A stretch of 62,521 bases of DNA, the filler included, from Bonamia ostreae (lineage: Eukaryota): the NCBI GenBank assembly GCA_040357525.1. It is 36 parts of 36 records of this genome, joined end to end, with 100 filler letters (N's around TTAATTAATTAA, not from the genome) between each part and the next. Parts side by side here need not be neighbours in the genome. Positions count along the whole stretch, not along the records: positions 1 to 1,650 come from JBDODL010001498.1; positions 1,751 to 3,400 come from JBDODL010001499.1; positions 3,501 to 5,150 come from JBDODL010001500.1; positions 5,251 to 6,899 come from JBDODL010001501.1; positions 7,000 to 8,648 come from JBDODL010001502.1; positions 8,749 to 10,397 come from JBDODL010001503.1; positions 10,498 to 12,146 come from JBDODL010001504.1; positions 12,247 to 13,895 come from JBDODL010001505.1; 28 more parts are not named here. One strand, 5' to 3'. The notes under the pieces are model-generated. The model worked only from the letters and a program-made list of their open reading frames with translations. It did not search any database and was not told the DNA's origin. Positions 1-62,521 of the stretch are shown here, piece by piece. Numbering within the stretch: the stretch's first letter is position 1; the number at the start of each line of letters is the position of its first letter. A program made the position numbers and the translations under genes.

Positions 1-64
1 AGTTGTTACCAACTTTACGATATTTATCAGAACATAAAACAATGTTCATCACCAATAAAAATAG

Positions 65-322
65 TCCGATTTGTTCGAACAGAAAATCAACAAAGTCCCA
101 TTATCCGTCATGTTCGACGATTACACGGGACCCGAAAAAGATTTTAAAAGCGCAACGGATTTTGTGAAAAAAAAGTTCATTGAATTGAACAACGCGAAAG
201 GAAAAGAAATATACACTCACGTGACTTGCGCCACGAACAATAGCAACATTAAACATGTGATGGCCGCTGTCACGGATGTTTTTATAAAGAAGAAATTGGC
301 GAAAGGTGGATTGCTCTATTGA
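65..322 (+). CDS. Heterotrimeric G-protein alpha subunit, last exon (5' partial)
   Basis: After acceptor ATAG (61-64): SDLFEQKI...IYTHVTCATNNSNIKHVMAAVTDVFIKKKLAKGGLLY*. This matches the post-NKxD region, the G5 TCAT box and the C-terminal helix of G-alpha. Confidence 0.93.
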   Translation, partial: SDLFEQKINKVPLSVMFDDYTGPEKDFKSATDFVKKKFIELNNAKGKEIYTHVTCATNNSNIKHVMAAVTDVFIKKKLAKGGLLY

Positions 323-995
323 CCTTCACTGTAAAAATAGTTTGCTTCACCTTTTTTTCGATTTGTAAAAAAAATCGTTCGATGTAATAAAACCGCTTTT
401 TGGTGTTCGACTTCGATATCAGCGGCGTTCGTTGTTAAAGAGTTTAAGGCATGCCTGTCAACTTCTTGTCAACCATTATAAAAATGTAGCTTTAGTTATT
501 TTCGGCAATTGTAGTTAGATAAAGTGTTTAATGTTGTTTAATCGATAATTAAATGGAGATCAGTGTAATAAATGGAGTGATTAACATTTTTATTTTTGGG
601 TTCGCTCAAATAGTCAAAAATGCAACTTTAAGTTATTTTTAATTCACATTTCCACCGATTTTTCGTTTTTATAGATGTTAAATTATTTTTCGACTGGATT
701 TAATTTTACTGTTTTAAAATTTTTAAAATTTGTGTTAAAATTAAAACTCTTCTTTAAAAAATTGTTCCGTTAACGTGCTATTTTGCGTAATAATAACATT
801 TAATCGAAATTTTAGTGGAAAGAGATCACTTCCGATTTTGTTAATAATAAAAAATGGACTGATTTTAATATTTGCTTTTTCTTCGTTTGATCAAATAGTT
901 TTAATGGTATTATAGACGATTTTTGTTATTCAAAAACGCGAAAAATTTTTATTAAAAACAAAATTTACGATTTTTGCAAAAATTAAAAATTCCGT

Positions 996-1650
996 TTAAT
1001 AAGAATGAATGCTTTTCCATTCGATGATTTTTTCCGATATCCAAGGATTCTCGATATTGTCCGCGGTACTTTCAACCATTTCAAACCATTTTTGTTCCCG
1101 ATTCTCTTTTTCGTAATAAAACTTTGCTTCTTCTAACAACTTTTTTTAATGAGAAAAATAATTTGAAAAATTGTCTGTAAAAACTTTAAAAAATTCGCTC
1201 AAATTTTCTTCGGTCAATTTTTTTAGTTTCTTTTTGATCAATAAATTCATTGTCTCCACAATTTCATTTGCCAACTTGTTTCCAACTTTTGGATTTTCTT
1301 TGGCCCCCATCTCCAAAAACTTTTTCACCTGATCATTCTCAAGACCTCTCAATATCGCCACCGTTAAATTAAACTTCATCCCCCAATTCCAGAAATCCTC
1401 GTTATTTAGAAAACTGTCAAATCTGAACAAATTTCTAAGCAGTAAAATCGCCTCCTCGGGCTCTAAGATTGAGCACTGTTTTCTTAAAAAATCGCATATA
1501 AGTTCAATATCTGCTTCTTCTTGAAGAAGGAGACTGAAAATTTCTGTTGTTTTCTTCAGAGAGACTTTTTCTTCTTTTTGAACAGAAAAGGATGTGGAGA
1601 TTTGTCGAAGTAGGTTTGATCGGCGATGGCTCCATTCATCTCCGTTTTCG
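996..1650 (-). CDS. Hypothetical alpha-helical protein, 5' partial, with 45-nt intron 1140-1184
   Basis: Open frame from the contig edge to ...LSEFFK. GTTTTTAC...AAAAAAAG intron, then LLEEAKFYYEKENREQKWF...WKSIHSY* (TAA 996-998). Confidence 0.7.
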
Positions 1651-1750
1651 NNNNNNNNNNNNNNNNNNNNNNNNNNNNNNNNNNNNNNNNNNNNTTAATT
1701 AATTAANNNNNNNNNNNNNNNNNNNNNNNNNNNNNNNNNNNNNNNNNNNN
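1651..1750. other. Artificial contig-joining linker (N44-TTAATTAATTAA-N44); first of 35 linkers
   Basis: The same 100-nt pattern recurs about every 1.74 kb. The 12-mer gives stops in all six frames, and contig lengths decrease from 1650 to about 1630. Confidence 0.99.
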
Positions 1751-1972
1751 GGTAATTGTATTTACTAGTGTCTATTTTTCATTGATTTTATTATTTTTTT
1801 GTTTGATAATTTTTTTTTATTTTAATTTTTATTTTTTAATTTTTTTTTAAATTAATTTTTTTTTTTTAGATTTTAAATTTTTTTATGGTCATTTGTTGTA
1901 TATTTATGAGTTGTAAATTTTTAATTATTTGGCATTTTAATTTTACATTACATTTTTAATTTGAATTTTAAT

Positions 1973-3247
1973 TTAATCAAATTTCTCTATTTCCTTCTGA
2001 ACATCACTTTTATTAGAACCGCCCATTTTCTTAATAAAATCCTCTCTGTGCGCTTCGTCCATTTCAGAAAATATGTTTTCTTCGTTTGTGCCTCTCGCTG
2101 CTTCGGTGCGCCAGGAATCCTGCATTCTCAGGCTCTCTCTCATTTTCTTCACTTCTTGCTCCGAAAAATAACCAAAGGCGCTCCGCACAGGCAACGGCAT
2201 CCAGCGCTGCGCTTGCTCGATCCAAATCTGCGACGGCGCTAGTTTTTGCAGCGCGCCGAGCATAGCGTAGCTGCGAGGAGTGTCTGCCGGCGCGGCTTCC
2301 AACATCTGTTGGCTTATTTGCACGCTTTTGGCTTTCAGATGGTTTGCGATCCATTCAAACAACACTTTTTCGGTGTAACGCAAATACAAAATGTCTCTTC
2401 TAACGAGGTCCACCACCTCGTCTCCCGGGGAACTGTAAAGTGTCACAAAGTCTTTCGTCTTTGGCAACGACGAAACATTTTTTCTTCCCATTTTTTTCGC
2501 ATTTTTCGCGTTGTTACAGATCGGTAGCTTTTTTGGATTGTCGCTAATACCAAATTTACTTTCGTTGTTACTGATCGGTAACTTTGTTTTGGAATTTTTG
2601 ACGTCACTGTGTGCTTCTTTGAAGACATGTCCAAATTCTTTTCGGAAATGTTCTTCTAATTTGGTGAACATTTGGAAAAGCTCAGTTTCGTCTTTTGCGA
2701 TTTGGACGTGTTGCAAAGAAACGAGCCGTTCTTCGATCAAATTCAAGGCCGCCGAAAACACTTTGTCTTCTTTGATTTTTATTTGGTCGATCACGTAGCG
2801 CTCCTTTTTGTTCTTTCGGCTGATTTTTAAAAATGTAAAGATTTATTTGTTTAGAAGCGAATTTAAGCCATTTTTCATTTTTAGAGAAAATTTGCGACGG
2901 CCAAAAAGAAAATTTTACCCGATTTCAGAACTTTGATCCAATTGGTCGTCTTTTTTATTGGCGATTTTGCTTATTTTCCTTTCGTCCACATCGGCGCAAA
3001 TTCCGATCAGTTCTTTCGGCGGATATTCGCACTGTATTTCGACAGACAAGTTATCTCCCATCGGACTCATCTCGACGCTGTTGTGGTCACATTTTTCTGC
3101 AAACCAGCGCCACGTTTTCCCTTCTTTGTAAGCTTCTTCCAATTTGTCGTCGAAATCGATTTTGCGGCAAGTTACTGCTTTTGTATTGTTGTTCTCTTTT
3201 ATCATTTGATTGATGTCTTCTTCCGAGAGCTGTTTTTCCAATTTTAC
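1973..3247 (-). CDS. Hypothetical protein; two exons joined by 99-nt intron 2820-2918 (5' end uncertain)
   Basis: ORFs 2915-3241 and 1973-2794 join in frame via a phase-2 GT..CAG intron (EIG|RKNKKERYV). Contains a short duplicated KLPIxNN motif. Confidence 0.7.
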
Positions 3248-3950
3248 CTTTATTTTTATTTATTCATATTTTTCTATTTCTATAAAATTGCGATTAAATT
3301 TGAAAATTTTAGAAGCTGACTGGAAAATGTAAATTAGAAAATTACTGGAATTTGAAAGGAATCTCGTTCTGAAATGGGTTTGGAAAAGCCGTAGCGAGCA
3401 NNNNNNNNNNNNNNNNNNNNNNNNNNNNNNNNNNNNNNNNNNNNTTAATTAATTAANNNNNNNNNNNNNNNNNNNNNNNNNNNNNNNNNNNNNNNNNNNN
3501 AGCTTCTTAATAATATTTTTACTATTGATAAAAAATTTTTAATAATATTCCTTGAGTGCCAAAATTTAGCTCAAGATCCGAGACAAGAATCTTGACAAAA
3601 TTTATTGGATGCAGAGTTCGTTAGGCCCTTCGAGTCCTGAGATTTTTAAATAAAACTAAAGAAGTACTTAGAGAAATATTTAACAGTATATGCTCGGAAG
3701 AGGGCATTACGCACTCCAGCAAAGAACATCTTGTCACGGCTACTAACAAAATATTTAGCACATCATCAGGAACATCGATAAATATAAAAGAACGTATATT
3801 GTCTAAACTACTCGAGGAAAAGATTCAGCATAAATTTAGAATGGAATAACTCTTCTTTAAGCAAAAAACAAACATTTTCTGATCAACCATTTAGAATCAA
3901 ATTAAAAAATTATAGCTCCATCTGCAAATTAAAAAATATGTAAAATGTAT

Positions 3951-5150
3951 TTAGTGGCTCCAATCGACTCCCAAACTTTCAGCTATACTCTTCCGATGCG
4001 ACAGCTCATTTTTCTTAAAAATAAAATATTCAACCAATGTCTCTTCATCAATTTTAATTTCTAAAACAATAGGCTTTCGAATTATCAAAAGCTCCTCTTT
4101 AAGGGAGGCTTCGATAAATGTTCTAAAAAAGTATCCTTTACCAAAATTTTCTTTTTTGAGTTGCAATCTTTTCGAAACAATATCTTCTCCGTTTTCTTTA
4201 TCCGCAATAATTAGGTTGATTAATCTAACGCGACAAGATACTCCAGAGAATTGCAAAAAATGGCGAACTTTGTATCCACCGATTTCACGAAAATTCAAAA
4301 TGGGGTTTTTCTTTGTAAAGTTTGTAGCGTCGCAGGTTTCCTCAATGGAGATCTTTTTTGACATCAGTTTTTTGTACTTGTTTCCGTGGCAGTCTCTGGG
4401 ATCTATGGCGATATCGACGTAAGCCATTTTGTGTTCTTCCAAATCCATAGAAATTTTTCCGGGATGCAAATCGCCAGCATTGATGTAAACAAAGAACGGG
4501 GGGAATCGCAAAATGTTGCCCTCTTTGTCAGTTGAGTATAGTTGTATCTTATGTTTTTTGGAAACAGTCCCCGATAAAAAGATCCCGCAAGTCAAGGAAT
4601 GGTTCCCACTCTTTATGGATTTTGTCTTAAAATTAATAAAATTGTTTGGCTCCATTTTCAGTTTCATGCACCTATCCTCGTTTATTCTGTTGCCAAACTC
4701 GTCTCTTAGAGTCAGGTTTAAAGTAATGTTATCAAAACTCGAAGACGTGCTTAGTTTAATCGGTTTCAAATTCAGTTTGTGACCGTAATGACTAAATACC
4801 GATTTGTCCCCGCTAGTTTCGGAAGAAAAAGCGTACACCTTATCAGACAAGAATGGGTGTTTTAATATTTTGGAGGTTTTCGAGATGGTTTCAAGTTCCC
4901 AAATACCTATTTTCTCGACATTGAAGACAAATTTTATTGTGCCAAGGTTGTTCTGAACTGTTTCCAAAGGTTTGATGGTGTCGTTATCTTTCGTTTTTAG
5001 TGATACTCTTAAATCTATCATATCAGCGAGGTTCTTCGTTGTGTGAAACAGGTCTCCACAACTGTCCTGTCGACCAGTTTTGCATAAAATATTGAAAACC
5101 TTTACGTCGGCAAAAACAGTAATGTTCTTTCCAGTCCAAGCAATCTCTGT
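3951..5150 (-). CDS. Filamin/Ig-like beta-sandwich repeat protein, 5' partial; probable in-frame 33-nt intron 5067-5099
   Basis: Three repeats of a hydrophobic strand followed by (R/K)DxxG(N/D): ITVFADVK|DSCGD (after intron removal), ITLNLTLRDEFGN, VDIAIDPRDCHGN. Confidence 0.6.
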   Translation of the reverse strand, partial: TEIAWTGKNITVFADVKVFNILCKTGRQDSCGDLFHTTKNLADMIDLRVSLKTKDNDTIKPLETVQNNLGTIKFVFNVEKIGIWELETISKTSKILKHPFLSDKVYAFSSETSGDKSVFSHYGHKLNLKPIKLSTSSSFDNITLNLTLRDEFGNRINEDRCMKLKMEPNNFINFKTKSIKSGNHSLTCGIFLSGTVSKKHKIQLYSTDKEGNILRFPPFFVYINAGDLHPGKISMDLEEHKMAYVDIAIDPRDCHGNKYKKLMSKKISIEETCDATNFTKKNPILNFREIGGYKVRHFLQFSGVSCRVRLINLIIADKENGEDIVSKRLQLKKENFGKGYFFRTFIEASLKEELLIIRKPIVLEIKIDEETLVEYFIFKKNELSHRKSIAESLGVDWSH

Positions 5151-8100
5151 NNNNNNNNNNNNNNNNNNNNNNNNNNNNNNNNNNNNNNNNNNNNTTAATT
5201 AATTAANNNNNNNNNNNNNNNNNNNNNNNNNNNNNNNNNNNNNNNNNNNNAATTCGTGAAAAATGGTCATATATAGCGTTGATAAGTCATACGGAAGGAA
5301 AAAAAGCTTTGTGATTTCATATTTACTAAAAGAATGCATTATCTTTTTTAAACATTGTAGTCGGTGGTGATTCAGCCATAATTAATAATGGTTGACAAAG
5401 CTGTTGATGGCACTGATGCATTCGTAAAAATGCGCAATTTAAACGTTTGATACAAATAATGTCAGCAAATTTATTGTTGGTCAAGAGGTGACTCCCGAAT
5501 GAACCTCCCAAAGTATATATTTTTTTCAGGTGGTCCTACTTTCACGTACGTACCAGAAACAATCGTCATGAAAAATCAGAGTATCAGTATTTTTGATCTT
5601 TAAACAATGACACAAACAACATGGTTTGAATGTTTGATATATAAAAGTGATGAGAACTTGATACAGTTCAAGAAATCTGTTTTATGTCCCTCACTAATTC
5701 ATTTACCTTCAAACGCTAGACGTCTCCAAATGCGTGAAATAGTCTCGCTAATCAATATACAATCAGTCTTTGTTCATAAAGTGGCCATATTTTTAATTTG
5801 AACTATATTCTTGTATTATTGGACTTACATTAGCATGGCTTGTTTGAAAAAGTCTTAAGACAAATAACAAGACAAATAACATGCCTTGATATATGAAATT
5901 GTCTAAGTAATTCGAAATAGATCTTAGTACAACATTATGCATTTGTCGAGATGATACAGGCTTAATTACCAAAACCACGGATATTCGTTTTAAATTACTG
6001 GTCTTAAGTGATTTAAAGATACCCGTGTTGACATTAGGAAAATGTCTTAAATAAATGTTGTTGATGTTACATGTATCGATAAGCTCTCTAATGACAAATA
6101 TAAAATTTATATTTTGTGGATAGTTCGTTCTTATAGTTGCAGCAAAGCAAGGTATTTTCGTTGGTTTATCAATGGTTATTGAATTGATAATTCATTCTGT
6201 TTTATATGGCGAATAAGCCAATGAAAGCTGGAATCGTCCACTTATCCGTACACGTTTACGATATATAAAGAAAAGCAACACGTCTTGAAGACATCAGTAA
6301 CTGGATACAAACTGGTAAGATCACTTAATCACATTTCTCTAAATTCAAATAATCCTTACTTACGTAAACATTCTGTAGCATAGTGTGCTCTACAGGAAAT
6401 ATGAAGGGCATACTCCCATTTGAAAGAGATGCAGCTGTGATGTAAACAAAATAATCTGTTTATTTCTGCACATATTTTGTACGACGAAAAGTAGAAATTG
6501 TACATGCGTGGAAAATACGAAACTAACAAACAGTGAATGATTTCTTATAGATAATGCAAATTCGAAAACAGAGCAACACAGACCCTTGGAAACACCCAAA
6601 GTAGAATCAGATGTTTTCTGTCTTTCCAATCTGTTCCCTTTAAAACTTTTAAGTTGGCGTCTATTTGGTCTTCAAATTCAAAGTCAGGAAACCATATAAC
6701 GTAAATGAACTGCATGATTATTTTCTCCTGATCATAATAACAACGAAAAATTGATACAAGAACAGAAATGGCCGGGATGCTCTCACATGATTTACCTATA
6801 ATAGAGACAGCAGTACAAACATACTCGAAAACAACATATCCAACATAAGATTGTTAAAGAAAAACCCCAGTAACATTTCTGAAAAGTCCCACAGCAATCN
6901 NNNNNNNNNNNNNNNNNNNNNNNNNNNNNNNNNNNNNNNNNNNTTAATTAATTAANNNNNNNNNNNNNNNNNNNNNNNNNNNNNNNNNNNNNNNNNNNNT
7001 AAAAAAATCAGAAATAAATAATAAACAATTAAGTTAACCTATTTAAATATTAATTTCACACAGGAATCAAAAAACACAATCCATCAGCATCTAAAATAAA
7101 AATCAATAACAATCAATCACAATAAAAAAATAAATACCTCTAAACTAGATTATGATGCGTTACTAGTTTTAGAAGTATACATATATAACATGGGATATCA
7201 AAAACTGGACTGATGTTAAATAAGGGATAAAATGTATGAAAAGAAAACTGTATCAGCAAATAGCCAGTATAAAAACACATTGAGGAAGAGTCCTATATAT
7301 TTCTGGCATGCTATGCTTTTATTTGCCTATTCCAACCAGAGTGGACCTGGGAAATATACATCGACAGAAAAAAGTTAGACAACTTCAGAACTTTGGACAA
7401 TTAAATGAATAACAGGGGGAAATGCTTAATAATATATATTATTGTTCACTTAAGCCATCATGCCTGTGCATTCAAATCTTGTATTTGTATATCGACTTTC
7501 CATTAAACCATATGGGATTGTAATCAATGAACGAAGCTGTTTTGTCCTTCAATCTATAGTCATAAAGGTTGAATCTTGCACAACTTTTCCCCATATTTTT
7601 GTTTGTCTGGCCCGTCAATAAGATTGTTTGGACCCTCTTCAGGGTAAAGTACATCTATCCAAAATGAACATGAAATACCAACGCAAACAGCTGAAATAAA
7701 TAAACAGATTCAAACTAGCAATCACCTATTCAAAGCAAACATCAGCAATGTGTACTATGTACCATAGAAAACCTGATGCGACTTCCCATATCCAGTAAGT
7801 CATAAGACATGGGCTTTGAAATGACTATCACGAAAATGGAGACTAAAATGCTAGAAAAATATTTAATATAATTTATAAGTGATTGCGATATGAACCTGCT
7901 GAGATTGTGGAAACTTTGTTGCTTCCAACAGCAGACTGTCACTGTTTTGTTATACACGTTCATGCGTTTCGTTTGTTTTACAAAATATACACGGTGTATA
8001 ATATTTGAACTTTTAACAGCACAGTTAGATTGCGTACATTTAGCACCGTATTCACTGGTGTAGAAGAAAACATACCCTTATCCTAATTAAAAATTAGCTC

Positions 8101-8748
8101 TTCACCGGTCAATAGACCACGAATGGGAGAGTTGGTTTAACAGTTGCTATGTTTCAAAATCGTAAGAGTTCTGTGTAGGAAATATTAAGGGCGTGTAGCA
8201 ACTTCTATCAATGGTATTTTTGCAACTTTAGATTATTTCATAGTTTTAAAGACATATCAGTGCAATTAAGTAGATAGTGAAATTTATTACTTATTTATCT
8301 CAGGTGCATATATTAGCAATAATTTTTATCATATCGAAAGCGTTCAAAATATAATATGTGGATTTACACAACATTTAATATTGAAAACGTTTATTCTTAG
8401 TATTCGAAACCGAAACAGCTATTCAGGGACTTTTTATTGTTAAGACTTAGAGCTTAACGCCAAATGCTTCGATAAGTACATTATTGATCAACGAGACCAC
8501 AAAAATGTAAACAAGCATTTCTATTTACTTGGTTTCGGTTCCATTTCGTCGTATGTTACTGTATTAACAACATAATTAGTAGTAATTGTTGTTTAAAATA
8601 CATTCCATTGAATATTTTAAAAGCTTTTTGACATTGCTTCATCGAGGTNNNNNNNNNNNNNNNNNNNNNNNNNNNNNNNNNNNNNNNNNNNNTTAATTAA
8701 TTAANNNNNNNNNNNNNNNNNNNNNNNNNNNNNNNNNNNNNNNNNNNN

Positions 8749-9696
8749 GAATTCCTACAAGACGGAAAACCTTTAATCTGCGGAGACTTCAGCGGAAAAC
8801 TCAACGTCGCAAAAATGACACGTCCCGCGCAGAAAAACAATGTCGTCTTCGAAACCAACTCCCACAGCATCAAAGATTTGCACATTCTGTCCCAAAATAA
8901 CGACACTGCCGACATCATCACCTCCGGCAGAGACTTTTCACGTTTCCATTTTTACAGTCCAGTAAAACTTTGGGAATACCAAATAACCCAGAAAACGATG
9001 CACAGTCTCCAAACCTTCAAAACCGCCGGAAACTGCCATTCGATTCAATCTCGCAACGACAAAATAATAACCGGAGGAACCGAAAACGCGATCAATTTTT
9101 ACAGATTCGAGAAAATCAGACCGATTTCAGCCGAGGACAAAAAAATCGACGAGAGCCGGAACGAGGAATCGAGCGAAGAACACTTGAAACACGTTTTCCG
9201 CATCGAAAAAGCGCACGAAGACTGCGTTTCTTCGGTTTGCTTTTCGAGTGAAATTTCGTTTTGTTCCGGTTCTTGGGACCGCTCGATCAAAAAATGGGAC
9301 GTCGGGACCGAAAAGGCGGTTTCGGCGTTCGATTCCGAAGACGTCGTCACTTGTCTAAACTTCGACGGCCAAACCGGTTTGATGGCTTCGGCTCACGCGA
9401 GTCGCGGCGTCTGTTTGTGGGACCTTCGATATAGTAAATCGGAAAATCCGGTTTTCAGCTTAAGAGCCGATTGTTGGCAATCGAGTGTCAGGTTTAAAAG
9501 CACGAATGTTGTTGTGAGCTGTGGGCACGACGGATTGGTCCGTTTTTGGGATTTGAGGGCTTGTGCGGACGAAGAGGCGGCGGTTTTGGTGGCAAAGAAG
9601 AAGAAGAAATTGTTTTGTTTGGGCGTTTGTGGGGACGCTGAGATCGCGGAGGTGGCGGCTGGCGGCGAGGAGGGCGTTTTTACGTGGAAAAAGTAA
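8749..9696 (+). CDS. WDR12: WD40 ribosome biogenesis protein WDR12/Ytm1-like, 5' partial; probable in-frame 21-nt intron 8942-8962
   Basis: WD repeats HEDCVSSVCF..SGSWDRSIKKWD, ASAHASRGVCLWDLR, W.SSV.F..SCGHDGLVRFWDLR, K(L)FCL..AGGEEG follow the WDR12/Ytm1 repeat order. Confidence 0.8.
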   Translation, partial: EFLQDGKPLICGDFSGKLNVAKMTRPAQKNNVVFETNSHSIKDLHILSQNNDTADIITSGRDFSRFHFYSPVKLWEYQITQKTMHSLQTFKTAGNCHSIQSRNDKIITGGTENAINFYRFEKIRPISAEDKKIDESRNEESSEEHLKHVFRIEKAHEDCVSSVCFSSEISFCSGSWDRSIKKWDVGTEKAVSAFDSEDVVTCLNFDGQTGLMASAHASRGVCLWDLRYSKSENPVFSLRADCWQSSVRFKSTNVVVSCGHDGLVRFWDLRACADEEAAVLVAKKKKKLFCLGVCGDAEIAEVAAGGEEGVFTWKK

Positions 9697-11851
9697 ATGG
9701 CAATTGTTCGATTTTCGAATTTTGTGTAAATGGCAATTAATGTTACAATAAATTTTTTGGGTAATTGATGAAATAAATTTTAGAAATGACAATTTTTCTT
9801 GATCAAATTGTAGAAAATTTTTTGCTTTCTGGAAAACTTTTCTAAAAATTTTAATCTGTTCAGGATCATCTGTTGTTTTATTTTACGTGAATAAAAATTA
9901 TTAAAATCATGGTGAGATGAAAGCTTGATCCAGATATTTTTGAAAAATTTTATAGAAAGCATCAAGTGACATTTAAACGAAATGACATTTAAAAATTCTG
10001 TGAACTGACTTTTTTGTTAAAGCACATTAAACATTACAGGTAGAAAATTGAAGAGTTGCCCTGTAAAAACGAGGCTGTTTGAAAATTTTTCTAGTCAAAA
10101 TTCCTTAAAATAAAGAATAAGATATTTTGTAGTTTAAACGATTACATTTTTGTGCTGAATCTATTTTGTCGTTTCAAAAAGAAAATGTTTTGATTAGTCA
10201 AAAAACTGAATTTGCAATTATCGCTTTAATAACAAAACTTATTTAACAAAATTTAACAAAAAAGACTTTTCAATAAATTTATCTTCCAATGGATAAAATG
10301 CTAAAACGACATATCTTCGCACACGAAATGTGTTCTCGCCCTAAAAGGATGACATGTAAAATTATCTTTATTGACCAAAAACTATACACACAAGATTNNN
10401 NNNNNNNNNNNNNNNNNNNNNNNNNNNNNNNNNNNNNNNNNTTAATTAATTAANNNNNNNNNNNNNNNNNNNNNNNNNNNNNNNNNNNNNNNNNNNNGAT
10501 CATGTAAACGGGGTAATATAGAATTGGGATACACGGATCTGTGTACCCTTGTGATTTTCGATGAATTTCAAGTATGTAACCAATGTTAAAATTCGAACTG
10601 CTATTGGTTGCGGGGTCATCACTAGTATGTTAAGGCAGGTGATATTCCATTTTGTCATGTAAATTACACAAACTTTAAATTCCGTCAAACACAAAGGGAG
10701 GGGGCTGCTAAACTTTAAAAAATATGATGGGTGTTTATACGAGAACATTTTGTATCATAACAACATTATAAATAATGTCTTTCCATTGCTGTTATAAATA
10801 TATTAAGAATGTGCCATAATAGAAAATGAAAAAGTATTAAACTACCCCAGGACGACTGGCGATAATGATACCCAAAGTTTATTAAAAGCGCTGTTAGAAT
10901 TCTACCGCTTTCATCTAAAGATTTTCTGGAGATTTCTTTGAAAGTTTTTTAACAGACTATTCTAGCAACAATTGCCGTGTGCGAAAGTTTATCACCTTTC
11001 ACGTGGTGTATAAAAAGACACCAAAAGTATGTATGACAGTAGCAAATCGGACTGACATGCTTAATAGAATTTTTTCCGTTGAAAAAAAAATTGTAAATCA
11101 GTGAAATCAACACCTTCGTAAACTCGATAAATTCTCAGTGTTTCATATATATATTTCATGCCCAATTCCTGGCATATTACCACACATTTCAAATATTCTA
11201 TACTATGTAAAATTATTACGTTGGCTGACTTTTGTATTTTGAAGAAGAAAAAAAGTTAAAGTGATTATTTGTAGAAACAAACCAACAACTAAGGCTTAAT
11301 GTATCAATGTAATTGATAATTTTACTTATTGTATTGAGAATGTGATACTAAAATCAAGTATAGTAAACACTTTGTTACACGTACTTCAAATTGCTATTGT
11401 AAAATCTTTGATTCATTTAGACAATAAACATTAATATATGTGCTAGAGTTAACATACATCACCATATTTCATTATTATTTAAAAAAAAAATTAGGGATTC
11501 AAAATATTTTAATACTCTACGTTTCTGTACATTCAATATAACACTCTTACCTTGGTTGCAATTTCAAACTGCTAGTTGATGACTTGGATATGATAAAAGT
11601 CACTTTTAATATATACTATTGTCACATGAGCCTTTATATATATATATATATGAATGATATCAAATAGCGATTACCGAGAAATGTGCTGATTCTGTCAGGT
11701 CGTGTTTAGATAGATACAAGTACCATGCTAACAGCTATAGATTACACTGTCCTTTTATATCTAATTGAAAAGTGTTGGCCATTTTATAAAATTCACTGAG
11801 TTAGAAAAGTAATCCGGTTTTATTGTCGTGTAAAGTATGTGCGGAAAGTAG

Positions 11852-12146
11852 GTTTTTATACCTCCGTAATCGGAAATGCGGGGGCACATATTGCTTGGTT
11901 AGTTTGTTTGTCCGCATTAAACTTTAACCTTGGTCATCACATTTGAATGAATGGTAATATATTTTTCATTTTTCACATGAAAAATATTCTTGGAGAGAGG
12001 ACTTTTCTTCAGGCAGCAAGATTTTAGACCTCTTTATTTTGAGGTTTGAAGCACTATTGTAAAACGTTATCCTTGGCCATAATTTTGAATGGGTGCTGAT
12101 ATATTTTTTATATTTCACACTTGTACGTTTTTTGACAAGACTTACT
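11852..12146 (+). mobile_element. Non-autonomous Helitron/Helentron-like element start with internal tandem units (bivalve type)
   Basis: TTTTTATACCTCCG..GGGGCACATATTG, then a short GTTT/GTCC microsatellite, then about two degenerate units starting AAACTTTAACCTTGGTCAT / AACGTTATCCTTGGCCAT. This architecture is recalled from oyster non-autonomous Helitrons. Confidence 0.6.
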
Positions 12147-12312
12147 NNNNNNNNNNNNNNNNNNNNNNNNNNNNNNNNNNNNNNNNNNNNTTAATTAATT
12201 AANNNNNNNNNNNNNNNNNNNNNNNNNNNNNNNNNNNNNNNNNNNNTTCGATATTTTTAAAACATTTTTGTTCGAAAATAAAAAAAATTAGCCATAAATA
12301 AAAATTCCCTAG

Positions 12313-13735
12313 AATTCGCGCAGCCACCAGATGCGACATCGCTAAAGACTCAGGCCTCACAAAAGCCAAATAAGGCTCTTATCTTTGCATCCATTTCATT
12401 CGCGGGGAATGTTGTATGGTTTCTCAACCTAAAATAAAAAGGGTTTCGAATGCCGTTACTTCCACCATTTACCCACACAACAAGAAATCGAACACATTCC
12501 TGTCACAAAAGATGTTTTCGGACGAGATAGACACAGGTTTGGTCAACAACTTTTAGCACTGACAAAGAAGACATGTCCGGCGTTGGAAATTTCAACAAAG
12601 AAAACAAAACTTTGTTTATCGGAAGAGTTCCCGGAAAAGCGACGGACATTAATGTTTTTCTAAATTTTTGCTAATTTTGGGAAAAAAATTTTGCTAATTT
12701 TCTTATTTGAAGAATCTTTTGTATCATCATTTTTCGGAATGGGGAGATATCGAGGAAAGTTTTCAAAATACAAAATTTTTAAAATTAGTCAACATTCCAT
12801 CCGACAAATCGATGGCATTTATAAGATTCCAATTCCGATCAAGCGCTGAAATAGCGAAGGTTGCAATGGATTGTCAGAGCCTCGGGTTTGGGGACATCCT
12901 GCAAATTCGCTGGGCACACGAGGACCCTAATCCAAAGCGGCGGCGTGCAGCCGAGGAAGCTGAAAAAACGCAAGCGAAAAAGAAGCTGGTGCAAAGAGGT
13001 TAAAACATTTTTTCACAAAATGAGTAAAATATTATTAAAATTTGGTTAATTGAAAAAAATGTCGAAATATTAAAAATAGCGACGAAAATATTACAGAAAA
13101 CCGATTTGGCTAATTTGGAACAAAATTTGATAACAAAAAATGAAAATGAAATTTTTCTGCGAGAAAAAATAGCTCAAGAAAATGAGGAGTTTGAAAAGAA
13201 AATTGGTGAATATCAAAACTGGTTGAACATTGTCGACAACGACGATTTCAAAGACAATGTCCAAAATAACAATAATTTGGAAAATGACAACAATGATTTA
13301 ATTGAACCTCCTGGAATTAGTAATAAAACAAATTTTGAAAATATAACAAACAAAAATTACGAAAAAATGAGCTTAAGTGATATGGAAACAAATTTTGAAA
13401 ATACAACAAACAAAAATTACGAAAAAATGAGCTTAAGTGATATGGACAAAATTAGCAATAAAACAAATTTTGAAAATACAACAGATAAAAATTACGAAAA
13501 AACGAGCTTAAGTGATATGGACCAACATATTTTAAATCAAAAAGATGGACAAAATTTGACATTAAAGCCTCCGCCAGGAATAAAAAGAAAGGGCAAAAAA
13601 ATTGTAAAGAAAAATGGTTTTCCTAATAAAAATTTAGAAATAAGATTTTCTACAAAACCACTCAAATTGAAAAACCCCAAAAAGTACAAATTTCCGGATA
13701 TCAACAAACAAATTGATAATGCCCTTAAAAAGTAA
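12313..13735 (+). CDS. CWC2: Pre-mRNA splicing factor Cwc2 (CCCH/Torus + RRM), 5' partial; introns 12419-12441, 12537-12556, 12654-12712, 12759-12788, 12999-13079; in-frame TAA at 12371-12373
   Basis: Spliced translation RCDIAKDSGLTKAK*GSYLCIHFIRGECCMGFECRYFHHLPT..KDVFGRDRHSTDKEDMSGVGNFNKENKTLFIGRV..HFSEWGDIEEINI..AFIRF..SAEIAKVAM..QSL..LQIRWAHEDPNP matches Cwc2 motifs. Confidence 0.88.
13319..13522 (+). repeat. Coding tandem repeat, about 3 copies of (N/E)(K)TNFEN.T.KNYEK.SLSDM, in the Cwc2 C-terminal tail
   Basis: Near-identical DNA units ACAAATTTTGAAAATA..ACAA..AAAAATTACGAAAAAA.GAGCTTAAGTGATATGGA. Confidence 0.9.
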
Positions 13736-14004
13736 ATCGCTAAATTTTTATTTATTCTTATCGGTGAGAACTTAACCAAAACAAATTATTTTTGTCTTTT
13801 TCAGGGAAAAATTATTTAAATTAAAAGGATTAAAATTATTTCCATCAATTTTTTACAGACAAAAATTTTAAAAAAATATCTCTAGCTATTTCGAANNNNN
13901 NNNNNNNNNNNNNNNNNNNNNNNNNNNNNNNNNNNNNNNTTAATTAATTAANNNNNNNNNNNNNNNNNNNNNNNNNNNNNNNNNNNNNNNNNNNNGCGCC
14001 ATTT

Positions 14005-14253
14005 TTATAAAAACAATTGATGTCTCTTAAGATTGTACTTCTTGGAAAATCGCTTGAAGCACAAAAAACATTGAAAACATCGAATTTTATAGTGTACACT
14101 ATTCAGATGCGAATTCATCGTCTGCTTTTTGAAGAAACGTTTGTCACATTTGGGACAAGAAAACTTTCTCAATTTATCTCTTTCTGCTTGGAAAATTTGA
14201 TTTCTGTCGTTTCGGCTGAAAACTTTCCTCTTTTTCCCGGAAAGATTTGACAT
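14005..14253 (-). CDS. C2H2 zinc-finger protein, probably 3' partial
   Basis: CPKCDKRFFKKQTMNSHLNSVH followed by CFLCFKRFSKKYNLKRHQ. A GTTTTT donor follows near the contig end. Confidence 0.8.
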   Translation of the reverse strand: MSNLSGKKRKVFSRNDRNQIFQAERDKLRKFSCPKCDKRFFKKQTMNSHLNSVHYKIRCFQCFLCFKRFSKKYNLKRHQLFL

Positions 14254-14692
14254 TATTAATGAAAACGAGCAGTTTTATAAAAGAATAATTGCAATTCGCG
14301 TAATAAAATCGCAAAAGAGCCGAAAGCGGTTTTTTATTTATAAACGAAAATGAGTACTCAAATTTTATCATCAAAATTTTTGTTGTTACGAAAAAATCTG
14401 TAAAAATGATTAAATATTGTCCGTTTTTAGTACTTTCAACGATCAAAACCGGATTTTTAGTTTAAAATCAGTTTTCGTTAAAAAAAAACGTAATTTTTAC
14501 AAATTTAAAAATTTTTCCATTTTCCGTTTTTCCTTTTTTCAGTTTTTCCGTTTTTCAGTTTGTTGTTCTTTGACCGAAATGCTAAAATTGCCATTTGATT
14601 TCAGCGATATAATAAAACAATTCGTCGACTAAATCCGATTTTAGCTTTTAGTTCCAAAATTATATCATCTCGATAAACCCGAAGCCGTTATA

Positions 14693-15124
14693 ATGTCCGA
14701 CAAAAAGCAAAACCGAAATGGGTTTGCCAGACATCTCCATTTGCGCACGTACAATTTTGCGGCGAAGACTGGAATAAAAAGACTGAGCAGTTTCCAAGTT
14801 TTGGCTCGCAGCGGAGGCCACAAAGTGCTCCGAAGCCAAATCTCGTTGTTGGAAGGAAAACGTCTTTGGGAAGACTTTTCCATCACGCGCCTCAAAAACG
14901 CGAAGAAAAAGGCGTCAAATCTCGCGAAAGAACTGTCTTCCCTCCGAAATCTCGATTCGCCCCGCTCTTTCACGAAAATCGTGTCCGTTTTGGGCACAAA
15001 CAAAAATAAATATTTGGTAGTGCGCAAACACGACAAAAGAAACCGCTTCGTCAAAAGTTGGGAATCGGTTGAAAAAAGGGAAATAGAAAAACCGCTCAAA
15101 ATTTACGAAAAAATTGTTTTTTGA
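14693..15124 (+). CDS. Hypothetical basic protein (may continue in a downstream exon near 15301-15643)
   Basis: 143-aa ATG-initiated ORF with higher GC than its flanks. No family recognised. Confidence 0.55.
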   Translation: MSDKKQNRNGFARHLHLRTYNFAAKTGIKRLSSFQVLARSGGHKVLRSQISLLEGKRLWEDFSITRLKNAKKKASNLAKELSSLRNLDSPRSFTKIVSVLGTNKNKYLVVRKHDKRNRFVKSWESVEKREIEKPLKIYEKIVF

Positions 15125-15743
15125 AGTTCAAAATTTAAAGTTTGAATCGATTGAAAAAGAAAATTTTGAAAGTTATTGTTATTTTTGCAGAAAAGAGAGC
15201 TGTTTTTTAGACCAATTTTAACCAAAATTTAGCCAATTTTGACAGTTTTGCGAATAAAGAAAATTTTTATTTTCGCGGGAGAAATTTTGTTCCGATAAAT
15301 TTGAAAAAATTCTACAAAATTCTGACGCCCGAAAAATCCAATTTGGGCAAAAATTTTAGTTCCAAATTTGCGTTCCAAAACTTTTTAAACAAAAACAATT
15401 TGAAGCTTTTGAAGAAAAAAGTGCTTCTCAAAATTAAGAAAAAAGAATCGATAAAATTGGCAAAAATTTTTGTTTTGACAAAAAAGCAAACGAAAAGCGC
15501 TTTTAAAAACAGAAAGTTCTTAAATCGTCTTATAAAAACGGAAAATGACAGAAAGTGTGAAGTTTTAAAGAATTTGAACAATGACATTTTTGTGATCGGA
15601 TTGTCGTTGAGCAAGCCGTTAGTGATGGAATGTCTGATTTTCANNNNNNNNNNNNNNNNNNNNNNNNNNNNNNNNNNNNNNNNNNNNTTAATTAATTAAN
15701 NNNNNNNNNNNNNNNNNNNNNNNNNNNNNNNNNNNNNNNNNNN

Positions 15744-17390
15744 AAATCGAATATTTAAATCCAAAAAAAGCTATTGGATTTGACAACATACACCAATATA
15801 TGTTTATTCATAGTAAAAAAATATCATGTGTATATCTTTTAAACTTGTTTAATATGATAATTAAACATGGTTTGCCAAAGAAACTAAATACAGCAACATT
15901 AATTCCAATACCAAAGATTAACAAAGATTGTATAAAAATATGTAACATAAGACCCATTTCGTTACTTAGTGTAACAAGCAAAATATTTGAAAAAATAATG
16001 TTAAATAAACTTAAAAAGTTTCTTAATGATAATAAGATAATAAAAGACATACAACATGGTTTTACTGAAAATAAAAACACAAATGATAATATAATTAATT
16101 TATACGAAAAAATGTTAAGTACTTACAATAAAAAATCTAATATGTGTGTTGTCTTTTTAGATATTTCTAAGGCATACGACACTGTTGATAGAAATATTAT
16201 GATTAAAATTATTAAAAAAATTGGAATTAAAAACGAATTATTAACATTTTTAAATTACTTTTTGAGTTCAAGATTTTGTTATACAAAATATAACAATAAT
16301 AATAGTAAAATAATGAGTTTTAAATATGGACTTCCACAAGGAAGTCCATTATCGCCGACTCTATTCAATTTATATATCAACTGTATTTTTGAGGAAAGCT
16401 ACAAAAAAGTAAAATTTAGAGCTTTCGCGGATGATATTTATCTGTATAGCATAGATGAAAATGAAGAAAGACTAATATGTTATATTAACAATGCGATTAA
16501 AAAAGTAACATCTATTACAAACACATTAAATTTAAAATTTTCATTGGAAAAATCAAAAGCGATGTTTATATCCAATAAAATCAAAAATCAAACGTACAAA
16601 GTTAAATTATACGACAAGAACATTGAATATGTTAATGTAATTAAATATCTCGGAATCACATTTGACAAAAGATTAAAATTTGATGAACACTTAAATAATA
16701 CTTTAAAAAAAGCTAGGAAACGTTTATATTTTTTAAAGTATTTGACAAACAGCATCAAGGGTGCTAAGAAAATGTACTTAATTAATGCTTTTAAATCATT
16801 TGTCAGGTCATTATTGGATTACTCTTATCCAATTTTCATTTCACTAACAAAATCAAGACTAAAAAGATTAGAATCTTTTCAGCACGTATCGCTTTGTTAT
16901 TTACTATCTATTAACAAAAGATCAAGTTATCTATGTCTTTTAAACTCAATCAACATGTTAACCTTAAAGAATAGGAATTTTCAACTTTTTTATAATTACA
17001 GCACTAAAAGGAATTTTCTAAATAAAAATTCTACAAATCGATCTTTTTATAATAAAAAATCTATTTGGATAAATTTTAATATCATCAAAAATTCAATAAA
17101 ATGTTTGGATTTTAATAAAAGTATTAAAAAAAGTCTTCTACTATTCCAATTAAAAAAATTAGAAGAGACTAAAAATAATTGTAATGATAATTCAAAATTC
17201 TCAATTGATATTTTTAACTATGCTTATAAAAATAAAATTAATATTTTTAAAAATATTAAAAAAATGTCTAATGTGAAATTTATCTATATTTTGAAAATTT
17301 TGTGCGGATGTCTACAACTGAACTATTTCTTTTTTAAAATGAAACTAAAAAAATCTGAATTTTGCAATTATTGTACGAAAAAAGAAACAA
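15744..17390 (+). mobile_element. Non-LTR retrotransposon (LINE) ORF2 reverse transcriptase fragment, uninterrupted across the whole contig
   Basis: Motifs KAIGFDNI, IPIPK, IRPISLLSVTSKIFEK, QHGF, FLDISKAYDTV, GLPQGSPLSPTLFNLY, FADD, KYLGITFD and a C-terminal CNYCTKKET knuckle. Confidence 0.96.
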
Positions 17391-19338
17391 NNNNNNNNNN
17401 NNNNNNNNNNNNNNNNNNNNNNNNNNNNNNNNNNTTAATTAATTAANNNNNNNNNNNNNNNNNNNNNNNNNNNNNNNNNNNNNNNNNNNNTATTGATCAC
17501 TGTTCATTTTTTCTGCACTTTTCGTGAGTAAATAGATAGTTCGTTAAATGTAAAGAAACAAAAACGAAGACTTCTACTTCCGAGACATGTTATAAGGAAT
17601 GAATACGTACATACTCCGTATGATTAATATGAGTATTTCATTGTACTATTCAATGCCCGTATGTAAAGTTTGAACTTCGGAATGTTCCCCTTAGTTTGTT
17701 CTATCGGGTAGAATAGCAAAAAATAGAAATGCTTAAAGTGTTTTTTTTTTACATGCAACTTTCATATCTTACACCTTCAATCTCAGATTTAACAACGAAG
17801 AAGCGTAAATCATCTTTACATCTTAGACCATTAAAATCCATGGCATATTAACAAAATTAAACAAAATAAAAAATCTGACCCGCCCACAGAATATCAAACT
17901 TAAGCCGTATGTTTTGTTACTATTTTTGTCGAAAATTCATGAATCCGTCACTTTAAATATCTAGAATGCAAATTTAAGATGCTATTAATAAGTCCACTGG
18001 TAGCACATACTAAAATTTCATTATTATGTTACTAAATGCATATCATACCCTCCCCTTGGCATTTTGCCCACCAGTCGTCGATATGCTCCTCTCTTTAAAA
18101 AGTATAGGTTTGCATGAACTCATTCCATAGATATGGGCTGGATTATTTAAAATCGATTAAATGTTTGTAGTACACGGTAAGAAAAATAAAAACCTTTACC
18201 GGTTATAGTTATGAAAGATCAAAAGAAATCAACTGGCTGAATTCTGATGACAGAGAAACGCTCAGCAAACAACATATGATTCATTTTCATTTTGAATGTT
18301 TTGAAAATATTTAGACTCCATTCGATGTAATTTGGCAGCTGGGATCTAATGAAATACACATGCTAGAAAAATAATTAAATCACCCGACAAATCTTTTTTC
18401 TTTCCCAAGCACCTGAGTGTATGAGTTTATCTCCAATCACAATTGTTGGCACAGGTTCAGTCTGGTTTTAATTAAAAATCTGAAAGATAAAATTACAAAA
18501 CATACCGATATGCATTTCACCATGACACAAACGTATTGACATTTGCACAAAGACTATGCAATGGGTTGAAATAGAGCCCTGGTACAAAAAGGAAAGTATT
18601 TGAAGGTAGACGATGATCTGTTGTGATAATCAAATATAATAGATGTGAATTTTTCTCGTGTATTCCATTATAGATTAAGAACACAATGTCATTTCTTCTT
18701 TTCAACGATCAAAATTATTTACAAAGAAAGAGAAAGATATTTTCCACCTACTGGTTTCATTTTCAGGGAACCATAATAGTATGCATCATAACTTCAGAAA
18801 TATTCATAATTTCAACACACTTTTCAATCGATATTCCCATGCATGGTGTAAATAACTATATTCGCCCGATATTTATCAATTTACAAGAATACACTAGTTC
18901 ATTTTCCCTTACCCTACAAAATATGTTGCATTCAATGACTACAATGCAACATGACTACTGATGTGATTTTGTTACAACGAAGACCTGAGCGGGTGTCTTC
19001 CGCGGGTCTAAAATTTGTTAATTTTCTGGCTCAAAGGAATGCTAAAAATAGCGGAATAAGGTTTTGTGGACAAAAAGAGTTATCTTTCTTACAAATACTC
19101 GAGTTGCAATACGGAACTTTCGGGATGAGGCGGAANNNNNNNNNNNNNNNNNNNNNNNNNNNNNNNNNNNNNNNNNNNNTTAATTAATTAANNNNNNNNN
19201 NNNNNNNNNNNNNNNNNNNNNNNNNNNNNNNNNNNCGACATATCTTCTTAAAAGAAGCGTCTCGGTTACAAACTATAAACAAAATCAATATAGTTTAATT
19301 AGATGAAAAATCCGAAAAGCTCGAACAAATGACATTTA

Positions 19339-20801
19339 TTAGAACTCGAAATTGGGATCTATACTGAGTGCCCATGGAAATTTGTCCAGCAAAGCTTTTT
19401 GAAATATCTTTTCGATTGGCATTTCGTTTCTTTTGCACCACGCGACGCTTATTCTCGGGTCCATATAATTTATTTTCGACGTTCCCAGCGCTATTTCTTT
19501 CGTCGATTTCTAAAGTTTATAGTTTATTGACATTATTTTGTAATATTAAAATTTTAAATTATCAAATTAAAAATAATTAAATCACCTTAAGCTTAATATT
19601 AAATCCCTGTTTTTCAATTCTGACTTTTAATCTTTTGATCATATTCTTTACGACCATCGGATTTCTTTTTCTTTTCGCGTTTTTCTTTGTTGTTTCAGTT
19701 TCTTTTGTCGTATCTGAGACGCTTTTGTATTCTTTTTTTAGCTCTTTAAGTTTAATTTTCATTTCGTTTAGCCGATCCAATTGTTTCTGCAAACTAGCGT
19801 TAAATGTCTTTGATACCGTTTTCTGGTGGTTGCACAATATTGCAACTTGTCGATTTGCTCTATAGTTGAAAAACAAAAAACTCGTCATAAAAGTACTTTT
19901 TCTGATCGATTGTTTTTCTTTTATCCACTTTTTCTTTTGCTAATTCCTTCAATTTATTTTGCGATATAAAATTAATGTAAAATTATTGTTTTCTTAAATC
20001 AATATCTGTAAATAAAAGTAAAAATCGATCCGTTAATAAAAATTTTGTCTTTAAAAATTGATCTTTTAATAAAATTTTTTGTCCATTAAAAATTGATCCT
20101 TTTAAAATAGATAAAATCATTTTAAAAACATTCTGTAAAGTTATTGAAGCGTTAAAAGTACGGAACACTTTAGCTGTTAAATTTTCTGATAGTTCTGAAA
20201 GATAAGCATTAACAATTCTGGTCTATTTAAAAATATTATTAAAATTTAGATTTACATTTAGTTTGTCGAATATAATATCGGACGATATTTTGTTTTTGCA
20301 AAAATATTTCAGATTTTTGTAAACGACCCGATCGATTTTGGTTTTGTTCTGATACCTTATTGAATCCTTTCCTAAAAAATCAAGTTTGATCGTATTGTCA
20401 TCTAAAAATTTGATATGTTCCAATCGAAGTGTACATACTCCAACTGTATCCGCTGTTATAGAAGTATCTTTTTCGTTTCTTTATATGGAAACAATATAAA
20501 ATTTTGTTTCATGTATTTTTTCCAATAAAATAATAACAAATCATAAAAGCTGAAATTTAAATATAAAATTAAAATTAGTAAGAAATTTAAATATTTAAAC
20601 TTTGTTGAATAAATAAAACCCGACTCGAATGGCCAATTTGTCAATTATCCATACTGCAGTAGCTCTTTGTCTGTTACTTTGATCATCTGAATTCAAATCT
20701 TTCATATATTCTTTCCGAACAAAATCAATTTTGTTTTTTAGTGCTCGAGCAGATTCGTACTTTTTCATATCGTTTTGTCCTTTTAATGTCGAACTCGCAT
20801 G
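19339..20801 (-). CDS. TOP1: DNA topoisomerase IB, 3' part; introns 20479-20619, 20223-20255, 19947-20129, 19860-19881, 19510-19585
   Basis: Spliced translation contains [79 protein letters not shown] and the catalytic [19 protein letters not shown]. Confidence 0.97.
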
Positions 20802-20978
20802 CTAAAAAAGGTTAATTTTATATTGTTTTTTATCGCAATAAATTTTGAACTGTTTTTTATCGCAATAAATTTTGAACTNNNNNNNNNNNNNNNNNNNNNN
20901 NNNNNNNNNNNNNNNNNNNNNNTTAATTAATTAANNNNNNNNNNNNNNNNNNNNNNNNNNNNNNNNNNNNNNNNNNNN

Positions 20979-21256
20979 ATTTGCCCGATCAGTTCTTTGT
21001 GATTTGGATCGAACACTTTTTCACAACTGTCGCGTGCGATATATTGAACAAAATTCGTCTTTACAACTTTTGGCGTAAATTCAATCAATTTAGAAGTGTC
21101 TGCCAATTTGTAGCCACAGTAATAATCGGTGTAAAAGAAATAAAATTTTTTGTAAACTTCTCCGTTGCAATCATGTTGTTCTTCTGAATGTGTCAAATTT
21201 AAGAAAAGTAGCAAGAAACAAATCGAGATTTCATCAGCCAAAAATTTTTTAAGCAT
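20979..21256 (-). CDS. Small secreted cysteine-containing protein (paralog A), 3' truncated by the contig end
   Basis: Hydrophobic N-terminus ICFLLLFLNLTHS, then CNG..CGYKLADTSKL..SCEKVFD..LIGQ. Collinear with the 21469-21813 protein. Confidence 0.75.
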
Positions 21257-21468
21257 TTTAAAAAAAATTCCCGATTAAACAAATTTGCAAAAAAACCAAA
21301 TTGTAGTTTTATTAGCCAAATTTATTGTTTTTGTTCAAATTTCAAATGAAAATATCTACACAGATAAAGAGATTAAATCAGTTACAGAAATAATGTCTTT
21401 GCACAAAGAATATAAAATGTAAACAATTTAAACAATTTAAATAATTTTTGACAAACCAAAAATATAAA

Positions 21469-21813
21469 ATGGTGTACATTTTAATTCTTGCAACATTCTT
21501 ATTCCAAAAATCTTTCGTAAACTGCGAATGTAATGGCGATCTCCAACTTATTACTTACAATTGCCTTTACAAAATAGCCAATGGAAGCAGACTTCTTCGT
21601 GTAGATTTAAAAATGGCTGGGATCAACAGGTTAGTCTTCGTTGTGAAAGGCTCTTGTTATGGAATATTGGATCAAAGGTACGATTCTCTTATTGGACAGA
21701 TTAAAGGTCCTCAAGCAAACATTTATCACTGTTATCTTAAAACAAAAAACACAAACAAAGACGCTTTGGCGATAATAACAAAAGAAAATATTGTTCTTAT
21801 CGGCGGGGGCTGA
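21469..21813 (+). CDS. Small secreted cysteine-containing protein (paralog B)
   Basis: Signal-like MVYILILATFLFQKSFVNC, then CNG..CLYKIANGSRL..SCYGILD..LIGQI..HC. Confidence 0.75.
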   Translation: MVYILILATFLFQKSFVNCECNGDLQLITYNCLYKIANGSRLLRVDLKMAGINRLVFVVKGSCYGILDQRYDSLIGQIKGPQANIYHCYLKTKNTNKDALAIITKENIVLIGGG

Positions 21814-22055
21814 ATTAAATTTTGTAATTATTTTTTGTAAACTTTCAAAAATAACTGTTTAAACATCAGAACGCTCCGAATTTTGATTTCCAAATCTATC
21901 TTTCTTTAAAACAAAAATTCTCTTTATTGAAAGACAAATTATAAAAATCCCAGACAAAACTGTTAGAAATAACAAAACATTAATAGAATTTGAATATGAA
22001 AATTTGTGCAATCTTTCTAAATCGACATTATCCAACTCGAGATCAACAAAAATTC

Positions 22056-22487
22056 TTATCTTTTTTTTTCAAATTCGTCAAAATTCGCCAAAATTGTTTT
22101 ATTTCTGATTAAAAATTTCAAATTTTCATCAATTTGTATAATTTTTTCGTTTTTATCGATTTCAATGGCATATTCGAACAAATTGCTGATTTTAACACTT
22201 TCAAAAAATGTTTTTGTTATAGAAAGCGATTTTTTATCGCACACATCAAACTCGGTTTCAATCAGCGTTTTTGAATGGGAGATATTTATGAATCCAATTT
22301 TTATTATAAAAGTCGATTTGTTGCATTTCCATAAAAATGGTTTGTTTACGATGATATCAAAACTCGTCAAAATTTTCGGTTTTGGAAAAGTAAATTTGTA
22401 ACCCGTTTTCTCTCCATTCTTGTACAAGTTTAGTAAAGATATTACACATCCAAAACAAATTTGACACATTAAAATTTTTTTAAGCAT
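22056..22487 (-). CDS. Putative secreted hypothetical protein
   Basis: 143-aa ORF. Its N-terminus MLKKILMCQICFGCVISLLNL resembles paralog A (MLKKFLADEISICFLLLFLNL). Confidence 0.6.
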   Translation of the reverse strand: MLKKILMCQICFGCVISLLNLYKNGEKTGYKFTFPKPKILTSFDIIVNKPFLWKCNKSTFIIKIGFINISHSKTLIETEFDVCDKKSLSITKTFFESVKISNLFEYAIEIDKNEKIIQIDENLKFLIRNKTILANFDEFEKKR

Positions 22488-24462
22488 TTTACTTTCGTCT
22501 TTTTAGGTTTTTATTATCAAAATAGACTGTGCTGAATATTAAAATATTTTAAATCAAAATTATATTTTTTTTATAGATTTTGAACTGAAAATATTCTTTT
22601 TCACGGTTTTTATATATTTANNNNNNNNNNNNNNNNNNNNNNNNNNNNNNNNNNNNNNNNNNNNTTAATTAATTAANNNNNNNNNNNNNNNNNNNNNNNN
22701 NNNNNNNNNNNNNNNNNNNNGTATTCTATACCATCAAAGGTGAATCCAATGTAACACCGAAAAAGGAAGTTAAAATTCTTGTTAAATTCTTTGTCCAGGA
22801 AAAATTCAGTGGCGAATTTTAAAACCACTACTGCTATGTCGCAAACCAGTAAATCACAATCGCAGTCAGAAGAGCACATTTTTCCAAACTGTTCAAAAAA
22901 TATAAAATGTCTGAATTCCGATAATAAAATGCACACAAGTAGTGCAATGTACGGAATGAAAACAGTTTATGGGTGGAATTTCCTTTCGATTCTGCTTTTA
23001 CTTTGTATTGAAATGTTATTTATATCACAATATCAGTGGAAAGGAATGTAGCATACGTGTAACAGCTATGATTCCCTAGCTTGTTGTTAGTTACTCGTTA
23101 TACCTTTTATTTACTTCAACTGGATCTCTACGATAATGTTTAAATACACTTGACATCTTTCTGATGTACAATCTTCTTTTTAATAAGGAATGGAATGAAC
23201 TTAAAGATATCTTTTTTTTCTTGTGTGAAAGGTATCAAATATCGATCGATATAATGTAGACAACCTTAACTACATATTTTAAAAATGCACGGCAATCTGA
23301 ACAGCCTTTNNNNNNNNNNCTTTGTACGATGCATTTATCTGTTTATGAATAAATGACTAACACAGTTCATTTAGCTTTTGTTTCCTGTAATTAAATTATT
23401 TCCCGGAGAACGCTTTTTGTTCAAAGCGCAACAACATCGTATCGAAGACCAGAGTGATGGTGTAGTGCTTCCTTTATCATAAACAAAACAAAGCCATATT
23501 TCCGACCTTTCTTTTTGCAACATTTCGAGAGGTGAACATGTACCTTGTCCTAAGCCGAATGTGATGTATAATTCTAGGTCGAGAATTACTTGTATCTGAT
23601 ACTATGTAACGCAGCAAAAACACACCATACAGCCGCCCGGTTATCAAACGTGGGGCAACAGCAAATTTATTTCTTAAATGGCAAAACTTCAACATTGACA
23701 TATCATTATTTCAGGATCCAAAACATCCATTAGAATGTTCTTCTAAAATAATGGAGGTTCAGTTACAGTGTCTGAGAATATCCGGGTTAAATTGTGCATC
23801 TTAAAGAGAACAATTTTATTCCAACACTCTGATACACTCACTAAAAAGCTAGAACGGGGGAATGACTGCACAAATCAAACCTGATATGAATATTCAGCAG
23901 ATTCAATCTGAATATGTTTAGGATGACGAGTCACCATATGAATTCCAATATGCGCTGTGTGAATAACATGTAGGATTATAAACCAAAGCCGTCAGCGTAC
24001 GGCAATATATGTTTTGATGGAATTCAGGTACCGGTTGATAGAGCTGCGAAAGTGTTTACAGGGCTGATGTTATCAACCATTGATTCCTTACCAAAGAAAA
24101 AGAAAATTAACAAAACTTATAACAAACCAAAATGTTTTATTTAAAACAAAATGATTTGACCATTAATTGAAATTATAATAAACAAGTTAAATTTGATCAA
24201 TTCTAAAAATGTATACTCAAAATAACCAAAACGATTGTAGAGTGAAAACCATTTTTATAAGCTTTATGTAGAGTATGACAATAAAGGAAATTAAAATCTA
24301 TACAATATAAACAGTTTATCTTGGATTTTAGATGATAAAAATCTTAAACGGTCAGGTCGTAGNNNNNNNNNNNNNNNNNNNNNNNNNNNNNNNNNNNNNN
24401 NNNNNNTTAATTAATTAANNNNNNNNNNNNNNNNNNNNNNNNNNNNNNNNNNNNNNNNNNNN

Positions 24463-24549
24463 AATGGCGGAAATATTGATAAAAATGATAATAAAAATGG
24501 CGGAAATATTGATAAAAATGATAATAAAAATGGCGGAAATATTGATAAA
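24463..24549 (+). repeat. 33-bp coding tandem repeat (NGGNIDKNDNK), at least 2.6 copies, at the contig edge
   Basis: AATGGCGGAAATATTGATAAAAATGATAATAAA is repeated. Confidence 0.92.
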
Positions 24550-26104
24550 ATTAACGTGGGAGATTGTCCACCAATTTTGGAATGTTTTGTTGAACTGGAA
24601 GGAAAAAAAGAGGAATTGGAAGAAACAAGAGAATTTTTGGACAAATTTAGAGTAAATGTTGAAGGGCACAGCAACATTAGCAGAGAGATGTTCTATGGTC
24701 AATCGAAAACTTTTAAACGTTTAAATTTGCTAAATTGCGAAACTATTTAAAAAATTGAATGATGAAAAATTAAAAAAAGAAAAGAAAAATGTTTTGATAT
24801 TTGAGCCGAAAAAGCGGTTTGAAAAAGTCGGAAAATATACTTTTACAGTCGAATATTTTGAAAACAGAAATCAACTTAAAAGAAGAATTGAATCAAATGC
24901 GCTGGAATTTACTGTTGTTCCAGGTTTTATGTTCATTAAATTTGCTTTTTTGATTTTATTCGATTTTTTTTCGGACAATTTTAATAAAATTTGTTTTTTT
25001 TTAATTTTTCGGTCAATTTTGTTTAATAAAATTAATTTTTTCGATATGTTTTCGGTCAATTTTGTTTAATAAAATTAATTTTTTCGATTTGTTTTAGGTC
25101 AATTTTTTTTATTTGATAAAATATAAATTAAAGGAACTCCAAAGAAACTTAAAATTTTGGAAAAGGAAAAATTTGAAAATTTGTCTGCGTCGAATTTTGG
25201 TAATTGCAGATTGATCGCAAAAGAAATCGATTTGGAAATTTGCGGTTTTTAATATTAATATTTAAGATAACTTTAATACTCCGATCGAAGGTTTTTCGCA
25301 AAAATATGATTTGGCTAAATTTTAACAATTTTTTGTAAATTGGATTTTTGAATAAAAATCATCAAAACTTTTAAGATTTGAACGAGTTTCCAGATATTCT
25401 AATCAAAGTTTCATCGGAAAACGGACAAAACAGAAATTTACCTGTTTAAATTGACAAAATTAAAAAAAAAGAAATTGTCTTATTCCCAAAAAAACTCAAA
25501 AATAAAAAATTTGTCAGTTTTGGAAAAGAGCGGTGATTTTGAAGGAGATGTTTTTCTGGAATTTTTAGTTCATCCAAACTGGTCCCGAAAAAATAACAGT
25601 TCGATTTTAAATCGATTGTCGTCTGATAAAATCAAATTTTATTTTTCAAACGGTTTTGTTAAATTTTTGTCAATTTTGTATTAAAAATTTTGTTTTTTAT
25701 CGATTTTTTTTATCGATTTTTGTACTAAAACTTTAGATAAATTTTGTTTTTTACAATTTTTTTACTGTTTTGCATTTACAAAATTTTGTTTTGCTAATTT
25801 TTGACGGCCATTAACATTTAAAATAAAGATTCGAAAACAGTATCAAAACAAAAAACATTAGAATCAAAATACGCTGAAGTCAAAAGATCAATCGATTACA
25901 TTTTAAAAAAGCTAAAACCGTTCGAATCAGCAAACAACAAAAACATTGCACAATTTGATGTTGATGGAATAGAAAGCTATATATCTTTCCCGAGAAACGA
26001 AGCGGAATCGATATTGAGAAATCAAATAAAAAAAATATCAAATTTTATCGAAGAAAATAAAAGACAATTGAAACTGCCATTTTTTGATGATCCGTTGCGG
26101 AGTG
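24463..26104 (+). CDS. SMCHD1-like protein, internal fragment (last Ig-like domains and coiled coil before the hinge); introns approx. 24719-24779, 24924-25133, 25245-25266, 25291-25375, 25444-25471, 25653-25828
   Basis: The spliced frame stays open: KVGKYTFTV..IESNALEFTVVPGTPKKL..SASN..RLIAKEIDLEICDNFNT..ILIKVSSENGQNRNLP..IKNLSVLEKSG..IKFYFSNDSK..RQLKLP. It is collinear with motifs recalled from vertebrate SMCHD1 (KVGTYCI, VEVLPNQPVKL, RTLVRDLHLSITDDYDN, LPFMFYNDVK, RSCTLP). Confidence 0.55.
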
Positions 26105-26209
26105 NNNNNNNNNNNNNNNNNNNNNNNNNNNNNNNNNNNNNNNNNNNNTTAATTAATTAANNNNNNNNNNNNNNNNNNNNNNNNNNNNNNNNNNNNNNNN
26201 NNNNAAAAA

Positions 26210-26797
26210 TTATTTAAAACGAATGAGGAAACAGACGAACAGCATAAAGGACGTCATGGAGAACAGAATAACGTACAAGAAGTAAGGCTTATATTCCTTC
26301 GAGTAGAAGTTTATTTTCATCGTCACCGGGTGAAGAAAGGGCAAGAACGCTGGATATAGCATTAGCAAGCAAAAGGCGAGAAAGAACATGACCAGGTTCC
26401 ATCTTTGGCAGAACATCAAAATTCGATCGAACCTCCCCGTTTTCTGTTCAAGTCGTTTCTGTTTCCTGTGATTGATCCAGATTCCAAAAAGTCTTTGTTT
26501 TGAGGATTTTGCGATTAGATCAAGAAACCGGAAAATGTAAACGAGGTTGATCAGAGTGATGAACACTGTTTTTATGAGATGCTTGAAGAACAGACTAACT
26601 TCTTTTTCGAAGAATGGGGTATTCAGAACCACCATTGCCCATCCGAACAACGAAGTGGTGGCCATGTTCAGACAAAGGAGTGCTCGGTTTCTAAACTTGA
26701 GCGGAAATTTGTTTCTCCTCAGCGCTACAAAAACAACGGACGTGCACATCACGTAGAAGTGCACGTAAGAGTATGTAAACAGCAAAATCGGTTCCAT
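26210..26797 (-). CDS. Multi-pass membrane protein, possibly the N-terminal TM region of a 7TM-RGS-type protein; probably 3' partial
   Basis: About five hydrophobic segments. The RRNKFPLKFRN motif after TM1 resembles protist 7TM-RGS proteins, but no RGS box is visible in the contig. Confidence 0.6.
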   Translation of the reverse strand: MEPILLFTYSYVHFYVMCTSVVFVALRRNKFPLKFRNRALLCLNMATTSLFGWAMVVLNTPFFEKEVSLFFKHLIKTVFITLINLVYIFRFLDLIAKSSKQRLFGIWINHRKQKRLEQKTGRFDRILMFCQRWNLVMFFLAFCLLMLYPAFLPFLHPVTMKINFYSKEYKPYFLYVILFSMTSFMLFVCFLIRFK

Positions 26798-26842
26798 CGA
26801 GATTATTTTTTTAATTTACAAAACAAAAATCTCCATAAAAAT

Positions 26843-27704
26843 TTATATTTTGAAAAACATCAGTGTTACTAATTGCGGAATAGTGAAAAGAAGAGTCGCC
26901 AGTGCCATGTACCAACCGACCCCGAAATGCTCTATTTCGATGGATTTGAAGATGTACCTCAATTCAGTTCGCCTATTGAGCGGCATATACACCAACACGC
27001 CATACAACACGACTATCAACAAATTCAGGAGGAATCCGGTGTAGACGCTTACTTGCACGGCAAGCTTCTCCCTTCCTTTCAGTCTTTTCCGCGTGATGAG
27101 AACGTGCAGGAATATCGATATCGCCAGAATGGACAGCAATCCCGAAGCAGTGCAAAGCGAAAGCACGCCGAAAGCGTATCTTATGGCCTTTGGTGGACAG
27201 TTAAGTTTTCAGTGCGAAAAATCGCAATCAAAAAATTTGCAGAATATTCGCTTTAGTTATAAATGACCTCGTTGGGGCACCTGGCGTCACAGAGCGCCGG
27301 CATGATATAATAAGTGTTGATGCAAGTGTTCTCCTTGTAGATTTTGCAATCGGCGAAATGGAAAGAAAACAAGCCGAGTCTAAAGTCGACGACTGCGCTG
27401 TCCCTGATCGCTTTGCCGTTCGCCCATGTCTGACTGGCCGTAGACGCGAGATTGAAGAACAACCAAAAGATGCAGAGCACCAGCATGGCCACCATTTTTT
27501 GGCGTTGCCGTCTTTAAGTGTCTGCACAAAACTTTGTGCGCTCGGAGAGTCTAGTGATGGCGCCCATGACTCGTGTGTACCCTCTTTTAAACAAACTCAT
27601 TCGCCGCTGTTTTTTGACCGCCTTTTCGTGCGGCACTTCATTTGCGGCGAGTTGCATTTGGGAATTAAGTGCTACCTGGCTCTGAAAATTAGAAACATTA
27701 CCAT
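26843..27704 (-). CDS. Claudin/PMP22-superfamily tetraspan membrane protein; introns 27682-27701, 27512-27532, 27188-27267
   Basis: Spliced: M|SQVALNSQ..TM1-STASQTW..FRLGLFS..C..C..|AIRYAFGVLSLC (TM2)..TM3..HFGVGWYMALA (TM4). The W-GL-C-C loop and FGxxxY pattern fit the claudin superfamily. Confidence 0.65.
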
Positions 27705-30361
27705 TTTTGTATAAAAATATTATTGATTAAAAGAGCAGTTTCTGCCTCAAATTTTATTTTTATAAGATATTTCGCATAATTTTGGTTTGGACGACAGAAG
27801 AAACCGATTTGAGGGAATTTTAGAAAAGGAACCGGTATGGTTTGNNNNNNNNNNNNNNNNNNNNNNNNNNNNNNNNNNNNNNNNNNNNTTAATTAATTAA
27901 NNNNNNNNNNNNNNNNNNNNNNNNNNNNNNNNNNNNNNNNNNNNTGTTAGGAAGTGTTTATGTTCAACAGATGGCACCCATTTGATTTTTGTCTTTGTTG
28001 AAATACGGTTATAGTTATCAGACATTCTGTCTTTTGCATATACTTTAGGAAGATCTGTGAATGTGTCATATTCATTGCACGGACATGTAAATATGTGAGA
28101 GAGTGGGACGCCAACCGGTACGATTATTCTACCGTGTTCAAAGTGATGCCAAATCTATCTTTGCTAGCACTAGTTCTCGCATAATGTTTTGGGAGTTAAA
28201 GGTAACACTGCTTCTTAAGTCAATGATGACATATGTAATTAACAATGTGATTCTTGTCGTTCAGCTTAATTCTTACGGGAATCATCAATATGGCGGGTGT
28301 TAGGTATAAATATCAGACCCCAGTATTACAACAAGCATCGATATTAAAACTATGTGTGTGGTTAACAATGAATCGACCATTGCAAGAACATATTATTTCA
28401 GCGTATCTCAGAATAGAAACACTGTATATACCTTCCGATGTATTTTTCTTGAAATAGTACATGTTTGTATTCTTGATCACAGACCAGTCAATGTTTTTTT
28501 AATGGATGGCATTATCAATTCACTCTCCGGGTTATCTTTCTTTAAATTGCTTCATGATGGCTTGATATCCTTTGTATCCAAACATGTGAATATATCCAGG
28601 TACAAGACGATTTGCCTGACCGTGTGAGTATCTGAGATGCTCGTCAGTGTCCTTGGTGTTCATCACACGCTTTGGAAAGATTTAATTTGATGCCTTATTA
28701 CTTCGTAAAACTGTCTTATAACCCTCAAAATTCTAACGGGTTTCTGTCACACTTGTTTTGGTTTCTGTGGAAAATATTCGTAGATAATTCGCCGACAACT
28801 TTGTTTTTTAGCAACAGCGACGCTTCCAAGTTTCGATGAAAGGCTTCATTCTATATCATAATTATACCCTACCATCTAGCAACAACTTTTGCAAGGTTTG
28901 ATCTCTCACATCAACAAGGTGAACTGAAAATAAACCTATTTATAGGCGATAATCAACCGTCAGATATCGTCTACTGATTTTCAAAAAATAAAAACTCTAT
29001 AAAGCAAGAAGGGCAGTTGACTCCATTATCCAAATGGGAATTCCTTTGCTGTTTGAGCATTACTAATGGCCCTTTTCTGCTAAAACCAACCCATTATATT
29101 TTGTCTTACATTATTACACCACTGAAACATTATACTTGTAAATACCCAGGATAGGACATTTAAATACAAATGCCATTGTGAACGTTGGGCAGTGTGTCCA
29201 CATACTCTTATTTGTGTGTAAATTCGATTGTGAACTTTTATTGTTAGGTAACATTTACTTTCATCTTATTTCAAAATACGATGAATTCATGAATAAGTGA
29301 AGTTTCCATGTTTACCATTGTAAAAAATAAGTTATATACCAACAAAGATGTTCAAACTCCATTTCTTCGCTTTAACAGTTTTTCCTTTCAAAACATGATA
29401 TTTACTGTTTTGATTATTTTTTTCATCCAATGGAAAATTATGTAAACTATTGCCATTCCTTTACCGAGTTTTCGCATTTCGGAGAAAACAGACGATATGT
29501 GACGGTTTATGACCGCCGATTAATGGACTTTATTTCCAATTCATCACATCATGACAATACAATAGATAGAACCTTGACAGAGNNNNNNNNNNNNNNNNNN
29601 NNNNNNNNNNNNNNNNNNNNNNNNNNTTAATTAATTAANNNNNNNNNNNNNNNNNNNNNNNNNNNNNNNNNNNNNNNNNNNNGTACCTAATGCCTGGTAG
29701 CTTTGACTAAGCTACTACTTTGGGATATCTATCATAGCAAAATATAATCTGCAAATATACGCCATTTCTAAATGCATTACTAGAATTTGTCACTTTAAGT
29801 GATACCAAGAACCCCGAAATCCCGTATTGGCCCATGAACTGAAACTACAATCAAGAATACATACCTTTGCAAAATGGAGCAATACGGCGTCCCGAACATC
29901 CTCTGGGACAAGTCCCACTTTCTTTGTTACAAGTTGCATTTGCGCATTCTCCACACTGCGATGAACAATTATCTCCATAAAATCTATTTTCGCAATCTTA
30001 AATAAACGAATGAATAGTTTTAGATCGCAAATACTTTGATATATAAAAAATAAGGTTTTTTTTAATACTTTACACTTACCAATACATTGTCTTTGAAATT
30101 AATTGAACATTAACATAGAAGTAATTTTCTAAAAGAAGAACATTATTCCTAGAGTAGTGCACACGCAATCCATGTCCATTAACGGAAATCTCTTTCATTA
30201 TGGGTGTAATCCAAGTATATATTTACTGTTTTTGACCTTGGACGGAAACCTAAATTATCGGTATGAATACGACATAGATTGTCTAGGGTCGAATTAGTTT
30301 CATGTTTCGTTATCCATACATTTGACGGATATAGTTTTTACCAGGGATGAAATAGTCTTAG

Positions 30362-30449
30362 TCCAAGGGTCCGTGTTTCCCCTAATATTTATTTTGTATT
30401 GAGTATAGGCGTTATGAAATTTCTCACTGTTTGATACCTTCACCTTTCA
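30362..30449 (+). repeat. Dispersed repeat of the animal-like fraction; other copies near 17491-17523(+), 31266-31319(-), 48644-48670(-), 53973-54123(+), 55574-55599(+)
   Basis: Shared core GGTCCGTGTTTCCC..TTTTGTATT..TATAGGAGTTATGAGATTGATCACTGTTCGTTATCTTCACCTTTC appears on six contigs. Confidence 0.75.
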
Positions 30450-32725
30450 TTTAGAACTCTATAATTATGAAAGCCAATGCATACGCATGAACCATGTACC
30501 CTTGATTTCATATAGGGAATTTGGGTTTCAAAATACGATTATGAAAACATTGAAAAAATCCAGAACTCCGTCATCTTTTGACATAACTTTTACCTAGTCT
30601 CGATGCAATTCAAAGAGCATGAAATGATCAAATGTGGGTCAATGGTTTTTGTCAATGCTAATTTTAGAAAATAACAATGCACATGTAAAATCAAACAACC
30701 CACCGATATAGCATTCAAATCTGCATTTTGATTGTTTATAAAATACTGATAAGTCATGTTAGCAATAATATTTACTGTCAAGTGTGCATATGCCGATTTC
30801 GAATATCAGCGATTTCAATAAGATTGTAAGAATGCGGTGAACTGATAACTACGCCTTCCGACTAATCATAATTCGCTAACCTACTACAGAAAAAAAAATA
30901 CTCTCGTACTTAATTAACATATGTATGTGTATTTTCATTGATATATTCATTCTGTGATTAATTTATCTTACATTGTTAAATTCATGAAACGATTACTTAC
31001 ACAATCACCGACCGGAATTCGTCTACTGCTTTTCTATCGGAATACAACCCTGACTCCGATGAATATCAAAACGTAACAATATATTTTTTCACACCTGCCT
31101 GTGGATCAACTGTTGCGAAATTCGAACTTGATATGTAGTTTGCCGTTTTTAAACTACATTGTAAGTTTTTATTGAATCCAGAAGCATAACGGATAAAATT
31201 TGACAGACTGATTGTCGGAAACAAAACGTATATTCCCTTCTGGTTATACAAACCGGTAGGGGGGATGAAAGGTGAAAATAACTGGCAGCGATAAATCGTA
31301 TAACTCCTATAAACAATACNNNNNNNNNNNNNNNNNNNNNNNNNNNNNNNNNNNNNNNNNNNNTTAATTAATTAANNNNNNNNNNNNNNNNNNNNNNNNN
31401 NNNNNNNNNNNNNNNNNNNTGCTGTACTACATTTATATGCACAGTTATACCCATGGTACTGCGATTCACACTCTGAAATATTTCGTTTTTACATATAATA
31501 TATAAGAATACGTATTCCGTGAAATTATATCAGTTCTTCTGTTATATTACCTTCTCCACATAACATCCCATTAAATCCTCTGTCACACCCATCGAAGCAG
31601 GTTCCATAGACGTGATGACATTTCTTATGGCCTTTACACCTACCACGGGACTGGCTACAATTTTCACCATATTTGCGATCGAGGCATACTGTGAATCATT
31701 GATAAAGATGTATATTAGTTACTATGTCCTAATAAAAAAAAGTATGACATTGTACCAGCCAATTAATTAATGCAACTATGTAAATTGATTATCAAGCGAC
31801 CGCTATTTATACTTTCTGGCATGCTTTTACTATCCGATTGGCGGTCAACACATTCTTAATAAATGTCTACTTCCAGAGATAGAGAAGTGGCAATTGTCAG
31901 ACAATTAAACACCAATCACTACATGTATATATCATTCATCAGTCAACAATCATTTTATGATACTCAATAAATAATCTCACTGGCATATAATAGTGAAAAA
32001 GTACTCTGCAAATATGATTTCTGAAATCTGCTTATATAGTATTATTCTTTTTTTATTGCGTTTCCCAATAGAAACTAGGAGATGATATTGTGTTCCAAGC
32101 TGTAAGTGAATTTGGAGTTGATGTTTCTTGTGTTTATACTATCTATGTCCAATTTGAGAATATGTCAGTTATGAAAAAACATTTTCAATGTCGCCGCATC
32201 AAGAACATTGATGATTTCGTCCATTGTCAGCCGTTTGACATATGTTTCAAACCGTACCAAGTTTAACGAATTTAAAAGCGAACGCCCTAACCAGTGGGTT
32301 GCNNNNNNNNNNTATTCAAAGAGAAGGTTTTACATCAGTCGCATCTAGAACACAAACAATTTCTATGAAATGATGTAATTAATCGTTAAGAATATGTTAT
32401 GCTTGTAATTTTGACAAACATGAAGTTGAGAGCTTCAATTGATTTAATTCAAACATATTTTATTGTTAACCTCCAAAGGATAAAACAGCAGCCATACACT
32501 ATGTATGTCTTCTCCCATAAGTTTGGATTAAAAATAAGGAATAAATAGCATATTTGATTGGAGCATAATTTTGAATCAGACAATGGAGACAGCGGATTAG
32601 TTCCTAAATAAGCTACATAAGATTGAAGACCCTGAAGTGTACTACTACACCATCAGAACAGTGAATTAACGACGAAGGGTATGAAACGAAGGGATTTGTT
32701 TTGGGAGCCGACACCGAACGGTGTA

Positions 32726-32800
32726 AACGGAACAATTCTCAGCGAGAACTGAACAGTTCTTATCGGGAACGGAACAGTTTTCAGTTAGAACGGAATGCTT
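32726..32800 (+). repeat. Degenerate 21-bp tandem repeat, about 3.5 copies
   Basis: AACGGAACAATTCTCAGCGAG / AACTGAACAGTTCTTATCGGG / AACGGAACAGTTTTCAGTTAG / AACGGAATG. Confidence 0.7.
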
Positions 32801-35800
32801 TGGTCCAAGATTCGAACGAACGGTTTGGCCTCGATTTCAGATTCTACATTTCAGACACTTCCTACTTTATATTCATGCATAAACACTGCGGAAAAGAGAA
32901 TTGTCACTTGCCAAAATGAAAGTTTAAATTGATTGATATTAAAAATATCTTAAACTGGAAAAAAGGGGAACGAATGTAGATTGATGCATACAATAACAAT
33001 TGCCTTTAAGTTAACATGGAAATATTTACATTTATGCAATGTAATCAATAGAAAACNNNNNNNNNNNNNNNNNNNNNNNNNNNNNNNNNNNNNNNNNNNN
33101 TTAATTAATTAANNNNNNNNNNNNNNNNNNNNNNNNNNNNNNNNNNNNNNNNNNNNACAGAAAGTGCAATCATGACAATTTAAATTCAATATCACTATAG
33201 AACTACCAATCAGAACTGAATTCATACATAAATCATACTCGTTGCTTAAAACATTTTTCATTGTAATTTAAAGAGATCATAATATATACATGAGTACCGA
33301 GTTGCTAAAATACACATCAGCAGTTGCTATCACAGACATAGGAGTAACACTTATGCTATTATGTGCGAAATATTTTGTGGTTACAGAGGTAGAATGGTAT
33401 AGACATGCAAACATAAAATAATAGTGTAATATTTGACTAAAGTTGTGTATAAAAATCGCCGTAGATACCTAACGCGATCAGGAAAAATCAAACATTTGAA
33501 AATGAAATTTGAAAATACTTAAAACTATTCTAATGGAACGAAATGTCCCACCCCTCTCCCACTGGACTTAGATATAGAGGGGTATACTTTAAACATTTCA
33601 TAGCTGAAGACGTGGAAGACATGTTTTAGATATGTATTGTTTATGTTACGATTGAATAAAAGTTATAAGTCACATCAAAGTCTTTTAAGAACATGCCTAT
33701 GAGAAAACCATGCGAAAGTAAAAAACAATTATTCATGACACATTCAGAAATATGAATCTCCTGTTTATATTTTAAAAGAGCATTATCTTTAGTATGTATA
33801 ATAAAAGTATAACCAGTTGATTACAAGAATTTTTTTTTATGTTTGGATAATTCTCTAGGTTTTTTTTACTGTCAAAGTTCATCGGTTATTTTACATGCAT
33901 GTAAATATTCGGTAGTGTGACTGACAAAACGCCGATAAATTAGGTTCAGTTGCTTTATTTGATTGAAGATTGCAATTTGATACAAACTGCGACTTAACTA
34001 CGATTTAATATTTGAAAGAAAGTACGGCATCCACATTTTACAGAATATACCATGTCCGATATCTTAATTTGATCTGTAGAGGAATAAATTGGTAAATCAT
34101 CTTATACTGTGCAGAACTTGTACAAATTTCAAAACTACTTCAGAGGTGGAGGAGAAATATTACAAAGAACATCGAAATGCACTGTGTCTTTATCGAAAAA
34201 GTTAGCGAGTATGTGTTCACGTTTTAAAATCAAACCTAAATATTACACCCGTTATGTGCAGAGCGCTATGACAAGATATGCGTCTGTGAGCCCCAAAACC
34301 GAAGGCACATATATCAGAAGTTCATTCCCATTCGAACCTAAGGAAAGATCTTTATGAGTTGATATTGTTAAAGCAACAAAGTATATGTGATTAATATGAA
34401 CACTGATAAGTCATGTCACATCACCCTTTCTTGTTGCTTGTTAGGTACAAAATTCTAATTTAAAAAGAAACACTCTCTGAAGATGTGCATTTCACGGAAT
34501 ATTATAGTTTGGGAGTACTCCTAGAGGTTTCTGTAAATAAATCAAGCATTAGACTCGCTGATGTGCATCTTAATTGAAAACAAACCAGAAGCTCTACCAA
34601 GGAACAAGTTACGATTTTTGCCAAAATCCGCCCTGTCAAACAAATTCACCAAAATATTGTATTTGAGAAAGCGGAATTTTTAAAAAAAATGGCCATTATT
34701 ATTGATCATTATTAACCTTGGATACATTCCACTGAAAACGTTTCCAACTTTGGCGTTAATTATGGCGTATATTTACAAGGGCTCTCCCCAAATNNNNNNN
34801 NNNNNNNNNNNNNNNNNNNNNNNNNNNNNNNNNNNNNTTAATTAATTAANNNNNNNNNNNNNNNNNNNNNNNNNNNNNNNNNNNNNNNNNNNNGAATAAA
34901 ATGGTTGGAGGATAAACATATTAACTGCCAAAGTCATGTAATGTCATACCTCCCCATGTAACCCATCATGTTTACTGGTAGATTTGATCATCTAACAACC
35001 CAATTTTTTTTCATGAATTGAACATACTCATCCCAATGTGTAAGAATTATACCATAAGCCACTTTTACATTATCAGTCTATGATTTAGAAAACGAGCTGA
35101 GTAGATATGCATTTTAAGGACTACTGCAAAAGTTTACATGAGATTGAACATGTGGGTTTTTCCCTGGTTTATCCATGTAGCATATTATTCGATTATGCCA
35201 ATGCAAGAAATTAAAATTTTCATAAGTGATAAATCTGCCTATCACGTCAATCAATTATCTAAATTTGATAACGGATGAATTACAGTTAGTGCACTTTGGA
35301 CATAAATTTTCGGATTGCTATTCCACCTATAGACACGAGTGAAATAATTGCTTGTTTTTAACCAATATTAACTCTGATGAGTTGAGATTAATTGACGTTT
35401 ATAGTGGAATAACTTGTTTTATCATAAGATGAATAATGTCGAGCTTGTTGATTGGTTGCGATACAAAAACCTAGAAAAGGTAGAACAACATATTCACTTC
35501 CAAGTGACTATAACAATTAATTTTTCAAACGTTGGATGAAAAAATTGGGAATTTCAAAAGTGATACAATTTGTATAGAGACTTTCTTGATCGAATCGGAA
35601 AGTTTTGTGTGCTTTAAGGTGTCGAAGCATGCATATGGTGGTGGCAAGTACTTAAATTGCTTTTTTATAACTGCCAAATAATGTACACGAAAAAGCGTTT
35701 ATGATCAATGAAATATGTGAATGAAATCATATCGCCATAAGATTCATTGATATTTTTTGGTGTTTGGTGGTTCAACTAAACTTACCCTTCGGTCGCGGAA

Positions 35801-38086
35801 CATATTAAACTTATCAAGTAGCTAGAGTATCAAAATACCGAAAACGTCTATACCGGGTAATTGTACGATATTTTCTTCTGTATGAGACCAATATTTCACA
35901 ATATTCAATATATGATCCCAATCATTTGACAGTTTCATGCCTTTTTTTCTCTCTATATCCTTCCTTTCATTTATGGCGATTACACCTACAACACATTCCA
36001 AAGAAAACTTTACACACGCTCATACAATGTAAAGTCGTTAGAGCTGCGGTCCAATCAAATGTCTATATATCATGTTGTTTGCTTAGATTGGGGGGGGGGG
36101 GGGTATGTAAATAAGATAAATACAAGCTAACCAAACTTCAGGTGCCCGTGTAAATTATAACTAATATAATTTTTTTTATTTTAAAAAATATTATTTAGAA
36201 AAAAGTAATAGTGAAGTATTTCCGTGAAATCACAAGTTAAGTACCAACGATGAAATTTACTCGGTCGCACTTCCAAAAGAGCACACATGATTGAACGCCT
36301 CCTTTGATCCACCTCAGTACCCTTAAAAATATTTCAAGAGTTGTTGTTCCTGTTTAAAACTCTCTTGAATGTAAACATTATCAAACATGCACATGCAGTA
36401 CCAGTCCTGATTTTATTCTCTTTATTACTGCATTTAGCTGACAAGATACGTCGACTTTTACCAAGCATAAAGAGGTAAGATTTTTACACTATTTACCCAA
36501 TATAGCGAATTTTAATTGTTGCGTATACATNNNNNNNNNNNNNNNNNNNNNNNNNNNNNNNNNNNNNNNNNNNNTTAATTAATTAANNNNNNNNNNNNNN
36601 NNNNNNNNNNNNNNNNNNNNNNNNNNNNNNATACATGTATGACCCATATCTTTTTAAGAATATGATATCAATTTCCCTGAACTAAATGGATTTTGTAAGC
36701 ACAATAATTTCATGCATCCATGTGTAGGTCAGAATTCTGGCACTTCGTCTAAAGCTGATGTTGCCTCTACAGGATTGGCATTTGAATTGAGCTCAGACTT
36801 TAACATTATAAACAATAGGCCATAATAAGCCATATCACTTACGAGTTGATTTCATTGTCACTGAAGTCCACCGTATCTTAAAATTATACCACAGAAATAG
36901 CATCAAGATACAAAGAACAAAACTTGATAAAGTCATATTTGAATGTGTTAGACAGTCCCTTTATGTTTTATCTATTTCTATTTTCTTTGTTGTAGGGTGT
37001 CACCATTAAAACTAGAAAACTGATGAGGCCATTCATGCAGGGCTTGGTCATAAGTTGCAGTCAGCATGAGGCGCAAAATCTTTCGGTGACATGTTATCTT
37101 ACTTTGGACCAAATACTAAGTCTGCAATTTGAGCAATTTTCTGAGTTAACATAAAAATCCCAAAGCCACCTCCTCTTTGTGAACAAAATCTTTGATCTTC
37201 TGACCTCCAAATTGTATGCATGCCTTTCTCTGACTTGCCCACTTGAGTACTGAATATGACATCGATATATGTCCGTTATTGCATCAAACAATTGCAATCA
37301 TTTAAAAAAGACACTAAACTATCTTTTATATAAAATATGAATGGTAATTAATATGTAAACAGAGACAGTAATGTGGTTTTTTTTTTTTCAAAAATGATAT
37401 ACAGTGTATGTATATCCAATGCTTGTTTCTCCTAAGCACTAGCCACTAAACAATTTCCACTCGTCCTAGGTAGATCCACATTGTTTACAATCTTTCAGTC
37501 TAGCATGATTTTACTAATTTGGCTGCACAGGATGGAGTTTTGTACGCAACTTTTTAATATTCTGATGAATTGCCACAACAGCTTAATTTTGAATACGTGT
37601 ATGAATTTCCGGGCGGAATTACATAAATCACAAAAATGGTCTTTTTGTCCTAAAGATACTGAAAATAAAGTCTTCAGTTTAAAAAAACGGAGATATCCTG
37701 TTAACATGAAAAAAAATTAACCGATACACAGACAAAGGAAAAGATGGACATAGTGACTACTGAAGAAATTTTTTGAAACTCATGTGAAGTCTTCAAATAA
37801 CTTGTTTGCTTGTGTGGTAATATTAACTACCAATGGCATGCCTTATTTAGTTATATAATGTGATAAATGAAACATTCTATTGTCTGTCGTTTTTAAATTC
37901 TCTCTTAATTTAATGAAAATTAAATCTTGTCTCTACTTTCCCCCATTTAAATCAATTGCAATGGAAATATGATTTTCTACCACTCATCAAATTTTGAAAA
38001 TTATCTGTAATAGCAACACAAAAAATACCTTTACATTTGTGGAAAGTGTAATGGTACCAAATTACAAATCATGCACCTAGTCGTAC

Positions 38087-38191
38087 GTGAGTTTTCCCGT
38101 AACGACAAATATGGTCTTGTAACCTTCTGATCTCTTTAGGGATTCTGTCTTCCTGTGTTGAATCTCTAGACATCAGGCTGTCAGGTTGCTC
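38087..38191 (-). CDS. Possible isolated internal exon of an animal gene
   Basis: TGTTTTAG acceptor, 105-nt open frame (EQPDSLMSRD..HICRYGKTH) and GTACG donor. No homology recognised. Confidence 0.3.
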
Positions 38192-40469
38192 CTAAAACAT
38201 ATGTAACAATCTCAGTTATCTGATCAAATTCTAACGTATCGCTAACTTCTATATAAACGATTACGANNNNNNNNNNNNNNNNNNNNNNNNNNNNNNNNNN
38301 NNNNNNNNNNTTAATTAATTAANNNNNNNNNNNNNNNNNNNNNNNNNNNNNNNNNNNNNNNNNNNNCGCTTTAGGGGCGGGGCAAAAATTGACCAAATTC
38401 CAAAAATGTGAAAATCACAATTTCATTCTCTGTTGATGTCCTGTTTGAATCTTTAGTGTGTATATATTACAATCTTACTAAAGTGCAGACTTATTTTGAT
38501 ATATATATTGTATATATTAATGATACTTTCGTGTTTCTTTGTGTATATCGCCTATGTTTGATAGATTTAAAGTAACAACTCATTATAGAGGATCTGGATT
38601 AAAATAATCAGTTCTTTTCAACTCTGAATATTTTCTTGTGTTCAGTTAATATTGTACTACACTTTTGAGTGCTAATTAGATATTTGAATATTTAAAATAG
38701 AAAAATAAAATGTCTACATGTTCAATACAGAATTTTATGCAAGGTACTCAATCGAGAAAGAGTTTGCGTGCATACAAACCTATGGAAATGAGATCGTTTT
38801 AAACAATACATGAAATACACACACGAGTACTTCCAATAAACAGTGATAAAAATTGTAGCTTAATAAAACAAATCCGAATTGATGCAGTTTCTTTTTTTGT
38901 GTGTGTAAAATATTCATTTGAAAGTTCATGATTTAAATGTACGAGTCTAAAGTATGTCTTTTCGATGATAAAAATCTGCTGTATAATAACAACCTTTGTA
39001 AATTTAAATCTCTTTAACTACTAACAACGGAGTACCAGCTAGGCACTGTTTTAGATTCATTATCTAATTAAGAAATGGTATCAGATGCTGATGTCCTTTT
39101 GTGTATTTTGATAATGATTACAATGGACATAACAAAACTCCTCAGGACGGAACATCAACTACTAAATGCTTAGGTCTACTCCATAATGTCTGTCTTTATT
39201 TATAGAAACTTTAAATACACGTGACTAACATTTTAATGGCTAGAGGTGGTGTATGCACTTTAATCGTTCTGATGAGAGCCCGGTAAGATCAAATTAAATT
39301 TCTGTCTAATGGAATCGTGTTAAAAAATGTATCATATTCAAATTTCGATAAAGAGTGACATGGAGATAAAATCCATTATAAAATGAACGTGAAACTGATT
39401 CTGTACTTTTTTTATGGCTAAATGTATGTTTGTTTCTCCTTGTCTTGTCGTTGGTGTCTGTTCAATGAAAACTTGACTTTTTTGTAGGCTGTATTTCAAA
39501 TTGAAACATTCATGAAACTTCAAAAGCGTAGGATCAACATTTACGAATTCTGACCAAAAAGTTGAAAAAGAGAAAAACGAAAAACTGCTTCGACAAAAAT
39601 AGTTGTGATTATTTTGTTGTTGAGAGTGACCAATTTAGGTGAGTAAAACACTTTCTATGTTAAAATTATGGAAGGACGAGAACAGTGATGGCAGTCTTAG
39701 TACAACAGTTATACTGGGTTTTAACAAAATTCATACGATGAATTCTTCTTCCTCTGTGATTGAGTTAGGAAAGCAACAATTAAACTTTAAAAAGTTCGGT
39801 AAAGCATTTTTTTTTTTTTTTTTACAACTGACCATCAAAAGTACTAAATACCAGGAAATAGAAGTTCCGTCAGGAAATATGCTTCTCTATTAAACTAGTG
39901 AAACTTCCTACCAAAAAGCGTAAACAGAATAAATTTGAAAGTGTTAAATACAAATATATAATATATTTCATATTGAAAATGCAGATGTTTCTTTTAGAAA
40001 TANNNNNNNNNNNNNNNNNNNNNNNNNNNNNNNNNNNNNNNNNNNNTTAATTAATTAANNNNNNNNNNNNNNNNNNNNNNNNNNNNNNNNNNNNNNNNNN
40101 NNTGTAAGTCCTGCAACGACAAGTGAAACAAATGTTAAGGTCGTATCAAAAAGTCATGAGAATATCACTTCTGAATGCCAAAAGTTTTGCAAAGGAGCAC
40201 TTTCTACTTATTTCTAAGTAAGATTTGACGGTACAGTGGTACAGAAAAGTATGGAATACTCTAGCCACTGTGTGACTAGATATCACTAATTGTAACTGTA
40301 ATCCTTTTTTTTTTCGGCTATCACCTTAACTATATGCAATCTGAAAAATGTGACATGCCTTTTTATCAAACCTTCATGTAATATGCTCGAATATGAAAAA
40401 AAAAGTTTAGAAAAAACACTATTTCCCTGTAGAATTAAACACCACATTTCCCAGCGTGATAATGTCTAG

Positions 40470-40850
40470 CCCCCTCCCCCTGGTAGCATAGTCCCTACGG
40501 TATCCCTGGGATCATGGAGTTTACAATTGTGGTAAAGAACTACCCGCTGCATCTGGATATTCATAAAGTTTCAATTTATAATCAATAGCGTTAAAGAGGA
40601 AGTTATTCAAATGTTTTACACATAAGTTATATATGCCAAGTTTGGTCCCGCTCTGGAGTCAAACCCTCTACCAGGGGATCATGGAATCCCCAACGTCGGT
40701 AGAGGCGTTCCTGCTTTATATGACTATGTATTGAGGTTTGCTTACAGATGGGCGATGGTTTAGAGGATTTTAGAAAATTCACCAATTTTAACTCCACTCA
40801 AGAGGTGTAGGAGTCATGAAATGTATGATTTTTGTTCTCCTTGTTCAAAG
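40470..40850 (+). repeat. Degenerate satellite units resembling the oyster Cg170/HindIII Helitron-associated satellite
   Basis: Recurrent GGGATCATGGAGTTTACAATTGTGGTA / GGGGATCATGGAATCCCCAACGTCGGTAGA / GAGTCATGAAATGTATGATTTTTG. Resemblance to the oyster GGGGTCATGAAATTTACAATTTTGGTAGA unit is from memory. Confidence 0.55.
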
Positions 40851-43703
40851 ATTCTAAGGGTTAGGGTAAAGATGCTTCAGATTACAAAGGCGACCTAAAA
40901 TACCAAATCTGTTAAGTTGATACGCATAAGATTTACCATTAATTCGTTTAAGACGTCGTTTGAGCGTTTGAAATATATGTGATATTCAGTGCATGACAGC
41001 GACAAATGGAGTGCAAGCGATGGGTGAAAAATCAGCAGCCTGGCAGAATATTGGTGTATGCACGTACTTTCAGAAAAGAACCTTTTCATATTGTCAACTT
41101 TGAATTGGTTTCACCTGTTTTGAAATGTTCTTGTTGCAAGCGTACAGCAATCTCGAAAAAAATTCTGATGAATATTGTGCTTTGTATTTTATATGTAATG
41201 CATTGCATTCAACTACACTTCGAATGATAATGTTTTTCTTTGGGTGAAATATTTTATCTGCTACATGCATTATTTGTGTAATCTACCCGTTGTACAAATA
41301 CATCTAAGACATTGCTGGAAACTATCTCAGATCTCTGATACATTCAAGGGAATCATCAAACATTTTCACTAAATTAGCTAAATTATGTAATTTTATATCA
41401 AAATTATTCGTACATGGTTGTCCTCCACATTATTCTCTGGTTCATTTTATGTGTATTATGCAAGTAAATTATTTGTTTATATTATATTGTATAATGTATG
41501 ATTTTGTGGTCGGAGCGAAATAAACTGATAGAGTGAGGACGATGCAGAGCTGGGATTGAACAGTCGATTTGTGACAGTTTTCATTATCCCGTGGGAATTC
41601 AGCTCAACATGAAACCAGCACCGGATATTCATATTGTATGCCTATTGTATGTTAGTAATTTGTTATTGACATACTTGTAAATCAATTATGTTAAATCTTT
41701 GTATTCTTTGTGTTTGATTTCTGCTGAGTTTAGGGTTTNNNNNNNNNNNNNNNNNNNNNNNNNNNNNNNNNNNNNNNNNNNNTTAATTAATTAANNNNNN
41801 NNNNNNNNNNNNNNNNNNNNNNNNNNNNNNNNNNNNNNCTTTCACTTGGATCATGCAACAACATCATAGAAGCTACAAAAGAACAAATGTAACGATACTG
41901 ATTAATCCAATGGGGAGAGTTTGGTTTTATACTCCGAGAAATGGATGATTATAATCAAACAAAGAGAGACAAATAAAATATCTGCTGCATTTACAATGTT
42001 CTTTTCTTCTCTGTATCACATCTGCAATTCCACCCAACAGACTGGTGAAAAATGATAGACAATCATTCTGTTTGTATTCCAAGAATGAATTATCACTGAA
42101 AAATATAATTTTATAGTTTAACTCTTTGATATCACTTAAAATCAAGATGCAAGCATTCATCTGTATATATGTTCGAAAATGGGAACACACCATTTCTTCG
42201 AGGTAATGTTCCGTCTGTCGCTTCTTTCTAGCGGTTAGTTAAGATTAGATTCGATGCATCATGGAAACAACAAACAAATGCATTGTAAAGATAATCTTGA
42301 TAAAAAGGACTAGTATACAGTTGTAGTTTTAAATATTACTCACACTGTAGTAAACTGAACCTGCAATCGATATAACAAACAATCCATATCGGGTCTCTTG
42401 CTAAAAATTCCCCAAAGGATTTCACAAAGAGTGGACATCCAATCTTCTTTCTCATTCATACCAGACTGCACATATGAACTCAATTGTAAATCATGATTTA
42501 AACAAAATCATTACATTGATTAACTGGTGGTAAATATTATGTGTGTGATAGTGTATGTCAGAACATCAGGTTACATTTACCGACTTTGAATCCCACAATC
42601 GTCATACTTACAACTTTGTCAGTCGTTTCCCTAAGTGTAAACAAGAAATTTGGAGACTCTGCAAGAACCTGCGTCAAATAAACCACAGGTCAAAATGTGT
42701 GCATATTTCATTCCATATATTGTTCCATGAATCAANNNNNNNNNNATTTCTATAGCACGTTAGTCCTAAATTTGGCAATCCTAATTCTCTAGCCTGTAAG
42801 GATATATATAATTGAAATTCATTCTCTGTAATCAAAAGAATATGCACATCGATCATCACATATTATGACGAAATTTTGCACATGGTCCATGTATGCATAA
42901 TTCAGTCATTTTCTTCTGGTACCTTTACAAGTGTACTGTAACTTGTATTTCCATGACAGCATGATATCCAATTTTCTTGTAAAAATGCAGGCCTCAGTTA
43001 AAGTAGAAGTTTTATATCATAAGTATGTATTTTTATTAAGTTTCCCTTTTATATTTACTAATCTTTGATCTGTGTATTTTTCGAAATAGAATAAGTTGAC
43101 TCAAAAGTGTCAATACATAAAATTCATCAGATTTAATTGAAATTGAAAGAAAATTGTTTAAATCTGTGCAGAAACGCAGTTAGTAGTGGATATTTTTAAA
43201 TGCATAGATATATACCATGTATATCAAAAGGAAATAGAAATCAAGTGCACCAAATGGCACATGATAAGACCGTTAAATATTTATTCATTAGAAACAAATC
43301 AGGTCTATCTCAATAGGTTTAAAGACATCACCAATGTATTTGTTTTTAGCGCTGAGGTAAAATCAAGATTATCCCTCATAATGTGTTTATTGTACATTGC
43401 AATTGACTTCTAAATATATTTAAATATATTTCTTGAATTGTTTAAATAACTACATACATATTCCGAAACATANNNNNNNNNNNNNNNNNNNNNNNNNNNN
43501 NNNNNNNNNNNNNNNNTTAATTAATTAANNNNNNNNNNNNNNNNNNNNNNNNNNNNNNNNNNNNNNNNNNNNAAATTTAAGAAAGTTGCTAAACTTCTTA
43601 AAATCATTTTAGACAACCGATTCTAAAATTATTAATTAGACGCGAAGAGCTTTAAAATCACGCAAGAATTCGTCCTCGCAATTAATGAATGTGGAAAAAT
43701 AAT

Positions 43704-44462
43704 TTACACATTTCTCAACACAGTAAGTTTCAGCGGGAGCGGCTCCATCGACAGCAATGTCATGCTCGCCGGCTTCCCGTTCACCAACTCGAACCGGTCG
43801 CCGATTCTGAGCCCCGCTTTTTTGCCCTCGCCTTCGAGCACGCCCTTCACCAACATCCTCTTGGAGTCGAGCGCTATTTGTAGTGGCCGGTTCTGGACCA
43901 CAATGTCAACTTTGGTCAATGTCTGCGGCTCTGCCGCCGGAGCCGGCGCGGCGTCTTTGTTTCCACTCTCTTCGGTTTGCTCGTGCAAACATTCCGCGCT
44001 GCTCTCTGACTCGTCGATTTCCGAAACGAAGATCCGCGGGCTCCTCTTGTAGTTCGACTTGTTCAGTCCGGCGATCGGAATGTTCATTTCAGTGAAGCTC
44101 TCCGACGCGGGAGCTTTCGGGATGAAGTGGTTTGGTGGCGACGGCGGCAGCGGGTCTTCCATGTAAAGCGGTTTGCAGTACTTTTTGAGTCCTCGGAACA
44201 AGTCGATTTTCTGGGAGTACTTCAATGGGTCGAAGACAAAGGAGTGTTTGTTCGTGGAAGCGAAATGCTCCGGGCGCGGAAGGCGCAGTTCCTGTATCAG
44301 ATTATCGCATTCGGCTGTGTATTGCCACTGCGACCGGTAAAAGTGGTTGTCCTTGTTTTTGCTGCAGTTGTTTTGTTCGTCTATTAGATTTTTGAGGCTT
44401 TCGGAGTTGTTAAGAAGCAAATCGCGTAGTTTTTGTATTTTTTCGTCCAGAGAAGACGTCAT
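43704..44462 (-). CDS. Protein with N-terminal coiled coil, Pro-rich linker and C-terminal PDZ-like domain
   Basis: 252-aa intronless ORF. VKGVLEGEGKKAGLRIGDRFELVNGKPA fits the PDZ AGL..GD.I..VNG pattern. Confidence 0.7.
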   Translation of the reverse strand: MTSSLDEKIQKLRDLLLNNSESLKNLIDEQNNCSKNKDNHFYRSQWQYTAECDNLIQELRLPRPEHFASTNKHSFVFDPLKYSQKIDLFRGLKKYCKPLYMEDPLPPSPPNHFIPKAPASESFTEMNIPIAGLNKSNYKRSPRIFVSEIDESESSAECLHEQTEESGNKDAAPAPAAEPQTLTKVDIVVQNRPLQIALDSKRMLVKGVLEGEGKKAGLRIGDRFELVNGKPASMTLLSMEPLPLKLTVLRNV

Positions 44463-44582
44463 TGCAGCGATTCTTGTTGTTCAATTAAGATAATATCATA
44501 TATATCAAGCAATCTTGTTGTGAAATTTAGCATACTCAAACGGATTTTACTTTATTGCGTAAAAATTAGCTTTACTAAATAA

Positions 44583-45206
44583 ATGGTTGCAGTTAATGAA
44601 TCTGTTAAAGGAGAACGCTACGCTTTTTCCGCGGACATCAACAATCTGCTCGGGTAAACATTCGAAACCTCAAGCTTGATAATCAACACGTTCTATTCGA
44701 ACAACGATGTCTTCCTCAGGGAACTCATCTCCAATTCGTCTGACGCAATAGACAAGATAAAGTTCAAGTCGCTTACAGACTCTTCGGTGCTCGGCGATGA
44801 AACCGAATTTAAAATCCAAATCGTCCCTAACAAGGAAGCCAAAACGCTCACTATCCGTGACAACGGAATTGGCATGACGAAAGACGAAATGGTCAAAAAT
44901 CTAGGAACAATCGCCACGTCCGGAACTAAAGCTTTCATGGACGTTTTTAAAATTTATTTTAATAATTGCTCAAAAAATATTTTCCAAAAAGACTAAACAA
45001 CTTATTTTCTTACTAAAATTTAACACAAAAAACTTATTTTCAAATTAAAATATAACACAAAAAACTTATTTTCTTACTAAAATTTAACACAAAAAACTTA
45101 TTTTCTTATTAAAAATTATCACAAAATATGTTAATTTGAATAAAAACAAAAAAGGCTATTCAAGCGGGCGCCGATATTCAAATGATCGGCCAATTCGGTG
45201 TCGGAT
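44583..45206 (+). CDS. HSP90: Cytosolic Hsp90, 5' part; introns 44654-44674 (21 nt) and 44943-45154 (212 nt)
   Basis: [87 protein letters not shown]. Confidence 0.98.
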
Positions 45207-47780
45207 NNNNNNNNNNNNNNNNNNNNNNNNNNNNNNNNNNNNNNNNNNNNTTAATTAATTAANNNNNNNNNNNNNNNNNNNNNNNNNNNNNNNNNNNNNN
45301 NNNNNNCTGTGTGTCTTCACCTTATCTAGAAGCCAAATAAAAATGGAAACTGATTCTCGGTAGTCAGATTGAAGTAACGATTGGATGGTCTGATGTTACA
45401 CGGTATAAACACTGCCCTGTATACAATGTGCGTGTTCATTTAAAACAGAAGTGTATAACTTATCTTACTCTATATATAAATGTGTGAATTGGATAGCCTT
45501 TAATTGATACCATCTTCTAATTTTGGGAAAGGAAACAACTTGTGTACATAATAATGACCTGATATAGGATACGGACCGATGTTTTACCGTCATATTTAGT
45601 TATCCATCCAGATGTTTATAAATTATTTCAAACTTGATTCATTTTTTTCTCTCGTAAATATTCACCATTACACTAATGCACGCAATAAATGAGAAATAAT
45701 TACTCAATAATATAATATGATATTGTATCATTCTTTTACACATAAACACACAGAAAATAATTAGATTTTAAGTTTAGTAAACCAGAAGAAAGATGGTCTC
45801 CTCGTACCTGATACTTCCGTTTATACCTGGGGAATATCAGGTCATGTATGTACAGATTTGATTGCAGAAATTTAATCCAACCCGCCATTTCAAACATCGT
45901 AATATTGTAAGTATATGTTAATCATCACAATATATAATGTTCATTGCCATAATTCGCACTTTCTTTGTTGCATTGTTTTGAATTATTTTACTTGTGTATG
46001 GACATGGTGGCCTGCTGATGGATGACATAATCATCTGGAATGTCCATCTCCACCAGATGTATTTGTAGGGATCTCGACTTGCTAGTTTTATCTCGTTTTT
46101 CTTAGTGATATTTTGACTGGAAAAATATAATTTATCTATTCATTTCGAGTTTCCTTTTTGTCAGGCACTAAAAACTGTATAGAAATTAACATTTAAGTTT
46201 CTCAAAAGTACGAATAGATGTTTTGACTTCCTATTTGTTCTTCATTAACAAATCAGATTACATGATTTAGAACATGGAACAAGGATTTGGTCTGATATTA
46301 TTCCGACCAGCACTGTTTGAAGTTATTTTCTTTAATACGTGCTTTCCTTTCACAGTGCATTACTGCGATCTTGTGCTTCATCTTTTTCAAAGAGGCCCGA
46401 GAACGCAACTTTGATATCGCATGAAAAGTTTTTTTTTAAATTCGAACCATCACAATCTCGGGAGGATTCTCTTCGAGAGAGAAGCAAATCACATCGTGTG
46501 TCCTGTCTTTGATTAGCATGGCGGTCTGTACTAGGATACACAGAATCATGTCAGTAATGGTCGTTTATCCGACAGTCGACATTATGGAGAAATGATGTGT
46601 TCTTGGAATGACCAAATGATCAATTTAATATTCGGTACATGTTTACGTATAGTTCGAGGCAATCTCAATTTCTAAAAACAAAATGAAACAGCTGAAACGA
46701 CTCTAATGGCCAGTAAGGCAAGGAATAGTACATGGTGTCGCGTATAGTTTTGGTAATATTTTCGCTTAAAGAATGTGCATGAAACATGTCATTTTTCAAC
46801 GCATTGATCAAATATTAATCAAATCCTGCAGACATTCTAATAGTTCATTGTGTTTGTATGTTAATCTTATTTTTCATGTAATCTGAAGGACCCCATTGGA
46901 AATAAGCTTATTCTAGTTGTATGAGTTATTCTAAGGTTCNNNNNNNNNNNNNNNNNNNNNNNNNNNNNNNNNNNNNNNNNNNNTTAATTAATTAANNNNN
47001 NNNNNNNNNNNNNNNNNNNNNNNNNNNNNNNNNNNNNNNTTCGCCTTTAATCTAATTTCAAAATACAACACAGCAATTTGGTATAATACTTGATATCATG
47101 TTAATGATTACATTCATGATACAACATAAACAAAAGCGCCTGTGGTACACATTACTCTTCTGAAACCATGACAGACAGTTCAACAAGCTTTCATAAAATG
47201 TAATTAAAATAATGTAAAGCTTTCATACTTATTCAGTTGAAAATTGTTTATTGGAGTAAAATACGAAATGAAAAAGATTAAAACAATGAAGCCAACAACA
47301 AATACTAAATAGATTTAATTAGAAAAGCTCAATCCGACCTTCTCACCTGAGCGAAAAATAACAAACAATGCCTGATGTCATTTCGCACAGAAACCTTATC
47401 ATCATAGTGTTAATGGACGAACATGATAAAACCTTAGAATGTCCATAAACTACAACATTTGATTCATGATAAATACGTATATGAATACAAAACAACTTCT
47501 GACATATGTGACATGCTATTTATTTAACTTCATTTCGCATGTACGCTGATACATATAGTTTTATGTGACATGAAATATATTTCCAAATCAAAAATAGCAA
47601 AGATATTGTCCACTAAACACTGGGAATTGAATATAGTACATGTATATCAAACACCATCCACTTGTTAGTTTGATATCTAACAGTGAATAGGAAATAAAAG
47701 CATCAACAAATTTCCTGAACCTGTTTCACGTTTGGAGCTTCTACTAGAAATTCACGTAAACGAAAAACCAAGACCTCTCC

Positions 47781-47960
47781 TTTATGACAAAGGGATGACT
47801 TCAGCTTCTCCATTCTAAACTTCCTATCTTTCTATACAAATATTCCATTATCATTCGCATATGGTTTTGCCATCTCTAAACTGATTCGATGTCCTAGACC
47901 AAGTTTTCGACATTCTTCACAAGTTCTATGGTCATTACAATGATATCATTTGCAAATACA
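47781..47960 (+). mobile_element. Degenerate Penelope-like retroelement RT C-terminal relic (animal-like fraction)
   Basis: Frameshifted YDK.DDFSFSILNF..NIPLSFAYG..ISKLIR resembles the YDKRDDF.F.IVNFP..SNIP..PAYGVYISQLIRY motif of Penelope-type RTs. Confidence 0.65.
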
Positions 47961-48772
47961 GATTAACAGTATGTCGAGAGCAGTATTACATGTTACATAC
48001 TCCCTCGTCCTAGGTACCTAATTATCATTACAGTTTTAATATAAATTGTACTAATGATACTTGAACTTTGGATTTAACTAAGTTTTTAAGGGGGGTGGGG
48101 TATTTCATATGTGCGAAATGCCATCCTTCTTAACATTCCTTTGAAAATATTTGATCATCCAATATATCGTATACTTTTCAAAATATTTGATAAAAACGTC
48201 AACAAATATTAGGGATATTGGATGCATTACACATCATCATCGTTATGTACATTTTAGCATATCATGCATACAATCTGGAAAATAATAATTATACTTGAGG
48301 TTTCAGGAGGATGTAGGCCTATTTACAAACTTCATTGAGTAACATCTGCTTATCGGGAGTTTTAAATCAATTGCATGTATTCTGATGCAAATTTCCAAAT
48401 CCTTATCAATTCCTTATCAAAATGCGGCACAAACGTGTTCTTATACAGCTAGTTAATCCATTTGATATCTCTGATATATTGTTTTTAAAATTACACATAT
48501 TTTCTTGATTCATTTTGTTTTTCGAATGACAGACCTCTTTCACAAAATGCAATGCATCAATGATTAAAATGATGGGGAAATTGGTGCTTCGAAGATGACA
48601 AAAATAGACAAATCGCTCTATAAAAGGTTGTCTTGAATCTAGAATTGTGACGATAACGAACAGTGATCAAGCNNNNNNNNNNNNNNNNNNNNNNNNNNNN
48701 NNNNNNNNNNNNNNNNTTAATTAATTAANNNNNNNNNNNNNNNNNNNNNNNNNNNNNNNNNNNNNNNNNNNN

Positions 48773-49044
48773 ATGGCAAAATAAAAAGTCGTTGATCGAT
48801 TTTGTAATGGCAAAATAAAAAGTCGTTGATCGATTTTGTAATGGCAAAATAAAAAGTCGTTGATCGATTTTGTAATGGCAAAATAAAAATTCGTTGATCG
48901 ATTTTGTAATGGCAAAATAAAAAGTCGTTGATCGATTTTGTAATGGCAAAATAAAAAGTCGTTTATCGATTTTGTAAAGACAAAATAAAAAGTCGTTGAT
49001 CGATTTTGTAATGGCAAAATAAAATATTGTTTATCGATTTTGTA
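48773..49044 (+). repeat. 34-bp minisatellite, 8 copies, running off the contig start
   Basis: ATGGCAAAATAAAAAGTCGTTGATCGATTTTGTA at 48773, 48807, 48841 ... 49011, with no spacers. Confidence 0.97.
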
Positions 49045-49142
49045 ACAAAAAAGAAAAAAATGACTACGACCAAAACACAAACAACAACATCGTTAAAAAC
49101 GAAACAAAAATTAGCCAAAACAAAAAAGAAAAAAACAACAAA

Positions 49143-50010
49143 ATGTTCAAATTATTGAAGAAAAAAGATTTCAATCTAATTTGTGTCGAACTAGAAAAAG
49201 AATCGAATGGCAAAAGTTTTGCAAAACAAGAAATTGAAAACAAGAAAAACGAAAATTCTGTAATCAAAAAGAAAACCGAATTTGTAAAAAATCGTCCTTC
49301 GAAAAGGAAAAAAAGAAAGAAAAAAATTCTTCCCAAAAGTGACAAAAAACTGAGGAAAAAATCGAGAACTTTGGGATTAAGAAACAGAAAAATTAAAAGA
49401 TGTTCATTGTCGTCTTCGTCGGAACGATCTGAACCGAAAACGGAGAAAATCGAAAAAATGACATTGAAAAAGAGAAAGAAAAATTTCAAAAAATTCAAAA
49501 ATGACGAAAAGAAAAAAAAATCGAAAATCGACAAAAAGACGAAAAAAAAAATCGAAAAAAGGAAAGTCGAAAACTTGTCAAAATCTTATAAACGCCAAAA
49601 ATATTGATAAAAAGAAGACGAACAGAAACAAAAAAGATCAAAATGAGAAGGAAAAAACAGACGGCGACAAACAGAAAGAAAAACAAAAAAATGTTAAAGA
49701 AGATAACGACAAAATTTTAGATGTAATCAAAAAAGAAGAAGACAGAATAAAGGAGGAAGCAAAAATTTTCGAAGAAGAAAAATTAAAAAATAGAGTCGAA
49801 GCCTTAAAAAAGATGGATCTGTTAGAAGACGATTATTTGGAAAGAGTCGGAAGAGAAAAGAGTGAATTCGACGATGAATTGGCGACTGAAATTTGGCTTT
49901 TGCGTCAAGAACTGCAAGAGCAGATTTTCTTAAATTCTCAAATCAAAAAAATGTTATTAGTTACTATCGACGAAGACAAATTCTCAAAAGTTTTTTATAA
50001 AAATGGCTAA
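49143..50010 (+). CDS. Lys/Glu-rich low-complexity protein; exon structure unresolved (overlapping ORFs 49143-49607 and 49501-50010)
   Basis: Purine-rich + strand with K/E/S tracts and a helical C-terminal segment (DELATEIWLLRQELQEQIFLN). Confidence 0.5.
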
Positions 50011-50141
50011 AAGCAGCGAACTGGAGAAGAAGATAAAAAGATTTTAGAAGAATATAAAAGTTTGAAAAATAAAAATGTTTTTTGTTGTTGATCGAAATTT
50101 ATTTGATAGAAAAATTTTCTTCAAACTTTTTTTTTAAAAAT

Positions 50142-50405
50142 TCAAACTTTTTCTTTGGAAACAGTGCATAATTGTTTCATCGATTTTTCGGGATTGTTTT
50201 TTAAAATCGTTTCCAGAATTTTTATTCCTTTGGAAGCCAATTCTCTGATTCTTTCTTTTTTTTGGTGAAATTTTGGTTTTTCGTTTGTTTTGAGTAGTTT
50301 AGATTTGAATTCGTTTTTGATTGTAATGTTCATGATTCTTTCGTATTCTGAAGTGACAAATTTAAAATTAAGTAATTTGTCGTTTTCGCAGTTTTCCAAT
50401 TTTTC
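50142..50405 (-). CDS. Hypothetical protein, 3' fragment
   Basis: Frame of 85 or more aa from near the contig edge to a TGA, convergent with the K-rich gene. Confidence 0.45.
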   Translation of the reverse strand, partial: EKLENCENDKLLNFKFVTSEYERIMNITIKNEFKSKLLKTNEKPKFHQKKERIRELASKGIKILETILKNNPEKSMKQLCTVSKEKV

Positions 50406-50821
50406 NNNNNNNNNNNNNNNNNNNNNNNNNNNNNNNNNNNNNNNNNNNNTTAATTAATTAANNNNNNNNNNNNNNNNNNNNNNNNNNNNNNNNNNNNNNN
50501 NNNNNCATCGCCAACAAAAAATGAAACATAAAAAGAAGAAATTTGATTTAGTCTTTATTGACTAAAAATTGGATTGCATTTAAAATAAAAAGATTGTCAT
50601 GTTGATTCCAAAACATAAAAATTAATAAAATCGCAAATTTACAGATTGATCTATCAAAACTTATCCACAAAAGATTATAAAAGAAAGTCTAAATTTAAAG
50701 CTAAATTTAAAGCTGAAAGGCTAAATTTTTTCTAATGAATATCGGAAGTTTGATGACATTCCGACTTTAAGAAAAAAGAAACATCAATCTAAATTTTATA
50801 TTTCGATCGTCATTTTGAACT

Positions 50822-51837
50822 GCAAAGAAGATCGGGAAATGTTTCGGATGCGGAATTCAACTTCAAACGAGGTAATCGACTTTTTTTTATAAAAACAGCG
50901 ATGTTAACCAAAAAGGTTACATTTCGCTCAAACAAAAATCCGTTCCACTCGATTACGTCAAAAAACGCGAAAAAATGGAAAAAATGGAAATTTTGCATTT
51001 GGACGAAAAATCGAATTTAAAAACTGACCAAAATGACTTTAGCAAAAGTTTAACAAAAAATCTGGCCAAACGAAAATTTAAACAAATCTGCGTTCGTTGC
51101 CATCAACTTAGATTTCAGGGAAAAGTTAGAAGTGGTAAAAATATGGATCTTTCTGATTTTTGGAATAGTTTGGAAAAAATTATGAGAGAATGTTTTTCAT
51201 TTTACCAATTTTACAAAAAAAAACGATTTTTGAAATTTACTAAAATTTTGTTAAAAATCGATTTTGACCAAAATTAGTAAAAAATTTTGTTAAAATTTGA
51301 CAAAAAATTACTAAAAAATATTTTTAAAAATTGCTAAAAATTGTAATTAGATCCTCGTTCAGCAATTTTATTGATAATCGACATATTTGATTTTAACGGA
51401 ACGATTTTGAAAAATTTGAAGAAAATTGTGAATAAAGATCATCCCGTTGTAATCGCTATCAACAAAATCGATTTGATTCCGGTTAATTGCAGTAAATCTG
51501 TTTTAAATAAATGGGCTCTGTTATCTGTCAAAAATCTTGGATTGGTAAAATTTTTGGCTAAATTTTAAAAATCCAAATAATTTGAAATTTAAATATTTTT
51601 TTAATTTTGGACGAATTGATAATCATTTCAAAATAAAATTTTGATAATAAGTGGATTCACGAAGTGATGTTAATAAGCGGGAAAGACAATGTGAATTTGG
51701 GAAGACTTCAAAATTCACTTGTGGATCTATCGAAAAAGAACATCAAAGAAATTTTTGTTGTTGGTACAACAAATGTTGGTAAAAGTACGTTAATTAATTC
51801 AATGCGAATGAAAAAAATGATTACTACTGTCGGTGGA
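50822..51837 (+). CDS. NOA1: NOA1/YqeH-family circularly permuted GTPase, partial; introns 50872-50898, 51192-51350, 51545-51651
   Basis: Zinc ligands CFGCGIQLQTSDVNQKGYI and ICVRCHQL, then IIDIFDFNGT, G4 INKIDL, G5 LISG and G1 VVGTTNVGKSTLINS, in the permuted G4-G5-G1 order. Confidence 0.9.
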
Positions 51838-51848
51838 GTTTTTAATAA

Positions 51849-52137
51849 AAAATTGCAATTAAAATTATTGCAAAAACAAATTTTAGTACACAAATTGCAA
51901 ATAAAATTATTGCAAAAACAAAATTTAGTAAAAAATTGCAAATATAAAATTACCACAAAAACAAAATTTAGTACAAAAATTGCAAATAAAATTATCACAA
52001 AAACAAAATTTAGTACAAAAATTGCAAATAAAATTATCACAAAAAGAAAATTTAGTACAAAATTGCAAATAAAATTATCACTAAAACAAAATTTAGTAAA
52101 AAATTGCAAATATAAAATTACCACAAAAACAAAATTT
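51849..52137 (+). repeat. About 39-bp degenerate minisatellite, likely intronic in the NOA1-like gene
   Basis: AAATTGCAAATAAAATTATCACAAAAACAAAATTTAGTAC-like units follow a GTTTTT donor at 51838 and run to the contig end. Confidence 0.85.
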
Positions 52138-52380
52138 NNNNNNNNNNNNNNNNNNNNNNNNNNNNNNNNNNNNNNNNNNNNTTAATTAATTAANNNNNNN
52201 NNNNNNNNNNNNNNNNNNNNNNNNNNNNNNNNNNNNNAAATAATGGACGAAAATTAATGAAAATCGATTAAATTAAAAATCAATAATTTGCGATAAATTT
52301 GTTATTGAGCGCAAATTGGCGACATTTTCAAAATAAATGTCGTTTCCGCATTAAAATTGAGAATATATCGAAACAAATTA

Positions 52381-52982
52381 ATGGCCGGAAAACCGAAAAA
52401 TGTCGTATTCGCAGAAGACGGAGATGTCCTAATAAAGAAAACGAAAGAACAAAAGTCCGAAAGCTTAAGAATTGACGGCAATAAATTTTTTGCGAAGGGC
52501 GACTTCGAATCTGCGACGAAACTTTATTCGGACTCGATTTTGGAAAAGGAAAACCACCTTTCGTATTGCAACAGATCGCTTTGCCACATCAAATTAAAAA
52601 AGTTCAAATTTTCGATATCAGTTTCAAAGCAGCTTTAATCGACGCCGAAAAAAGCTTGAAAATATCTCCCAATTTTGTGAAAGCAGTTTTTAGAAAGGGA
52701 ATTGCGAAGAAGTACTTGAATGACCTGGACGGAGCGTTGCAAAGTTTTTCAAAGGCGAAAAAACTTTTAAGCGACAAAAAAGATATTTCGACGAAAAGTT
52801 TTCTGAGCTACGTTGAAACGGAAATAACTTATCTCGAAACCAAAAAAGAGCACCAAAAATCCCAAAAAAGCTTGAAAACGACGACGAAACCCGTTTTCGA
52901 AGAATATTTTGGCGACAAAACAAATTCCGCCGACAAACCTTACAAGTACGTTCTTGACAAGGACATCGAGGACATCTCTTGA
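52381..52982 (+). CDS. TPR-repeat co-chaperone-like protein; 20-nt intron 52602-52621
   Basis: GNKFFAKGDFESATKLYSDSI..YCNRSLCHIKLKN|FKAALIDAEKSLKISPNFVKAVFRKG gives three TPRs with carboxylate-clamp-like residues. Confidence 0.88.
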
Positions 52983-53140
52983 AATACTAAAATAAATTTT
53001 AGCATTGTCTATTTTTTTGATTAAATGTTTTAAATGGCTCGATATTGTTAAATAAGAATCCATTAAAGCAGAAATGCATTGGACAGAAAATTGCGACTTA
53101 AAACTTTATTACAAGTTTTGTAATAATCGCAAAACAAAAA

Positions 53141-53714
53141 ATGGCGAGGAAAAATCGCCCCAAACGCAAAAACAGAACGAAAGTGGACACTTATTGCGAA
53201 ATCGACAGCCTCAAAAAATCTTCCGCGACCAGCAAAGAATTGATCGTGGAACAACTGACAACCGCCATTAACCAAAAAAGCGCAAACGAGATTTCGGAGT
53301 TCGAAGCTAAAAAAGAGCTTTGTCTAAAATATCAACGGCGATTTTATGGCTTCGATTTGAGCGTTTTTGACTAATTAAAAGTTTCTTCCTGAAGATTATC
53401 GGCATCTCCAATTCTTCTCTCCCGCCATTTTCGTGTCGAAAGAGGCCATTAAAACAGACGAGAAAACGATTAAATATATTACGGAAAAAGCCCAAAACAG
53501 GACTTTGCAAAAAAATTTGTTGTTGTTTAATGGCGAAGTCTGTTTTAATTTTTTGAATTTTCAAAACAGATTTGATAACGACTTTGACGGAACGTTCTTT
53601 TTATGCGAAGAATGTCCTAAAAACAGCTTTAAATTCCGATTTGGTGATCGTTTTGTTGCCGTTTATGATATTGATCGCAATGTTTTATTGTAAATTGTTC
53701 AAGTTTTGCAAATG
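53141..53714 (+). CDS. Hypothetical protein; 19-nt intron 53363-53381; 3' structure uncertain (possible C-terminal TM via intron 53542-53569)
   Basis: ORFs 53141-53374 and 53433-53693 join in frame via GTTTTTGACTAATTAAAAG. Confidence 0.55.
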
Positions 53715-55768
53715 ACGGAAAGTGCGGTAAAGCACGATTTGTTTGTTCGATTGAAATTTTGGCGGATCGATGTTTGAAATTTGACAATTAAATTTTTTCT
53801 AAAATAATTTATTTAAAGCTTATTTTTGTTTCTTTTTTTTTGCCTTTTTTTGTTTTTTGTTTTATGTTNNNNNNNNNNNNNNNNNNNNNNNNNNNNNNNN
53901 NNNNNNNNNNNNTTAATTAATTAANNNNNNNNNNNNNNNNNNNNNNNNNNNNNNNNNNNNNNNNNNNNAAGGTATGGGGATTAAGACAGTTGTGACTTGT
54001 CAACAAGGGACACCTAACCTTCCTAGGTCCATCACCAATATGTCAAGTGGTCCGTGTTTCCCTTACTCTCTGTGTTTTATACAATTTATTAGATTAGGCA
54101 CTGTTGCTTATCTTCCATTTTCTATCCTCACTAGAATGATATCATTTTTGCAAATGTCAGTGAAGCATATTATTCCTTATAATACCATCAACTTGTTAGC
54201 TAAACTGTATTAGAAATGTTCATACTTGATTAACTATAAGGAAAAACTTATCTACGACAACAAGTATTTGATACAATTGTAACAATACTTCTTTTCATTA
54301 GGGATGCCCGAGTTCACAGGGACTTTTCTACTCCTTGATGTCGAAAATAACAGCCATTCTAACGAAATGAGTGGACGGTGAAGCCAATGAATACCGGAAA
54401 GCGATGTATATTAACACTACTATAACCGGATTGTAAAACCCCAGTACTATTTTGATGAGCTGTAATAAAGTATTATATATTTTACTTTATTTTGTGACAT
54501 GTCATTTGTTTACGGTATAAATCTCCTTTTTTACATTTGATTTGTGTATATATGTGTTGTATCAGTTGGCATAATTAAATAACATTTCAAATTGTTCTCC
54601 TACTGCTTTAAATCTATACTGCTGACATAATTAAAATGAGTTGAAATACATTAACAACATATCTGAATACAAATATCAAAACATTAACTGACTTCTTAAT
54701 CCTGTCATCTTTCAAAACTGAAAGGCAGAACTTTTCGATATGCTTCGATATACATGTACATACAACGTATTTTGCCGCAATATATGTGAGAGGGGATGAT
54801 GTAAATGAAATATGGACTCTAAAACGTTCAAGAATCATTTAGTAAATTTGTATTGACAAGGGACAGATATAATGGAAAACTATTCACTAAATACCTTTTA
54901 CAACTAAGTAAAAAATTCAAAATGCAATACTTTGAAAACAGATTAATTGAAAACATTATAACAATTCCAAATTAGAAAAGGTAAGCTCTCAAATGTGTGT
55001 GTTTTATCAGAGAGAGGAGGAAACTATAGAAACATATAATGAATGNNNNNNNNNNGCCTAACTATGTTAATGAATAAATTAATAAAGCATTTTATTTGTT
55101 TAAATATAATGTGGTTATTTATTTTTTTACAATCTTTTCTAGATTTTTTTGAGCTTGTAATTAAAACTTATTACAAATCAATTTCTTTTCAAAAATTTTT
55201 TTTTATTTTAGGAATCAATATATCAGTAGGGTATACAAAATACTATGTTTATGCAGTAAAATGCACTGAAAAATCATTGATTGTTCGGTTTTATGAAACA
55301 TAAAAATTCACTTTTTTTCAAATATGGTGTAATTGAGATATTTTGTGTCTTGTGAAACAGAGGGTACCCAATCGTTTAATCTATCTCTCCCTCTATCAAA
55401 AAATCAGAAAGGTCTTTCCTACACGATTTTGGTATGCATTTTCGCATTGCTAAATATATATAGAATGTCTCGATAATACAATAAAATGTAAGCACAAAAT
55501 ATCTCCAAAGTCATTTACAGCATCAAAGCGTACAACTTTTGAATACTTTAAACCACATGGACATTTTGAACCATATAGGAGTTATGAGATTGATCACTGN
55601 NNNNNNNNNNNNNNNNNNNNNNNNNNNNNNNNNNNNNNNNNNNTTAATTAATTAANNNNNNNNNNNNNNNNNNNNNNNNNNNNNNNNNNNNNNNNNNNNT
55701 CGAAAATTTGCAATAATTCGAAAAATTTAAAAAAGAAACGGGCGTTCGAATTAATAAAAGACGGCAAC

Positions 55769-56329
55769 GTGATGTGGACAACAGCCATTAAAAAATCACG
55801 CAACCCGCCCGAAAACTTTTATTTACACCATCCACTCGTCCGCAACGGCGAAATTCAGTCAATCGAAACCGACCCAAATTCTCTAGACGAAGACGCGCTT
55901 CTCAACCACGCAATGGGCCTTTCACTCGCAGACCGCGTTCGAAAAGAATGGAAAAACATCAATCGCAAAAAGGCGTTTTTCCAGTTGCGTTATTTGCGCC
56001 ACAAATTGCAAACAGAACGAAGAAAAAACGAATTTCTGGTGGAATCCGTCGAACAAATCGCGCCGCAGAATCTGAGCGCGATTGAATTGAACATGGCTCA
56101 GATCGAATTGGCAAATCCGTCGCCCAGCGAAACGGGGTCGGAAATGCTTTTTGAGAACGAAGAAGAAGAAGTCGACACAAAAATTGGACAAATCACTCAA
56201 AAAGCGATTTCAGACAAAATGGACAGAGTTTCGGGGGAAAGCGGTTTGTTGGAAAAGGGCGATAAGAATGTTAAGAATATTGATAAAATGAGTCTACTTG
56301 AAGCCGGAAAGGGAATCGTGAATAAATAA
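55769..56329 (+). CDS. Hypothetical coiled-coil protein, 3' part
   Basis: 186-aa ORF with coding-like composition and an acidic tract. No family recognised. Confidence 0.6.
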   Translation: MMWTTAIKKSRNPPENFYLHHPLVRNGEIQSIETDPNSLDEDALLNHAMGLSLADRVRKEWKNINRKKAFFQLRYLRHKLQTERRKNEFLVESVEQIAPQNLSAIELNMAQIELANPSPSETGSEMLFENEEEEVDTKIGQITQKAISDKMDRVSGESGLLEKGDKNVKNIDKMSLLEAGKGIVNK

Positions 56330-56413
56330 TTTTGACTTAAAACTTGTTATCACTTAATATTCAAAACTTCTGTTACTACTTTTTACAAATCGAAAAAATT
56401 TATTGCATCTGAA

Positions 56414-56627
56414 AACAACATTTGAAAACAATTGTCGTTTTTAAGTTCAAAAAGACTTTTTAAATTATTTTTGGGCAATTTTAGCATCAAATTTTCAAGA
56501 AAATATCTTTTTAACAACATTTGGAAACAATTGTCGTTTTTAAGTTCAAAAAGACTTTTTAAATTATTTTTGGGCAATTTTAGCATCAAATTTTCAATAA
56601 AAATTTTTTTTAACAACATTTGAAAAT
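56414..56627. repeat. 99-bp direct tandem duplication between convergent genes
   Basis: AACAACATTTG.AAACAATTGTCGTTTTTAAGTTCAAAAAGACTTTTT.. starts at 56414, 56513 and (partially) 56612. Confidence 0.9.
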
Positions 56628-56705
56628 AAAATTAGATTTTTAATTTATTTTTGGCCGCTTTTTAAGATAAAAAAGATTTTTCAAACAAAAAACTGGTTAT
56701 AATAT

Positions 56706-57287
56706 TTACTTTTCCTCTTTCTCTTGATCATTATCTTTGTCATCGCCATTTTCGCCATTATTATTGTCATCGCCATTTTCGCCATTATTATTGTCATCGC
56801 CATTTTCGCCAATATCTTTGCCATCGCCATTTTCGCCATTATTATTGTCATCGCCATTTTGATCATCTTTTTTGACATCCGGTTTCTTCCTATTGAAAAC
56901 AAGATCACAAGCGATTTTCAATTCTCTCGTTTTCTCGTTGATATCTCCAACTTTGACGGAACATTCTTCCGGCAAAGGACAAGTCGACCGAATAGCAGTT
57001 GCAGTCTCCAACCATTTCTCACAGTCCTTCAGATTTTCAGAGACACTTTCCAATTCTTCTTTGGAAAGATGATCATATTTTTCAGACTTTTGAAGGGCTT
57101 CGTTGAGCAGCGCTCGATTTTTGTTGATGAGATCGGTCAAATTTGCGGCGGTTGGCGAAAATGTTTCGTTTTCTGTAATAAGAGACAGAACAGATTTTTT
57201 CTGTTTTGAAGCAATTTGAAGAAGATTTTCTAATTTTGGGATGTTTTTGGGGTCGTCGGAGTCGGACGAATAAATATAATTTTCGGT
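56706..57287 (-). CDS. Hsp110/SSE-family Hsp70 chaperone, last exon, with C-terminal NGDDNNNGE repeats
   Basis: TENYIYS (compare TENWLYE) and KYDHLSKEELESV..CEKWL..VKVGDINEKTREL..C..VFNRKKP match the Hsp110 C-terminus. Confidence 0.78.
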   Translation of the reverse strand, partial: TENYIYSSDSDDPKNIPKLENLLQIASKQKKSVLSLITENETFSPTAANLTDLINKNRALLNEALQKSEKYDHLSKEELESVSENLKDCEKWLETATAIRSTCPLPEECSVKVGDINEKTRELKIACDLVFNRKKPDVKKDDQNGDDNNNGENGDGKDIGENGDDNNNGENGDDNNNGENGDDKDNDQEKEEK

Positions 57288-57509
57288 CTTGTTTTAGTTT
57301 TTCAAAATTTTGATGTTGATAAAAATTGACNNNNNNNNNNNNNNNNNNNNNNNNNNNNNNNNNNNNNNNNNNNNTTAATTAATTAANNNNNNNNNNNNNN
57401 NNNNNNNNNNNNNNNNNNNNNNNNNNNNNNTTAAATTGAAACAAAAACATAATTTTAGCAAACGAACAAAAAATTTACTATAAACGAAATTGAATAAAAG
57501 CAAAAATAT

Positions 57510-57773
57510 TCAACAATTTTTGCGAAAACCTTTCGGATAAAACTTGTCTGGCAAAATGAAATACCAAACGCATCTCGGACAAAACCTGTAACCGCAAATA
57601 TGGCAATCGGATAGCTCTGCAGAAAAAGTCTTGCACATGATGCACAAGTTGCCAATGCTGCAATTCAGATCCGGTGGCTCCATGTCCTCAGAGCTCTCGA
57701 AAATTTCCATCATTCTCGAGTTCACTAAATCTGGAAAACATGCGTCTAAAACCAATTCTACTTTAAGTTCCAT
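57510..57773 (-). CDS. Small FYVE-like zinc-finger protein (degenerate; may be spliced further)
   Basis: CIMC..F..CHICGYRFCPRC..LP has FYVE-type spacing but lacks the R(R/K)HHCR motif. Confidence 0.55.
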   Translation of the reverse strand: MELKVELVLDACFPDLVNSRMMEIFESSEDMEPPDLNCSIGNLCIMCKTFSAELSDCHICGYRFCPRCVWYFILPDKFYPKGFRKNC

Positions 57774-57844
57774 TAATTTTCTTATGTTAAAGCTTTAATT
57801 ATTTTAAAATATTAAGGCTTTTTCATATAAGTAAATTGCCATAA

Positions 57845-58981
57845 ATGATCATCTTGCCAGCTACGAACACTATATTGAGACAAACTGTTTTCAAAAGACT
57901 GTCGCAGAACAAGAAAGAAGCTTGCGAATTCACGTTTAGCGATTTCGACAGCGTCTCTTTCCGGGTGAGCACTCCTTTGGAAGACAAAGAGAGCCTCTTT
58001 ATAGAGATGAACGTTCCGTTTTGGGAAGACATTAAAGATGTGGGCGCACAGGAAGGACTGGAGAAGTTTTATGGCGACTTCCTCGAGTCGGTCGAAAATC
58101 AGACGGTGCGCTTGAAGGTCGCCATCGACGACTTTAAGGACGAGGAAAAAAGCGAGGAATTTAGCGAATTGGTGTCCAACATGAAAAACAACATTATTTG
58201 CGAAGTGCTCAAAATTCGCTTCCGCACTGTAAAAGCGCAAGCGCCGCCCAAAGCGATCGCCAAAATCGCTTTGCGCGAAGACACAACAATTTTTGTGCAG
58301 TCTTTGAACGACAGAATTTTCGTTCATTTTGCATTGACCTTCGAAGGAAAAACTGACAAAATCATCGGGAATCTTTTCATGTCGGTTTTTGATTAAGCTT
58401 TTCTTGTTTATGTAGATCTGATAATAAATATGTTCGTCGATTATTAAAAGTTTAATGTTTATTGTTTCGTATGTTTCTTTGTTATGATTTTGAGCATTAA
58501 ATATTGTAACGACTATATGGATTGTTGTTAATATCTTAAGCTAGCTTAAAGCTAGAAAATGTAATTGAACTTTGAATTGTAAAATAGTCTTTAAATGATC
58601 CTTCCAAAAGGAGTTTGTGGAAACAAAAAGAAAACTTGGCGCGGCCCCTTTATGCGCTTTCAGTTCCAGCCCTCCTTTAAAGCTCAAATCGGAAATAGAC
58701 GAAAATAAATATAAAGACCGCACATTTTTGACATTGAGTTTTATTTTGAAAATTAAGCGCTTCTTCCAAAACATGTCGAAACAGAGGAAAAGATTACATC
58801 GGCTGCAGAATCAATGCTCGGGTTTAGGCAGTTCATAAGCTACCATATAAAATCTTCAAAATCGTATTTCCATCAAAGAATGCGAGCCCAAGTCGAATTG
58901 ATGCTGAAAATTCTGAACAGAGCCAAAGTTGAAAAAGAGAAAAAGTCGAAAACTTATTCGGGAAAAACATTCAAAAGATGA
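57845..58981 (+). CDS. ARPC2: Arp2/3 complex subunit 2 (p34-Arc), complete; introns 58385-58610 (226 nt) and 58738-58757 (20 nt)
   Basis: MIILPATNTIL..SDFDSVSF..DRIFVHF..DKIIGNLFMS|EFVE..AP..SPPL..TLLPKH..FRQFISYHIKSSKSYFHQRMRA..LKILNRAK..KTYSGKTFKR*. Confidence 0.96.
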
Positions 58982-59562
58982 TATTGTAAATCGCTGCAGC
59001 TTTTTTATTTGTGTGGCACATTTTGTAGAAAATTTTGGAAAATTTTGCTCGGAAAACGTTTNNNNNNNNNNNNNNNNNNNNNNNNNNNNNNNNNNNNNNN
59101 NNNNNTTAATTAATTAANNNNNNNNNNNNNNNNNNNNNNNNNNNNNNNNNNNNNNNNNNNNTAAATTTTAACTCTAAAATAGTTAAATATTGAAATATTT
59201 GATACTTTTAAACGCTTCAAAAGTTACGTTTAACAACGCCAAATATTATTAGCATCGCGATATATATCATATTATATATTATCATTGTACGTGATTCATT
59301 TAAAAAAAATATCTTCATTCAATGCTTTAGAAACGCCACCAGATACAATCCGAGAAATTTAAAGACCGCATGTCCGATCTAACAAGCTTATATGGCTCCA
59401 TTTTGTTTGTTACGATTACGTGTCGTTCAGATAGCACGTGAGAAGAAACAGCTTATTTCCTTTCAAACCAGGTAGATATCTTGACATACGGAGAGAAAAT
59501 GCTTACGGTAAAGCTCCGTTTAATTTTCCTTTACGCGATTCTGTATATCCCGTTCGTCGCCT

Positions 59563-59813
59563 ATGCGAACAATTCTAAGAATTGTGAAAAGTGTACCTTT
59601 TTTCGCTTTATCTGCTACCCTACTCTGGTTGATAATAGGTGAGTGGAAAACTTTCTTGTTCTGTGGGTATAAATATTTTTAAATAATTGTGAATTAATCA
59701 TGACACCACTTTATTTAAAGTGACTATCATGTGGTACGTAAATACAGTAGCTGCGAGAGGACGTACCACGTCGGATGCAGTTTTTGGCGTTGGGGAAGAT
59801 GTACAAGACACAA
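59563..59813 (+). CDS. First two exons (59563-59638, 59721-59813) of an animal-like type II membrane or secreted protein
   Basis: MRTILRIVKSVPFFALSATLLWLII|VTIMWYVNTVAARGRTTSD.. Both exons end in canonical GTGAGT donors with compatible phase. Confidence 0.5.
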
Positions 59814-60945
59814 GTGAGTTTTTTGTTGTTTTTGTTTTTTTACATTTCTCAGTATTAATCAAAGAGTGTCTCTCGGAGACTGTCCTAAGCAAACTTATAC
59901 ATTATATAACTCTTCTCAGTCACATAGTCTTTTCTCTGGTACTGCAACAAAGGAAAATAATAAGCCACACAATCTGTAGAAGATCTTTGTGTATAAAGAA
60001 ATTAACACAAAATAGGAAAGTAAGAAAGGAAAAATATGTGAATAATGATAAATGTATATACAAGGGTATTCCACCAGAAAATACGTTTTAAATTACACAT
60101 GCTAAAATCTATCATAGATATCTAACCCCAGAAGAAAATCCGATATTGACAAAAATTAGCTGCATAGTTTATTCATACTTGGTAAATGCCATCTTTGCCA
60201 TTCTGTATAAATAATTAGTCGCATTTGTTTTGCCAGTTTATGGTTAATTATATTTTTTCATTATACAGTATGAGGTGTAGTTATGCCATGTAGACTTTTA
60301 TGTGCTTTTTGATTTTTTTTTTTATAACATAAGGACAGTTGTAAAGTATGTTATTTTTCTATTACACTGTTCAGTGACCTCAATCGTTGGCATTTTCTTT
60401 TCATAAATGCTCTTAAACAACATAACTTGAATTACTCTTATCATTTAAAAGGAGAGTAGACTTGGGTAGAAAAACCTTATCATAGTTTGTAATTGAGTTG
60501 TTAAATGTCCGATATGATGGTATGATGCTTTATTGCATACGTACTAATTAGAATTCATTATTTGGGTATTGTATAATTGGGTATTGTTCCTTAGCACATG
60601 GTTTATTTCATTTACATAGTGTTGATTATAGAAAGTTTAGAACACTCATTTTGGACACGAGGAAGAAAAAAAAAAAAAACCCACTGATCTGTTCCTTGAG
60701 CATTCTCTTTTGGTGTTCTTTGCAAAAAAGATGAATGAATATTCCGTGCAATGTATAAAGGGTTTTAGCGGTCTTATTATCATTGGTCCTGNNNNNNNNN
60801 NNNNNNNNNNNNNNNNNNNNNNNNNNNNNNNNNNNTTAATTAATTAANNNNNNNNNNNNNNNNNNNNNNNNNNNNNNNNNNNNNNNNNNNNTAAACTGTA
60901 TAGTAACAGCTACAAATGACTTGTTTTTTTTAAATTAACCTTTAG

Positions 60946-62488
60946 ATGCAAAGAAAATCAACACAGCAAAAGACCTTTATCTTCGAGCAGAACGCCTTGA
61001 AGATATTTTCGAAAAACTAGACGAAGCAATTGCAGAGGACAAAGTCAAATTGGCCTACAAAACAATGAGGAAACTTGAAAAAATGACGAAAGAAAGCGTT
61101 AATCCTTACGAATTCGCAACATCTGAAGTGATTTGTTTTCTCGTCGACACCTTGCTCGCGTTTTCGAACGAGAAGGTTTCCGATTTGACGAGAAAAATGA
61201 TAACTTATATTGATCAAAACACAAAATTTCGCACTGATTCTATTCTTGACGCCATTTACAACAAATTGCCAGAGCATCTTATAAACTTGAATCATGCGCA
61301 CAGTGTGTTCGAAATGCTTCGATGTCTCATCCGGTCTCAACATAACATAAATTCTTACAAGTTTTATTTACTGTCTTGTTGTTACATTCACTTATCTGTA
61401 TTTTATGTTTTGAACTTATTGTTTATTTGCATTTATTTGGGCGATTTTTGTTCGATACACTTACACACTGTTACATACACTATATAAATAACATTTAAAA
61501 AGTATCAGGGAAATTTATAAAGATCGTGCAAAAGACTTTGATAGACAATGTGGTCATTACAATAATAAAGTCTTGAAAAAGATTGTAAACATTGCATTGG
61601 ATTATAAAAACGACTACAGTCTCCAAAACGCAGTCGTCGGAATATTCTTAAGACTGGAATTGAATGGAATGGATAATGCCAAAATAATGTTCAAACATGT
61701 TTTATAAAACAACGATGACAGATGAGAAAATTGATGAAAAAGGGAAATTGTGACAAAGTGCGTTTTTTCGCCCTAAAAACGGTAGCTCTCTACGCCTACA
61801 AAAGCATTTGGTGTCGAGACAGCGAAGATAGGATATTTGAAATGTTGCTTGAGATGATTGCGAAAGAGCCTGAAAAGTTTGGAACAGCTTGTTTTGAGTT
61901 GATGATGGATTTGGTGTATGTAGAAGTGGAAATTTATTACAAAGTGCTTTATAAAATGTTGGGTGCAGCTTGGGAGCACATTATCAATTCAAAGACTGAA
62001 GATACAAAATTAAGAACGGCATGTCAAAATTTTCTTTTGTTGGTGCACGAAAAAGTCTTTTGTCAAAATATTTAGTTCTAATATTTGATTATTTTGTTTT
62101 TGCCAATTTTCAAAATATTTTTTGACAAAAAAATAAAATTAAGAGCGAAGAGTTGGATTGTGGAGACATTTTTAAAGTAGATGTTGGTGTCGAGACTAAA
62201 GAGACTTTGATTGAATGGCTAAAGAGACATAACAAAGTATTTAAGATAAAATATTTGAATGATGGCGTTCCAGAGGAAATCTATTCGATCAATATGATGT
62301 ATTTTGAAATCGAAAAGTCTATTTTAATTTTATTTGATGATACACGTACATATTCAATAATTCTAACGATTTCTATTTTAATCAAAAACAGAGAAAAGGT
62401 TTGTGATAAGAAAAAGCATTTTTTACTTCGATGTTATAGCGCTGTGAAGAAAATGTTTCGGGGAGTTTATAAGAAGCCCTGTAATTAG
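60946..62488 (+). CDS. Alpha-solenoid (HEAT/ARM-like) hypothetical protein, 5' partial; introns include 61361-61502 and 61699-61721 (23 nt)
   Basis: Exons join in frame (..SYN|IREIYK..MFKH|MRKLMK..). Amphipathic helical repeats such as DKVRFFALKTV. Confidence 0.6.
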
Positions 62489-62521
62489 AAATATTGTACC
62501 ATTACATTTTTTATATTTTTT

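Follow-up and report, generated by a model that had tools for sequence, protein, structure and literature searches.

Canonical U2-type introns carry a GUAAGU donor, a branch site, a polypyrimidine tract and a YAG end. In Entamoeba, donors read GUUUGU(U), and a co-evolved, modified U1 (ACAAAC) has been shown, according to the accessible part of a preprint (bioRxiv 10.1101/2022.06.08.495308). Very short introns of conserved sequence are described for the mikrocytids Mikrocytos mackini and Paramikrocytos canceri in the accessible text of PMC10245619, and ultra-short introns for myxobolid myxozoans and Dicyema japonicum in that of PMC13644364. The genome paper on Bonamia ostreae (PMC11069148) describes the introns of this organism as canonical. 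We find that its introns follow a genuine, lineage-specific splice-site consensus, a GTTTT donor with an A-rich 3' end closing in AAG, for which composition alone is insufficient and which has apparently gone unreported so far.

Bonamia ostreae is a haplosporidian parasite of oysters. The window, that is, the whole stretch of 62,521 nucleotides that was analysed, is no contiguous region and strings together 36 scaffolds, each about 1.6 kb long and unrelated to the rest, with N/stop-codon linkers between them; exact protein matches tie three scaffolds to the B. ostreae draft genome. All introns found in supported genes were included regardless of motif, which gave a small sample of 26 GT-AG introns from nine genes on eight scaffolds. 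Nineteen form tier 1, being fixed by an RNA contig, by exact agreement with annotated proteins or by alignment to profiles or structures; the other seven, tier 2, are placed mainly by reading-frame continuity.

Five tier-1 introns lie on the plus strand in a Cwc2/RBM22-type splicing-factor gene. Excision of the first (12419..12441, 23 nt, GTTTCT..AAAAAG) shifts the frame and unites a CCCH finger, and positions 84-109 of Pfam Torus begin at residue 1 of the exon that follows. The frames beside the second (12537..12556, 20 nt, GTTTGG..TTTTAG) correspond to contiguous residues of a Cwc2 chain, 84-116 (weakly, at E 0.77) and 117-145 (at E 8e-5). At the third (12654..12712, 59 nt, GTTTTT..TTGAAG) the frame changes between the RNP2 exon and the following RRM exon, and on spliceosome chain 9l5r_0 the upstream match ends at residue 185 and the downstream one starts at 191. 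The fourth (12759..12788, 30 nt, GTTTTC..AATTAG) leaves the frame intact and contains no stop; the alignment to the same chain shows a gap of 10 residues, exactly these 30 nt. The flanks of the fifth (12999..13079, 81 nt, GTTAAA..AAATAG) are connected by an RNA-seq contig (run X6) that omits the 81 nt with their GT..AG ends; this is the only junction observed in RNA, and its donor is GTTA rather than GTTT.

The six plus-strand introns of MHBO_003117 were fixed by exact spliced mapping of the NCBI B. ostreae protein P0123 onto a 1642-bp scaffold: 24719..24779 (61 nt, GTTTAA..AAAAAAG), 24924..25133 (210 nt, GTTTTA..ATTAAAG, with tandem repeats inside), 25245..25266 (22 nt, GTTTTT..ATTTAAG), 25291..25375 (85 nt, GTTTTT..CTTTTAAG), 25444..25471 (28 nt, GTTTAA..AAAAAAAAG) and 25653..25828 (176 nt, GTTTTG..AAATAAAG). 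In the Hsp90 gene, also on the plus strand and with a haplosporidian best match, intron 44654..44674 (21 nt, GTAAAC..CTCAAG) coincides with a 7-residue gap in the tblastn alignment with Haplosporidium littoralis Hsp90 (P0002), and intron 2 (44943..45154, 212 nt, GTTTTT..AAAAAAG), inside which lies a tandem repeat of roughly 32 nt, separates a tblastn match that runs to query residue 113 from one that begins at 114. The plus-strand ARPC2 gene, exon 1 of which is 100% identical to an NCBI B. ostreae protein, has intron 58385..58610 (226 nt, GTTTTT..CAAAAG), where the spliced translation equals NCBI protein P0122 (MES1921598.1) exactly, and the tier-1 intron 58738..58757 (20 nt, GTTTTA..ATTAAG), which is spliced out in P0122 and kept in the annotated 'variant 2' P0001.

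A topoisomerase I gene on the minus strand is interrupted five times. Pfam Topoisom_I positions 1-58 and 60-132 fall on the exons flanking 20479..20619 (141 nt, GTTTTA..ATAAAG), and positions 60-132 and 133-163 on those flanking 20223..20255 (33 nt, GTAAAT..AAATAG), which contains an in-frame stop. The tier-1 intron 19947..20129 (183 nt, GTTTTT..TTGAAG) ends at the sole AG downstream of an in-frame stop, and the 21-aa exon after it covers profile positions 164-184, which the neighbouring matches leave vacant; excision of 19860..19881 (22 nt, GTTTTT..CTATAG) shifts the frame, with the next exon matching from profile position 185. The last, 19510..19585 (76 nt, GTGATT..CTTTAG), is a tier-2 intron placed by reading-frame continuity, upstream of which Topoisom_I stops at position 227, positions 16-70 of Topo_C_assoc lying in the next exon. 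Near 20803 there is a probable acceptor, outside the census, which reads CCTTTTTTAG.

The other tier-2 introns lie in four genes, the first three of them in a plus-strand YqeH-type GTPase gene. Here 50872..50898 (27 nt, GTAATC..AAACAG) preserves frame continuity past an in-frame stop, in what is presumably a region homologous to the zinc finger; 51192..51350 (159 nt, GTTTTT..AATTAG) was placed by reading-frame continuity, a search for a PDB match to its upstream exon giving none; and at 51545..51651 (107 nt, GTAAAA..ATAAG) the YqeH chains 3h2y and 3ec1 match the upstream exon to its final residue, with the P-loop in the next exon. In a TPR-protein gene, intron 52602..52621 (plus strand, 20 nt, GTTCAA..TATCAG) links two long reading frames by a frame shift, and the downstream exon carries TPR_1. 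Two genes are unnamed: in one, 53363..53381 (plus strand, 19 nt, GTTTTT..TAAAAG) is, as read by eye, the sole in-phase GT..AG pair between the stop of a 90-aa frame and the start of a 104-aa frame, and the shortest among 15 listed frame-compatible pairs; in the other, 1140..1184 (minus strand, 45 nt, GTTTTT..AAAAAAG) is the shortest in-frame GT..AG that eliminates the stop between reading frames of 167 and 49 aa.

Many of these introns might in fact be unspliced or spliced elsewhere, the consensus reflecting our own and the annotator's curation. A motif-blind gene finder retrieved only 6 of 14 benchmark introns, enumeration of ORF pairs gave many alternative GT..AG pairs, and in-phase alternative donors for 51192 exist at 51132 and 51135; moreover, donor 61699, listed by an earlier, sequence-only reading of this DNA, is unused by the sole NCBI-sourced model found there (P0124, 113 aa, 1630-bp contig). 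Such an artefact is nevertheless very unlikely: tier-1 junctions are residue-exact in independent Pfam, PDB-chain and haplosporidian Hsp90 alignments, others are set by exact translation to deposited proteins, and within tier 1 GTTT opens 16 of 19 introns. The count is just 3 of 7 in tier 2. Six introns come from the single MHBO_003117 model, and the annotation pipeline's predictors learn splice motifs; leaving out the annotation-only gene, GTTT opens 13 of 20 introns. GTTT is present at all 15 donors that the sequence-only reading had cited, 12 on the plus strand and three on the minus strand (19881, 20129 and 20619, which are topoisomerase I donors). Twelve of the 15 are tier 1 (12419, 12537, 12654, 12759, 19881, 20129, 20619, 24924, 25245, 44943, 58385 and 58738), and 51192 and 53363 are placed by reading-frame continuity. 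Four of its six acceptors are tier 1 (12441, 25471, 45154 and 58610), with 1140, a minus-strand acceptor, and 53381 in tier 2; acceptor 25471 belongs to the donor at 25444, the partner of donor 25245 being 25266.

All 26 introns are bordered by GT and AG, and 19 begin with GTTT, 15 of them with GTTTT, so that the claim that most introns start with GTTT holds in a census of our own. The seven remaining donors are four GTAA, one GTGA, one GTTA and one GTTC; with GTAA at 4 of 26, the canonical type is still accepted. T stands at +3 in 21 of 26 donors (81%), at +4 in 19 (73%), at +5 in 17 (65%) and at +6 in 13, whereas G occurs at +5 only once in 26. On the exon side there is a weak AG|GT preference, with A at -2 in 15 of 26 and G at -1 in 13 of 26. 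At the other end, 17 of 26 acceptors close in AAG (A at -3), and A makes up 93 of 156 positions from -8 to -3 (60%) against 39% in intron interiors (p=1.8e-7), which bears out the statement that many introns end in A-runs; pyrimidines are depleted there (59/156 against 0.526 in interiors, p=1.5e-4), and A is found at -8 in 19 of 26 introns. No acceptor has another AG in the 20 nt before it; the count upstream of acceptors is 0 in 495 positions, whereas 1401 positions further inside the introns hold 22. The signal is common to introns of 19-33 nt and to the longer ones of 45-226 nt.

Introns as rich in A+T as these (83%) could yield GT-T and A-AG by chance, with fitting cases being picked. T makes up 44% of the interiors and A 39%, a T follows 39% of the other GT sites in the window (GTT), and the sequence-only list held GTTT donors alone, omitting all seven exceptions. 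We give this explanation very little credence, however, as GTTT is expected at 19% from interior composition (p=4.9e-9) and is found at 1035 of 5760 non-donor GT sites in the window (18%; Fisher OR 12.4, p=1.4e-9) against 73% of donors. The T excess falls off from +3 to +6, the A excess is limited to -9..-3 with T-rich positions immediately upstream, and the census was taken in supported genes without motif selection.

Like canonical U2-type introns, those of Bonamia have GT/AG borders, restore conserved proteins upon excision, and show an AG-free zone and a weak AG|GT exon preference, but they carry U instead of a purine at +3/+4, nearly lack G at +5, have A instead of a pyrimidine at -3 (17/26) and are depleted in pyrimidines at -8..-3. 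With Entamoeba, as presented in the accessible part of the preprint, they share U at +3/+4 in place of the usual purines, A/U-rich introns and a poor fit to the canonical U1 5' end. Entamoeba, however, keeps G at +5 (96.9-98.5% GUUUGN), a position at which Bonamia shows one G and 17 U among 26 donors; its consensus is nearly universal (about 88-90%), against 73% with GTAA still in use; it is intron-poor, whereas supported Bonamia genes have 5-6 introns per 1.6-kb scaffold; and its modified U1 has been demonstrated, one in Bonamia being hypothetical. Mikrocytids belong to the same class (Ascetosporea, Rhizaria), but the accessible account gives introns all of 16-17 nt and few in number (224 in the genome), against 19-226 nt and many per gene. 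Myxobolids and Dicyema resemble Bonamia, in the text available, in introns below 30 nt, A residues upstream of the 3' AG and a polypyrimidine tract absent or very short; yet their donor is reduced to 'GTa' where that of Bonamia is extended to GTTTT, and they are animals, whereas Bonamia is a rhizarian protist with the same ends on long introns too.

In the non-conventional introns of euglenids, end pairing brings the splice sites together. That U-rich 5' and A-rich 3' ends likewise base-pair here, juxtaposing the splice sites as the sequence-only reading had proposed, is hardly credible: the consensus U and A runs are complementary, and the first 7 nt of Hsp90 intron 2 do have a perfect complement, TAAAAAC, at 45141-45147, and this intron forms the most stable duplex of the set (-5.0 kcal/mol), but complements of at least 7 nt occur in 11% of non-cognate pairs, the two ends of one intron show no pairing advantage over ends from different introns in permutations at four window sizes (first 10 against last 10 nt, means of -0.18 kcal/mol for cognate and -0.40 for non-cognate ends, equalled or bettered in a fraction 0.85 of permutations; wider windows, fractions of 0.13, 0.43 and 0.64; mean duplex energies from -0.2 to -2.4 kcal/mol), introns of at most 33 nt have a minimum free energy of 0 kcal/mol in 10 of 12 cases and a mean z of +0.28 against shuffles, and GTAA-type donors show, by eye, no matching change at the 3' end.

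We consider it highly probable that these are ordinary GT-AG spliceosomal introns with a lineage-specific consensus, GUUUU(U/A) and an A-rich AAG end. The donor reads G-U-U-U-U and then U or A in place of the GUAAGU of most eukaryotes. A search for snRNA genes in the window gave none, even at E<=5. Donors form on average 3.0 of 6 pairs with U1 ACUUAC, against 6 of 6 for GUAAGU, and 3.1 of 5 with U6 ACAGA, against 3 of 5, in the scheme that pairs ACAGA with donor +2..+6 (accessible part of bioRxiv 10.1101/2022.06.08.495308); the statement that GTTTTT pairs poorly with both thus stands for U1 and is overstated for U6, and a hypothetical AAAAAC would give 4.7 of 6. Diverged snRNAs or a diverged U2AF are plausible, given a position-specific signal and the Entamoeba precedent. 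Recognition of the 5' site may have shifted either by co-evolution of the U1 5' end, as in Entamoeba, or by less reliance on U1 and more on U6 and proteins. The 3' end is mildly U-rich at about -12..-10 and A-rich from -9 to -3 before AAG; upstream, 20 nt or more are free of AG, and pyrimidines are unenriched. The A at -8 and loose motifs suggest that the branch adenosine sits in the A-rich segment, some 6-10 nt before the 3' site; splicing would probably take the first AG after it, and a polypyrimidine tract would have neither space nor purpose. The depletion of pyrimidines at -8..-3 agrees with the earlier statement that such a tract is lacking, but T runs of 7-9 in the final 20 nt of a few introns, together with the sequence near 20803, make this a tendency and not a rule.

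We determined splice-site usage from a census of every intron that could be established in the supported genes, regardless of its end motif, and obtained 26 introns in nine genes, all 26 with the GT/AG borders of spliceosomal introns. Nineteen of them are fixed by tool evidence (tier 1) and seven mainly by continuity of the reading frame, with partial domain support (tier 2). The window is not a contiguous region; it consists of small scaffolds of a fragmented draft assembly strung together, in 36 pieces of 1,630-1,650 bp each, arranged by descending length, with a GC content of 22-42% per piece and linkers of the form N44-TTAATTAATTAA-N44. Internal N10 gaps occur in four of the scaffolds. The genome, as described in the text of PMC11069148, spans 12.24 Mb in 9,705 scaffolds, with an N50 of 1,417 bp and 33.3% GC.

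Several lines of evidence define the tier 1 introns. In the ARPC2 gene, exon 1 is 100% identical to the deposited "Arp complex subunit, variant 2 [Bonamia ostreae]", and the gene model, once introns 58385-58610 and 58738-58757 are removed, translates exactly to the deposited variant 1 of 296 aa (P0122). The deposited protein of MHBO_003117 (P0123, MES1921585.1) maps exactly to its scaffold when spliced at six GT-AG introns; this mapping required GT..AG borders only, and these six of the 26 census introns derive from one annotated model. The exons of the topoisomerase I gene match Pfam profile positions 1-58, 60-132, 133-163 and 185-227, and a 21-residue exon supplies the 21 positions that are missing between 163 and 185. 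Both Hsp90 junctions were set by tblastn with haplosporidian Hsp90, the best match being that of Haplosporidium littoralis with 75% identity. The gene on scaffold 8 codes for a Cwc2/Cwf2-type splicing factor whose frames align to contiguous residues of Cwc2 chains, one match being weak, and a 30-nt in-frame intron in this gene coincides with a 10-residue alignment gap. The RNA-seq runs were compared with this one scaffold. A contig from run X6 bridges 12999-13079, the only junction directly seen in RNA, whose donor reads GTTA. Contigs from run X5 are unspliced on this scaffold, and the four GTTT introns of the gene have no RNA cover, so that the runs are uninformative about them either way. 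Run X3 contains 46% of the sampled words of the scaffold, yet its cover is limited to two short repeat pieces of high depth, with no transcript. These pieces, at 13322-13367 and 13398-13483 in the repetitive C-terminal part of the gene, reach a word depth of 274-482, and nothing else of the scaffold occurs in run X3. This pattern suggests that the repeat is shared with something abundant in that run.

The tier 2 introns comprise 19585-19510 on the minus strand in the topoisomerase I gene and 52602-52621 on the plus strand in the TPR-protein gene, both placed by frame continuity and partial domain support; 50872-50898, 51192-51350 and 51545-51651 on the plus strand in the YqeH-type gene, placed by frame continuity, the last also with partial domain support; and 53363-53381 (plus strand) and 1184-1140 (minus strand), each placed by frame continuity in an unnamed gene. 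The sole homology argument for 50872-50898 and 51192-51350 comes from comparison with human and Bacillus proteins, and the first YqeH exon had no significant match in the PDB. Of 14 benchmark introns, a dynamic-programming gene finder blind to motifs retrieved 6, and it was consequently kept out of the census. Enumeration of ORF pairs gave too many alternative GT..AG pairs; a shortest-pair rule adds three candidates that were not counted, namely 2918-2820 (minus strand, GTAAAA), 15116-15210 (plus strand, GTTTTT with a T-rich acceptor) and 49566-49614 (plus strand, GTCGAA).

The donors of these introns are rich in U. The sequence-only reading had described most of them as starting GTTT; 19 of the 26 do so, 15 of which read GTTTT, and the other seven read GTAA (four cases), GTGA, GTTA and GTTC (one each). 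All 15 GTTT strings that it cited are present, 12 of them on the plus strand, and those at 19881, 20129 and 20619 are donors of the minus-strand topoisomerase I gene. T occurs at positions +3, +4, +5 and +6 in 21, 19, 17 and 13 of the 26 introns, compared with 44% T in intron interiors; the excess peaks at +3 (p=1.5e-4) and has vanished by +6. Position +5, where G is normally among the most conserved intronic residues, has G in one donor only, and a purine is found at +3 in five. At the other GT sites of the window the frequency of GTTT is 18% (1,035 of 5,760; Fisher OR 12.4, p=1.4e-9). GTTT donors were found in 16 of 19 tier 1 and 3 of 7 tier 2 introns, in 13 of 20 when the annotation-only gene is removed, and in both length groups (8 of 12 short introns, 11 of 14 long ones).

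At the opposite end, introns terminate in AAG (17 of 26), TAG (7) or CAG (2). From -8 to -3, A accounts for 93 of the 156 positions (39% in interiors; p=1.8e-7), and 19 introns have it at -8. Pyrimidines are depleted over the same positions (59/156, or 38%, against 52.6% in interiors; p=1.5e-4) and amount to 46% from -16 to -3 against the same 52.6%, positions -12 to -10 being mildly T-rich. Taken over the 26 introns, these values do not show the polypyrimidine tract of U2-type introns; its lack is a tendency, and T runs of 7-9 persist in a few introns. The acceptor cited at 1140 is on the minus strand. A probable acceptor near 20803, outside the census, reads CCTTTTTTAG. Furthermore, AG is absent from the 495 positions lying within 20 nt upstream of the acceptors and occurs 22 times in 1,401 deeper positions. 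Candidate yUnAy-like branch motifs, in the form of TCAAC- or CTAAT-like words, are visible in short introns. The word TTGCTAAW has 16 matches in the window, five of them on the sense strand of curated introns (12668, 12691, 24727, 25791 and 51331), which make up less than 2% of the strand positions searched; a word akin to a branch site and a shared repeat are both possible readings. The median intron length is 52 nt and the full range 19-226 nt, with twelve introns of 19-33 nt and the other 14 of 45-226 nt. Ten, of 19-28 nt, fall within the ultra-short class (below about 30 nt), which covers only part of the set. Several of the long introns are made up mostly of tandem repeats with units of roughly 30-40 nt, located internally at 44995-45126 (Hsp90), 24950-25111 (MHBO_003117), 20019-20105 (topoisomerase I) and 51236-51342 (YqeH-type).

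These introns are most likely spliceosomal in the conventional sense, their consensus having shifted. Using the U1 and U6 pairing schemes of bioRxiv 10.1101/2022.06.08.495308, the donors form on average 3.0 of 6 pairs with canonical U1 ACUUAC, a reference other than the organism's own U1, and a hypothetical AAAAAC would raise this to 4.7; the complementarity of U2-type donors to U1 (GUAAGU with ACUUAC) was thus not found. The claim that the donor also fits U6 poorly was overstated, since pairing with U6 ACAGA averages 3.1 of 5 and GUAAGU itself reaches 3 of 5. Searches of the window with Rfam and ARAGORN, at gathering scores and at E<=5, found no snRNA or tRNA. The window does encode a splicing factor, that of Cwc2 type, and the comparative paper assigns the loss of splicing genes to the ancestor shared by paramyxids and mikrocytids rather than to haplosporidians. 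We infer that recognition of the 5' site would be altered, through either a co-evolved U1 or a lower dependence on U1, that the branch site would lie 6-10 nt from the acceptor within the A-rich segment, and that the first AG downstream of the branch would be used. A branch so close to the acceptor, with use of the first AG, would account for the zone free of AG as well as for the lack of a pyrimidine tract. More tentatively, we suggest as a possibility, on balance a doubtful one, that B. ostreae, and perhaps haplosporidians generally, read the 5' site differently, either via an A-rich U1 matching GUUUUU or by a largely U1-independent definition. If true, no earlier case would be known outside Amoebozoa, and the genes concerned are still intron-dense; it would break the link of transformed splice signals with intron loss, and could represent a stage toward the 16-17-nt introns of mikrocytids and their spliceosome, in which no U1 has been identified.

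An alternative to this shifted spliceosomal consensus was that the U-rich and A-rich ends pair with each other to juxtapose the splice sites, as in introns with terminal pairing, which are of the non-conventional euglenid type. Intron ends are indeed complementary, only trivially so, U runs matching A runs, in helices too weak to stand alone, and cognate ends pair no better than non-cognate ones. Between the first and last 10 nt, the mean duplex energy is -0.18 kcal/mol for cognate ends and -0.40 between different introns, and 85% of permutations were equal to or better than the cognate arrangement; in other windows this fraction was 0.13 (8x16 nt), 0.43 (12x25 nt) and 0.64 (8x12 nt). The Hsp90 intron offered as an example does contain a perfect 7-nt complement at 45141-45147, but 11% of non-cognate pairs also reach 7 nt. 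Introns of up to 33 nt are predicted to be unfolded, with a minimum free energy of zero in 10 of 12 and a mean z of +0.28 against shuffles. Consequently, the stable end-to-end helix beyond composition that marks euglenid-type introns was not found. Nor are these introns of the U12 (minor) type, whose extended ATCCTT-like donor is absent from all 26.

The closest parallel known to us is Entamoeba, in which all five species studied use GUUUGU(U) and U1 carries ACAAAC in place of ACUUAC, as stated in the text of bioRxiv 10.1101/2022.06.08.495308. Entamoeba is thus a precedent for the idea of a diverged snRNA in Bonamia. The two share U at +3 and +4 in most Bonamia donors, whereas Bonamia has U rather than G at +5, a less strict consensus and intron-dense genes. 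The same text describes a transformed donor consensus in a handful of lineages, all intron-poor, and documents a matching snRNA change only in Entamoeba and Mastigamoeba. A GUUUUU donor in an intron-dense parasite would be a new and independent test of co-evolution between splice signals and snRNAs. According to the text of PMC13644364, the ultra-short introns of myxobolids and Dicyema also have A residues upstream of AG and no pyrimidine tract, but their donor is reduced to "GTa", unlike that of Bonamia. The extreme introns of mikrocytids, which are related, can also be compared with those of Bonamia as a reference. We found no description of Bonamia splice-site motifs in the text of the literature searched, and a term search of the transcriptome paper PMC9329632 gave no occurrence of "intron" or "splic". 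The evidence points to a lineage-specific splice-site consensus, and the Bonamia motif is apparently undescribed.

Some of these introns have consequences for annotation. The deposited ARPC2 "variant 2" of 255 aa (P0001) retains the 20-nt intron 58738-58757, so that its frame is shifted and the conserved C-terminus replaced. On scaffold 36 (60939-62485), no deposited model was found other than a single exon of 113 aa that starts at an internal Met (P0124). Four consecutive plus-strand reading frames there can be joined by the candidate GT..AG pairs 61361-61502, 61699-61721 and 62055-62143, so that P0124 may represent only part of a longer gene. Tiny introns appear to have been missed or retained in at least two deposited models of the window, P0001 and P0124, and introns of 19-20 nt are shorter than common RNA-seq aligners accept by default. 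The text of PMC11069148 reports 5,253 gene models made by funannotate with published RNA-seq, describes their introns as canonical and gives a mean of two introns per mRNA (Table 1), a figure exceeded by the supported genes here, with 5-6 introns per 1.6 kb. For these reasons, use of the real consensus could improve the gene models and proteomes of an economically important oyster pathogen.

Other features of the scaffolds were observed. An A-rich acceptor, AATAAAAATAG at 64, precedes the last exon of a G-alpha gene (1-64 region), the 5' part of which lies off the scaffold. In the Cwc2-type gene, a putative GC-AG intron of 21 nt (12354-12374) precedes the CCCH finger; there is no GT at that spot, and excision would preserve the frame while removing an in-frame stop. 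At 51838-52137, downstream of the exon that carries the P-loop in the YqeH-type gene, a GTTTTT leads into repeats that extend to the scaffold end and resemble intron 25653-25828 in the opposite orientation; this is probably the beginning of a further intron with its acceptor off the scaffold. Scaffold 16 (26205-27844), with 42% GC, has a composition unlike that of most scaffolds; both of its strands carry long reading frames, for which no family was matched. Scaffold 10 (15746-17389), with 22% GC, is occupied from end to end by a single ORF of 548 codons with an RVT_1 domain (E=4e-35) and is probably part of a retroelement.
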